A stretch of DNA of 64,000 nucleotides from Octopus vulgaris (Eukaryota), in contig OX597820.1 in assembly GCA_951406725.2 (NCBI GenBank), positions 98,146,001 through 98,210,000 on the forward strand, given 5' to 3'. Shown here piece by piece: positions 1 to 64,000 of this stretch. Both the position numbers and the translations under genes were made by a program. The notes beneath the pieces are model-generated. The model did no database searches and was not told the origin of the DNA. It saw nothing but the letters and a program-made list of their open reading frames with translations. Within the stretch, counting starts at the first letter, position 1. Each line of letters opens with the position of its first letter.

Positions 1-614
1 CACATGATGTTTAATACACCATTTAACAGTTTTTCCTGTCAAGGAAAGACTTGTATTTAGCATGAGAAGAAATAACAGATTTATCCACATTTATATGAAA
101 GCCACGTTGCCTGTGAACATGAAGGCTATGCCAAAACAGGAGCTAGCATCTGATATATGAAACATATTAAGCCAACTACAACTGGACCAACAAAATATAA
201 CACAAATTTCCAAGTAGTTCGAATTCATAAGGTCTAGTCATATATACTGGAGACTCAGTTTGTTATACCCTTTCTACACAGAGCTGCAGTCTTGGATTCG
301 AGAACTGATTTTAATGTTCTTATATGTGATCATGATCATACTTTCGCTTATTATCGTTGGAATGCAGGTGACACAGCGCCATTAATATCCTCATGTATTC
401 TTGCAGCAGTTGAATAACAGTGGAAGCTTTAACTCGGTAATTGCTTTTGGAAAAATCAGATTTTATGTGTTTCTGGTACCAGGTATTCCAACCTGTCCCG
501 TGGTTGGGTAATCGGCGACCAAACCAAACCAAACCAAACCACACGGAATCCTTTCCAATTTATTGATCGAGAAGAATGTAAGCGGAATCAGCAGAATTAT
601 AATTTAATATCTAT

Positions 615-1510
615 AGCCGTAGGTTTGTGGAAAGAATCTTCCTTCGCAACCACATAGTTCCGGGTTCAGTCCCACAGCGCGGCACATTGGGCAAGTGTCT
701 CCTATGATAGCCTTGGGCCGACCAAAGCCCTGAGAGTGGATGTAGTAGACGGAAACTGAAATCGGCACGTCGTATGCATATATATATATTGAGTCTCTTC
801 TCGCGAAAGTATTTGTACTGAAAATCAAGATCGAGTGAGCTTTTGCCCTTTTGCTGGTCCCGTAGCTGACCAATTTCAAATTCTCTGTCTCTCCGTTCTC
901 CGACCTTCAAGACATTTTCCAAGAGTTACCCATTATTCTCATTTCCATGGCCCCAAGGTTGTATTTTGTCCGACTGATCGTTCTCGCCCACCTTCACACT
1001 CTGTGCCGTTTTGCTTGTTTTGTTTTGTTTGCTCTTCTTCCTAATTCTCCGCAAAAAAAAACTTATTTTTACGGGCACCGCCAATTGGGAAGCTCTAAGC
1101 CTAATCTTTAAAGAAATATTACCAATTGGTCAATAACTGATGAAGAATTGAGGACCTTATATTCATCAAACTGTTTTGATCCATACGTGTAACTCCCAAT
1201 AAATTGGTTGAGCGCTCTTCTTTTGTTTGCCCTCTCACTCGTATATATGAATGTGTGTGTGTGTGTGTGTGTGTTGCCTGCGTTCAAGTCTGTGTTTGCC
1301 CCCCACCACCGCTTGACAAACCAGTGATGATGTGTTTATGTCCCCGTAACGTAGCGGTTCGACCAAAATGAACGATAGAATAAGTGTCTGGCTTGAAAAA
1401 AATGCGCTGGGGTCGTTTCGTTCGATTACAAATTCCTCAAGGCAGTGTCCCAGCATGGCCACAGTCTAATCATTAAAATAAGTAAAGAAGAAAAAAAGAA
1501 GTAAAAGAAT
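615..1510 (+). mobile_element. tRNA-derived SINE (family A), split at its internal (TA)n by an inserted element
   Basis: 5' half (GTTCCGGGTTCAGTCCCAC...GTAGACGGAAACTGAAA) at 615-785 and 3' half (GTCCCCGTAAC...CAGCATGGCCACAGTC...AAGTAAA tail) at 1245-1510 match intact copies at 51750-52170 and 60435-60830. Confidence 0.85.
790..1245 (+). mobile_element. T-rich non-coding insertion carrying a permuted hammerhead-like core
   Basis: Flanked by TA repeats inside a SINE; GAAA(1113)-N20-CTGATGAAG(1137). Confidence 0.5.
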
Positions 1511-3769
1511 TTATTTAATACTTAAATATTTATATTTTATCGTTATCAATGGAGTCGTAGGGTCATCGGGAAAGGATATGTTTTCATATTTCCATAGCTG
1601 CAGCGTTATTTCTGTCCTACGTATGGCATATTTCATGTATCTGGGTATCATTAGTGTGGTCGTACTCATGGCTAATTTCTTCCAGGAATTAAGGGGACAA
1701 AAATTGTTGTCAAAAGCCATTTCTCAATCAATCCATGCTATTCTTAGACCCTATTTTCTCATTCTACTATTTCTGATTATGCCTTCGTTGATCAGTAATT
1801 CATTTAGTCTTAGTTATATGAGAAACCTTTGTAGAAGCGGTGCAGCAAAAGAATGTAAAGAAATCAGTTATTGATCAACACAGGCATAATCATTTGAGAG
1901 AGGAGGGGTTAAGCATAACATGGCTTCGCTAACATAAGGCTCTTTATATTTTCTAATCTCTTAAGGCGGCGATCTGGCAGAAACGTTAGCGCGATTTATT
2001 CTCTTCTTTATTATTATTCTGAAAGATGAATGCAGGTACGTTATAGGCCTGTAATTTCTCGGTAGTATTAAAACCATTTTGTATTTCTGTGCCAAGTTAT
2101 TACTTCACCAGCGTCACTGTTTTTATGGAAAGTAATCCCTTCTACTATAGGCACATGGCCTGAAATTTGTGGGGAGAGGGGGATAGTCGATTACATCGAC
2201 CCCAGTGTTTCACTGGTACTTGAATTATTGACCACGAAAGGATGAAAGGCAAAAATCGACCTCGCCGGTATTTGAACTCAGAACGCATTTTCATGGAAAA
2301 TATTATGTGCTACCACATAGGTATTATGGCAATTCTCCTCTGTGTCTCATTTTGTGTGTCTGTCTGTCTATCTGTCCGATTGCCTCTTTGTCTGTCTGCC
2401 TGTATGCCTGTCTATCTGTCTACCTTTCTCTCTCTCTCTCTCTCAAAGTATATGGATGTGACAGCCTGCTCTTTTATGGCAAACCTTACTACTTCTGCTG
2501 TTGTATATTAGACTGTATCGCTGTGTGTTTTTATTTTTGCGGCAAGTGTATGGCAGATACACAGACATACATGCACATACCGAACACATAGGCACACACA
2601 TACAGGCACAAATGCAAAAGCAAGCGCTGACAAGGGTAAGTACCACAGAAAGACGAGAAAAACTAAACAAAATAAAGCCAGAAAGAAGACACAAATAGTC
2701 ATTGAGGTTACAGAATGTGTAACGAAAGAGCGTTGACAAAATAACCAATAATAATAATAATAAAGCTGAAGAAAAAGTCAAATAGTGCGTATGTTTATTG
2801 GCAAAATGGCCGTCCTCAAATATAACAATACACACATACATATAAATATATGCATAAATATAAATATACATATACATATAAATACATACGTGCATACACA
2901 CACACACATCAAATATCCGTCTATATCTTATGTTAATTCCCCGGCGTGGAGTATAAACACGTGCTAGGATTTTTTCCGAGATATGGGATAGCTTCTAGTC
3001 GAATCTAACAATCGTATAGTAATTGGATTTATGTATAAATACTGTTATAAGGACGATGCGGGCAACGATACTAGAAAGAGCGACAACATCTTTTACTTTT
3101 ATTATATCTGCTACTACAAACAATATGGATATCAGCTTTGGCCCAAGGCCAGATTTTGTTTCTTAATAACGGCGATAATATGGGAAGGAGAATAGTCGAG
3201 TAATGATTAAGGGAGTGGTACTACTTAACCTTATAAATAGCATTTATATGGTAAAGGGACAGTGGCAAATATGGTGTATATTGTCCAGCACTTTTTCCTT
3301 TCCTACAATATATCACTCGGATTCATCTGTAAGTAATAGTTCTTTACATTGGAACAAGGTCACATATGTCGTTGGAAGGAGAATAATCGTCGACTAAAAT
3401 TTCATTGATCCGTGACACTGGAGGGAAAAGTTAGAAAGTTCTGCGGCTGGATTTCAAAGGGAAAGTAGAAAGAAGGGTAACTAAATATCGCATTGCTATT
3501 GTTTCTGTCACAATTCATCTGCTAATAATTGTTTCTAGTCTCGGCACAAGACCCTGAAATTTAGGAAAGGGGAATCAGTCGATAGTCATCGATATCATTA
3601 ATTGACTGGTTCTTTATTTTATAGACCTAGAAAAGTATTAAATTTAAAGTTGATCTCAGGGATGTTTGAACCCAGAATTTAAATAGCACGAACAAATATA
3701 CCAATATATTTTTCCACTCTAGTAATAACAGCTACTAAGTCCAGCAATTTTTATTAGAAGAGGAACTCG

Positions 3770-4580
3770 ATAATATAAAATCCCAGTACATGACTGGTAT
3801 CCTAATGCAAAGTTGGCTGCGGCAGGATTTAAAATCAGAATATGAAACACCGTATTTGAATACTACAAAGCATTTTGTCCGATGCACAAGTGATTCTGTC
3901 AATCCACCTTGGTTGGCACAATTACTAATAAGAAATATTGGCTTCAAACTGAGACAAGGCCAGTAATTTAGTGGGAGTAGGCACTTCGACATAACTGGTA
4001 TTTATTTTATCGCTCACGAAAGGACGAAAGGAAAAGACGACTTCAGCAATATGTGAACACAGAACGTAAAATCGGAAGAGATGCTGCTAAGCATTTTGCG
4101 CGTTGTGGTAACGATTCTACCAGCTAGCAGCCTTACTAACAAGGGTCTTGAATTTGTTTACACTAGGCCGGCAATTTTGGGTGAATGGTCACTCGATTAC
4201 ATCGACCCGATGCTCAACTGGTACTTATTTTATCGATCCTGAAAATGTGGAATGTAAAGTTGACCTAAGCGGTATTTGAACTAAGAACGTAAAAACAGGC
4301 GAAATGCCGCTAAGCATTTGGTTCAGCTTGCTAACGATTCTGTCAGCTGGAGGACTGAAGAAGAATAAATATTGGTTTCAACTTTTGGCTCAAGGCCAAC
4401 AATTTTAGAGGAGGGTGTAAGTCGATTACATCGATCCCAGTGCTAGAATTTATCGACCCCGAAAGGATGAAAGGCAAAATCAACCCTGCTGGACTTTGAA
4501 CTCAGAAAGTAAAGACGGGCGAAATGATTCTAAGCATTTTGCCCGGCGTGCCAACGATTCTTCCAGCTAACCGTCATAAT
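3770..4580 (-). repeat. Tandem cluster of degenerate family B SINE copies
   Basis: Repeated blocks GATTACATCGACCC...GAAAGGCAAA...TGAACTCAGAA...AAGCATTT...AACGATTCT, roughly every 200-240 bp. Confidence 0.75.
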
Positions 4581-4701
4581 ATAATTTTTACGAAGGCATA
4601 TGTGTCCTAATTATACCTTTTTTTCCGGTCAGACGAAAGCTTTGAGAGTGGATTTTGTAGACGGAAACAAAATGTATATAGATATATATATATATATATA
4701 T

Positions 4702-4970
4702 ATCTTTATATATAAAAGTGAAGTTGTGTGTCTGTCTCCTACGATTTAGATTCCTAACTACTCCCACATTTTGCGGTGCAGTTTAACCAAAAGCGGGTAT
4801 CTTATAGTCGTGATTCATATCGAGCCCTTCTGGGTATTAGCGTGCGTCTACGATGAGTCTACGATTTAAAAAAAATTTACCATCATTTTTTCCCATTTTC
4901 AATGCCTTTTTTTGCTATTATATAAGGGAAGTAACTCTCTAAAAATTCTTATATAGTTATTTCCCTTAGA
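4702..4970 (+). mobile_element. Possible Helitron-like 5' end fragment
   Basis: Begins A|TCTTTATATATAAAAGTGAAGTTGTGTGTCTGTC, resembling Helitron 5' termini; no 3' CTRR hairpin seen. Confidence 0.35.
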
Positions 4971-4994
4971 AATGAATGAAAATTAAAAACATTA

Positions 4995-5670
4995 TATATG
5001 CATATATGGGTACAGGACATCACAAAACGTAAACATCATGAAATACGAAGGCAAAAGTGGGTATGCGAACAACAAAAGAAACAAATGGAAAACAAGACAA
5101 GTAACATAAAGAACGACCCTTCATCAATTGTCGGTTATTCAGCTGCTCTGCATTTCGAGCAATTAACGACAATATGAGGCTTCGAAAAACAGTTGCTCCC
5201 GCGAGCCAAAGTAAAATTTGGGATTTGCGGAGGGTCAAAGTTGATAATAAAAACAGGTCAGCGGAAACAAACAACAAACCAAAGGAAAACAAAACGTTAG
5301 GCCAGACGAAGTAAGGTAGCGAACGCTGGAGGAATATTCTTTGACAAGATAAAAGATGGGAGAGGAAAGAGATAAGAATGCTTCTGGTCTCTGCGTCCAT
5401 CTTTCGTTTCTTCACGTGATCATCTTCCTTTCACCTTCAATCTGTCGCACTGACCAGACGCATTCTTATCTGCGACCAGATGCATTCTTAAACATGGAGT
5501 AGATGAACAGCTGACAACTGATGAAGGGTCGTTCTTTATATTACTTGTTTTGTTTTCCATTTGCTTTCCTCGTTGTTCATATATCCAAGTTTACCTTCGT
5601 AATTCATGTTGTTTTCATATTTCATGTTGTTCACGTTTTGTGACGACCTGCACCCATATATGCATATATA
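4995..5670. mobile_element. Head-to-head inverted-repeat element (Penelope pLTR-like) with hammerhead-like cores
   Basis: About 4995-5135 is the diverged reverse complement of about 5510-5670; both arms carry (C/T)TGATGAAGGGTCGTTC; homologous to 35490-35775. Confidence 0.75.
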
Positions 5671-6349
5671 TATATATACATATATATGTATGTACATATA
5701 TGTATGTATATCACGTGATCACGTGACCGACCAGACCATCATATGTTGTTACACATCGCTGGTCACAATGCGTTCGCATTGTTTTAGCCTTCGAATGACG
5801 CTACCCCGCTGGCTAAGCGAGCAGGCCAATATGTATGTATATATGCATATATATATATATATATGTGTGTGTGTATGTATATATCTATGTGTGTGTTTGT
5901 GTGTGTTTCTGTGTATGTTTCTCCCCCACCACTGCTTGACCACCGGTGTTGGTGTGTTTACGTCCCCGTAACATAGCATTTCGGCAAAGGAGTCCGATAT
6001 AATAAGTACTATGCTTATGTGTGTGTGTGTGCGTGCGTGTGTCTGTGTTCATCCCTCCCCACCGCTTGACAACCGGTGTTGGTGTGTTTACGTCCCCCGT
6101 AACTTAGCAGTTCAGCCAAAGCTACCGATATGATAAGTGCTTGGCTTTAAAAAAGAAAATAAGACCTGGGAAGTGGGGTCTATTTGTTTGACTGAAACCT
6201 TTGAAGACGGTGCCCCAGCATGGCCGCAGTCACATGACTAAAGTAAAAAACGACGATAAAAGATACATACAAACGCACACATGCACACACGCACATACAC
6301 AAAATGCGCGCACGCATACACACACATGCACACACTCAGGTATGCATAC

Positions 6350-6760
6350 ATATACATTTATTCTTTTCTACTCTAGACACAAGGCCCGAAAATTTGGGGG
6401 AGGGGGCCAGTCGATCAGATAGACATCAGTATGCAACTGGTACTTAATTTATCGACCCCGAAAGAATAAAAGGCAAAGTCGACCTCGGCGGAATTTGAAC
6501 TCGGAACGCAGCGGCAGACGAAATACCTATTTCTTTACTGCCCACAAGGGGCTAAACACAGCGCGGATAAACAAGGACAGACAAACGGATTAAGTCGATT
6601 ATATCAACCCCAGTGCGTAACTTGTGCTTATTTAATCGACCCCGAAAGGATGAAAGGCAAAGTCGACCTCGGCGGAATTTGAACTCAGAACGCAGCGACA
6701 GACGAAAAACTGCTAAGCATTTCGCCCGGCGTACTAACGATTCTGCCTGCTCGCCGCCTT
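6350..6760 (-). mobile_element. Family B tRNA-derived SINE dimer
   Basis: Two tandem copies of ATCGACCCCGAAAG(A/G)AT(A/G)AAAGGCAAAGTCGACCTCGGCGGAATTTGAACTC (B-box-like GAGTTCAAATTCC on minus); 5' end AAGGCGGCGAGCAGGCAGAATCGTTAG. Confidence 0.85.
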
Positions 6761-7594
6761 TCATACATACATACATACATACATACTTACATACATACAT
6801 ACACACACACACACGCATATATGTATATGTATATATATATATTTATATATATATGTGTGTATATATATATATACACACACACATATATATATACATTGTG
6901 TAAATGTGTGTATGTTTATATATCTATGTAATTGTCTTATAGAAAATTGAAAGAGTAAAAAAAAAAATTTAAATGATGTGAGATTAAATTTGTCCCAAGG
7001 CACACCAAGAAACAAACTATTCGCTCAACTTAATGGGAGGTCGAAAGAAAACTCTATTGACGTAAAGTTAAAAATCATTGCCTTGGACGGAATAGAATTC
7101 TGTAATTCTGTAATTCTATCGATTGTAACAGTGTTTACGTTTTGCTTCTTTGTTGTTTTTTTTTTGTATTTTTTTCTATTTGCCAATGTTTTGTAAACAA
7201 TGAGACTGATTGAACGCTGATCAAACCCTATGTAGGAGGGGTTATGTTTTTCTGTTTTACATGTATACATACAACGTATACATAGCAAAGTAGCATCTGT
7301 TTATTATTATTGTTTCTTCTTCTTCTTCTTCTTCTTCTTCTTCTTCTTCTTCTTCTTCTTCTTCTTCTTCTTCTTCTTCTCCTCCTCCTCCTCCTCCTCC
7401 TTCTTCTTCTTCTTCTTCCTCCTCTTCTTCTTCTTCTTCTTCTTCTTCTTCTTCTTCTTCTAATTAATTATTATTATTATTATTATTGCATCAATATCAT
7501 AATCCTCCTCCCCTTCCTCCACCTCCACCTCCACCTCCACCTCCCCTCCTCCTCTTCTTCCCCCCTCCCCCTCCTCCTCCTCCTCCTCCTCCTC

Positions 7595-9350
7595 GGTAAG
7601 TGATTCCCTTCAGCCACCTCCTCTGTGACAAACATTGGAAAATAAATTAAGTAGGTGGTCCTTGATGTAAACAGACTGGTGGCTATCCATGCTCCGTATT
7701 TCTTCCGATGTCTGGAGGCTTTCCTCGGGAACGTCTCGACTTTTAATGTTAGTGGGTGACTGGAATGCCATCTTGGACACACATTTAAATTGTATGGGAT
7801 TAAATGTTAGAAGACGGGGGTGCAAAAGCCTTGAAACCCACTCAGACATTTTCAGTTGTCTGACAGGTCCAGACTGTAATTCTCGAATGTGCCAGTGTGA
7901 ACATGGATGAACCATATCGGGTCATCTGGGTTGTGTCTAGATAGAGTAAGCTCTAGGTCCGTAGATAAGGAAAGCATAAGTTGCTTACTTTCCAAAATCC
8001 TAACCTGCACAGACCACAAATTTGTGGTCTGCATGGTCGACCTAGACAGGTCTCGTAGGAAGGGACACGGTTACTGGAAGTTGAACGCGTTACTCTTGGC
8101 ATACCAAGCTTAGAGAGACCGGAATACCGTATTAGTTAAGTTGATGAGGTCAATCGTCAACAACAAACGGTGGTTTAACCTGTAAAGAGTAAATAGAGTG
8201 GAATGTATTAACGATAAAAAGGGATTAACGATAAAAAGAAGAAAGATGGATGGAAACTTAGAAATGTAGAAGAGGCGCTTAGGAAAGCACTACAACCGAC
8301 GTGCTCGCGGCGAGATTGACCCTGGATCAATTCAACGCTAAGCACGGAGGATGCATTGTTAGACCTAAGGCGCATGGGAAACAAGAGAACGGAAGCCGCT
8401 CATTAAGCCCGGGTGGCAGAGGTGCAACGTGGCAAAAAATCCACAATTTGGTTTTTGGTGGTCTAAAGTGGGCGCATGATACTCGAACCTGAGCAGATGT
8501 ATGCGGCATTTCAGCAGCACTTCGCTGAACCGTATGGAACGAATGGCAATTCAGAATTCAGAATGGTTCAGTGGCTAACCCGACGGTATGCCAGGACTCT
8601 CGGTAAGGTACGCTGAACGTTGTGAAAGGCTGGTAACAGTTGTGGAAATATGGTATGCGATGATGGGCTATAGGGTGAGAAAATCGTCTAGCTTGGATGG
8701 TCTGCCTTACGAGCTTTACTGTTATATGCCTGGTATTTGGCAGCCTCTTAGAAAATATCTACCGCAACGGGCAACAGAACGAGAGAATTCCTAGTTCTGT
8801 GTGTCGAAAAGCGGTGGTACTGCTAAAAAGGATCGAAATAAGGGGGACCAAATAGAAAACTTTAGGTCCATAACGCTGCTAAGCGTAGATTTCAAGACCT
8901 TGTTTGGTCCAGATCTGCAGGAGAAGAAGAACTGGGTCAAGGTGATGAGCAGGGTGGCCAGTCACACCCAGAAATAGGCTGAGAGAAAGCTGCCATTGAA
9001 AGGTTGTGCGGAAGTGGTGAAAGCATACATCGCCTTCGTTATATATAACCTCCATACTGTCATACCTTGCTCCAGTTTACGTCTGACCAAGCTGGAATGC
9101 ATACTCTTCCGCTTTTTGTGGAAGCAACACGTTCCACCGATCGAGCGCTCCATTTTTGGTCAACACCTGCCTAATGAAAGACTGGGCATTCCGTGGCTAC
9201 TAATGCGCAGACATATGCTAAGCCTACGACATCTCCAGCACTCCCTTCACGGTGAGCAGAGCGGATGCTGTCATGGCGGACCGGTTTTGGTCTAATCTCC
9301 AGCTGAAAAAAAATCAAGGTCCTGGCCAATGGCACCCAGGAATGCGACGA
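7595..9350 (+). pseudogene. Decayed L1/Tx1-clade LINE ORF2 (APE endonuclease plus RT fragments)
   Basis: Motifs LVGDWNAILD, TDHKFV...GHGYWKLNALLL, KSSSLDGLPYELY, ENFRSITLLSVDFK and LFRFLWK...LGIP occur in the expected order, with stops and frameshifts. Confidence 0.9.
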
Positions 9351-10029
9351 AAGAAATCAAACCCCTGATATGGATATTCATGCTGATATTGTGTGAAGAA
9401 TGACACTGGAGTGGACTATACAAAAGATACTTTTAAAGTTATTACCATCAATAATATTGACATCTGCAATAACCTTATACACATGTACATTTTGATAAAA
9501 TTAAAATATTTTATTGGCATTACATACAACAGAATCAATGATAACTTTTCTAGACACAGGTAGGTTTGAGACAGAGATTGCATCCAGTCAAAGAAGAAAT
9601 GTAACAAAGGTCTCTCATATCGGGTTGTATCTTCTTATATAAGGAATTTATCCAAGAACAGGCAAAAAGAGAAGATTCAAATCACTGCCTCTCGAATAAA
9701 GAAGGGGTCTACTTAGTGTCACCCACCCACTTCAAAATATATATATTATATTGGAGCGGGCATGGCTGAGTGGTAAGAAGCTGGCTTCCCAATCACGCGG
9801 TTTCGGGTTCAGTCCCACTGCCTGGTAATTGGGTAGGTGTCTTCTACTACAACTTCGGGCCAACCAAAACCTTGTGAGTGGATTTAGTAGACAAAATGAG
9901 AGTATCCCGTCGTATATATGTATGTGTGTGTGTACGCGCGCGCGTGTGCCAAATTATCTACAGTATCTGTATTGATATGTCTGTGTACTTGTAGCTTAGT
10001 TCATGTTAATATAAATGGTAGAAGGGTAA

Positions 10030-10355
10030 AATACTCCCTTCGCTCATGAATGACCATGAGATTGCGCCTAGAAAATTCCCCTCCGAGGTACAAGTCCAGA
10101 CATTGTTGTTTATGGAATACCAGTGGTCGCCCGTGCATACAAGCCTGCCCTCTCCACGCCACCGATGATGTCCAAAGGAAAGAGAAAGGCTGATATAACT
10201 TGGCATCAGTGACGTCGCAACTCATTTCTACAGCTGAGTGAAGTGGAGCAATGTGAAATATAGCATCTTGCTCAAGAACACAATACACAGCCCGGTCCGG
10301 AAATCGAACTCGCTACCTCGTGAACTCTACGCTCTAAACACTATGCTATGCGCCT
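10030..10355 (-). mobile_element. tRNA-derived SINE (family C)
   Basis: Reverse-complement homolog of 36972-37284 and 58535-58840; B box GAGTTCGATTTCC. Confidence 0.8.
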
Positions 10356-10504
10356 TCAAAATTCATATGCAATGATATATGTCAGCCGGTGCATACAAGC
10401 ATATATTTATTCATTTATCCGTAAATGTGTATGTTTATATATATATCTATATATATTTATCCGTAAATGTGTATGTATATATATATATATATTTCTATAT
10501 ATAT

Positions 10505-10576
<72 letters not shown>

Positions 10577-10617
10577 AGAAAGAAGAAAGAATGAGAGATA
10601 GAGATAGATAGATAGAT

Positions 10618-10666
<49 letters not shown>

Positions 10667-11079
10667 AGTGTACTAAAGCGCCATCAGATCTCCTAAACAT
10701 TTCATTTTATATGAAAACTCGTACTTAACCGTTACCTAGCGGGAACTACACCCACCATCCTTTTTAATGGCTTAGTCAGACACGGGAAGACACAGCTTGT
10801 GATCCTTTTCCAGGACATCCGGAACGTGTGGGAAGAATATGAGGACGTCATCTTCAGTGCAGAAAACAGGCTTAGAATATTTAGAACGAAATGAAGCACT
10901 ACTTAAGATTCGCTAAAACTGGGTGGTGTTTGTAAACGTACTAGCGGATTAAAATCTATATACCACGGTGATGCTCCAGCATGTCCACAGCCGCATGATT
11001 GAAACGAGTAAAATAATAAAACGGTAAAAGAGTATCCCAGTTAGTACTCGAAATAAGTGATCGAGGTTAAATTGACTGA

Positions 11080-11305
11080 TACTTATTTCTTTACTACCCA
11101 CAAGGGGCTAAACACAGAGGGGACAAACAAGGACAGACAAACGGATTAAGTCGATTACATCTACCCCAGTGTGTCACTGGTACTTATTTAATCGACCCCG
11201 AAAGAATGAAAGGCAAAGTCGACCTCGGCGGAATTAGAACTCAGAACGTAACAGCAGACGAAATACGGCTACGCATTTCGCTCGGCGTGCTAACGTTTCT
11301 TCCAG
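11080..11305 (-). mobile_element. Family B SINE
   Basis: Near-identical to 6525-6740 and 42337-42555. Confidence 0.85.
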
Positions 11306-11388
11306 ATCTAGCTGTTTTTTTAAAAATTGTAGTGTAGTGAAGAGACTGCTAGTTGCTTTGGGACGCTTTTGGAATTAGTAGCAATGGT

Positions 11389-11995
11389 ATGGCTTGTAGA
11401 TGTGATGGCTTGTAGATGTGATGGCTTGTAGATGTGATGGCTTGTAGATGTGATGGCTTGTAGATGTGATGGCTTGTAGATGTGATGGCTTGTAGATGTG
11501 ATGGCTTGTAGATGTGATGGCTTGTAGATGTGATGGCTTTTAGATGTGATGGCTTTTAGATGTGATGGCTTGTAGATGTGATGGCTTTTAGATGTGATGG
11601 CTTGTAGATGTGATGGCTTTTAGATGTGATGGCTTGTAGATGTGATGGCTTGTAGATGTGATGGCTTGTAGATGTGATGGCTTTTAGATGTGATGGCTTG
11701 TAGATGTGATGGCTTTTAGATGTGATGGCTTTTAGATGTGATGGCTTTTAGATGTGATGGCTTGTAGATGTGATGGCTTGTAGATGTGATGGCTTGTAGA
11801 TGTGATGGCTTGTAGATGTGATGGCTTGTAGATGTGATGGCTTGTAGATGTGATGGCTTTTAGATGTGATGGCTTTTAGACGTGATGGCTTTTAGATGTG
11901 ATGGCTTTTAGATGTGATGGCTTGTAGATGTGATGGCTTGTAGATGTGATGGCTTGTAGATGTGATGGCTTTTAGATGTGGTGGCGTGTAGATGT
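11389..11995. repeat. 16-bp minisatellite (ATGGCTT[G/T]TAGATGTG)n, about 37 copies
   Basis: Directly visible tandem array with no spacers. Confidence 0.97.
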
Positions 11996-12652
11996 TGCAG
12001 GTGGATATGATGAATATGATAGTTATTAGTGCAGGACTGTTTAATTAGCAGATGCAGCTGTTCTTGTTTAGCTCTCCTTTATGTTAACCCTGATAAAGCA
12101 GACTTACGATCAAAGGTGTTCCAGCCACGACCAATCCGGTTATTTGTATATGATGCATCACATTGTCCAATGTGACTTTTATATTTTTCTCTTTTAATAT
12201 GTTTTTCTTTTATTTTTGTTCCTTAAGGCCAGAGAATTCGTTGGTTGCTACATCAAGCGCGTCGAGCGATTACGTAAAGGCTCGGTCGCAGTAGTGATGA
12301 TGGTGGAGATGATGGTGATGATGATGATGATGATGTTGAAAGTGTTGGTGACGGGGGAGTGAAGATGGTGATGGTAGTGACAGTAGTGATGATAATAACA
12401 GTAACGACGTTGGTGATGATGATGATGATCATGATGACGACAACGATGTCGATGGTGATATTTGTGGTGGTTGCAAATGGTAGTGTTAGCAATGGACCTG
12501 TTTCGTTTCCTACTCCCACTACTGTTGTTGTTGTTATTGCCGCCTTTCTTGCTGTTATTACTTCTATTACTGCTGCTCTTACCGCTGCTGTTTCTGCCGT
12601 TGCTGCTGTTATATTTATGCCACGGATGGTATTGACATTAAAAAGAAATTAC

Positions 12653-12807
12653 CAGATGTCCTCACACAGTGAATATAAACACGAGTCAGGTCTCACGTGA
12701 ACTTCAGTTGTGTTCGACTCACCATGACTCTGGATATCAGCAGAATTACCATGAAGACAGAAAAACGATATAATAGCCCCCATACAGCTAACATAAACAG
12801 AGGTCAT
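12653..12807 (-). CDS. Candidate coding exon with signal-peptide-like N-terminus
   Basis: ATG at 12807 reads MTSVYVSCMGAIISFFCLHGNSADIQSHGESNTTEVHVRPDSCLYSLCEDI(W) and ends at TG|GTAATT; lies in unique sequence; downstream exons not identified. Confidence 0.3.
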
Positions 12808-13025
12808 ACGCCCCACCTTTTCCCCTAAAACTTAATCATGAGCCTGTACGACCTACCACATTACTGTGACCTCATCTACAGTAACGGTTTCTGTAGATAA
12901 GATAGAAACGACAAAGAGGCGGGTGAACGATATGTTGTGAAGTTCATGCATTTCTGCAAATGATATATGTCTAAGGGAAGTGAAATATCTGGTAGATCCC
13001 TGAGGAGTAGATCTTTTGGGAAATC

Positions 13026-13143
<118 letters not shown>

Positions 13144-13149
13144 TGATAA

Positions 13150-13695
13150 TAATTTCATTTATTTGCCGCAAGGGCAAAGGATGAGGGGGACAATACAAAG
13201 ACAGATATAATGAGATGATAAAAAAAATGGAAGTAATTATATAAAGTATACAGTGAGAAAAAAAAAGGGGGACATACGTATAGCATAAAAAGGTTTTAAA
13301 AAAGGGGGTGGGATGATGATAAAGATGTTGTCCTCCTGATACAGGAACGCCTCTAATGATAATTGAGGAATCCCACTGTCCAAGATTTTCCTGAAACCCC
13401 AGGAGCAAGTGACCGCTCTCCGACTTACAGGTCTACACTTAGAGAGGCACCAGTCTTTCTTGCTATTTTAGCAACTTTCATCCACTTCTCAATAAACACA
13501 CCCGAGGACAGCACTTCATTCTCCACTCTCAATTTCATTTTCAAGAGAAACTTGAAGAAGTCAATGAGAGCTCTACCAAAGAGGGGTGCATCTGTGCTCA
13601 TGCCTTTCAGCCTTGTCCACCAAACAACCTCTTTTGCCACAGCCACCAGGCAAAGGGAAACTGCCTTGCTTGCCCCCCAATAGTTTGAAATTTTT
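13150..13695 (-). pseudogene. 3' end of Tx1/L1-like LINE with (ATT)n tail
   Basis: ORF AVAKEVVWWTRLKG...LIDFFKFLLKMKLRVE...FIEKW resembles Tx1 ORF2 C-termini; 3' UTR ends AATAAATGAA followed by (ATT)n. Confidence 0.8.
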
Positions 13696-14112
13696 CCACA
13701 AGGGCAGCAATTTGCGGGGAAGCAATTAGTCAATTACATCGACCCCAGTGTTTAGCTGGCACTTATTTTATCGACTTCGAAAGGATGAAGGGCAAAGTGG
13801 ACCTCGGCGACATTTGAACTCAGAACGTAAAGACAGACGAAATGTCGTTAGGAATTTACCCTGTGAGCTAACGATTCTGCCAGTTCGACGACTTATCATT
13901 AATAATAATCCTCTTATCTACTATAGGCACAAGGCTGGAAATTTTGGGGAATGGAACATGCCGATTAGATCGGCCCCAATGCACAACTGTTTCTTATTCT
14001 GCCTACCCCTAGAGGATGAACGGCGAAGTCGACCTCGGCGGAATCTGGAGACCTCTTGCCAGGTATCTAAGCATTTCTCCCGGCGTGATAACAATTCTTC
14101 CAGACCGCCACC

Positions 14113-14918
<806 letters not shown>

Positions 14919-14924
14919 TAATAA

Positions 14925-14955
<31 letters not shown>

Positions 14956-14999
14956 AATAATAATCATAGTAATAATAATGATGATGATGATAATGATGT

Positions 15000-16480
15000 G
15001 ATTTCTGTATTTAAACACAACGGGTTCACAGAAATACAAAGGATAATACAGGACAATGCAACACGGTATGATGTGATGAGGAGGTTACATGAATGCGCTT
15101 ATGCAGATGAATAATAAAACAATGAAATAATAAAAATTGAAGCAAGAAAATTTTCCACAAAGGGATAGAAGTCTTTCTAGGGCTGCTCGTAGAGACCTGA
15201 CAAAGCCATGTCACTATTACCACAAGATAAATGCCTCCTCTTCATCCTCCTCTCTCAGTTCACATCATTCTCAGAGCAGACCCATTCACAGGACCATTCT
15301 TACCACATTCATACATTCATCCACACCTTAACAAATTTCATGAAAGGCAGCACTGCCCTCTCCACTCTACTTTCTAAGTGAAATTTAAAAAAATCGATGA
15401 AGGCTTGATCAAAGAGGTAAGTCTGTTTTCAGCCGTTTCAATCTGGTCCACCACATAATCTCATATACTATGGCCACGAGACAGCTTAATACTGCCCGTC
15501 CTTCCCCACGAAAAGAAATATATAAGACGATTTTCCCAATGGACTCAACCGGTTGTCGGAAAGTGTTCGAGATAAACCAAACAAGTCAGCAATGCTCGAG
15601 TACTGTGAGCGCATGTAGAACTGTTTCGTCGCTCTACGCGATCTTCGGACAGGCCCAGCTGACGGCACTTCAATGTCTGTAGAGCTCATCCTAAGCCCGT
15701 AATGCCCACCAGGCTAAAGAATTGCAGAAATTATCCATGGGTGACGGAACAGACTAACCAGTTAATTCTCATCGATTCCCAGAGTTTCCCCGAGAACATA
15801 ATCTCTCCTGCCCGCCACTACACCTCTATACAACGCCAAAGTGGAACTTACATCGACCGCAATACCCGATTAATTAACAGAAGACAGTAAGAGCCTGACA
15901 ACACTCTCGGTAGCAGATACCCTTCCTCGGTCTACGCTTAATCATGGATTGCAGCTCAACGTGACAATCTTCAGGAAAGCGAGTTTGAAAAACAGTGACC
16001 ACACCTGCGCAGAAGATATAGTAGTCTCCGTACAAGTTAGCGCATCAGCTGGTGAGGAATTCAGAGGGTGTGGACAACAAATGGAGCGCCTGGCCAGGGG
16101 AGCGCTCTCTTTCTACAAAAAGCGGGAGGGTATGCGTCTGGTCAGATGTAAACTGGTATGACACGACGATCAGGCAGTAATATATAAAGGAGCCATTCGG
16201 CACCACTGTCTGACCTTTCAGGGATCGCTTTCTCTCGGTGCATTCATGGGTGAGATTGGCCACGCTAATCGTTACCCGGTCCCTAGTCTTTTTCACCTGA
16301 AGATTGGACAGAAACTGGTCCTCCGTGAGAGCAGCTGCCAAATATTGGTGTTCGATCCAATAGAAGGCTTTAGATTGATCTAAATTGATCAGAGCATCAC
16401 CCATGCTGGGTGCATTACTCACTCTGTCTATAATGTATTCATTGTATGAGGCAGAAGTTATCATTGACAGACCTGCCAAG
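15000..16480 (-). pseudogene. Decayed Tx1/L1 LINE RT to 3' end
   Basis: ALINLDQSKAFYWIEHQYL (RT motif); C-terminal segment homologous to 13425-13690; ends near an (ATT/ATC)n tail. Confidence 0.8.
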
Positions 16481-17210
16481 TAGTGGTAGTAGTGGTAGTA
16501 GTAGTAGTAGTAGTAGGAGTAGTTGTGGTGGTAGTGGTGGTGATGGCGGCGGTAGTGGTAGAGGTGGTAGCGGCGATGGCTGGTGTCTATAGACGTTATA
16601 GCAATGGTGGTGGGCTGTCTTCGGATGCTATCATCGCGAAGTGTTTGCTGGTGTTTGCTGCAGCTAATGTTATTGTTAGTTGTAGTCGGGTTCGGTAGCT
16701 GTGGCCGTGGCCGTGTTCTTAGTATTACTATCATTGTATATTATGTACTGTGTATCATATATTGATGTTGTTAAGATGGTGGACGTGGTTGGCGTTCAGA
16801 GTGATGAAAGCAGTGTTGATGTTTCTAATAGGACAATCCGTGACAATATTTACACTGTGTTGTTTTTTGTGGTAAGTATAAAGTTTCCCTTGTTGTTGTT
16901 GCTTATATACTTTTAGTCGTAAGTGATAGCGGTTATGACAATGGTGCGGTTGTGGGCGGTGTAAGTTGTAGATACGGCTGTAATTGTTGTTATTATCAGT
17001 ACCATGTCAATGGTGGTAGGGCTAGCGTTGACGGTGTTGAGAGAGATCGTTGTTGATGGGTATGGTAGTAGTTGTAATGATGATTATTATTATTATTACT
17101 ATTGTTGTTGTTGTTCTTATTGTTATTATTATTGTTGTTGTTATTATTATTATTTTTGTCATCATCTATTATTATTATTATTATTATTATTATTATCATT
17201 ATTATTATTA

Positions 17211-17259
<49 letters not shown>

Positions 17260-17931
17260 GTGGTAGTAGTAGTAGTAGTAGTTGTAGTAGTAGTTGTAGT
17301 ATTCGCGGATTTCGACGTCATTATCGTAGTTAAAATATTGATAGCAGGAGGTTAGGGGTAAGTAGGATTGTAATGTGCTGCTGATGCTGGTGGTCAAAGT
17401 TGTCGCCCAGCCACCCTCAAAGTCTTCTGCTTTTTCAGAGGGTGGGAGGGGGGGGGTTGTTCATGGGTGGGTAGCAGCGGGTATTGGTGGTCGTCCTGTT
17501 GCAGAAGTAGAATAAAAGTATAGGCTGTTAGGTGAATGACATTGGAATAAAAATATTTTTTTTTTCTACTGTAGGCACAAGGCATGAAATTTGGAGGAAG
17601 GGAGCTAGTCGATTACATCGACACCAGTATTCCACTGGTACTTATCGACCTCGAAAGGATGAAAGGCAAATGTCTCCTTAACTCGCATGATGCCAAATAA
17701 TATATACAAAGCATACCAATGAACACACACACACACACTCTCTCTCTCAACAACAACAATACATACACACATATAATCACACACATGCATATAATCACAC
17801 ACCCATACACAGATATGCACACACACATGCACATAAACGCATACAAACGCACACATATACACACATACACATCCACGGCAACGTCAGTCAGCATTATCCT
17901 TCAATCACCAGCCTATTTTCACTGCCACGTG

Positions 17932-17990
<59 letters not shown>

Positions 17991-17998
<8 letters not shown>

Positions 17999-18362
17999 TA
18001 GAAAAAGCACCTTTCATCAATTCAAAATGAAAAATTAAATTACACCATCTAGAAAATTACATATAATAGAAATATTAAATATAAGATAAAAATAATATAC
18101 CGATGATTAAGTAATGTGCAAAATAAATAAATAAATAAATTTATTATTTATAGATAAATGAATAAATAAATTTATTATTTATAAATAAATAAATAAATAA
18201 ATTTATTATTTATTATTTATTATTTTGCACATTACTTAATCATCGGTATATTATTTTTATCTTATATTTAATATTTCTATTATATGTAATTTTCTAGATG
18301 GTGTAATTTAATTTTTCATTTTGAATTGATGAAAGGTGGGTTTTTTTTCTAATTTATATATA
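17991..18362. repeat. Near-perfect AT-rich inverted repeat (about 135-bp arms) within (TA)n
   Basis: About 17991-18126 is the reverse complement of about 18221-18362; spacer made of AAAT/ATTT repeats. Confidence 0.92.
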
Positions 18363-18466
18363 TATTATATTTTCTGAAATTTGATTTAGTATTTCTAAAT
18401 TGAATTTTTCCCTGTAAGTTAGGAATAATATTCCCTCAAATTATTATTATTATTATTATTATTATT

Positions 18467-18533
<67 letters not shown>

Positions 18534-18536
<3 letters not shown>

Positions 18537-18724
18537 GGGGAGAATTCACGAAAAAAATAAAAACACGAAGACAGGTGGTATAGACAACAAACAGATGTAT
18601 TAGTTTAACGCTCAGGAAGTGGAGAAGTCTTTAACGTTTCGAACCTATGCTCTTCCACAGGAAAGAACACAGAAAGAAACAAGGAATGAAAATAAGGAAT
18701 GTGTAGTGGCTAGCGATCTATCAT
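18534..18724 (-). mobile_element. Short (TA)n-embedded element with variant minimal hammerhead at 18629-18665
   Basis: Minus strand CTTTC-CTGTGGA-A-GAGC-ATAG-GTTC-GAAA-C-GTT-AAAG; core deviates from CTGANGA. Confidence 0.6.
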
Positions 18725-18751
18725 ATAGATATATAAACAAACTCATATATA

Positions 18752-18825
<74 letters not shown>

Positions 18826-18980
18826 TACACACGTCATATATATATATATATGAATATATATATGCATACATATTCACACACCCACACATTATATGTATAC
18901 ATATCTATCAATCTATCTACCAAATGTGAATTTTTTACATTATGCAATCTATTTGACTTCTTCTTCTTCTTTTTCTTCTT

Positions 18981-19070
<90 letters not shown>

Positions 19071-20024
19071 TTATTATTATTCCTCTTCTTTAAACTTCAA
19101 AATAGAGTTCTACCAATAATAACTGTTCCAAAGCATGGTTTTTCTCACCACTTTGCAACATAGCATCAGAACGATCAGATATGTATTTTGCTTTTGCGAA
19201 ACTATCAATAAAGTTGATCTAAGTCAAATTACTAACACAACCTGGTGCGAAACTCAGAGTTGATTATCAAATTTTGATGTAATAAACATTAGTATCCACA
19301 CAACCCAATGCATTAATTCCTATATCAGATATTTCGCTAAGAACTATTTTGATTCTGTTTACAACTTATATAATGATATATATATATATATAGGTGTGTG
19401 TCTGTTTATAAAAGTATACATTAAACTATTTGCACACTAACACACATATGCACACCTACACACTGACATTATCCACTTAATGTTTTACCTGTATTTTTTT
19501 ACTAAATCTTTAATCCTTTACTTGTTTCTGCCATTTCACTGCGACCATGTTGGGGCACTGTCTTGAAGAGATTGGCCGAATAAATCGACCCCTGTACTTA
19601 TTCCTTAAAGCTTTGTACTTATTCTATCGGTCTCCTTTGCAGCACTACGAGGGTGCTAGGGCGTATACAAACCAATATCAGTTGTCATGTATAGAAAGGA
19701 CTCTCCCGTCGTTAAACGGCATGTGAGGGGTTCGACAATTTGTTACCCACACAATTTCTTACCCACACCCACACAGATGATTTGTTTATAATGATCAAAT
19801 GTTTGTGTCGACATAAGCTCACTCCCGTCATTAAATCGGCATTACCTGTACAGGTGCAATTGGGTGCCACATGTCAAATGTCTAAATGATCGCAGAGCAA
19901 CATGAAATGAAGTGCTTTGCTCAAGAACACAACACAAAGCCCGGTCTGCGAATCGAACCCACGAACTCACAATCGTGAGTGCAACACCCTAACCACTAAA
20001 CCACACCCACCCACACACCCACAC

Positions 20025-20097
<73 letters not shown>

Positions 20098-21538
20098 CAT
20101 ACGCACAAGAGGCTTCTTTCAGTCTCCGTCCTCCAAATACGCTCACAAGGCTTTACTCGACTATGCTAGAAAACATTTACCCAAGAGGCCACGGTAGTGG
20201 AACTGGACCTAAGACCACATGGTTGGGAATCAGATTGAATAATTTTAAAGGCCTACCCCTGGAAATCTATGCCAATATAGATCCCTTTACTAAATGGTTG
20301 CTCAATCTGCTAGAAACAGCAGCCACACCACCCTAAAATCTTATTTTACGAAAAGGAGAACGTCATTCTTAGTACAGTGTATATGACCAAAATATACAAT
20401 GGTCAAGAGTAGAAAACTTCTGTCCTCTTTCCTGATAGGCCAAAAATAACCCGCAGATAAACCAAAACAACAGCCTTTATCGGTCTATCAAATTATCTAT
20501 TTGTCTCGTAGCAGTCTTTATGTGTGGTTTGTGTGTCTATATGTGCGTGTGACTGTGTGTTTATGGGTGTGTATCTATGTGTGTGTGTATGCGTGTTTAT
20601 CTATGAGTGTTTCTGTAATATGCGTTGTGTGTAATATGAGTGTCTGTTTGTGTTATTTATTTATTTCTCACTATCAGTCTGTCAATCTCCCGCCCTTCTA
20701 TTTTCTCTCTTTATCTTACTGCTTATCGTCCTATTTTCCTTATCAAAACCCTCAAAATAATAAAATAACTAACAAAGAGAGAAAACAACAAGCAACAGAA
20801 AGATGTTCTCCTCCCATGAAGTACGCATTACCCTCCTTTAAGAAGATGTTCTTTCTGTTGCAATAGGAGAAGCAGCAGCAGTAGTAGTAGTAGTAGTAGT
20901 AGTAGTAGCAGCAGCAGCAGCAGTAGTATAAGTAGTCGTAGTGAGGGCAAACCTTGCTGACACACATTGAGGTGTTGTCACGTGGGAATAATATGAAGGC
21001 TGTAAACACGCACACACGCGCACATACGCGCGCATGCGTACGCACTGTCTCGCTAACTCTCTCTTTCTCTCGACAAATGAGACAATCTACCAAAGAAAAC
21101 GTGACGGCATCAAAGCAGTCTATACCAGAGATTTCAACCTTTTATAGCTCTGCATCCCCTTTCACTGAATGCTGGTCTGCAGAGGAAAGGAATAAATTGC
21201 AGATTGTTTCAATCAGTTGAAAGCTAAATGTTGTGCAGTTTTTGCTGTAATCCATATATTTTTCTTATACTATTCCATCCATCATGTGTCCAATTTGGAA
21301 ATATTCGCATGGATTGCTCTCTTACTCTGTCACTCGTTTCAGTCATTGAAATTTGAAATGCGGTTATGCTGGAGCACCAACTTGTAGGGTTAGGCGAACA
21401 GATTAACACTAGTACTTGCTTTACTCTGTCGCTGTAATTCGGCGAACCACTTATGAGGACGAAACTATTGTCAAGCCGTGTAGGAGAATATAAACACAGA
21501 CACACATACACATACCTACACACACACACATGTGCATA

Positions 21539-21683
<145 letters not shown>

Positions 21684-21773
21684 TTGTGTGTATCTATGTA
21701 TTCATTTATGTATATTATGAGTGTATGTATGTATGTATAAGAAAATGAGAGGACAAAGGAATATGACCGTCAT

Positions 21774-21854
21774 TAGCTTATAGCTGTTTTGCTATAAAAT
21801 GCAGTAGGCACATAGCTGAGTGCCTGAGTAACACCTTATAGCTTCATCGAAGCC
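21774..21854 (-). ncRNA. Decayed type I hammerhead with long helix II
   Basis: Minus strand GGCT-TCGATGA-A-GCTATAA...TTATAGC-AAAA-CAGCTA-TA-AGCT; sister copy at 39570-39640 retains GAAACAGCTGTAAGCT. Confidence 0.55.
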
Positions 21855-21882
21855 TCGAATGTGAAGGGCAATTTCTTTGGGA

Positions 21883-22006
<124 letters not shown>

Positions 22007-22377
22007 TTTATTGTAGAAGACACTCACCAAAGACACTGTTTTGCGGGACTGAACTGCTTTAGTATTCAGCCACCTCTGTGCCTGTGGTACATTTGCATAG
22101 AAATTGCTAAAGAAATTTGAGGACTTATATGATGAGATTATATTAATCCTTAGCGCAACACCAGTTCTCTTTTTGTCTGATCCTTGATAACACAATGTCT
22201 GACTGAGATTCTGATCCCGATAAGATATTAATTGTTTTCTTTTGAAATTGTGTTTAAAATGTGGGTATCTTATTTATTTAAAACTTACTTTATATATATA
22301 TATATAAACCAGCTTAGAGAAGAAGAAGAAACGAAACGAATCGAATCGAATCGACGCGAGGGCGCTCAGTCATACAA

Positions 22378-22919
22378 CAGTGTAATAAATAAAATATATG
22401 CATACATACAAACATATATGTACGTACCTACATCTACATGTATATATACATGCATATATAAATATATATACGTGTGTACAGGACACCACAAATAGACGTA
22501 GAACTCAACGAGAAACGAAAAAGTAAAAACAGCATGGAACGGACCATTTTTTTACAACGAAAAAACAGAGTACAAGATAACTACACATGGAAAAATCCCC
22601 TTCATCAGCTGTCCCTAGTTCAACTCCAGCGTGTTTCGAAGGAGAGGACAGAACACGTCTCGTCGAACCAGTCCTTCCTGCGAAAGAATTAAATAAAATT
22701 CCTTTGCAGAGGGGTAAAAACAAGGAAAAAAATGTGACAAAAACAGGACGTAAAAACAATACAATTAAAAACGAATACAAAATAAAAATACAATTACAAA
22801 ACATACAGTACAAGAAGGAATAGAAACAGGACAGGAAAACAAATAATGAGGGCCTATAAGCCTAGACGATGAAAAAGTTTCACGAGCGCAGGAAGAAACA
22901 TGTTTACTTGAAGAAGGCC

Positions 22920-22922
<3 letters not shown>
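22378..22922 (-). mobile_element. T-rich non-coding element with permuted hammerhead-like core (22597-22642)
   Basis: Reverse-complement homolog of 54685-55022; minus strand CCTTC-GAAA-N25-CTGATGA-AGGGG; adjacent to (TA)n. Confidence 0.8.
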
Positions 22923-22980
<58 letters not shown>

Positions 22981-23854
22981 GACAGTGCTCTAGCATGGCC
23001 GCAGTCAAATGACTGAAACAAGTAAAAAGAGTAAAATAATAAAGAAATAAAAATGATGCTTCTAATATCCAACGGTGCTATAGCCACCCAATTGTGTGCA
23101 CGCAATTGTCTTCAGATAGTGCTGTTGCTCAGGAAAGAATTGCTCATCAAATTGTAGCTAAATCATTAAAAAAACATGCTCAAATACGCTTCAACTCCCA
23201 CCCCCAATTAACTTAAAAAAGCCTCTCGTTTTTCGCAAGCGAACGAGGAGCTATCAACGTAGTTACTTCATTTTCTAGAAAGATTACTATACTTCCACCG
23301 CCTGAAACAATGAAATAATATATTGTGTAATACAGACAAGGATACCCACCCAAGACTGGTCGTAACTGGAACGTCTTTTATCATAGGCTTTTTCAATCAG
23401 AATTGACCTGAGTTAAAGAACAACTTCTACAACCTTTACTCCTTCGCAAACACACGCTAACATAAGATATCTTCTCGGATATTTTTAGTTTGTTACACTT
23501 CCTCCGGTTTTATTGAAAGTTTCTCTCCATAAGTATAGATTTTCATGCCATTTACAAAAAACCATAACTTGTTTGTTTATCTTGGTTTTTTTGAGAAATT
23601 AATAAAAGAAATGTTACGAACGCTTTATAATAGAAATTTTTTGTGTGTATAACTTTAGCCAATCAGACCCATCTATTTTCTATATGCCCTGCAGCTGTTA
23701 TGACAAGTGCCATGCTTTTGCTTTTGTTTTTTGTTTTGAAGACGACAATTCTTGTTAATTGTTACGTTAATACTACAACAATGCAACACCCTTCACGAAG
23801 AAAATATTTAATTAATGATAAGAACACAACAAATTAAAGTTACTTACCGTACCT

Positions 23855-24630
23855 CCCAACCATAACCCTAACTATAAATCCTAAACGCAAACCTTAGCTT
23901 TAACCCTAACCGCAAACCTTAGCTTTAACCCTAACCGCAAACACAATAAAACTGTCTTCCTGATCAGAACACTCCATCTCGATTACTGACACTCAGTTGC
24001 TATTCTCCTACATATATAAGGTCACATGGATGTATCCATGCTTTAGACACTGGCACCTTCTCGACTATGCTGACATCCAATGACGACACAAAAGGGACAT
24101 CCTCGTCATTAGAATTGTTGATAATTATTAGACAGACCAACGTCTTGTTATCACACGCATGAGATTACTATGTGTGACAAACCAGAAGACAACAGGTATT
24201 ACTATTTCGAAGATTTTGAAAAAAACAAAACTTTGTTAACAGAGTTAATTTCGAACAATTATTTGTTTCGCGGACAGTTCCAAATAATTCAACCCTCACC
24301 GTCTTAATGAAGAATAGCCAACAGCTCGAAGCATCATAATTGAGACAGTTATTGGTTTCATAAAATTGGAGAGCCAAGATTAGTTTGAAGACAGCAATGA
24401 AATCAACCAGCTCATCGATGAAATACGAAAGATTCGAAAAACTCAAGCAATCACTCAAACTAGAGTTTGGTTATTTATTGGTTAGGGAACAGGAACTTGG
24501 CGTCAGTATTTAAGATGAACTGTTCTGATCAGATACCGAAGAAGAGAATCCCATTGTTTTTACGGTTACGGCTTAGGCTTTCGTTTAAGATTAAGGTTTA
24601 AAGTTAGGACTATGGTTTAGAGTTTTAACT
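23855..24630. repeat. Element bounded by oppositely oriented telomere-like repeats
   Basis: TAACCC-like units at 23860-23943 and degenerate TTAGG/GGTTA units at 24558-24630; inner inverted motif CTGATCAGAACA / TGTTCTGATCAG. Confidence 0.55.
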
Positions 24631-24869
24631 TGTGATTTTCGTTTCCAAAACAAAAACAAAAACAAAAAAATAAAAAAATAAAAAATGGCGCTTTCCATAA
24701 CTTCCTCACGGCGTGTAGAGAATAGAAGGGTCTGACTGGCTAAAGTAGAGAAGTACGGAAATACTAAACAGTAGGTGGCAACAGAAAGCAACAAATCTTG
24801 CAAAATAAGCAGACGCCTGTGATCTCAGAAATTTATTTATCAAATGTTTGGTCCAATAAAATATTAACG

Positions 24870-25400
24870 GGCAGCGTTTTGTTGTCTGCTATACTCTTTG
24901 AATATTTTCTAGACAATTCAGCAGTTGATATCTGATATCGTTTTCATGATGGATCACTTAATATAACCAGATTTTGATCTCATGACCTACCAATATCAAA
25001 CTCATCAAGGAGATTCAATGTGCAGACGATTGCAATGGTATCTATCACAGATGCCAGGAACTCTAACGATCAGTCAATATATTCATAAGTGCAACTGATC
25101 ATGTTCAGTGTGAGGTGAACATGAAAAAAATCCAAGACTTCACTCAACCTGTTCCAAAGACCAATCTCCATGACTTCAACATTGCAACCTCTTGAGCAAG
25201 TTGATCACTTCCCGAAACTTGGTATTCTTCCTTTCAACAAATGTACTTCTGAAAACGATGTGGGCAACATAATTAGATCAGCCCATTCAGTATTTAAAAA
25301 ACTGGCAGAACAGATCACTAAGAATAAAGATCTGACTAAAAAATAAAAAGAAAAGGATAAACTGACAGTTATGAAACTATCAACACCTAAATATCATTAG
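24870..25400 (+). pseudogene. Highly decayed RTE-clade RT fragment
   Basis: Remnants such as TSENDVGNIIRSAHSVFKKL...KNKDLT resemble the RTE post-RT region. Confidence 0.55.
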
Positions 25401-26089
25401 ACTGCAAGGCGGCGAGTTAGCAGAATCGTTAGAGTTCAAATTCCACCCAGGTCGACTTTGCCTTTCATCGTTTCGAGGTCGATAAAGCAAGTACCAATTA
25501 GCACTGGAGTCAAAGTAAGCGACTTACCCCTCTTCCGAAATTGCTGGCCCTGCACCAAAATTTGAAACCAATATTTTTATACTGTCTTGAAATATCGTCC
25601 CTATTTTGTCGGGTCATTAAAAAGTTATAAGCGTTTCTATCAACAACAAAGTTCCTTGCCATTTAAAATTTACATAGGCGGTCTACATAACCATCAATTC
25701 TGCCCTGGAAAAGCCCATCGGTCGATACACGGAATCTACAACCATGAAGCATCTATGTTGGTCAGGACATATGGATAGACCGAAAAAAACATATGGATAG
25801 ACCGAAAGAATGAAGATTCAAGTCATAACGTTATAAATTATTTCGCAAGTTGATTATTTTTATATTAGTTTCGTCAAAATCAACCAAGTAACACAACGGG
25901 TTCTATCAATTATGAAATGTGAAACCCACCCATAGCTAATCAGTTTGAAATATTCATTTGAATAATTATCAGGAGTCTCACTGCAGTAATTAAAATCATT
26001 GTGTTGTTCCAAACGTTCACATCTGACTTATGATCGACTTCGCGAAAGATGGAGTAACGGATTCTGAAGATGTGCAGCTTCAGTAAAGT

Positions 26090-26203
<114 letters not shown>

Positions 26204-26303
26204 CATACATAGATTCACACACACACTAACCTCGGGCCAACCAAAGACTTGTCAGTGGATTTGATAGACGGAAACTGAAAGAAACCCGGCGTATATATGT
26301 ATG

Positions 26304-26358
<55 letters not shown>

Positions 26359-26574
26359 GTATGTATTTTTATCTGTCGTGTTTGTCACCACACCATCGTT
26401 TGACAACCGATGTTAGTGTGTTTACGTCCTACGCCGGGCAAAATGCTTGGCGATATTTCGTCTGCTGCTTGGTTCTGAGTCGGCTTTGCCTTTCATAGTT
26501 TCGGGGTCTATTAAATAAGTACCAGTGACTCCCCTCCCCGTAAATTTCAGGCCTTATTATTATTTTTATTGTTA

Positions 26575-26790
26575 TCAAGCCGGCAGAATCGTTAACATGC
26601 CGGGCGAAATGCTTAGCGGTATTTCGGCTGCTGTTACGTTCTAAGATCAAATTCCGCTGAGGTCGACTTTGCTTTTCATCCTTCCAGGGTCGACAAATTA
26701 AGTACCAGTTGCGTACTGGGGTCGATATAATTGACTTAATCCCTTCCCCCAAGTTTGAATCCTTGTGCTTCCAGTGGAATGGATTATTAT
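26575..26790 (+). mobile_element. Family B SINE
   Basis: GGCAGAATCGTTAAC...TCAAATTCCGCTGAGGTCGACTTTGC...; (ATT)n tail. Confidence 0.8.
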
Positions 26791-26992
26791 TATTATTATT
26801 ATCATCATTATTATTATTATCATCATCATCATCATCATCATCGTCATCATTCAAAATATGTTGATTTGGTTCTGTGCTACTTCAAGTTTCGCAGGCCTCT
26901 AACGGGAGCTTCTGACATGTAACTCCTACTACACGAGGTGAGTGCCTCTTTCTTCTACTTGTCCACTCACTCGTGTATGTATGTGTATAAGT

Positions 26993-27360
26993 ATACTCTT
27001 TTACTCTTTTACTTGTTCCAGTCATTTGACTGCGGCCATGCTGGAGCACCGCGACCCCGGGACTTATTCTTTGTAAGCCCAGTACTTATTCTATCGGTCT
27101 CTTTTGCCGAACCGCTAAGTGACGGGGACGTAAACACACCAGCTAGGGGGACAAACACAGACACACAAACACACACATAAATATACATATATATACGACA
27201 GGTTTCTTTCAGTTCCCGTCTACCAAATCCACTCACAAGGCATTGGTCGGCCCGGGGCTATAGCAGAAGACACTTGCCCAAGATGCCACGCAGTGGGACT
27301 GAACCCGGAACCATGTGGTTGGTAAGCAAGCTACTTACCACACGGCCACTCCTGCGCCTG
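26993..27360 (-). mobile_element. Family A SINE (internally deleted)
   Basis: A/B-box head GGCGCAGGAGTGGCCGTGTGG...GGGTTCAGTCCC on minus; (GTAAAAGA)n tail. Confidence 0.9.
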
Positions 27361-27437
27361 TATATATATACATATATATATAAGTGAATTGAAGAAATGG
27401 AGTTGAACGAAGATTGAACAGAAATCGTTTTATTGCA

Positions 27438-27517
27438 TTCTACACGTGTTTCGAAAGCCACAATTTACCAAATTCCGATTGAATAAGGAGACCATATTGT
27501 GTCTTTCTCTTCAGGAA
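27438..27517 (-). ncRNA. Type I hammerhead ribozyme motif (mirror copy)
   Basis: Exact reverse complement of 27696-27775. Confidence 0.85.
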
Positions 27518-27695
27518 GAAATAGGAAATCCGTTGGAAAAAACAAAAACAGAACAGAGGCGGAGCAAAACAAATCGAACGAGGCTCCTAAGAGCCCATGG
27601 CCAAACACTTGGCCATGGGCTCTTAGGAGCCTCGTTCGATTTGTTTTGCTCCGCCTCTGTTCTGTTTTTGTTTTTTCCAACGGATTTCCTATTTC

Positions 27696-27775
27696 TTCCT
27701 GAAGAGAAAGACACAATATGGTCTCCTTATTCAATCGGAATTTGGTAAATTGTGGCTTTCGAAACACGTGTAGAA
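27696..27775 (+). ncRNA. Type I hammerhead ribozyme motif
   Basis: Helix I TTC/GAA; CTGAAGA at 27699; helix II GAAAG-A-CACAAT / ATTGTG-G-CTTTC; GAAA at 27761; palindromic helix III ACACGTGT; GUA cleavage triplet at 27770-27772; AATAAA just downstream. Confidence 0.85.
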
Positions 27776-28033
27776 TGCAATAAAACGATTTCTGTTCAAT
27801 CTTCGTTCAACTCCATTTCTTCAATTCACTAATAATATTAAAATTCAATTATCCGCACCAACGCATGGTTGCAACACCATATGGTTGTACCTCCAACCGT
27901 GCTGTCTTCTGCTGTGATTTTTGCTACCAAGGTATCGGTTAAACTTTTGATTAATCTGCAACAAGATTATTCATCTTTCTATTTCACATAATACATATAT
28001 ATATATATATATACAGATGTCGTGCAAACAGCA

Positions 28034-28083
<50 letters not shown>

Positions 28084-28375
28084 TATATGCACATATATAT
28101 ATATTTACATATAAATCTATATTCATATATACAACTATATATATGTATTTGTATACAAAGTCTGTTGAGATGCTTTGGAAGAATAACATACGTCCTTTTT
28201 ACTCCTCTGAGGAGATATTGCCCAATAAAATGTCTTAATTACTGGGGTTTAATTCTTTTGGGCAAATGGAAACAGCTGAAAGTGAACATGTTGAATTTTT
28301 GTCGTTAATAATTTATATCAACGCTACTTCTCCATTTTCTGGATTTTAATTTGAATATTTATAAACCAAGATTTA

Positions 28376-28582
28376 TATTGTGTCTGGGGAGAGTCATTTT
28401 CTTTCTGTGCCTTATTATTTAACACTCTCACCAGTAAAATTTCCACGTTTTTCTTATTTTTATTTTCCTAAAATTTTCGTTGCGTCTTGCAACCTTTTCA
28501 ATAGTTTTGACGTGGAAATTTTACCTGTGAGTGTGTTAAACGATAAGGCACAAAAAGAAAATGACTCTCCTCAGACACAATA
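28376..28582. repeat. Imperfect inverted repeat (about 73-bp arms, about 60-bp spacer)
   Basis: TATTGTGTCTGGGGAGAGTCATTTTC...TTCCACGT versus ACGTGGAA...GAAAATGACTCTCCTCAGACACAATA. Confidence 0.9.
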
Positions 28583-28749
28583 GAATATGCTTCAACACAC
28601 GAACACATATAAAGAATCTTGCAAACCAAATCCAAAAACAGGATTTATAGTTAAATCTATTATTTCAGGTATATTACTATTCACAACAAAATAATAGATA
28701 ACAAACAAGTAATTCTTTAATAATCTAATGTGTGAATTTTAAACTCTCC

Positions 28750-28781
<32 letters not shown>

Positions 28782-28785
28782 ATAC

Positions 28786-28816
<31 letters not shown>

Positions 28817-29178
28817 AGTGTGTGTGTGTGTGTATGTGTATAATTACAAAAATGCATACACATATGTATGTGCATATACATATATATTTGATACATATAT
28901 ACATGTATAAATGTCATATTTCTATATTCTTATTGCGAGTAGCCACGAGACTTTTGACTTGTTCTTTACAACATATACCGTCACATATAAAGTTTCTACA
29001 CTTAAATCCCACGAGTGGTGGCCAATTAAACACTACTAAGATATTAGATTCGATTCGATTAACTATATCCCTCTGACCTTTCACAAATTAGCAAGGTGCC
29101 TAGACAAAATAAAAATATTTTTTATTTTACTATTATTTTAAGTGCTCAGAAAATAAAACGTTCATTCGCACTTCATTG

Positions 29179-29213
<35 letters not shown>

Positions 29214-29307
29214 GTGTGTGTATGTGTGTGTGTGTATGTGTGTGTCTGTATGATTATGTCTGCATATTTGTACATTTTTCTGGAACTAAATTTTATTTTA
29301 AATATAC

Positions 29308-29420
<113 letters not shown>

Positions 29421-29736
29421 TAAGATACGATACTTATATATAATATATATCTAATATATATGTATGTACGGATATAAAGATATAAATATATATATACAAA
29501 TATATGTACGTGTATCATAGTGGTGTTTAAAGAATATAAAATATTAAATATAATAAATAAAAAAGCAAAATTTTCCACGAATCTTTGTCAACAGTGAAGC
29601 CATTTTAGCACAAATAAGTATAACATTACGACCGAGACCCCCATTGCTGTATTTGGTTGTAAAACAATCGTCAAGGCCAATTGTGAGTTCAATAGACCGC
29701 GCTTAAAACCCAATATGTACAAATATATATATGCAC

Positions 29737-29782
<46 letters not shown>

Positions 29783-29839
29783 GTATATATATGTGTACAC
29801 ACATACAATAATACAGTGTTTGGTTAATGTATAACCTAT

Positions 29840-29936
<97 letters not shown>

Positions 29937-30188
29937 AGCCTCAGGCCGACCAAAGTCTTTTGAGTGGATTTGGTAGACGGAAACTGTAAGGAACAAGTCA
30001 ACAGTCACTCCGAGGTTTCGGATAACTTGCCGTACTTAATCTGTCAGCGTTTTGTTTGTGAAAAATTAATTAGTTGTATTTTAAAGTTTAATTATAGAAC
30101 TTATTTTCCGTTCAATGTTAATTGTTCTTTTATATTGATTTAACTTATAAATATATACATACATACATACATACATACATGTATGGGA

Positions 30189-30233
<45 letters not shown>

Positions 30234-30289
30234 CATATATATACATACAAATACGCACACATATATATGTATGTGTGTGTATGTCTACT

Positions 30290-30333
<44 letters not shown>

Positions 30334-30585
30334 AGTATGTGTATATATGTGTATGTATATGTGTGTATATGTGCGTGTATATATTAGATATATACTCATA
30401 GACATATACATATCTCTCTCCTCCTCTCTCCCCCATCTCTCTCTCTACATATATATATCGTTTTCTTGAGTTATACGTTCTTGTCCATGTTGTATTTTTC
30501 TACATACCTTAATATATATATATATATGGGTTTCTTTCTTTCGGAACATATATTCATACATTCATATATATATATATATACCCCA

Positions 30586-31833
30586 CACGAGGGGTGTATG
30601 AAATGTTTTGAGCTAACCTAGAAACGGGGCTGCTAGATAGCTGAAATAAATTTTGCTGGTAAGTACAGTCTTTTCGGGATAATCTTGCTCATTTTCATGA
30701 TTCTGATATTTTTGAATAAACAACTGTCGAGATTTCAAGGAAAATGGAGAAAGTAGAATATCGTGCTGTCATAAAGTACCTTCATTTGGAAGGCATGACT
30801 CCATCGGAAATCCATGAAGATATGGTGAGGATCATAACAGACAATACTCCTTCATATGCAAAGTCAAAAGGTGGGTAAATGAATTCGAGCGTGGCAGGGA
30901 GAGTGTGGAAGATGATCCCAGACCAGCGAGACCTCCAACTGCAACAACCGAGGAAAACATTGACCTTGCTCTTGGTATGATACTGCAAGATCGCCGAATA
31001 TCATGTCGTCAGATAGCCGAGAGACTGGGCATCTCAACTGAAAAAGCAGACAACATTGTGACAAAAAACTTGGGTTCTCAAAGTTTTCCGCAAGGTGGGT
31101 CTCTCGCCTTTTGATTCCTGAACAGAAACACACCAGGTGCACTTTGTCCACGAGCAATCCAGAACTGTTTGAAGCCGATGAATAGAATTTTCTTGCTCGT
31201 TTCATTACTATGGACGAAATTTGGGTTCATCACTACCAGCCTGAAACCAAAAAACAATCAAAGCAGTGGAAACACACGTCTTCTCCTACCTCAAAGAAGG
31301 TCAGTGTCATTCCTTCAGCTGACAAGGTCATGGCGTCTGTTTTTTGGGGGATTCTGAAGGAGTCTTGCTGATCAGTTACATTGAAAAAGGTCACACCGTG
31401 TATTATTCTCAGCTACTGAAACGCCTCCGAGAAGCAATCAAAGAAAAAAGCTGGGAATACTCACCGAAGGAGTCGTTTTTCATCACGACAATGCTCCAGC
31501 CCACACATCAGTGGTTGCCATGGGAACAATTCGTGATTGTGGATACGAACTTGTTCCCCATCCGCATTGCCAGATTTAGCCCCTCTGATTTTCATCTATT
31601 CCCCAAAATGAAACAAGCCCTAGCAGGTCGCCATTTTGCCATTGACAATGACATCATAGAGGCCGTAGAAAGTTTCTTAGAGTTTCAAACAAAAGAGTTC
31701 CCCGCCGGGATAATGGCGCTTCAGCACCGCTGGAGAAAGTACTCAGCCATCGAGAGGGACTATGTTGAAAAATAAATCATCAGAAGTCTTGTACTATGTT
31801 TTGTTTGAGGTTCAAGACTTTACATACACGCCT

Positions 31834-31837
<4 letters not shown>
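30586..31837 (+). mobile_element. Near full-length mariner DNA transposon with frameshifted transposase (30744-31775)
   Basis: MEKVEYRAVIKYLHLEG..., VEDDPRPARP, ITMDEIWVHHYQPETKKQSKQW, FHHDNAPAH, SPSDFHLFPKMK; degenerate TIRs ACGAGGGGTGTATGAAATGTTTTGAGC and GTTCAAGACTTTACATACACGCCTCCT followed by TA. Confidence 0.95.
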
Positions 31838-31923
<86 letters not shown>

Positions 31924-32307
31924 TATACATATTGATAGATAATCTTTTAAATTTGTATACAAGAAATATGCATATAAAGCTCTTATTTTATTATGCCGGG
32001 CACAGTCTAATGATGCTGACATGAAAAGGGATAAACAACCTTGACTTAAACTTCCATTAATGCTATATCACCTGAAAAAACGAATCCATGAAGAAACACA
32101 TCCACACATACTACGGACTACACTGTAATCATCTCAGGAATACGGACTATGATCTTAAGAGACGCGTGTTATGTGGATGCTGTGTTTACGTCCCCGTAAC
32201 TTAGCGGTCCGGCAAAGTGCTGACCGATTGAATAAGTGCTCGGCTAAAGGCGGTGCTCCAGCATGGCCGCAGTCAAATGACTGAAACAAGTAAAAGAGAA
32301 AAGAGAA

Positions 32308-32340
<33 letters not shown>

Positions 32341-32579
32341 AGGCAATAAGAAAATTGAGGGGATCAAGAGGTGGTATTCATCAAATTTTAGACATTATAT
32401 TATGTCTATTTATTTACTAAAAAAAAACAATTATAACATTATACATACATGTATAACATATTATGCTTTTACATATATAAAAATACCAGTAATTATTAAG
32501 ATATATAACGTAGAACATAGAAAGTAGAATAGTTTCTTATAGCTGTTTCAGTCAAGTGAACATCGTACCCATCTTTACT

Positions 32580-32800
32580 TACATTGCCAAATTTCATATT
32601 TATTCTTTTGGTAAATCCATGTACTGTTTGTAGTAATATTTCCAGCTGTTTATCATTTGTAGCATACAGTTTTAGATCATCCATATACAAGAGATGGTTG
32701 ATTGTTTTGCCGTAACAGTTGTATCCACATCCAGTTCTGATTAGCATGTCAGATAAAGGTGCCAATGCAAGCAGAAAAGGAGTAGAGAGGGCTTGTTTCC
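32580..32800 (-). pseudogene. R4/Dong RT fragment
   Basis: INHLLYMDDLKLYATNDKQLEILLQTVHGFTKRINMKFG contains the YxDD motif. Confidence 0.88.
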
Positions 32801-32805
32801 CTGGA

Positions 32806-32884
<79 letters not shown>

Positions 32885-32888
<4 letters not shown>

Positions 32889-33154
32889 TAGTATATTTTT
32901 TATATCGTGCTTTCACTTCACTACCGAGCACAGCTCTATGTGCCTTGGGTATGTGCTGTGATTTGTTGTGATGCTCTGATGGTTATTGTATGGAAAGTGT
33001 TCTGCGTAGGATGTGTGTAGTGCCTAGTAGTGCAATTTTCTGTATGTTATATGTGTTTGCAAGTCCTGGTGATTTTGTTATGTATTTGTCTGAATATTTT
33101 TTATCATGCCTAATGCACCTATTATGATAGGAATTGTTTCTGTTTTTAGATTTA

Positions 33155-33155
<1 letters not shown>
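32885..33155 (-). pseudogene. 3' end of R4/Dong element in (TAA)n
   Basis: Highly similar to 14650-14918 (KKYSDKYITK...IQKIALLG...LRRT); flanked by (TTA)n. Confidence 0.92.
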
Positions 33156-33214
<59 letters not shown>

Positions 33215-33215
<1 letters not shown>

Positions 33216-33459
33216 GGCGATGTACTACGGTGTCAATAAACTCATGTAACACCCCTTATTTTTCTAGTACCTTCCGGAATATTCGAGCGGTTCCAAGCAG
33301 TGCTACTTTCTGAAATTGCTCCACCCTCATTTGTTCCATGTACTTCTCAAGATTTTTACTCACTGTTCCCAGGGCTTCCACAATTACTGGTACTACTACC
33401 ACCTATTTCATCGACCACAACTGCTTAACTTCCCAAGCTAACCTGTCATATCTATCGAC

Positions 33460-33460
<1 letters not shown>
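33215..33460 (-). pseudogene. 3' end of a second R4/Dong family in (TAA)n
   Basis: Minus-strand translation VVVVPVIVEALGTVSKNLEKYMEQMRVEQFQKVALLGTARIFRKVLE. Confidence 0.8.
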
Positions 33461-33516
<56 letters not shown>

Positions 33517-33728
33517 TTTTTTTTCTTCTTTCAAATTTGCTTCCATTTCTTGCCGAGTGTCTTCCCGACTCCTAGGGCAAAGAAACTCATAGTATACATT
33601 GGTAGGCCATTAAACCAAACTCAGTAGTTCGTTCATTTTTTTTTTTTTTTTTTTTAAGTTAAATTAAAATACATGAGCAGCAACAGTTCTCACATCGACA
33701 ATGCTCTTCTCAATACGTGTGATGTACC

Positions 33729-33830
<102 letters not shown>

Positions 33831-35062
33831 TTCATTATTATTATTACTATCATTATTTTTATTATTATTATTACTATCATTATTATTATTACCATTATTA
33901 TTATTATTATTATTGTTGTTGTTGTTGTTGTTGTTGATATTGTTATTGTTGTTGTTGTCGTCGTCGTTGTTATTATGATTCTATAAGAATTCTCTGCTTA
34001 ATTTATAACACTGCGCTTGGATTTCCAGTTAAGAGCTACTGTATAATTAAAAACCATGAATTCTCTTGTGGAACAACAGGATGCTCACGGAAATGCTTAT
34101 CAAGGGTTTAGCATTGATTGACACCAACCAGTCTGTGGCAGAAAACATTAAAGTGATAGAAATTCTCAACCAAACCGTGTTCTGAAGTCGCTAGAAATCT
34201 TGCTAGTTGTTCTGATTTGAAACCTGAAAACTCGAATATAGCCAACTTAAGATTCTTCACTTAGATTTATCCCCCTGTGAGATGATCTCTCAGCTCTTTC
34301 TACTTCCTTTGTAAGACATACACCATATACCATATACGCGTTCAACAACGATATCCTCGAAAGTTAGTGTAGACATATATTGTCCTTGCGTTTTAATGTC
34401 GACCTCGGCTATACATGCATAGATATAAACATGCATACATATACCATTGTATATAATTATTTCATTTATTCTCCATTATGTTTAGAAAATATGTATATAG
34501 ATATATGCCACATAACAAATTCAACTAGAATATCCACTTTATCTTACTCATTGAAAACCTTTAAGTATCACATACATACTTTCAGAAATGGTTTTTAAAT
34601 TTACACATGGAGAACTTTAAGTAACACATACATACTTTCAGAAATGGTTTTTAAATATAAACAAGCATACTCGTATACATAATACGTAAATCACTTTAAG
34701 TAATCAACGTATGGAAACATATTGTTTATTTGCTGGTCATTCTAGTCGAGGAACCACTATTATTTTCTATCTTATTACCAATGGCATAATAACCAACTCA
34801 ACATACATACAAGCATACTTACACACACATTCTTAAATCTATCTATCTATCTATATATAAATATATATAGATATATAAATATATATATATATACATATAC
34901 ATCTACATATATATATACATGTATATATACACACATATATATATATACATATATATATATACATACACATATATATACATATACGTATATATATAAATAT
35001 ACACATATAGACATATATATATATATACATATATATATATGTATATATATATACATACATAC

Positions 35063-35119
<57 letters not shown>

Positions 35120-35425
35120 AAGATACTTTTTATCTTATATTAAACTTTTTAATACTTTTTTATAGTTATATATTTTTATAAAAAAAAGTTTAAAAGTTTA
35201 AAAATTTATTAAATTAAGAATTTATTAATTTAAAATTTACAAAATATTAAAAAATATAAAAATTTATAAATATAAATCAAAAATTTTAAATTTAAATAAT
35301 GTAGATTTTAAATTTTATATTTTATATATTTTGTATATAATATTAATTATTTTTTTTTTAATGTTTTTGGTTTATGTTTTTCACTGTTTGATTTGCCTAA
35401 TAGTGGTTTTATCTCTAATTTAATT
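35120..35425. repeat. AT-rich (TA)n-embedded repeat; inverted sister at 47905-48251
   Basis: Shared termini ATACTTTTTATCTTA...TTAAACTTTT and CACTGTTTGATTTGCCTAATAGTGGTTTTATCTCTAATTTAA. Confidence 0.85.
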
Positions 35426-35461
<36 letters not shown>

Positions 35462-35489
35462 CACATACATATAAATATATATATTTTAT

Positions 35490-35775
35490 ATATATATGTA
35501 TTCACATATAGGTACAGGACGACACCAACTGTGTAAACACCATGAAGTACGATAACTAACCAGTTAAACACGCAAACAACGAGAGAAAAGGGAAAACAGG
35601 ACAAGTAAGATAGAGACGGACTCTTCATCAGTTGTTGCCTGACTGTCTACCGCTCATTTCGAGCATTCAACGACAATATGAGTCTTCGAAGACAGTTGCT
35701 CCCATAATTTCCGAAATAAAATTTTGGATTTATGGAAGGTCAATGTTTGGAACAAAAACAGGATAGTGGAGACAT
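35490..35775 (-). mobile_element. T-rich element with permuted hammerhead-like core (35619-35664)
   Basis: Homolog of 4995-5260; minus strand GCTC-GAAA-N25-CTGATGA-A-GAGT. Confidence 0.75.
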
Positions 35776-35841
35776 ATAGAAATATATATATATACACATA
35801 GTGAAACTAATCGAAATGTAACTATTAACATACATACAAAC

Positions 35842-35928
<87 letters not shown>

Positions 35929-36247
35929 CAGTGAAACTAATAAAAATAAAACTAATAAAAATGAACCTATTGAAAGTGAAACTATATAAAAGCGAAACTA
36001 ATATATCACATTACAATAGAGATGTTATTGTTTCACTATGGACAAGTAAACCAAAACAGTGTAAAAGATTGCTCCCCGGTCGCATTAGGCAAGAAGTTGA
36101 AAAGTTTTTGCCCCATAACACTGCATAGACCCTAAATAATGTGTAAAAGTTGAATGAAATCGGTTGCGTTGTTCTCAAGTTTTAGTTATTCACACATACA
36201 GAAACACACACACACGCACACACACATACACACAAACACACACACAT

Positions 36248-36281
<34 letters not shown>

Positions 36282-36563
36282 CAAAAATACAAAAATGGGA
36301 CAGGAACGCAAAACATCCAGTCAGTTAGGTGTTACAAAAAAGGGACAACAAAACATCCAGATAGCCGAGGCCATTCAGAGTTTTCTTTTCTCAGTTGAGT
36401 TCCAGATTGTCTTTGCAATTTCGACTGGTTATACTCGAGATTGCTCAAATCTGGTCAGCCCCAAGGAAAAAGTAAGCTAAGAGCTCTAGTTTCCGTGGAA
36501 GAAAGCGGCGAATGTATACGAAAACAAGGACGGAAAAAACGGAGAAATGGTACACAAATACAC
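36282..36563 (-). mobile_element. T-rich element ending at (TA)n with decayed permuted core (36387-36425)
   Basis: Minus strand GTC-GAAA-TTGCAAAGACAATC-TGGAACTCAA-CTGAGAA. Confidence 0.5.
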
Positions 36564-36564
36564 T

Positions 36565-37360
36565 CTGGGTCAAGAGGGTGGCTGCTGGAAGACCCTAGAT
36601 CCTGCAACAAGACTGCACCATGCCACACAAGCAGGAGAACCCAGTTATGTCTGTCAGACAATTTCTGCGACCACTTCGCCCCTCACATCTGGCCATCTAA
36701 CTCCCCATCTGGCCATCTAACTCCCCTTAGATTATCATGTGGGGCACAGTTGAGCGAGAGACCAACAATACTCCTTGTAACATCAAAGATGAACTGAAGG
36801 CAATAATTATGGCACCATTCACTTAAACAAGAAGACCGTCCAGAAGAGCTGCAGGAGATTCCGAAGTCGTCTGGAGACCGTGGTTGAAGGCAATGACGAT
36901 TGTATTGAATAAACGTACTCTTTAGTATTTCAAGTTACTTTTATGTAATTTTAGTAAATATATCTGTTAAAGTCGCATGGCGCAGTGGTCAGAGCGTCGA
37001 GCTTACGATGGTGAGGTTGTGAGTTCGATACCTGGACCGGGCTGCGTGTTGTATTCTTGAGCAAGACACTTTATTTCACATTGCTCCAGTTCACTCAGGT
37101 GTAGAAATGAGTTGCGACGTCACAGGTGCCAAGCTGTATCGGGCTTTGCCTTTCCCTTGGATAACACTGGTGGCGTGGAGAGTAGAGGCCGGTATGCATG
37201 GGCGACTGCTGGTCTTCCATAAATAACCTTTCCCGGACATGTTCCTGGGAGGGTAACTTTTTAAGTGCAATCCCATGGTCAGCTTCTGTTAAAATTAGAT
37301 GTCTGAGTTATTTTCATTTTTGCGTAATTTAGACGGCAGTTTATTCCCTGCACCCTGTAT
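36565..37360 (+). mobile_element. maT/Tc1-like transposon 3' remnant interrupted by a SINE
   Basis: QQDCTMPHK/APCHTSRRTQ...IWPSNSP...VERETNNTP; terminus CCCTGCACCCTG followed by TA. Confidence 0.75.
36972..37284 (+). mobile_element. Family C tRNA-derived SINE with 9-bp TSD
   Basis: A box TGGCGCAGTGG, B box GAGTTCGATACC; TCTGTTAAA at 36963-36971 and 37285-37293. Confidence 0.9.
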
Positions 37361-37642
37361 ATGCCAATGTGTATCTATACACGCACATAAATCAGGCTTC
37401 TCTCAGTTTCCATTTATCAATTTCACTGACATAGTTTCGGTCGACCCTAGGCTATATCAGGAGATACTTGCCCAATGTGTCACACAATAGAACTGAATCT
37501 GAAACCGCTTCGTCGGGAAGCAGATTTCTTAGCACTCAATCATGCGTATGTATAATATATATTTGCGTACCTGTGTTTGTGTTTGTGTGTTTGCATGTGT
37601 GCGCGCACTCGGGTTTGTGTATGTGTGCGTGTATGTGTATAC

Positions 37643-38175
37643 AAGAAGAAGCAGAAGGAGAAGAAGACTGAGAAGGAAGAAGAGGAAGAGGAAGAGGAGG
37701 AGGACGAGGAAGAGGAAGAGGAGGAAGTGGAAGACGAAGAAGAGGAAGTGGAGGAAGTGGAAGATGAGGAAGAGGAGGAAGAAGGGGAAGAGGAAGTGGA
37801 GGAAGAGGAAAATAAAGACGAGGAAGAAGAAGATAAAGACGAGGCAGAAGAGGAAGTAGAGGAAGAAGAGGAAGAGGGAAGGGGAGGAAGGGGAAGATAA
37901 AGACGAGGAAGAAGAGGAAGAGGGAAGAGGGAAGGGGAGGAAGGGGAAGATAAAGACGAGGAAGAAGATAAAGAGGGAAGAAGGAAGGGGAGGAAGGGGA
38001 AGATAAAGACGAGGAAGAAGAGGAAGGGGAGGAAGATAAAGACGAGGAAGAAGAGGAAGGGGAGGAAGATAAAGACGAGGAAGAAGAGGAAGAGGAAGAT
38101 AAAGACGAGGAAGAAGAGGAGGAGGAAGGAGAGGAAGGAGAGGAAGAGGAAGAGGAAGAGGAAGTGGTGGAGGTG
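37643..38175. repeat. Purine-rich (GAA/GAG) satellite with recurring GAAGATAAAGACGAGGAAGAAG unit
   Basis: Directly visible; almost no pyrimidines on the plus strand. Confidence 0.95.
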
Positions 38176-38955
38176 AATAGTAAGAAAATGAATGAAACAG
38201 ACTGAAAATTTGTGTTTCTGAAATGACATACGGGCTCATGGATATTAGGATAAAATTCGGAATCCAAGACAGCAACAAGCATGTGTATTTAGTATATCCG
38301 ATTAAACTTGATAGTCGTCTTTGCAGACAGTTTGAAAATTAATCCTTATACTTACTCATATGTGATAATGATGACTTTGTAAGATAAACTTAAATCTAAA
38401 TGAAAATTATATATAAAACAAAAACATGCAAGATCGAATGTCGCAAAATCACGTTTTAATTGCGCTCTCTCTTTCTCTCTCCATGTCTCCCTTTCTTTGT
38501 CTCTCTCTCTCTGTCTCTCTTCCCTCTCCCTCTCTTTCTCTCAATAACTACTATTATACTTGGTGTACATTATAACTGGATGATTGTTTTTGATATCCAT
38601 TGATAATATCGAAGGCGTAACTCAATTTTCTCGTAAATTACTCGGTTATACATTTCAATCCGCTGTATTTTTTTCCTTTCTTTGTTATATTATCCACCCC
38701 AAGGTCAGGTCACGTACACAGCTCGCATATTAGTTCCCCTTCAAGTAGTTGTTATTGCTTGATCAGCGATGAAAATATATGGGCATAGAGTGTTTATTGG
38801 AAGGAAGGCTGAGGAGCAGGTTTGCTAAAATATTTTGAATGCAAAAATAACTGTTTACAATGATACAGCTGAGTCACTTCAGTGAGCCATAACGTATATA
38901 TTTTCTAGTAGACTCATATGTATATTTCACATGAAAGTTGAATGAAAACATTATG

Positions 38956-39010
<55 letters not shown>

Positions 39011-40530
39011 TGGATGTCTTACAAAACTACTCTGCACATACGATAACATCCATACCAGCAATTCAACATACTTCCATCATCATCAGCTGCCCCACGGATA
39101 TCACTATGTATGTATGTATGTATGTATGTATGTATGTATATGTATGTAACTGTGTATCTATGTATGTATTAGGTCTTTCAATACTGGTGACATGTAACCC
39201 AGTGCAGCTTGTCTCGTGATCAGGTCGTCGGCGACTAAACCGGCGACCCCAGCTTTCTTAGTGAGGGTGATATTTGGGCACACAGTGGAATGAAATACAA
39301 CTCCCGTCTAAAGGCAGAGGAAATTAAATGAGTAAACTACCATTCAATAAAATCAAGGGTAGATGATGCTCATCACTCGTGGTGAAGGTAATTCCTCCAG
39401 GAGAATGAAATGTCTGAAATAAAAACTGTCCAAACAAGACCAGCTGATATTATTTTGCACACACAAAAAAACCCAAAATGATCACATCAGGATGTTATAT
39501 GTTCATCTATAAACTATATCAGTGAAGGCATGAATGACAAAAGAAGTGTAGTTACATAATCACCTCCATTAGCTTACAGCTGTTTCGGATATAAGAAGTT
39601 TTGCACTCAGAGATGTGCGCCAGTGCGACATCCTATAGCGTATTATGAATGTTTATGCTCAATACTTATCTTCTCCTTCATATAAGATATCAGATTGGAA
39701 AACATCAGTGAATTCACACCACTTCCTTGCACCGTTGATAAAAGTATATTGAGGCAAACAATTTAGACTGAAACCAATAACTCAGCAATCAACGAAGGAG
39801 ACTGTACGCGTTCGCTCAACAAGTTAGAAACAGTAGCCAAATATCTGTCCAATCAAAACTTTGAGTGTTAAAAAGGAGAAGCATATTGATTACTATGGCG
39901 CTGAATACAAGATGGGAGGGTAACTGTGGAATATACTCAATAACTGTAGTTCTGAGGTTGAAAAAAAAAACACTTTAAGTAATGCAGAGTTGCCTCGCAA
40001 ATTATCCGCACTGTTTTCCTTGTATCAGTGTGTTTACTTTAATTACAGAAAACACAAGGTTTACAGTCAAATCTCTCACACCACAACAAAGTAAATAATA
40101 CATAATGAGATGTATTGAAATTGCCACCTAATATTAAGTTTAAAAATTTTTTTTGTAAAGCAAGAAACACAAATACTAAAGATTAAATCTGAACAAAACA
40201 AACACAAGCTGATCAAATTGTCTTGCATATGAAACATAAAATTTGGGTAACTGACAAAAGTCTGACACGTGCTAACTTTTAGATTATGGAAATGTGACAC
40301 TTGAACTCACGAAGCAAACTTTTTTTTCTGTTTGCTTTTAATTTCCAAATATGGATGCAGATGAGATTGTGCTGTTTAGATGTTGGCTTCGAACCTTTGT
40401 GGATTCGCTTTTTATCCGAGAGCATGGCAACTTGAATAAGAGGTTTCTGCCATAGATTTGCGTGTAGAAATTGAATAACAGAAAACTTTGTGAGAGTACA
40501 CTTTTCCTATTTTGGGGTCGTAGATTCTAT

Positions 40531-40649
<119 letters not shown>

Positions 40650-41259
40650 AATATATATATATGTATGTACATATGTATTTATGTGTGTATGTGTGTATGT
40701 GTGTATGCATGTATGCATGTACGTACGTATGTACGTATGTATGTATGTGGGAACATGGCCATAAATATGTCTATCCACTTATATAATTTGGTAGCCAATT
40801 TCAGTGCTTGAACTACATGTTGTTAATGTTTATATGTAGCAGCAGCAGCAGTGGTGGTGGTGGTGTTGGTAGTGTTGATGTTGGTGGTGGTGGTGGTGGT
40901 GGTGGTGATAGTGTTAGTCTGGTTCTTTGATATCTGTTGTCATTTGCTTTAGTATGTCAAAGAGAAATTTCGATATAATATATTTTCTTGTCAGCAGCAA
41001 ATTGTAACAACTGCTTGGCAAATCTTGAAACGTAACTATGTCACTAATGTTGTATGATCTTATCACCAATGTTGAGATGAAAAGTGCATAAGATTTCTCA
41101 GTTTTTTTTATTCTATCGCATCACTGGTCAGTGCGCCGAGGTAATTTATAACATTTACTTTCAGATGTAGGATGCTTGTAGCTTCTTACACTTCGATGTC
41201 TAATGCTTGAAAATGTGGAAGTGATTACTGTGATGTTTTAGAAAATAGCGTGGATATAT

Positions 41260-41337
<78 letters not shown>

Positions 41338-41353
41338 ACACACACACACACAC

Positions 41354-41572
41354 AGAGGAGTGCTGAAACGTTCCTGGCTTTAAGGGTATCACGAAAGCCT
41401 TGTTAGAAGCCCAACCTTCCGAAGTCTTTTACAGGCTTAGAAAAACTGAAGAACCGCTGCAATAAGTGCGTGAATCTGAGAGAGAGGAACATGTTGAATA
41501 AATCACAATTAACTGATTCTCTAGTATTTTCTCTTACCCAAAGCCAAGGACTTTTATCCCGTCCCTCTCGTA
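41354..41572 (+). mobile_element. Mariner-derived MITE
   Basis: Inverted ends GAGGAGTGCTGAAACGTTCCTGGCTT and AAGCCAAGGACTTTTATCCCGTCCCTCTCG followed by TA; internal remnant LEKLKNRCNKCVNLRE resembles a mariner C-terminus. Confidence 0.75.
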
Positions 41573-41984
41573 TATCATATACATTTTATATATATGATAT
41601 ATATCTTAAGATGTATATCACAGTTTTAGACCATAAAATCAACAACCAAATATGTACTATATTTACAGTGAGGAAATAATGTTCATATAAAGACGTATTC
41701 GTATAATAGAAAAGTTAATTACAGTATGTTGAGCATAGAAATTACACTATGTATATCAGTTACTTTTGTATGCCTGAGCGTAGAGATTTCAGTTGTTGAG
41801 GTGAGCATTTTCAGTTTTCGTGACTTTTGGCAAGCAGGTATTGTTTCTTTATAGCTTTTTTTCTGTGTCAGCCATATAACGTTATCTGTATTGCCTTTGT
41901 TATTTTTCTGGGCCGGGATTTGTGTAGTGATTATATTTTGATTCTGCGTTTTGAAACAGTAGATACCTCTTTTACGAGACCTAT

Positions 41985-42615
41985 GAATTATGGCCTATAA
42001 TGCTGTTCTCGTTTCAATCTTGCTATATGTCTACGAAACCTGTACTCTATTTCGGCGTGACATCCAAAAATTAGAACGCTTTCACCAGGAAATGAATGAA
42101 GCTTTTCCGTCCTTCAATCTTCAGCATCAAACCGAAACATTATGTGACCAACAACAAAGTCCTGGAAAGAGCCAACAGTCAGAGCATTGAATCGCTGATC
42201 ATGAAACACTGTCACAACCTGTACCAAGAACGAAAGAGTCAAGGTTCCCATGCCTAGTTTTATTCAGCGAGCATACATCAGGGAAAAGACCACGAGGCTG
42301 CCTTCTTCGAAGATACAATGACCGACTCAAAGTAACACTTATTTCTTTACTACCCACAAGGGGCTAAACACAGAGGAGACAAACAAGGACAGACAGACGG
42401 ATTAAGTCGATATCGACCCCAGTCCGTAACTGGTACTTAATTTATCGACTCCGAAAGGATGAAAGGCAAAGTCGTCTCGGCGGAATTTGAACTCAGAACG
42501 TAACGGCAGACGAAATACGACCACGCATTTCGCCCGGCGTGCTAACGTTTCTGCCAACACTGAAAGCGACTGGACTTGTATCTAAACCGTTTGAAACAAA
42601 AGCCCGTGACCGTAC
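41985..42615 (+). pseudogene. RTE-clade LINE C-terminal fragment interrupted by a family B SINE (42337-42555)
   Basis: YNAVLVSILLYVYETCTLFRRDIQKLERFHQ, VTNNKVLERA, SGKRPRG...RYNDRLKVTL; AACACT repeated on both sides of the SINE. Confidence 0.85.
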
Positions 42616-42865
42616 CTACTACTTATTCGCCCTCTATGTTTGTCTGTCCTTGTTTGTCCCATCTATGGTCGGCTTCCATAGCCAATTTATGAAATAAAGA
42701 AGCTTCCTTCCCAACATTATGGTTCCTGTTCAGTCCCACTGTGTGTCACTTGTGACCATTATAGCTTTCTACTATAAGCTCAGACCTACTGAAACCTTAT
42801 AAGTGGAAGTGCTAAAGGGAAACTAAAAGAAACCCTCATATATATATATACATATATATACATAC

Positions 42866-42933
<68 letters not shown>

Positions 42934-43394
42934 ATGTATGTGTGTGTGTTTTTGTGCCTGCGTTTCTCTCCATCACTTAACAACCGGTATTGGCGTGTTT
43001 ACGTCCCCGTAACTTATCAGTTCGGTAAAAGAATCGATAGAATAAGTACCAGGCTTAAATAAATATTAAAAACGTAATTACGTAATGGGGGTCGATTCAT
43101 TTGACTAAAAGTTTTCACTGCGGTGCTCCAGCATGGCCGCTGTCAAATGAGAGAAACAAGCAAATGAGAGTTAAAATATAGATTGATTTGCAAGCATGAC
43201 GTTGTCAAATGAATGCTGAGGTGACATAAATAACAACTTGTTAAAACAAGCCACGTACAGTGTTTGCGGGGTGAAACAACCCCGCCAGTTCATTTAATAA
43301 ACGTGAAAAACCATTAAAGATGATTTAAAGTTGCTCTCGAAGAAAATTAGCGTTGACATCTCGGCAAATACAACGACAACAACAGCAACTCCTG

Positions 43395-43467
<73 letters not shown>

Positions 43468-43616
43468 ATTATCAGTATTTAATGACACACACACACATAT
43501 ACAAATACATATATGCATATAATGCATATATGTATATACATGTATATATGTATATTTATATATATATACATATATATATATATGTATGTATATTTATATA
43601 TATATACATACATATG

Positions 43617-43647
<31 letters not shown>

Positions 43648-43655
43648 GTATATAT

Positions 43656-43703
<48 letters not shown>

Positions 43704-43774
43704 CATATATATATATACATATATATATATATACATACATATATATATATATATATACATACATACATATATAT

Positions 43775-43818
<44 letters not shown>

Positions 43819-44399
43819 GTATGTATGTATGTATGTATGTATGTATTATATATTATATATAAGAACACCAGCAACATAAATTAGAGCTTTAAGGGTTTAA
43901 CAACTAACAAATAGCAGCACCAGCGACAGCAATATCAACAACAATTATAACAACCACAATAACAACAACAACAGCAACAACTAAAAGCGTGAACGAAAAT
44001 TATATTTGAAGAGAAAGTACCAATATGAATACGTAGAAAGATATAAACGACAGCAATACAAACGGATAACAGGAGAAAGTATCAGTGGAATTGACAGCCA
44101 CAGCTGCACTGGGAACAGCTATACAAGTAATGACGACAAACACTGCAATATTTGCTGATACTACTGCAGTAACATCATGCACCAGCCCTGCAGTAGCAAA
44201 GTTTTTATTTCATGGCATATTTCAGGAAAGAAAGGGCAATTAGTGTCCTTGACTTATGCAGTGTAATTATTGAACAGAACTGTGATCAATGGCGTTCCCA
44301 GTTGTTTCAGCCATGAACATCGGTCGCGTTTGTTACTCGTTAGATATTGAGGAGCACATTGTCCAACTGGTTACTCACTTTCCTTTCAAGAATGTCCTG

Positions 44400-45280
44400 C
44401 TGATTCCAAACCCAGTAAGTCCATAAGGTCAACTGCAAAAGATGCACATGTGTCAGGAGTAACAGTCAGAAATGTTGTCCACGAAGACATAAGATATGTC
44501 TTATATAATGAGGAAAGGTCAATTCGTCAGTAAAAGCAAAACAAAAAACCCTACATCAGATCTAAATGATTCTTAAACAAACTGAAAAATCCAACAGAAG
44601 ATTTGATTTGGTTTTTCGCAAACGAAAAAAAAATTTGACCAAGATCAAAAAGTTAGCAAAAGAAATGACAAATGGTTATGTGCAAACACTTCTGAAGTTC
44701 CAAGTTTTATACATACAAAATTTCCTGCAACTGCCATGAATTTAAGGGTCGTCAGCAATGAACGACATGTGACGACTCCTTATTTCTTTCCACAAGGCCT
44801 TAGAGTTAACTCTACATTGAGGTCCTGGAAATAATTGTTAAGCCCTGGATAGACAGTGTATGCAATGTGTTTTAATGAGATTCTGCATTATCACACATGG
44901 CTTAAGTAACACAGGAAGGGATAGCTGAAAATTTTCATGATCACGTAACTCCTAACATTTGGCGTCCTAATTCCCCAGATCTCAATCCATTGGACTATTA
45001 CATGTAGAGCATTGTTGAGATAGAGGTCAATGAACACACCCATAATACCAAATATTCTTTGAGAGCCTCCGTAGTCAGAGCAATGTCAAGAACGAACCAG
45101 GAGCACTTGATTCAAACATGTAGATGATTTAGAGAGAAGTTATTGCTGCTGAAGGTGGCTTTCGTGAATAACATTATAGAAAAGAAGGTTTATTTTTATC
45201 TTGATAGCATTTTTTGATAACTGTTATTATATATCTACTTTTTTAAAAGCATAAATCTATCCTCAAATATCTTACGCACC

Positions 45281-45285
<5 letters not shown>
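44400..45285 (+). mobile_element. Decayed maT/Tc1-like transposase and right TIR
   Basis: FDQDQKVSKRNDKWLC...HTKFPATAM...PYFFPQGLRVN...WRPNSPDLNPLDYY; ends TACGCACCCTG followed by TA. Confidence 0.85.
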
Positions 45286-45353
<68 letters not shown>

Positions 45354-45784
45354 TGTATGTATGTATGTATGTATGTATGTATGTGTGTGTGTATACCAAC
45401 ACACAGTCACACATGTATTCATACATATACTTCTTTTATTTGATTCTATGCTCACTACTGACTGACACAATCAGTAATATTCTGGGGTTTTCTTACGTTA
45501 GCCCTAAAGTTATAACTCCAATTTAACGCTCAGTGTGTGCGTGTGCGTTCGCATATGTGTGTGTGTGGGTTTGTATGTGTGCGCGTGTGCATATATGCGT
45601 GAGCGCTCACGCCTTTTGGCTTGTATTCTGGCCCAAAACCCGTTTTTAAGAACATCCTCTAATGATTTAAATTCAGCGTAAATGTGTATATTTGTGATAT
45701 GTATGTATGTTGTATGTATGTATGTATGTATGTATGTTTGTATGTAAGTATGCATGTATGTATGTATATATATACATATATGTG

Positions 45785-45831
<47 letters not shown>

Positions 45832-47584
45832 AAGGGGGAGCGAAAGAGAGAGAGAATATATAGATATCTATTATAATTATTATTGCAGGGTTGCAGGGAC
45901 GCAGAAAAATAATTGTAAATTATGAGTTTCATTCATAATGAATTTGCAAATCTATCAGCGATTTAATTGAGTCATTAACCTCTAGATGCCATAGTGTCAA
46001 GATGTATCATATCGGTTTCACATCGTCAACCAGAAGTGATTAAATTATAATCGGAACTGGAAGTGCTCAATGTTTGCGGCACATTCAGGAAACGGACTAT
46101 TACATTTTTGAAGCTAATCAAAAAATATGGGCTTGATTAAGTGAACCAGTAAAACGTCTGTAAACTTTCTTTGCTTGTTTCTTTCTTTCTTTCTTTTTTC
46201 TTTCTTTCTTTTTCAAGATGTTGGAGCGTCTCTGTGTTTACTGTACATGCTAAAAATAATGAACAAATCTCATCAATGGAGAAAGATTCATTGGATAATG
46301 TAATGAATGCTACATACACATGAAAAAAAAAATTACAGAAGCAAGGATGATCACGGTCAGAACGGCTTTTCCTATAGATTTACTGGATTCGGGTCGACCT
46401 GGGACTATATATTTTAGTAATGCATTTTTTTTAATCCTGTAATATTTATTTTTAATATGTCTCTTAACATAATCGGAAATTATATTTTCCGGAGACTGAT
46501 ATTAACATTCATTTTGGCGACACTGTTTCTTTTTCTTTCAATACTTCTTAAGTTTATTTCCTTCATTAATTGATATTGAATTAATAATATTAATAAAACG
46601 GAATCATCATGCAGTACGAGAAATTACTTCCTTCCTCATGTTTTTAAAAACTATACTCATTTACAAAATTTAATGTACTATACTGTGTGGGCAGATATTC
46701 ATTTTTGAATGCATGTGTTATTGGAGATTTTTAAAATAACAGTCAGAGAATGTCAATAAGCTTAAATGCCAAGAGGATAGAAGAAATATAATGTTTCGGT
46801 GTAAAGTCATTTGTCGGAATAATGAACAACATTATTACTCCGTCAAAGGATCGACAACTGCAAGACATTTGGGTTGATGTACTATTATAACCGACACCGA
46901 GCCCCGCCTGTTTGCTCTCACTTTCCAGATTCTGCACTTTCGTATATAAATTTTATAATAAGACGGAAATATTGAGTATTAAATATGAATGATTATCTCT
47001 ACCATTCCGATTGCAGTTCTGATCATACGATTTTTCTCAGAACAGAGAAAGGTTTTCTATTTTTTATCATAATCATTTGCTTCTTTTTTTTCGCTTTTTC
47101 CTTTCTTTCTCTTTATTTGCATTCTTTTAAACTTTCTTTTTCTCAGAACCTATGCAGTAAGTTTGTTGGCAAGCTAAGTTCACATTGAACGTAAGTAACT
47201 CTGTTATTCTTGCTTTGATTTTCGAAAAAAATATTCACTTACCCTCGTGCTGTTGATTACTGGATACGCCTGTTATAGAATTATTCATCATATGATAAAG
47301 GATTTCGTGTGATACGAGGGAGAGATGATTACTACTTCAAACTGAATGACCAATCACATAGATGCTACCTATGTTGTAGCTTGATCTGTTAGTTATATAA
47401 GCCTTATTTCCCACAAGTCGTCTCAAGAAAAACAGAAGATATTGCATAATATGCCCAGCTTACAAGAAGCGTGATGGAGGCCTAAAAAAACGTATTAGCA
47501 CATAGTTCTGCAAGAACAGCTCTTATGTAAGACTAAACAACAGAAACAACTACAACAACCATATTATAATTCGCATCGACGGGC

Positions 47585-47870
47585 TCTGTTACCGGATGAT
47601 AATTACACGATAAAAGATTATGAAATGGTGTATAATTTCCAATTTCCTAGGAGACTTCTTTTTTTGCTTAGAAAATTACTTTGGTCGTCGTTTAGAATTA
47701 AATAGGATTACTTTAATTTGAATTAGATTATTAAAGCTTTAATGAATTTTACACATGACATTTAAAATACTTAATAGGCTGTCAACCAAAATAATCTTGT
47801 CACAAAATATGACAATAAATATAGTTGCAACTTAGACACAAAAGCTCTGCGAGCCAAATGTTGGAAACTG
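47585..47870 (+). repeat. Diverged AT-rich repeat, second copy at 53595-53880
   Basis: Shared GATAATTACACGAT, TTACTTTG(G/A)TCGTCGTTTA, AATTAAATAGGATTA and TAATAGGCTGTCAAC in the same order. Confidence 0.8.
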
Positions 47871-48851
47871 ATATATATATATATTATATATATATATATA
47901 TATTATATTAAATTAGAGATAAAACCACTATTAGGCAAATCAAACAGTGAAAATCATAAGCCAATACATAGAAATAAAATTAATTAAAAAATATAAAATA
48001 TAAAATATAAAAATCCAATTAAAATATTCAAATTAAAGTTAACATTTTAAAAATTATTCAAATTAATAATTTAAACTTATAAATTATAAATATATATATA
48101 TATTTATTATTATTTAATTATTCCTTTTTTTATTTAAATTATTATTATTTTTTTAAATATTTTTATATTTTTTATATTTTTATATTTATTTATTTATTTA
48201 TTTTTTTATAAACTATCAAAAAGTATTAAAAGTTTAATAAGATAAAAAGTATATATATATATATATATTAAAAAATAAATATACACGTATATGCAGACAT
48301 ATATAGTTGATAGACGCACATAAGACGCGTCAGTAAAGTTTTAGTCTGATTAAACAAGATATTGAATCACTGAGAATGCACAATAACTGAGCAATTTGTC
48401 TGGGATATGGCTTTATGTATATGTGAATTTAACTGAAAAATTGAGCCACAAAATTACTGTGTGAAGAAAATATGAGATATTTACCCCTAGTTACATGGCG
48501 GAACATCTTGTTGATCCTGTGGCAACTCACCCCACGAATCACTTTTAATTTAAAGGTAGTTACTCGCATGGTCACTGAACATATAGGGGAGGTTGGTATC
48601 ACAAGTAACTGGTATATAAATCGGCAAGGAATGGCCAAGCGATAAAAGCAGTTACGTTGTTTATCACTGAGAAAATAATAAGCTTCTTAGAAAAGTAGTG
48701 AAAAATACGTTCGGAGTGGTCTCGTGGTGGAACATAATTTAGGATGCTTAAACACATTCCATTATGCACACAAATCTAGCAGGAAAATGTTACTTTAACT
48801 TAGCGAGATATTTAATTAATTAGAATGTACAAAGACTCCACAGATAGTCGG

Positions 48852-49046
48852 AATCTATTCCATTTGACGGCCAGATTTTTTAATATTTTTTTAACACTTT
48901 AAAACCTCGGATACTGACAAAATTTTGTCAAAACCGTTAAGAGTAAATCCTGTTCTGTGTGGCATATTCTACCAATATCCAAAGTTTGAAAGTGTTTATT
49001 AAAACAATTATAATTAAAAAATCTGTCCGTCAAATGGAATAGATCT
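48852..49046. mobile_element. MITE with about 32-bp TIRs and 8-9-bp TSD
   Basis: ATCTATTCCATTTGACGGCCAGATTTTTTAAT versus ATTAAAAAATCTGTCCGTCAAATGGAATAGAT; GATAGTCGG at 48843-48851 and 49047-49055. Confidence 0.9.
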
Positions 49047-49168
49047 GATAGTCGGTGGTATTAGTGTGCATATAGTTAAGTTAAGTTAAGTTAAGTTAAA
49101 CCCATTGGAAAGGTCGCAGAAAAAGCAGAAAAAGATGGCTCTTCTCAAATATAACAATATTAGTCTCA

Positions 49169-49222
<54 letters not shown>

Positions 49223-49410
49223 CACACACACATTGTTAGATAAATAAATAGAAAGATTCACAGCTATAGATATACACACATTCATACATATGTATTCATG
49301 TAAATGTAGATATACATTTACATGAATACATATGTATGAATGTGTGTATATGTATGTATATGTGTGTATGCACATATATGTATGCATATATATGTATATA
49401 TATATATATG

Positions 49411-49535
<125 letters not shown>

Positions 49536-49550
49536 ATGCACATATATGTA

Positions 49551-49601
<51 letters not shown>

Positions 49602-49710
49602 TTAATGTAGGATAAAATATTTTTCGAAAAAAATTTTGTTAATGGCCAGCATATTAAAAAATACCTTTAAAGGTTAAAATTATAAATAACTTATAAATAA
49701 GGCCACATTT

Positions 49711-49761
49711 ATCACCGACGAAAGGAGGGTTCTTACGAACTAACCCTGAAATCGGTCCGAT
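49711..49761 (+). ncRNA. Decayed type I hammerhead motif
   Basis: ATCA-CCGACGA-AAGG-AGGGTT...AACCCT-GAAA-TCG-GTC-CGAT, in a block bounded by (TA)n. Confidence 0.5.
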
Positions 49762-49912
49762 ATGGTAATGATGGAATTTTTTTAGATATTTCTGTCGGTT
49801 TTTTTTTTCGAGTAGCGTGCGTATTGTGATAAATTATATGGTAATGGACAATATGTCCAATTTTTCGGCATATTTGGCATTAGAATTTTTTTCGTTTGCC
49901 CTTATTTATAAG

Positions 49913-49970
<58 letters not shown>

Positions 49971-50140
49971 GTGTGTGAGTGCACGCGCCAAATGTGTGTA
50001 TGGAAATATAAATACGTTCATTTCTATACCTATGTCCAGCTATCTAACTATATGTGTGTGCATGTTTGTGCCTCTGTGTGTGCGTGCACGTGCATGTGTG
50101 TGTATGTGCGTGTGTGTGCGTGTGTGTTGTGCGTGTGTGC

Positions 50141-50186
<46 letters not shown>

Positions 50187-50189
50187 GAA

Positions 50190-50745
50190 CCAATATTGTT
50201 ATATCTTAGAAAGATCATCTATTTCTGAGATCTTTCCAACTAGCTTAAATTTTCAGATGATTTTGGTTTTTCCGGCTGATTTTTCAAAGAGTTTTTCTAT
50301 TTGATAGTTATATTGTATGGCAATTTGTTTTATTCGTTTTCATGTATGTTTGTATATTTTGCTTCCTTTCATTGTTGCCAATATAAAAACAGCTGCTTGC
50401 ATATATTGTTGGATTAAGTTTGTTTTAGTTTCATTATATACTTATCATTGTATTAGTCAGTGTGGTGCTGGGTTGTAGTTAAGAGACGCTGTATTCTATT
50501 TCTTTTTTTATTATTCTTTAAGTGTGTATGTGTGTGAGGTGCGATTATATGCTCCCTGTAATCTGTTTTAGTTTTAGGTTTTTCCAAAATTTATATTTAT
50601 CCAGAGTGTTTTTGTATAACATGTTGATAGAGTATAAATGATTGTTTCTCTTTATTGTATTGTAGCTATTCTTCAAATATTTCGGCGGTATTGCTGGCCA
50701 TTTCTCTTGTATAGGCTTATTGTGATTTCTTAATTCTGCATATCA
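50190..50745 (-). pseudogene. Possible Penelope-like GIY-YIG endonuclease relic
   Basis: Very A-rich minus strand with ICKQLFYIGNNERK resembling C..YIGxTxR; heavily decayed. Confidence 0.35.
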
Positions 50746-50759
50746 TGTATGTATGTATC

Positions 50760-50829
<70 letters not shown>

Positions 50830-50879
50830 TATGTTGCTCCAAGCCATGTCTAACTTAATAGCACCACCTGATAGGATTA

Positions 50880-51322
50880 TCTAAATCCTGTTTAAGTCAA
50901 GTTTTGTTTATGGTCCATTCATGTAGTAAGTTCTTGTTAACTGAGTTTTATCCAGGTTTGGGTGGCTTATCCGGTATTCCTTGAAGAAATCTGTCCAGAC
51001 TCTGTTTAAAGGTGTTGGGATCCTTTTCCACTTTGATCTCTTTCGGGGTAAAGTTAAACGGCAGGCCTGTTGAGGAAAAGAAATTATGTCGCAGTGTACC
51101 TATATGCTGTGATCCTGAATTGGGCAGGGGATCTATGGCCCATGGTCCTAGCCTTGGATGAACCTTGAAACTAATGTTCAGGACATTTGGGCAATGCCGA
51201 CGGTATATTCTCCATATTCTACGTATGATATACTGCTCGCGGCGGCGCTGGAGAGTGTAGAGTTTCAAGGCTTTAAAGCGGTCCCAATAATCGAGATCAG
51301 TCATGCCTTCAATTCGTTTAGT
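50880..51322 (-). pseudogene. CR1-clade LINE 3' end
   Basis: TKRIEGMTDLDYWDRFKALKLYTLQRRRE...FNFTPKEIK...FKQSLDRFLQGIPDKP. Confidence 0.88.
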
Positions 51323-51393
51323 ATATATATATATATATATATATATATTTGGTACCAACCCACAGATAAGCTACAAAAGAAATGTGCCAGACG

Positions 51394-51437
51394 TCCTTGA
51401 CGTTTTGAGTTTTGAGCCTACACTCTTCTGCAGAAAC
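51394..51437 (-). ncRNA. Decayed minimal hammerhead (related to 18629 and 57013)
   Basis: Minus strand TT-CTGCAGA-A-GAGT-GTAG-GCTC-AAAA(CTCAAAA)-C-GTC-AAGG. Confidence 0.45.
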
Positions 51438-51749
51438 GAACGAGGACAGAAAACAGATAGAGGAAGAAAAAGTGCTGAGAAGAAAATCGTATCTGGATTA
51501 ACGGTTGCAGAACGAAATAGCTCACTTCTCGGTCCGTCCACACATAGAAACACTTACACACTCATATATCATGAGTACGACAATAATTCTACCTCATCTC
51601 CAACAGAATGGATAATTAGACTAATGTGACCAACAAATTTGTCAGTGCATAACTTTACGCGTCTATGATGATAGGTTTAAATGAGAATTCATAGTAGGGT
51701 ATGTGAGCTGTAAGTTCCGCATTAATTCGCCATAGTGGCATGCATATAT

Positions 51750-52170
51750 GTACTCTTTTTTACTCTTTTACTCTTTTACTTGTTTCAGTCATTTGACTGC
51801 GGCCATGCTGGAGCACCACCTTTAGTCAAACAACTCGACCCCGGGACTTATTCTTTGTAAGCCCAGTACTTATTCTATCGGTCTCTTTTGCCGAACCGCT
51901 AAGTGACGGGGACGTAAACACACCAGCATCGGTTGTCAAGCAATGCTAGGGGGACAAACACAGACACACAAACACACACACATACACACATATATATATA
52001 TACATATATACGACGGGCTTCTTTCAGTTTCCGTCTACCAAATCCGCTCACAAGGCCTTGGTCGGCCCGAGGCTATAGTAGAAGACACTTGTCCAAGGTG
52101 CCACGCAGTGGGACTGAACCCGGAACCATGTGGTTGGTAAACAAGCTACTTTCCACACAGCCACTCCTAT
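51750..52170 (-). mobile_element. Full-length family A SINE
   Basis: tRNA-like head, internal (TA)/(TG) tract, conserved body and (GTAAAAGA)n tail. Other copies at 42690-43170 (+), 52870-53250 (+), 60435-60830 (-) and 63708-64000 (-). Confidence 0.92.
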
Positions 52171-52869
52171 GTAAATTTTTATGTTATGCATATATTGTTG
52201 TGAATATTCTACAATGAAGTTAAAAAATCTTCGATTTGTTATTAATATTAATATTGTTATTAATATTAATATAATATACCTGCTAACTACCCAAAGAACT
52301 GCGTATTTCCTTATCGAGCACTTTTCACGCTTTTGATGCTCCATGCATTTTGCTGCAACCGAGTTGCTGCACCTATAGGCGGGTCACTTCAGCTGATACA
52401 TGTGATCTGTCACCATCACCCTGATATCGAACAACCTATTTCTTCGCCACATGGTAGGTATAACATAAACCCGGAATCCACCGAACCGGACGGCTACATT
52501 TCTGGCTTTTTTGTTATCGTTCGAATGGATGAAAGACAAACCTATCAAAATGAACGAGTTACTCACCCAGAGTGAGGGGGGATGCCAGAAGACTGAACAA
52601 ACCACACAAGGCGTTATAGCCAACGCTCTTCCGACCCTACAAGCTCTCAACCTTAATAGTATGTACGAATATTAACTGATATTAATATTTCTCCGTCCTT
52701 ACGTTTTCACTTCAAATTCTGCCGAGGTCAACGTTTCCTTTCATACCTTTCGGGGTTGATAAAATATGTACCAATTGTGTAGTAGTGACGATGTAATCGA
52801 CTAACTCCATACCCCTAAAGTGCTGGCCTTGTGTCATAATTTGAAACAAATATTCGTAGTTTAGGCGTA

Positions 52870-52996
52870 CGAACCACATGGTTCCGGGTTCAGTCCCACT
52901 GCGTGGCATCTTGGGCAAGTGTCTTCTACTATAGCCTTGGGCCGACCAAAGCCTTGTGAGTGGATTTGGTAGACGGAAACTGAAAGAAGCCCGTCG

Positions 52997-53041
<45 letters not shown>

Positions 53042-53250
53042 TTGTGAGTCTGTAATTGTCTCCATAACATTACTTGACAACCGACGCTGGTGTGTTTACA
53101 TCCCCGTAACTTAGCAGTTCGGCAAAAATGACCGATAGAATAAGTACTAGGTATACAAAGAATAAGTCCTGGGGTCGATTTCCTCGACTAAACACGGTGT
53201 TCCAGCATGGCCACAGTCAAATGACTGAAACAAGTAAAAGAGTTAAGAGA
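52870..53250 (+). mobile_element. Family A SINE
   Basis: Collinear with the reverse complement of 51750-52170. Confidence 0.9.
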
Positions 53251-53929
53251 GTTCTGCCTGTATAGCATTGTATGTATATTACACATTATACATGTATGGA
53301 AAGGAATGCATATATTGTTTTAAAGCCGAAGAGTATGCTTTTGCATGGACTGCAAGATACAGCAGCTAAATATCCCTTACATCTCATCTAACGTCCGTAA
53401 GAGATGAACACAAGAAGTAATGTAATCCTATATATACTGTGTTGTATATATACATAAAAGATGAGACTGTAATAGTTGTTGTATTTGATCATAAGATCTA
53501 GTATAACACTGCTGACCTTTGGCTAAAAAAATAACAAAACAGTAAGAACAACAACAAATACTACTACTACTACTACTACTTCTCAAGCCCAATGCTTCTT
53601 TTACCGTGAGGTGATAATTACACGATTGGAGATTAAATAAATGGTATATAGTTTCTAATTTCCTACGAGATATTTTTTTTTTCATGCTTAGGAAATTTAC
53701 TTTGATCGTCGTTTACAATTAAATAGGATTAATTTAATTTTAATTCAATTATCTAAGCCTTAATGAATTTCACACATGTCTTTAAATATTTAATAGGCTG
53801 TCAACTAAAACTCCCTTGTCATTCAAATACAATTCGAGCTATCGAGCCAAACCTCTGGGAGCCGAATGTTTATAATCTGTTTGGTATAAAAGATTGAAAA
53901 TGGATCTACATACACCCCGTATATATACA

Positions 53930-54555
53930 TACCCACAGTCCTCCACACTGAATTCTCACTCCATCCGTATACATACATACATACATGCATGCAACACACA
54001 TACTATATTTTTACGACTCTATCTTTCCTGCATCTCTACTTCCTCTCACATCTCACACTTAATTGCAAACTGTCTCCCTTCCTTCCCCTGTTCTCTCTCT
54101 CTCTCTGCCGCTCTCTCTCTCATCCTCCTCCCGTCAATTTTCCACCCACACGTGACCCGTGACTGATTTTCTGTTCTGTGCCTTTTCGCTACCGGACGCC
54201 TAGCGTGCTGGTAAACTTTTTCTCTTCTCTTACTATTTTTTTATATCCATTTGAGGATTTCGTCCCGACGTTAACCATCACTCTCACGTTTGGCCGAAAG
54301 GCTTTATTTATTGTCTTAGTCTATCGTACGTACCCCATCTGTATTGCTTTGTTTACTCTAGCCCTAATTCTACGCAAATCTTGCGTGTGCCGCCGATATA
54401 CGACGTTCCTAGTTTTAGCATTAAAGGTACGAAACTGGGTAATAGTATTTTGGGTCGATAACTGAAGAAGGATTAGGGTCCTTGCGTCTGTCTTACGTGT
54501 ACGTTTTGTAGTATTTAATGCAGTTTTCATTTATGGAATAACTGACCGCCTCATA
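53930..54555 (+). mobile_element. T/C-rich element ending at (TA)n with permuted core (54430-54471)
   Basis: C-GAAA-N19-GTC-GATAA-CTGAAGA-AGG about 85 bp before the TA tract. Confidence 0.5.
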
Positions 54556-54684
54556 TATATATATACACAACATATATATACAACACACACACACACACAC
54601 ATAAATCGTTATGGTGATACAAACAGTGATTCATAGTCCTAGATAAGCACCAGCTCACGAAACACCCTGGACATTAAGTTACTC

Positions 54685-55022
54685 TTTTGCATGTTTTTAC
54701 CCCTCTGCGAGGTAATTTTATTTTAATTCTCTCGCAGGAAGGACTACTTTGGCGAGTCGTGTTCTGTCTTGCCTTCGAAACACGCTGGAGTCGAACTAGT
54801 GACAGCTGATGAAGGGGATTTTTCCTTGTGTAGTATGTCCTGTACTCTGTTTTTCTGTTGTAAAAAAATGTTTTTTCCGTTTTCGTTTCTCGTTGAGTTC
54901 TACGTCTAGTTGTGGTGTCCTGTACTCACGTATATATATTTATATATGCATGTATATATACATGTAGATGTAGGTACGTACATATATGTTTGTATGTATG
55001 CATATATTTTATTTATTACACT
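54685..55022 (+). mobile_element. T-rich element with permuted core (54772-54817)
   Basis: Sister of 22378-22740; CCTTC-GAAA-N25-CTGATGA-AGGGG. Confidence 0.8.
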
Positions 55023-55109
55023 ATATATATATATACATACATACAGCCTTAGAATCCATTAATCTCTCTCTTTCACTCCCTCTCTCTGTATATCTATCTA
55101 TCTATATAC

Positions 55110-55151
<42 letters not shown>

Positions 55152-56166
55152 CCAAATGATAAGAAGCAAACAACGAAAATTCTTTAACAGATCTTTAACG
55201 ATTCGTTACAATTGTTTCTGTATCAACTCTGTTTGCAACAACAGTTTAGTCAAAATTTCGAAGTGAAAATTTATATAATGTTTGCGATTTTAGACATTAG
55301 AGAGGCACTTTATCAGACTTGCATGAAAGGTGTGCTGTCACATTGTGCGTCTTCCAGACCATGTTTTTCTGGGTCTTATATCGGGAGGAAACAAAGAAAA
55401 AAGTAAGTGTGGATATAGGATAAGTAAGAGGAGGTGGAGATTATGTAACAGGGGGAATCAAGTTGAAGGATATGCAGAAAAGGAACATACTACTATTCAT
55501 ACAATACATATAACTCCATTTCAGACGATTTTATAAAAGTTTATCAATCGATATAGCACACAGATTAGGGGGCAACCTACAGTGGCATTCAGGAAGGCTG
55601 GTAAATAAAAGTACTGCGACGGCTTTCTATTGCTGGATACCATTGCTGGAAGTATAACATTTATGTAGGTGATGCGACAAAAGAGGGAATGAGAAATCCA
55701 CAAACTTGATGTGACGTTTTCTAACTGCCAGCATGAGGGAGCCGTTTGCATACTCTTTTGATGAGCTCAGTTTTAGATTCCCCGCCCCATATCTCCGGTG
55801 TGAAACTGATTCATAAAAACCAGCTAAAGTGAATGTGTGTGTGTGCGTGTGTCTGTATGTATATACATATATATGTGTGTGTGTACGTATGTGTATGTGT
55901 GTGTGTATGTATCTATATATGTACAATCAATGGTCCTTCTCTAGTCATAGAAGCATAAGGCTGGTCTCCGGTTTCTGTGATACACATACACACCACTCGA
56001 CGTGACGCCAGTCTGTCGGAGGATTACTCATGTTCACCAGGTAAGTAAACTTGAGCAAGGTGAAATGAAGTATTTTGCTCAAGACCACAACGCATCGTCC
56101 TGCTTCAGAATCGAAGTTACGATCTTACGATCAGTGGTGCAATCTCCTTACCACCAGGTCACGCGT

Positions 56167-56206
<40 letters not shown>

Positions 56207-56259
56207 AAAAACTTACTTGGAGAATTAAGAAAGTGACGCCAGGCGTTCAATCATATAAT

Positions 56260-56306
<47 letters not shown>

Positions 56307-56307
56307 A

Positions 56308-56368
<61 letters not shown>

Positions 56369-56509
56369 TATACATATATATATATATGCATGTTTGTTTA
56401 TGTGCGTGTTTACGTATGTTTACGTGTGTGTATATGTGTGCGCGTGTGCGTGCACGTATATGTGTGTATATATGAATGTATACGTGCAGATTTGTATGTT
56501 TTGTTTCAT

Positions 56510-56773
56510 GTATATAATTGCATGTCTCGACATTATTACATATACTTAAATGATAAATTTCTGGGAAATTTTACAGTTGTTGACAGTTCTAGTGATGGTT
56601 TGGATCTGTAGCCTTTGAATCAGTTTTCTCCATTCTTGTTTTGAGAAGCCTAATTTCTCAAGATTGGTACTTAGGCAGTGTATTACATGTCCCAGTGCTA
56701 CAATAATTTCAGGTATAATAAACCGGAACTTACAATCTGGGTAGAATAACTGTTAATTCTCTTTAGTTCGCTT
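56510..56773 (-). pseudogene. 3' end of a third R4/Dong-like (REL) family next to (TACA)n
   Basis: Minus-strand translation QLFYPDCKFRFIIPEIIVALGHVIHCLSTNLEKLGFSKQEWRKLIQRLQIQTI. Confidence 0.65.
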
Positions 56774-57012
56774 TGTATGTATGTATGTATGTATGTATGT
56801 ATGTATGTATGTATGTATGTATGTATGTATGTATGTATGTATGTATGTATGTGTGTAAGTATGCATGTATGTATGTATGTGTGTGTGTATCTATGTATGT
56901 ATGGATGGATGGATGGAGATGCGTACGTATATCCATTCAAAATGTGACCGCGTGTGTATCGTTGCCGATTTTTTCCTCCGTCTTCCCTTCCTTGGATCTT
57001 TCCTTTTCCTAT

Positions 57013-57047
57013 ATTTCTGACGAAGAGCCCCGCTCGAAACGTTAAAT
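57013..57047 (+). ncRNA. Minimal type I hammerhead motif
   Basis: ATTT-CTGACGA-A-GAGC-CCC-GCTC-GAAA-C-GTT-AAAT; helix III is a loopless palindrome (ACGT). Confidence 0.75.
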
Positions 57048-57171
57048 CCTCCTACTTTCTTCCCTTTCATGAGCGTCCAATTACACTATACTTGTTCCAC
57101 GTCCTCGCGTTGTTGTGTTTTCTCTTTGTGTTTTCATGTTTGGATTAACTATATGTATTTATGTATGTATG

Positions 57172-57250
<79 letters not shown>

Positions 57251-57583
57251 GTATGAATGTATGTATGTATGACTGTGTGTATACATATATATATATATAT
57301 ATCCTAGGGTAGCTTATACAGACAGTGGGGAATATAAAATGCAGCGCATAAGACAGAGTAATTATGTTATTTTATTTATCGCTTTAAAGTTACATGAATC
57401 CTATGAATTCGTAAAAAAAAATGTACTTGACAAATGTTGAAAAATTTGAAACCATTAAGTGATAAAAATATAAATTGTAGCAATCTAGTTAGCAATAAAT
57501 TTAAAACTGAAATGATGAACGACTAGGGTGTGTGTTATTTAGCAGTATGACTTCACTAAAATACAATATAGGCTTCAGTACGA

Positions 57584-57616
<33 letters not shown>

Positions 57617-57812
57617 TTACATTACAAATATAATCACAGTCAATTTGTTTCACCGAATGGTTTCATACTGAAGAACTTTCCAAAATTGGAGAGAATCAAT
57701 GGACATATAGTTAATCCAAACATGAAACACACAAAGAGAAAACACAACAACGCGAGGACGTTGAACAAGTATAGTGTTATTGGACGCTCATGTCAGGGAA
57801 GAAAGTAGGAGG

Positions 57813-57847
57813 ATTTAACGTTTCGAGCGGGGTTCTTCGTCAGAAAT
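57813..57847 (-). ncRNA. Minimal type I hammerhead motif (inverted copy, one helix II mismatch)
   Basis: Minus strand ATTT-CTGACGA-A-GAAC-CCC-GCTC-GAAA-C-GTT-AAAT. Confidence 0.65.
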
Positions 57848-58534
57848 ATAGGAATGAAAATTTGTTCGGAGATGACCGAGAGTGAAAGTTGTATTATTAT
57901 GGTTTCTAATCTATCTCCACTTTTAGAGGTCTGTCCATCATGAAATTTTTCGGCAGCATCAATTCATTATAAAACTATCTTTATAACATTCAATAAATAA
58001 AATATACACCATTATGTTTAATATAATGAGTACCCGTTTTTTTAACCTCAACTAGGAAACCTTATTGGTCATCGTCCTCTGACTATATATGTATGTGTGT
58101 GGACCCATTCTTGTTTGCTTGTGTGTGTGTGTGTGTGTTTTGGTGTGTTTTGCATGTGCGTGTCTGAGTGCATATGTGTGTATATACCTTATATCACACT
58201 GATTTCTGTTTTGTTTTCTGATCCTTGATATGAAAAACACCAAGAAATTTCACTGCAAGAATTTATTCTATATGACTTCATCTTTTTCTTGCTTGTTTTA
58301 TTTATTTATTTATTTATTTGTTGTCTTTATTATTTTTTCGCTTTGTTCTATTGTTTCCACAAGCACTCATCCATTTCCAATAAGAAAGGCCGACATCATG
58401 TTTCGTTAAATATCTGTTCCTCCCTTTGATCATTTTCGCTAAAAAATAAATTTGACATATATGTATGCTTTCTCCCTAGTTTTATGTATCATTATACATT
58501 GAAACAGAGTTGACCGGGTTCCCCGTAGACAGGA

Positions 58535-58840
58535 TTTGGCTCAGTGGTTAGAGCATCAAGCTCACAATCTTAAGGAAGTGAGTTCGATTCCTGGACCGGG
58601 CTGTGTTTTGTGGTCTTGAGCAAGACACTTTATTTTCACGTTGCTCCAGTTCGCTCATTTGTAGAAGTGAGTTGCGACGACACTGGGGCCAAGTTGTTTC
58701 GGCCATTTTTTCCCCCTTGGATAACATCGGTGCCATGGAAAGGGAAAGCATGGTATGCATGGGCGACAACTGGTCTTCAATAAACAACCTTGTCCGGACT
58801 TGTGCCTCGGAAAGGAACTTTCTTGATGCAACCCCAGGAG
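58535..58840 (+). mobile_element. Family C tRNA-derived SINE
   Basis: A box TGGCTCAGTGG, B box GAGTTCGATTCC; body matches 36972-37284. Confidence 0.88.
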
Positions 58841-58910
58841 CAATAGATCAGATGCGTATGTTAAGCAATTCGCTATTTTCACCTCTGTGATTGGTTAAGT
58901 GAAGGAGATA

Positions 58911-58952
58911 CCTCTGATGAGAGCACCATAAGTCTCGAAAAATCAATTAAGG
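58911..58952 (+). ncRNA. Minimal type I hammerhead motif
   Basis: CCT-CTGATGA-GAG-CACCATAAGT-CTC-GAAA-A-ATCAA-T-TA-AGG. Confidence 0.6.
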
Positions 58953-60434
58953 CTGTTCATTATTTTTGTTCGATCTAAAGAGAAATAAGATAATTTGACA
59001 TGCTTGTATGTTTACTGCGCAGGCTTACATATATTGGGTTAACAAAAACCGAGTTACGAGGCTTGATGTTATCCCATTTGGGGATAGAAACATCATATAA
59101 GTCTTTACATAATATATATTGTATTATATGTCTATTTTCATGTAATGTATAACCAGACATTCATTTTTTCATCGAGTCCAATATGTTTAATATTCAGTCA
59201 TAGAATTCCGCAATTCTTTACAGTTATTTGCTCATGTTAAATCACTGAGATAATAGTCTCGGTTTGACAGCAAAATATTTCTCTCCGATGCGCATTTTCT
59301 GTTTAGTGATTCTGGAAATTTCGGAAGTTGTCTTGCATTGAGTTGTTACATGAACAGAACTGTCTTCATCATATATTTTATATGTAAATGAAGTATTCTG
59401 CATTGAATGGCAATGTTTAGGCAGAATCGCGTTAAACCGGCTGAGTCAAGGTTATGTCTTTGAAACTGAGTTGCACTATTTGCCACAGGTTTCCGCTCGT
59501 TATATCTCGAGCGATTTCAAACTCATAAACTTTGAAAAGTTAGTTCGAAATATGATTTGAAAACACTTTCGCAAAACTCTGTACAATGTGATCTAACTTG
59601 GTGTCTCATGATTGCAAATAATCTTCCTAACCATTCGGCAATCTATTCATTCCATAGTCAATTGTACACACAATAAGTAATATAAGCCATGCTACTGAAT
59701 CGGCAACCCAATAAAGCATGATTCAACGCTGTAGAAAAATGTCAAACATCAATCCAGAAAATAGAACGATTTAAAATTCTAATGTTCTTAATGTGATTAT
59801 TACAAACAATCACGGATCATGTGACTGTTGCGAATTTGTATTTAATTATAACAAGGGTAAGAAATATGTTGTGAGCAGTTAAAAAGAAAATTACAAAAAA
59901 ATATAATAATCCATGCGGAAACAGTGACCATTGTTACAAGGAGTAGAGTGTCGTAATAGCAGATTTATGCTATTTTAATTTGACAAAGTAATTTGATTTA
60001 ATTCAATTAATTACATTTAATTAGAAACGAAGTAAAATAAAATTTCTAAGAGGAAAAAATATAATACCGTTGCAAATTCATTATAGAAATATATTTCAGT
60101 CTGGTATGTCTCGCCTAAAAATACTTCTGTTAATTAAACACGTGTCATTTCTATTATTCTTACCGCAGTGGTTCGAATACTTCTTGAGCCAATGATGGCA
60201 CTCAAAAGTCAAGAAGCTCAATGACTACACGAACGTCAGGTGCTATGATCTTGAACGTAATAAAATCTTCAGGACACGCAAGGGCAATCCTGAAATACCT
60301 GTAAGAAGCTTGAAAACAGGTGACAATTAAGTGTTTCGTATGACCAAAGTATCGTTAATAGAATCGACTCCGACCAAGTGTTGTCAAAACATTTTACTAA
60401 CACTGTCAAAGATGTGTTAATTGCATTTCCCCCA

Positions 60435-60637
60435 ATATTCTTTTATTCTTTTATTCTTTTACTTGTTTCAGTCATTTGACTGCGGCCATGCTGGAGCACC
60501 GCCTTTAGTCGAGCAAATCGACCCTGGGACTTATTCTTTGTAAGCCCAGTACTTATTCAATCGACCTCTTTTGCCGAACCGCTAAGTGACGGGGACGTAA
60601 ACACACCAGCATCGGTTGTCAAGCAATGCTAGGAGGA

Positions 60638-60682
<45 letters not shown>

Positions 60683-60830
60683 GGCAGGCTTCTTTCAGTT
60701 TCCGTCTACCAAATCCACTCACAAGGCATTGGTCGGCCCGGGGCTATAGCAGAAGACACTTGCCCAAGATGCCACTCAGTGGGACTGAACCCGGAACCAT
60801 GTGATTGGTTAGCAAGCTACTTACCACACA
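60435..60830 (-). mobile_element. Family A SINE
   Basis: Near-identical to 51750-52170. Confidence 0.92.
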
Positions 60831-61619
60831 TTTCAGGTATTTAAATTTATCGAACAATAAAAAGCTAAATTGCATGACATCACTGTTGGGGATTTCAATT
60901 CATTAATTGAAGGGAGGTAATACATCAGAAACCATTAAGTCATGTATAAAACCGTTTCTACCTCTACTTTATTTTAGTAAACCTCGGCAGGATTTCACTG
61001 ATAAAGTCGAGGATTCGGGATAGAAATACAGAAAGTGTTTTGTTTGGCTCTCTACCGACTCTACCGACACTTCCAACTTACTGTCTACGTAGTATGTAGG
61101 CTATGAAAGCAAAATACTACCTAATAATACACAAATCCTACATATACGAATATTTGTGACGGTCATAGATAGAATGCTTTTCATCGTAACTTTGCAGATC
61201 ATGAGTCACCTGGGTGATACTCAACAGGACCATCAACTCCATCGTCACCACCACCCCCAATACGACAACGACGACCCACCACCACCACCACCAACAACAA
61301 CAACAGCCAAATATACACATCTGAAAGTTCTGGTGATGTTTGACTATCACCGTTATTATATCTTATAATGTCTTTTAACTGTGTACCTCATTGACGGTAA
61401 AATGGTAATTACATTTTTTGCAAAGTCGGGGTACAGTCGCTTAAATTGATCCCAGTCTAGTCTATTCCTGGTTTTAGTTAGTTATTTTAAAGACTCTAAG
61501 GAACGACAAACATATAAGAATCCCTGTGAGATTTCAATTGTGAACTGAAAACACGAGACTAAATGCTCTAAGACATCTAATCAGGCAAGCTAGAGTTTCT
61601 GCTCACTGGCAGGGCCATG

Positions 61620-62207
61620 ACTCATGCTTGTAATACTAATGATGATGACGCTGATGGTGGTGGTGGTGGTGGTGGTGGTGGTGGTGGTGGTATTTGCGGT
61701 GCTGGTGGTAGTCGTGTTAGTTGTGGTGCTGGTGATGGTGGTGGCGGTAGATAAGGTGGCGATAGTGTTGACAGTAGTGATGATAGTGGTGGTAGCAGTG
61801 ATGGTGGTGGTGGTGGTGGTGATGGTGATAGCGGTGGTGATGATGATGATGATGATGATGAATATGATGATGGTAGCAGTAGTGATGTGGTGGTAGTAAT
61901 AATAGTGCAGGTGTTGGCGGCAGCGGCGGTGATATTGATGACGGTAATGGTGGCGGTGGTTGCTGGAGTCGATGGTGGTGGTGATCATGATTGTCATGAA
62001 GATAAGGCTCATGCTAGTGTTGGTAGTGGGGGTGATGATGAAGCTGATGCTGACGATAATGATGAGGTGGAGAAGGATGATGATGTTGATGATGGTGATG
62101 AGGAGGATGATGACATTGATGATGTTGATGACGTAGATTGTGGTGATCATGATTCAGAATTAATATGGTGATGATAATGATGATGATGTTGTCACAGTTG
62201 CTTCTCC

Positions 62208-62241
<34 letters not shown>

Positions 62242-62320
62242 ATGATGATGATGATGATGGAATGGAGCCTACGTCGCCGCCGCCGACGACGACGACAATG
62301 AAAATGATGCTGATGGTGAA
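61620..62320. repeat. Degenerate (GGT/GAT)n trinucleotide low-complexity tract
   Basis: Directly visible; similar tracts at 12290-12610 and 16480-17300. Confidence 0.9.
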
Positions 62321-63079
62321 GTGGTTTTTTAAATCAAATGAAAATTATGAAATAAGCGATGTTTTTTTTTTTTACGATTATGCCGAAGGTAATAATTAGC
62401 GATTGTTTGAAATCTCAAAAGATTTGGAATATAAATGACACAAAAAACATATATTTATAAAACTGTTGCTTGACAGATATACCAACGTTAGTATCTGTTT
62501 CCATTATATAGTGAGTCGAACTCGATAATGTAAACCTATCTAGTCGGATTCTCTGTTGTTTTATCAAAGTTTGGACTCTAGAGTAATTCGTAAAAAGTTA
62601 CAGAGGATTATTTGACATGAGGAGTTAAAAGTTAATGTTCCCCGAATTATCCCAAGTGTATTACCCGGCTATCGGGGATTCTAGTTATTAATTATTCGGT
62701 TTTCGAATTTCTATTTTTATATCGTTTTGTAATGTCCTTATATTTGTAGCGTCTCTCTTTGATCGACGTTAACCCACCTTGCATGTGGGCTGTGTCTCAT
62801 CCTTTCATATTACCCTCCATTTGGAAAACAAAAGGTTTTAGCAGAAAAGAGCATCATCATCATGTTGAAATATCTGCATACCTGGGTTATCAAATCTAAC
62901 TTCAGATATTTGCAATATTTCTATGTAAAATACATTACGATCAGTTTGACATTGCATAACCATTAGATATGTCATACATGGATGTGTAGAATCAACAGCC
63001 ACAGGAGAGAAATAAATATCATAAATTTCATAAGTTAATATTGTAAACCAAAGAGACAGTTTATAGCTTACATTGACAA

Positions 63080-63700
63080 AACACCATTTATTTTCTACCT
63101 CTTTCTCTTTCTGAAAAAGGTATCGTGTCCGAAACATCACCTTACAAATTTCAGGTCCTCCAGGATATTCATTGTAGTTTAATTGAAAGCCCCTCTCTCA
63201 GTCATGTCTCCATTTTCTCCTATGTAATATAACAGATCTATACATTTTATCCTTACGAGTTGGATGTTGGTGAAATTTGTTGAGTGTGAAGCTGCGTATT
63301 TAGTTGTTTCTGTCCTGGATATTATTCCATCAGTGTTTTTTTTCTTCTTTTTTTTACTCTTAGTGGGTGTTACATAGTAATGCCGGTGTATTTGCTGTGG
63401 ATTTAGCGTTGTTTGGGATTGATGTGTAGTTGTTATTGTTTTGTGCTATGTTCCTTTTGTTTTTAGTACTTTTAAAGTTTTTATGCTATTATTTTCCACA
63501 CCGTCATCGCCAGAGAAATGATTAGAAGACTCTGACTTAGAGGGATCAATAACATTATTTTTTAGTGTGTCTGCGCAGAAGGGGCGAAACATGAGCAAGA
63601 GTTGACAGTGATTACTTGGAATAGGCCAATGGATGGAGATTAATTTGTTATAGTACTTATTTTCCGTCAATTCAGTAATTACTGCGGAAGAATTTCACAG
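63080..63700 (-). pseudogene. Possible Penelope-like RT-linker/GIY-YIG relic
   Basis: Minus strand STNFTNIQLVRIKCIDLLYYIGENGDM resembles the GIY-YIG N..Y.I.C...YIGETG pattern; many stops. Confidence 0.45.
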
Positions 63701-63860
63701 ATTTTGTTGGAGCACCGCCTTTAGTCGAGCAAATCGACCCTAGGACTTATTCTTTGTAAGCCTAGTACTTATTCTATCAGTCTCTTTTGCCGAACCTCTA
63801 AGTTACGTGGGTGTAAACACAACAGCGCCGGTTGCCAAGTGATGTTGGAGGACTAACGCA

Positions 63861-63910
<50 letters not shown>

Positions 63911-64000
63911 CATATATACGACGGGTTCTTTGAGTTTCCGTCCACCAAATCCACTCACAAGGCTGTAGTAGAAGACACTTGCCCAAGGTGCCACGCAGTG

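Follow-up and report, generated by a model that had tools for sequence, protein, structure and literature searches.

Predicted pseudoknotted hammerhead ribozymes of S-G-C order in Penelope-like retroelement families of Octopus vulgaris

The window analysed here is a 64-kb stretch of the Octopus vulgaris genome (GCA_951406725.2, OX597820.1: 98,146,001-98,210,000, forward strand), in which the first-pass annotation had described eight stretches carrying the two hammerhead core boxes in reversed order, GAAA before CTGANGA. All eight are present at the positions and on the strands that it gave. The strict reversed-order pattern has 4 matches in the window (shuffle mean 0.04) and the relaxed pattern 6 (shuffle mean 0.88), counts reached by 0 of 200 shuffles in either case. 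Genome-wide, reversed boxes were matched 6,754 times as compared to 115 for a reversed-pattern control, and a second pattern search returned 2,912 matches versus 155 for its reversed-pattern control. Just two or three of the eight window copies are intact, and two fully so (54758-54817(+) and 22597-22657(-)). The features are given below; the three blocks of the motif, S, G and C, are spelled out for the family A copy.

54692..55022, +: family A non-coding copy, 5'-truncated, (TA)n at its end, 97.7% identical to copy L008
54758..54768, +: family A block S; stem III 3' strand 54758-54761, U16.1 54762, H17 54763, stem I 5' strand 54764-54768
after 54763, +: predicted cut of family A (GUU triplet)
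54773..54784, +: family A block G; stem II strand, GAAA 54777-54780, stem III 5' strand
54801..54817, +: family A block C; stem I 3' strand, CUGAUGA 54806-54812, extra A, stem II strand
54743..54800, +: predicted fourth helix of family A, 54743-54751 with 54792-54800, imperfect in the window copy; encloses stem III
22597..22657, -: intact family A SGC motif, GUU, predicted cut after 22652; copy ~22379-22816
35620..35682, -: near-intact family B SGC motif with a single mismatch in stem I; AUA, predicted cut after 35677; copy ~35465-35776
5116..5178, -: decayed family B motif, C3 changed to U, insertion in stem III; copy ~5003-5440
5489..5701, +: family B copy, 5'-truncated, blocks S and G gone; inverted relative to the ~5003-5440 copy
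36388..36444, -: decayed SGC motif, AUC, core box damaged; kin of the young tandem family E (77% over 171 nt)
54408..54470, +: decayed motif of family C with an intact stem III, a mismatched stem I and one G-C pair for stem II
858..1158, +: dead copy of family C that has lost its true G block
57013..57047, +: minimal type I hammerhead motif of the ordinary kind (sister element); an inverted twin occupies 57813-57847, -
18629..18656, -: degenerate type I motif within a 3' fragment of an intact C-terminal-endonuclease Penelope-like element (PLE)

Two boxes of the first-pass annotation do not survive this comparison. The GAAA at 1113 is spurious, since the true G block is deleted in that copy and what was read as a core box is a GAAA of the linker, as alignment to an intact family C copy (L069) makes clear. 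The TAAA at 5489, in turn, is a product of the junction, because this family B copy is truncated inside its G block.

We then focused on the order in which the motif is assembled. The boxes belong to a pseudoknotted motif whose block order, S-G-C, is non-circular (type SGC; Eckert 2023) and not that of type II, as the seemingly missing cleavage strand is found 15-18 nt 5' of GAAA. In the family A copy, block S (54758..54768) pairs at 4/4 positions with 54781-54784 and at 5/5 with 54801-54805. When 60 loci chosen on the two boxes only were examined, 29 had 8-9 of nine stem positions paired, compared to 28 of 1,998 swaps between families, and pairing was perfect (9/9) in 21 of the 60 versus 4 of the 1,998. 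In all 29 well-paired loci the distance from U16.1 to G12 is 15-18 nt. The CUGAnGA box, the GAAA box and the U-H site are all present in SGC motifs, although H17 being other than G is a condition built into the motif search. Moreover, in a MAFFT alignment of 16 rows, 10 of which had been selected for full pairing, 83% of cells are paired with 40 double changes (equalled in 0 of 500 shuffles), while slid-register controls gave 37-54%. Nine of the ten pairs of stems I and III vary on both sides, with no correction for kinship, and the remaining one is the invariant A-U. The earlier view that the boxes derive from a hammerhead is borne out.

These results redraw the fold that had been proposed for the motif, a type II-like ribozyme with helix I nearly absent. 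Helix I has its full length (5-7 bp), with its 5' strand upstream of GAAA; the conserved GTC-GACAA, taken earlier for the cleavage triplet, is the 3' strand of this helix; and the predicted cut moves from the GTC of the spacer to ~15 nt 5' of GAAA. A type II (G-S-C) hammerhead in need of dimerisation or a protein would account for GAAA preceding CUGAUGA, and closure of stem II from the outer flanks, also noted before, is indeed possible in families A and B. Against this stand the complementary, covarying strand at a fixed distance upstream and the spacer itself: a type II fold is impossible because at none of the 60 loci does it accommodate 2 bp of both helices, and we give this reading next to no weight. 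Helix III (4 bp plus A15.1-U16.1) is complete within one copy, so dimerisation is unnecessary to supply it. Placing the cleavage block downstream instead (order GCS) gave 8-9 of nine pairs at 9 of 60 loci, one of them perfect, when a free, G/U-rich window was allowed, and 0 of 60 with a window of fixed geometry. Tandem type I dimers were likewise discarded as a source of the motif, by the reasoning that the S-G-C order is not among their sub-strings.

Overall, we propose, with a probability of about 80%, that the S-G-C blocks with their covarying stems I and III form a monomeric, pseudoknotted self-cleaving ribozyme predicted from sequence to cut PLE RNA ~15 nt 5' of GAAA. The alternative in which the fold is real but catalytically dead on its own, as a hammerhead-derived structure that binds a PLE protein or stalls the reverse transcriptase, appears unlikely, and it draws in part on a weak or displaced stem II. 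This stem has 3-4 bp in families A and B and 1 bp (a single G-C) in family C; in family E, as in many Naiads, its register is shifted, with a C after A9 and 2-4 nt before GAAA. In the 16-row alignment, 59% of its cells are paired, with 0 double changes. In addition, nested folding of family A copies yields a competing helix that takes up G8-A9 and would bury them, and none of seven motifs folded in this way clearly beats its shuffles (z -1.26 to 1.20; the method cannot form pseudoknots). However, both core boxes and A15.1-U16.1 are retained across otherwise divergent families, and G10.1-C11.1 is retained in families A-C, which speaks against this alternative. A fourth helix (run of at least 5) was found in 13 of 29 own pairs versus 73 of 510 swaps, and a protein helper is possible for the families with a weak stem II.

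The ends of the copies bear on both the cut and its alternatives. The carriers are non-coding monomers of 720-900 nt, some in tandem, with fixed 3' ends and insertion into (TA)n; the earlier placement of the motif on the sense (T-rich) strand close to a TA-inserting 3' end thus holds. Head-to-tail junctions are present in families A and B, one locus (L328) consists of 5 head-to-tail units of 720-726 nt each, and motifs are spaced 898 nt apart in another (L071). For family E, the youngest, 5' junctions counted on the minus strand in 31-nt windows number 434 at the predicted cut, compared to 78 and 74 in the flanks. Among the loci listed, 19 distinct ones were read by hand: the start coincides with the cut in 6 and falls at +1..+8 in 15 (P ~2e-6 for a flat spread). 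The 5' junctions of family A are likewise shifted (24/30 at -1..+10), and 10 of these 24 coincide with a TA microhomology spot. The peak starts at the predicted scissile bond and drops upstream of it, which speaks against a non-catalytic fold; a stalled reverse transcriptase, moreover, would be expected to stop at the 3' edge of the structure, yet the counts there are low (74). The clustering of 5' junctions at the motif could also be produced at the DNA level, by a site of nicking or recombination with a symmetry resembling that of RNA helices, and PLEs do encode a GIY-YIG endonuclease. Nevertheless, the motif occurs on a single strand only (antisense 0/76 in the Naiad-type loci described below), G-U alternates with Watson-Crick pairs, and the crossing helices rebuild the exact hammerhead core in two block orders, SGC and CSG, which together make a DNA-level signal very improbable. 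We infer that the pile-up of 5' ends is a genomic record of the position at which the RNA is cut, and it bears on the role of hammerheads in PLEs.

To explain the copies, the following route may be considered. Transcripts of tandem copies would be cut to unit length by the predicted ribozyme, and circularisation may follow. The PLE reverse transcriptase, primed in the (TA)n target, would begin 85-250 nt downstream of the motif; running off at the cut end it would leave short copies that start at the cut, and going on round a circle or onto another template it would give rise to tandems.

The motif also connects these families to Naiads, a clade of PLEs published as lacking canonical hammerheads, with eight members labelled 'HHR_half_core' (PMC8557442). 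Families A-E have no ORF and, among the matches listed, no alignable sequence to an autonomous element beyond the motif. A decayed Naiad PLE of the same genome does bear an SGC motif, and the motif lies downstream on the same strand at 5 of 30 own-genome Naiad reverse transcriptase loci and in 5 of 11 further Naiad regions. The assignment of the families to the Penelope-like group is upheld. A 20-base pattern taken from the 3' end of a published Octopus Naiad matches the genome 469 times (versus 0). The own-genome Naiad remnant has DKA and YxDD and clusters with two SGC Naiads in a quick tree (97, long branch); an N-terminal endonuclease was not recovered from it, and all own-genome Naiad copies found in the search for an intact autonomous carrier are broken. 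Outside this genome, a non-circular match (SGC or CSG) was found at 13 of 76 Naiad-type loci, compared to 2 of 228 shuffles, and type I-III hammerheads at none of the 76. The strict match is absent from the other 63; many of these are too short, but 14 have 1,500 nt or more of 3' sequence. A GIY-YIG domain lies near the N terminus of 9 of the 10 outside ORFs scanned, and the reverse transcriptase motif is DKA in 13 of 16 ORFs and DKG in 3. No Naiad relative was found in viral contigs. Both SGC and CSG require several changes on the quick tree, and as this tree is the only one, no order of events is claimed for them.

In agreement with published Naiads (PMC8557442), the carriers share the N-terminal GIY-YIG, the DKA motif and (TA)n insertion, and are decayed in cephalopods; unlike them, many bear complete non-circular motifs. 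The SGC motif thus likely explains why Naiads were thought to be hammerhead-less, and offers a direct answer to the published puzzle of how they thrive without canonical hammerheads. We also lean towards a broader proposal, held with less confidence than the ribozyme itself, in which RNA processing across much of the Naiad clade and across animal phyla is usually the task of SGC and CSG hammerheads, which also founded SGC-type retrozymes of thousands of copies in the octopus genome. An origin of the motif in Naiads would fit, as a weaker suggestion.

The first non-circular permutations of a natural RNA were reported in 2023, in environmental sequences whose host is not known; RNAs of both types, SGC and CSG, are self-cleaving in vitro, and the published SGC hammerheads (HRIMA-1 and variants) come from metatranscriptomes, with none found in the genomes of known organisms (PMC10085705). 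The octopus motifs share with them the S-G-C order, crossing stems I-III, a short S-to-G linker, a fourth helix and a complete core. Unlike them, they are spread over thousands of retroelement copies in the nuclear genome of an animal, and have an extra nucleotide after A9 and a stem II that is often minimal or shifted. The fourth helix also differs: here the G-C linker pairs with sequence lying 5' of block S, while the published helix is described as a connection between stems I and II at their far sides. Type CSG had been represented by two unique sequences from metagenomic DNA (PMC10085705); its block order and full stems recur behind the Naiad-type ORFs L191, L269/L270, L271 and L274, and, by eye or relaxed search, at L273 and L246, here with a defined carrier encoding an N-terminal GIY-YIG plus reverse transcriptase. 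With non-LTR retrozymes and PLE minimal type I hammerheads (PMC4209133; bioRxiv 10.64898/2026.07.22.740005) the families share non-coding tandem monomers, each bearing a single hammerhead, the extra nucleotide between 9 and 10.1, and G10.1-C11.1 in families A-C. Those, however, belong to type I and have a palindromic helix III so small that it needs a dimer, while the SGC motifs are pseudoknotted, with a full helix III per copy and monomers of 720-900 nt.

In the full-text literature covered (subscription journals, theses and bioRxiv supplements lie outside it), no SGC or CSG hammerhead has been placed in Naiads or animal genomes. Pseudoknotted hammerheads are now placed in an animal genome, at high copy and tied to a defined retrotransposon clade, with motif copies of SGC architecture numbering in the thousands in Octopus vulgaris and many natural variants available for assays and structures. 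If the broader proposal on Naiads holds, animal genomes would be the main reservoir of such hammerheads, including an undescribed core variant in which a shifted or one-pair stem II is propped by a new fourth helix. Rfam reported no hammerhead among the 150 of 207 window matches listed, and 0 at gathering score across 20 motif loci; since these motifs escape both its models and the descriptors of types I-III, other animal genomes probably conceal more.

Finally, the search for an intact carrier in the octopus genome recovered two young families of C-terminal-endonuclease PLEs, both with type I-like and not SGC motifs. Family E is younger (nearest neighbours 99.5%) than the own-genome Naiad copies (93.3%), and the youngest non-coding families may now be mobilised by such still-intact elements, although this is a weaker suggestion. 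The ordinary type I motifs reported in sister elements of the window are real and match an intact C-terminal-endonuclease PLE at its 3' end (80% over 217 nt, TA tail included, for 18470-18677).

All eight stretches in which the first-pass annotation had placed the two core boxes in reversed order (GAAA...CUGAnGA) were found again in the window, and this order far exceeds chance in a shuffle test, as a strict pattern gave 4 matches against a shuffle mean of 0.04, and a relaxed one 6 against 0.88, with 0 of 200 shuffles as high in either case. In the 2.8-Gb genome, the pattern with A after the core gave 6,754 matches vs. 115 for the reversed-pattern control, and that with C or T gave 2,912 vs. 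155.

A hammerhead is composed of block C (stem I, CUGAnGA, stem II), block G (stem II, GAAA, stem III) and block S (stem III, UH, stem I). The boxes had been read as a type II-like hammerhead with helix I nearly absent, which places S between G and C; that reading did not hold, as in none of 60 loci could both helices form two pairs within the spacer. Block S was instead found upstream of G: at 54758(+), CGTG-TT-CTGTC pairs with CACG 3' of GAAA and with GACAG 5' of CUGAUGA, while at 35682(-), CTCA-TA-TTGTCG pairs with TGAG and with CAACAA. The motif is type SGC (blocks named from 5' to 3'), a pseudoknotted non-circular permutation shown to cleave in vitro by Eckert et al. (2023), who, in the text available, describe such RNAs as coming from metatranscriptomes, with none in genomes of known organisms (PMC10085705).

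Copies of the motif in the window (position, strand where assigned, state)
54758-54817, (+), intact SGC motif
22597-22657, (-), intact SGC motif
35620-35682, (-), near-intact SGC motif
5117, decayed SGC motif
36387, decayed SGC motif
54430, decayed SGC motif
1113, copy with the true G block deleted
5489, truncated copy, inverted partner of the copy at 5117

For an unbiased pairing test, the first 30 loci from each of two pattern searches were picked by the two boxes alone. In 29 of the 60 loci, the upstream strand of the locus itself pairs at 8-9 of the 9 positions of stems I and III; the figure is 26 of 45 once 15 copies directly preceded by simple repeats, mostly truncated, are set aside. 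This level was reached in 28 of 1,998 swaps between families, in 1 of 60 windows placed 100 nt further upstream and in 0 of 60 fixed downstream windows; a free downstream window gave 9 of 60, one of them perfect. U16.1-G12 spacing was 15-18 nt in all 29 well-paired loci, and the cleavage triplets, with H other than G imposed by the search, were AUC (10), GUU (7), AUA (5), GUC (4), and UUC, AUU and GUA (one each). Covariation was also observed in a MAFFT alignment of 16 rows (six window copies and ten representatives chosen for full pairing, hence biased), in which 83% of cells were paired, with 40 double changes; 0 of 500 shuffles were as high, and slid controls gave 37-54%.

A fourth helix links sequence 5' of S with the G-C linker, with at least 5 Watson-Crick pairs in 13 of 29 own combinations vs. 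73 of 510 swaps. Stem II is the weak point of the motif. In the non-coding repeat families A and B it has 3-4 bp and an extra nucleotide after A9, described as a hallmark of Penelope-like elements (PLEs) in the part of PMC4209133 consulted; in family C it is reduced to one pair, and in family E and many Naiads (PLEs with an N-terminal GIY-YIG) its register is shifted. A stem II so minimal or shifted would fit a non-catalytic structural role, as would the nested folding of family A, which buries G8-A9 in a competing helix; nested folding, a method that does not model pseudoknots, returned no SGC fold, with energies no better than shuffles. We regard such a role as unlikely, and propose, from sequence, that the SGC motif acts as a self-cleaving ribozyme (probability about 0.8).

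The 5' ends of inserted copies bear on cleavage, since RNAs starting at the cut should often leave copies starting there. Junction counts, which carry no microhomology correction and rely on anchors catching unequal shares of a family, gave for (TA)n junctions of family E 78 at -52 to -22, 434 at -22 to +8 and 74 at +9 to +39 (31-nt windows; minus-strand counts are one per locus in the listed rows), the last mostly at +9 to +11 among the matches listed. Among the 19 distinct loci listed for the peak window, read by hand, 6 start exactly at +1, 9 at +3 to +8 and the remaining 4 upstream; under a flat spread, P is about 2e-6. In family A, 24 of 30 listed loci start at -1 to +10, where a TA microhomology spot coincides with 10 of the starts; the other 6 loci start upstream. 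The junction peak is an indirect sign of RNA cleavage.

The 3' ends of the non-coding families A, B and E are fixed, in (TA)n, and their 5' ends vary. Units also occur head to tail: L328 has five of 720-726 nt, the spacing at L071 is 898 nt, and further head-to-tail junctions were seen in A and B. This layout is that of non-LTR retrozymes, which the available text of bioRxiv 10.64898/2026.07.22.740005 describes with type I motifs only; families A, B and E carry SGC. Median nearest-neighbour identity near the motif was 99.5% for E, 95.7% for A, 90.7% for B1 and 93.3% for own-genome Naiads. The block order, pairing, covariation, tandem layout, junction peak and link to Naiads are observed; in the proposed mechanism, tandem transcripts would be cut to unit length and optionally circularised; reverse transcription, primed in (TA)n, would then run off at the cut end or continue into tandems.

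Craig et al. (2021), in the portion consulted, describe Naiads as having no canonical hammerheads, eight being labelled half-core (PMC8557442). In the portion of its supplement consulted, read by eye, a complete SGC motif lies at the 3' end of each of the two Octopus consensuses and of five or more other records; four or more further records, including those beside nematode entries, show the order C-S-G. A pattern from a published Octopus Naiad 3' end gave 469 genome matches vs. 0 for the control, and broken Naiad RTs are followed by the motif, in the same orientation, at 5 of 30 loci and in 5 of 11 additional regions; one remnant has DKA and YxDD. Beyond this genome, 107 Naiad-type loci were considered, 76 of them with 300 nt or more 3' of the RT match. 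On the sense strand of these 76, a six-permutation descriptor found 7 SGC, 5 CSG (two identical) and 1 GCS (L273, a CSG when read by eye), with no type I-III there and 0 antisense matches (shuffles 2/228). In the other 63 loci, a relaxed search yielded 3 more SGC (two identical), 1 more CSG and 2 antisense matches. As the motif lies 90-1,800 nt 3' of the RT match, many of these contigs are too short to show it; 14 long loci in the tree (at least 1,500 nt of 3' sequence), including one clade of eight, were without it. N-terminal GIY-YIG was present in 9 of 10 carrier ORFs scanned. The organism names attached to MAG contigs probably do not identify the true hosts.

At L200:267-4187(+) and L213:24-4055(+), Naiad-type ORFs some 1,300 aa long have a C-terminal ubiquitin carboxyl-terminal hydrolase domain (PF00443, E 1e-33 and 3e-26), which L201, L202, L206 and L280 probably share; all six loci have SGC motifs. 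A short G-rich run, conserved by eye about 10 nt 3' of CUGAUGA in L200, L201, L202 and L206, could be a displaced stem II strand. The tandem Naiad copies L283 and L286 carry SECIS elements at gathering score, and no hammerhead was found in their clade.

In the literature searched, neither SGC nor CSG hammerheads were described from Naiads or from animal genomes; a 2026 paper, in its available part, cites alternative permutations only in general terms (PMC13725137). Rfam showed no hammerhead among the matches listed for the window and none at gathering score in 20 loci. The SGC type itself is already known; the animal-genome and retroelement setting would be new, with activity predicted.

Two intact young PLE families with C-terminal endonucleases and type I-like motifs are present in the genome, one of which matches the window's type I sister elements at its 3' end. 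Among listed copies of the very young L081-L110 element (e.g., C7:9204672-9208166), 150 share 100% identity over 165 aa; the element has a type I motif with first box CCGAnGA and two alternative 3' ends. The second (L409-L417, e.g., C2:34638500-34646500), the source of window fragment 18534-18724, has full pLTRs; its type I motif is degenerate, with an altered first box. As every Naiad copy seen is older than family E, cross-mobilisation of family E by these C-terminal-endonuclease PLEs is plausible.

Two near-identical minimal type I motifs face each other in the window at 57013-57047(+) and 57813-57847(-), in an inverted PLE-type insertion, and 58914-58940(+) holds another core in type I order (CUGAUGA, hairpin, GAAA), whose stem II has 4 bp. 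A 226-nt perfect inverted repeat with a 4-nt spacer (27379-27834) could represent either a MITE or the 3' fragment of a PLE in inverted form. The window also holds a minisatellite at 11389-11995 (16 bp x 38 copies, 96% matches) and an ORF fragment at 31323-31775(+), which we take to resemble a mariner-type transposase.

Follow-up and report, generated by a model that had tools for sequence, protein, structure and literature searches.

We found in Octopus vulgaris a perfect palindrome. With a probability of about three in four we read it as an autonomous Penelope-like retrotransposon inserted in minimal form, as two pLTR ends lying head to head in a (TA)n tract, which would have been twin-primed on capped sense RNA, with run-off at the first base of that RNA. 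The palindrome is genuine. It is a short insertion of recent date from a common Penelope-like element, known in kind and belonging to a new family variant, and in this sense an ordinary Penelope product. No protein is encoded by the copy described here, which is likely a dead end. Its significance lies in the family, whose many siblings share both the outer ends and the centre of the structure.

The palindrome in the window

The window, that is the whole stretch of 64,000 nucleotides that was analysed, contains a single non-microsatellite hairpin of such kind, at 27383-27830. An inverted-repeat search returned exact arms of 222 bp at 27383-27604 and 27609-27830, 100% complementary and with no mismatch, around the loop ACAC, just as the first-pass annotation had described them. 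A second perfect inverted repeat (49270-49351) is AT-rich, has 39-bp arms and a 4-nt loop, and lies within a microsatellite region. We number positions so that 27609 is +1. The left arm (minus strand) is an inverted pLTR copy that ends on its outer side at the family's short site B (about +222), and it directly adjoins the (TA)n tract at 27368-27382. The right arm (plus strand), identified by its exact identity to the left one and by family matches, comprises the first 222 bp of a forward pLTR copy. The same repeat then continues for about 160 bp (27831-27990, plus strand) up to the family's long site A, where 30 of 30 loci compared end, and is followed by the right (TA)n tract at 27991-28013. 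The earlier description of a (TA)n tract beside the arms thus holds for the left side; on the right the tail, which had been overlooked, comes first. The left arm is thus of the short B type and the right arm of the A type, and the pair is indeed an inverted partial copy. A simple fold-back is not supported, since folding back of the other arm would not produce a tail on one arm only.

The 15 letters of 27368-27382, a CA interruption included, recur at 27991-28005 and may represent a target-site duplication, an ambiguous one because it lies within (TA)n and the head of the element begins similarly. An AATAAA hexamer, recognised by its letters only, is present behind the hammerhead motif as annotated (27779-27784, plus strand); judged from the positions of sites B and A, template RNAs must extend 50-210 nt past it.

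An assembly or library fold-back artefact could explain the perfect identity of the arms, and among the pieces listed from contigs of four DNA-type runs (Logan; short and repeat-broken) none spans the centre or the outer junctions. The mirror, however, halts exactly at site B and leaves out tail and flank, the same design recurs with small arm differences at > 100 loci, and a possible 15-bp target duplication frames the insertion, all of which makes an artefact highly improbable. The family is also present in Logan contigs of other samples, with loose ends into TA at 27831-27840, i.e. TA-joined B ends.

The insertion lies in a TA tract behind one probable SINE, and its left flank (26990-27360) consists of very high-copy short repeats (depth in millions) that are probably SINEs. 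Elsewhere the window holds a tandem array of about 38 copies of a 16-bp unit (11389-11995, 96% matches) and an ORF fragment at 30818-31111 (plus strand) that matches Pfam HTH_32 (E 1e-8) and is probably a transposase remnant. Apart from this HTH fragment, Pfam detected no host-gene domains among the 112 window ORFs of at least 70 aa, a search that small exons may escape.

The parent family and its protein

Searches of the 2.8-Gb assembly (227 contigs) with the right-hand 380 bp gave 1,736 candidates, and all 40 of the 40 that were scored are 97-100% identical to it. One internal 27-mer has 2,278 exact matches, and the arms number more than 2,200. Two other copies are 100% identical over the 380 bp, which agrees with the recent insertion proposed by the annotation. 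Further copies run upstream into a long ORF; the unit measures about 3.7 kb in one of them (L077), and ORFs of 904 aa are open in L077 and L090. The right arm is therefore a family end that is linked elsewhere to an ORF with RT and GIY-YIG, and its suspected origin from a Penelope-like pLTR is borne out. A search for other copies and for an adjacent RT/GIY-YIG ORF, which the annotation had proposed, yielded the copies and intact ORFs elsewhere and no RT/EN ORF adjoining the palindrome in the window. The idea of a separate non-autonomous ribozyme element finds no support, as the unit is a truncation product of the autonomous 3.7-kb family.

The predicted structure of the 904-aa protein (pLDDT 78.9) finds its best match in telomerase RT (Z 16.5), and model residues 783-886 superimpose on the GIY-YIG catalytic domain of I-TevI (Z 10.3, rmsd 2.4, 89 of 92 aligned). 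Sequence searches of Pfam and PDB with the parent protein or its alignment gave no match; a single-sequence fold of the C-terminal 131 aa reached a pLDDT of 33 and was not used. Between the two open copies dN/dS is 0.29 over 35 changes, a value that hints that the family may replicate with its own protein. Residues 488-557 and 632-772 of P0003 form long low-complexity inserts, predicted to be disordered and rich in Ser, Asn and Gly, which recall the inserts rich in Asn that have been reported from Penelope ORFs of Adineta vaga. A second open, Hydra-like ORF of 727 aa (P0113; L088:4109-6289, minus strand) is 36% identical to the family, keeps most of the linker Cys motif discussed below and is a possible helper in trans.

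In three loci (L077, L092, L096) the 3' end of the element is joined to the ORF head, forming pLTRs as partial tandems. Site A lies about 50 nt 5' of the ORF ATG in tandem copies, and in only one of the four tandem ORF heads compared (L092) does the pLTR reach the presumed RNA start, which speaks against our reading of that start. Two internal deletions (L107 and L090) were considered as introns and rejected: their ends are not GT-AG, and microhomology is present. At L090:4300-4330, sequence from upstream of the presumed start is fused to the ORF head at a short microhomology, and the stretch from +1 to site A is skipped.

The Hydra clade comprises C-terminal EN+ Penelope-like elements, including Hydra-1_Obim (Craig et al. 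2021, PMC8557442). Compared by eye with the clade described there, the octopus family likewise has a single ORF with RT and C-terminal GIY-YIG, DKT in place of DKG (SDKT at 121-124), no CCHH pair within the GIY-YIG core (one Cys stands between the two motifs), CxxC and CxH around the EN E and N (CNLC..E and CPH), a canonical hammerhead with a 4-bp palindromic stem III, and (TA)n targets. It departs from the clade in its unit length (about 3.7 kb in L077 against generally < 3 kb) and in two low-complexity inserts. The N-terminal RWK motif is matched in part: RW stands at the aligned place, and the third residue is L. Above all, the CxCX5C linker motif, present in 69 of 73 aligned proteins, is absent from 42 of 42 copies of the family examined, which have one Cys (39 copies), none (2) or two (1). 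We file the family as Hydra-like rather than typical because this linker is absent: it is a young, autonomous, Penelope-like family and a Hydra-like variant. Judged by eye against the Hydra reference proteins of the PMC8557442 supplement, hammerhead and protein both differ from Hydra-1_Obim and set the family apart. Recently active Penelope families have been reported in an octopus (PMC13282606).

Outer ends, inner ends and the shared centre

The family has two outer ends, each followed by (TA)n: site A at +380 and site B at +217 to +232, about 155 nt apart. A ends go into (TA)n in 138 of 142 cases and into the ORF head in 3. Among 114 distinct divergent pairs, 101 combine an A with a B end and 2 more do so without a clean TA tract; in 9 one arm ends elsewhere, and the remaining two are A+A-like and B+B-like. 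These loci were chosen by sequence searches and not at random, which inflates the share of short palindromes. Arms within one insertion diverge by 0.66% (38 pairs with at least 80 shared bases) versus 3.2% between insertions, and perfect arms are not rare (11 of the 38 pairs measured show no difference at all). Gene conversion could add to this identity. In many pairs the two arms differ greatly in length or are separated by 1-2 kb, and the inner ends of other copies are scattered over kilobases into the ORF.

Head-to-head pairs with tails and hammerheads have been published before (PMC8557442), and the Penelope-like insertion unit is described as a pLTR with an adjacent inverted, 5'-truncated copy and a tail of 30-40 bp at one end (PMC8557442; PMC3846280). 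The octopus insertions resemble this unit in the head-to-head copies, the tail on one arm and the AT-rich target. They differ in the length of the tail (about 155-160 bp) and in their inner ends, which accumulate at a single base and show an extra G there.

This pile-up is seen genome-wide. Long copies carry the letters C-AGT ahead of +1, and the base before the start 26-mer is C in 333 cases, G in 41, A in 15 and T in 11. Among fetched loci the element continues upstream in 27 of 30 cases with C, in 2 of 26 with A or T and in none of 30 with G. About 65 of 400 arms thus stop at one base, compared with 8 of 2,599 at the one control position counted; 11 of the 41 G loci entered this figure as ends by extrapolation from the fetched ones. 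In an initial set of 40 long arms, selected in another way, 12 stop between -12 and +7 and 17 within the 308 bases that follow. In 12 of the 13 cases in which the end of the partner arm or of the TA tract is plain, the unexplained base is G; the sequence of the partner arm would also account for 11 of 30 G cases, and 7 lie in untemplated stretches. Arms that start with the G are of both types (15 B, 11 A and 4 others; n=30).

The centre of the window's palindrome is shared by 20 palindromes genome-wide, with loops of up to 12 nt. Seven loops of 4 nt occur at this centre, GAGT five times and GGGT and GTGT once each, the last being the window's own loop (27605-27608, read on the minus strand), which is one base off the combination of extra G and element start AGT at the five sibling loci. 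Since sibling palindromes differ in subfamily bases and in the arm that bears the G and the tail, they arose separately. In two of the seven loops the extra G is followed by a base other than A (G in one, T in the other), a share far in excess of the family's substitution level; speculatively, this could reflect misreading of a cap-adjacent base.

An identical 4-nt loop at five loci might also be expected of a distinct, retrozyme-like ribozyme element that moves as a palindromic unit, and animal retrozymes are reported as derivatives of Penelope-like elements (10.64898/2026.07.22.740005). The differences among these five loci, in subfamily bases as well as in the arm with G and tail, do not fit a mobile unit of this type, nor do inner ends that elsewhere range over kilobases into the ORF. 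Moreover, non-LTR retrozymes are, as their abstracts define them, arrays of head-to-tail monomers that are non-autonomous and lack a coding parent in cis; we found no such array here, and in other copies the head-to-head pair is contiguous with the ORF. We consider a retrozyme-like element very unlikely.

Reverse transcriptases can copy the RNA cap as an extra G. The hotspot, where CA+1GT presumably resembles an initiator, would then be a transcription start within the pLTR and the extra G a copied cap, both of which we infer from DNA alone. A start site and promoter within the pLTR are known for D. virilis Penelope (PMC2377424).

Twin priming could also hold with a centre set by RT stalling or by an uncapped RNA break, the G being an ordinary untemplated addition. 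Terminal addition by reverse transcriptases is common, and a stable, short, GC-rich hairpin is predicted 10-25 nt inside the hotspot. The stops, however, fall on a single base past this hairpin, at the CA+1GT that we take to be initiator-like, and ends at the predicted hammerhead cut show no excess of G (it precedes the end in 3 of 19 arms). A stall or break at the centre is therefore an improbable account, if the least far-fetched of those we set aside.

The published reading of head-to-head palindromic junctions is self-priming on an antisense template, where the inverted arm would arise by hairpin fold-back, as proposed for Adineta vaga Penelope; the same paper leaves a sense template open (PMC3846280). 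Tight loops of 3-9 nt, which do occur, and the GC-rich hairpin just inside the centre would suit this mechanism in the octopus family too. It fits poorly with the extra G at the sense-strand 5' end on both arm types, with the many pairs whose arms are very unequal or 1-2 kb apart, and with the finding that in 101 of 114 pairs the outer ends are fixed, unlike each other and continued by (TA)n. We regard it as unlikely, slightly more so than a stalled polymerase, and favour a sense template because the sense-strand G is found on both arm types.

The hammerhead motif and the copying of the RNA

A type I hammerhead descriptor matches two places in the 64 kb, both in the palindrome and one on each strand: 27690-27783 (plus) and its mirror 27430-27523 (minus; predicted cut between 27441 and 27440). 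The first-pass annotation was right about one motif per strand, but not about an 11-bp helix II, which in the predicted fold consists of 5 + 6 bp flanking an A.G mismatch. In the plus copy the core occupies 27699-27705 and 27761-27764, helix II 27706-27760 and helix III 27764-27771; H17 is A27772, after which the cut is predicted. The core elements CUGAnGA, GAAA and NUH and the three helices are all matched by the descriptor, with a weak helix I (3 bp plus a possible 4-bp distal stem in the predicted fold). Helix III, palindromic as annotated, reads ACACGUGU, and its dimer is predicted at -10.3 kcal/mol. Rfam returned no hammerhead family among five matches at E<=10, solely hairpin-driven miRNA matches below the cut-off.

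An older sister family of about 78% identity (L046:7460-7907 and L092:349-670) shares the B and A ends and has a hammerhead that covaries; its copy in L046 makes up a short palindrome of its own, centred just before helix I. The sister family keeps the core and has both partners replaced in 4 of 19 pairs, three of them in helix II and one in helix III, and the hammerhead alignment of five rows from two lineages has 93.7% of its cells paired. This modest evidence from sequence comparison suggests that the structure is kept by compensatory change. Further descriptor matches with palindromic helix III lie in flanks of other loci (L022-:255, L091-:6683, L102+:442), in sequence unrelated to the family.

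An active monomer fold was considered and discarded: its predicted share is 2.5e-6, helix II is displaced in a longer 5' context, and the predicted competing fold pairs the hammerhead with an upstream U-rich tract, in predictions that leave out tertiary contacts and protein help. The motif, which lies in the 5' UTR, is predicted to depend on dimer formation or on assistance from protein. Cervera and de la Pena 2014 (PMC4209133) described hammerheads of Penelope-like elements with palindromic helix III and low in vitro activity, and hammerhead pairs on opposite strands 100-700 bp apart. The octopus motif resembles these in its type I core, long helix II, short helix I and dimer-favouring palindromic helix III; it differs in the longer helix II domain (55 nt) and the predicted competing fold with the upstream U-rich tract.

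Arms that end at the predicted cut number 19 of 2,335, or 2.7 times the control (8 of 2,599 at one control position), and arms that end one base before it about 28 of 2,312 (25 of 30 fetched, scaled to 34), or 4.0 times the control. A strong 5'-end hotspot at the cut was dropped as a candidate, the excess over one control being just 2.7- and 4.0-fold. These counts mean that about 98% of arms read through the cut site, so that the hammerhead is likely uncut in most templates that integrate. Such read-through agrees with the low in vitro activity in PMC4209133 and with Poseidon PAc from Anolis carolinensis, where ribozyme mutants were still inserted and cleavage needed protein (Frangieh et al. 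2024, PMC11167929).

In the same study, the Penelope-like protein cuts and extends both strands, and RT starts at two internal sites in vitro. The octopus family would be alike in that two internal RT starts define the tail and both target strands are cut and extended; in Poseidon PAc the hammerhead is dispensable for insertion in vitro. The octopus family differs in the placement of its start sites, 5' of the ATG and with about 155 nt between them. The main text of PMC11167929 does not treat inverted pairs or cap signatures. Our literature search, which covered few subscription papers, found no cap-G or twin-priming account of Penelope-like inversions, and within the same scope no report of a start-site/extra-G signature, of a strict pairing of A with B ends or of an element that targets (TA)n while lacking the linker motif.

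In the mechanism we prefer, transcription would start within the pLTR, and the RNP would nick a (TA)n tract on both strands. On capped sense RNA, one of the resulting 3' ends would prime at site A and its counterpart at site B, and the two cDNAs would extend toward the RNA 5' end. Where priming occurs in the 5' pLTR, run-off would follow after 230-380 nt, and the cDNA ends would be joined head to head, presumably by end-joining with little or no microhomology. This twin-priming model accounts for a tail confined to one arm, for the A+B pairing, for the near-identity of the arms within an insertion, and for both the common centre and the extra G. In L097/L098 and L135, units that run from the start to B or from the start to A form short direct tandems; every unit begins at the presumed start, as would fit re-engagement of the template after run-off.

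Taken as a genomic record of integration, the family would tell a broader story, towards which we lean with some reserve: a dimeric RNP would prime both (TA)n strands on sense RNA that is capped and uncut, using two fixed sites, and would copy the cap, so that the centres would mark where transcription starts and exclude antisense self-priming; and (TA)n would be targeted without the linker Cys. The young siblings bear on the choice between sense and antisense templates that was raised for head-to-head Penelope-like pairs (PMC3846280) and, as most arms read through, on whether the pLTR hammerhead cuts the integrating RNA. They also bear on the need for the linker Cys motif, proposed to direct (TA)n targeting, as a family without the motif still targets (TA)n. 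For the octopus, a genome that carries many near-perfect long hairpins of one sequence may possess a source of double-stranded RNA. Insertions of this family are likely a record of how Penelope-like elements are copied.
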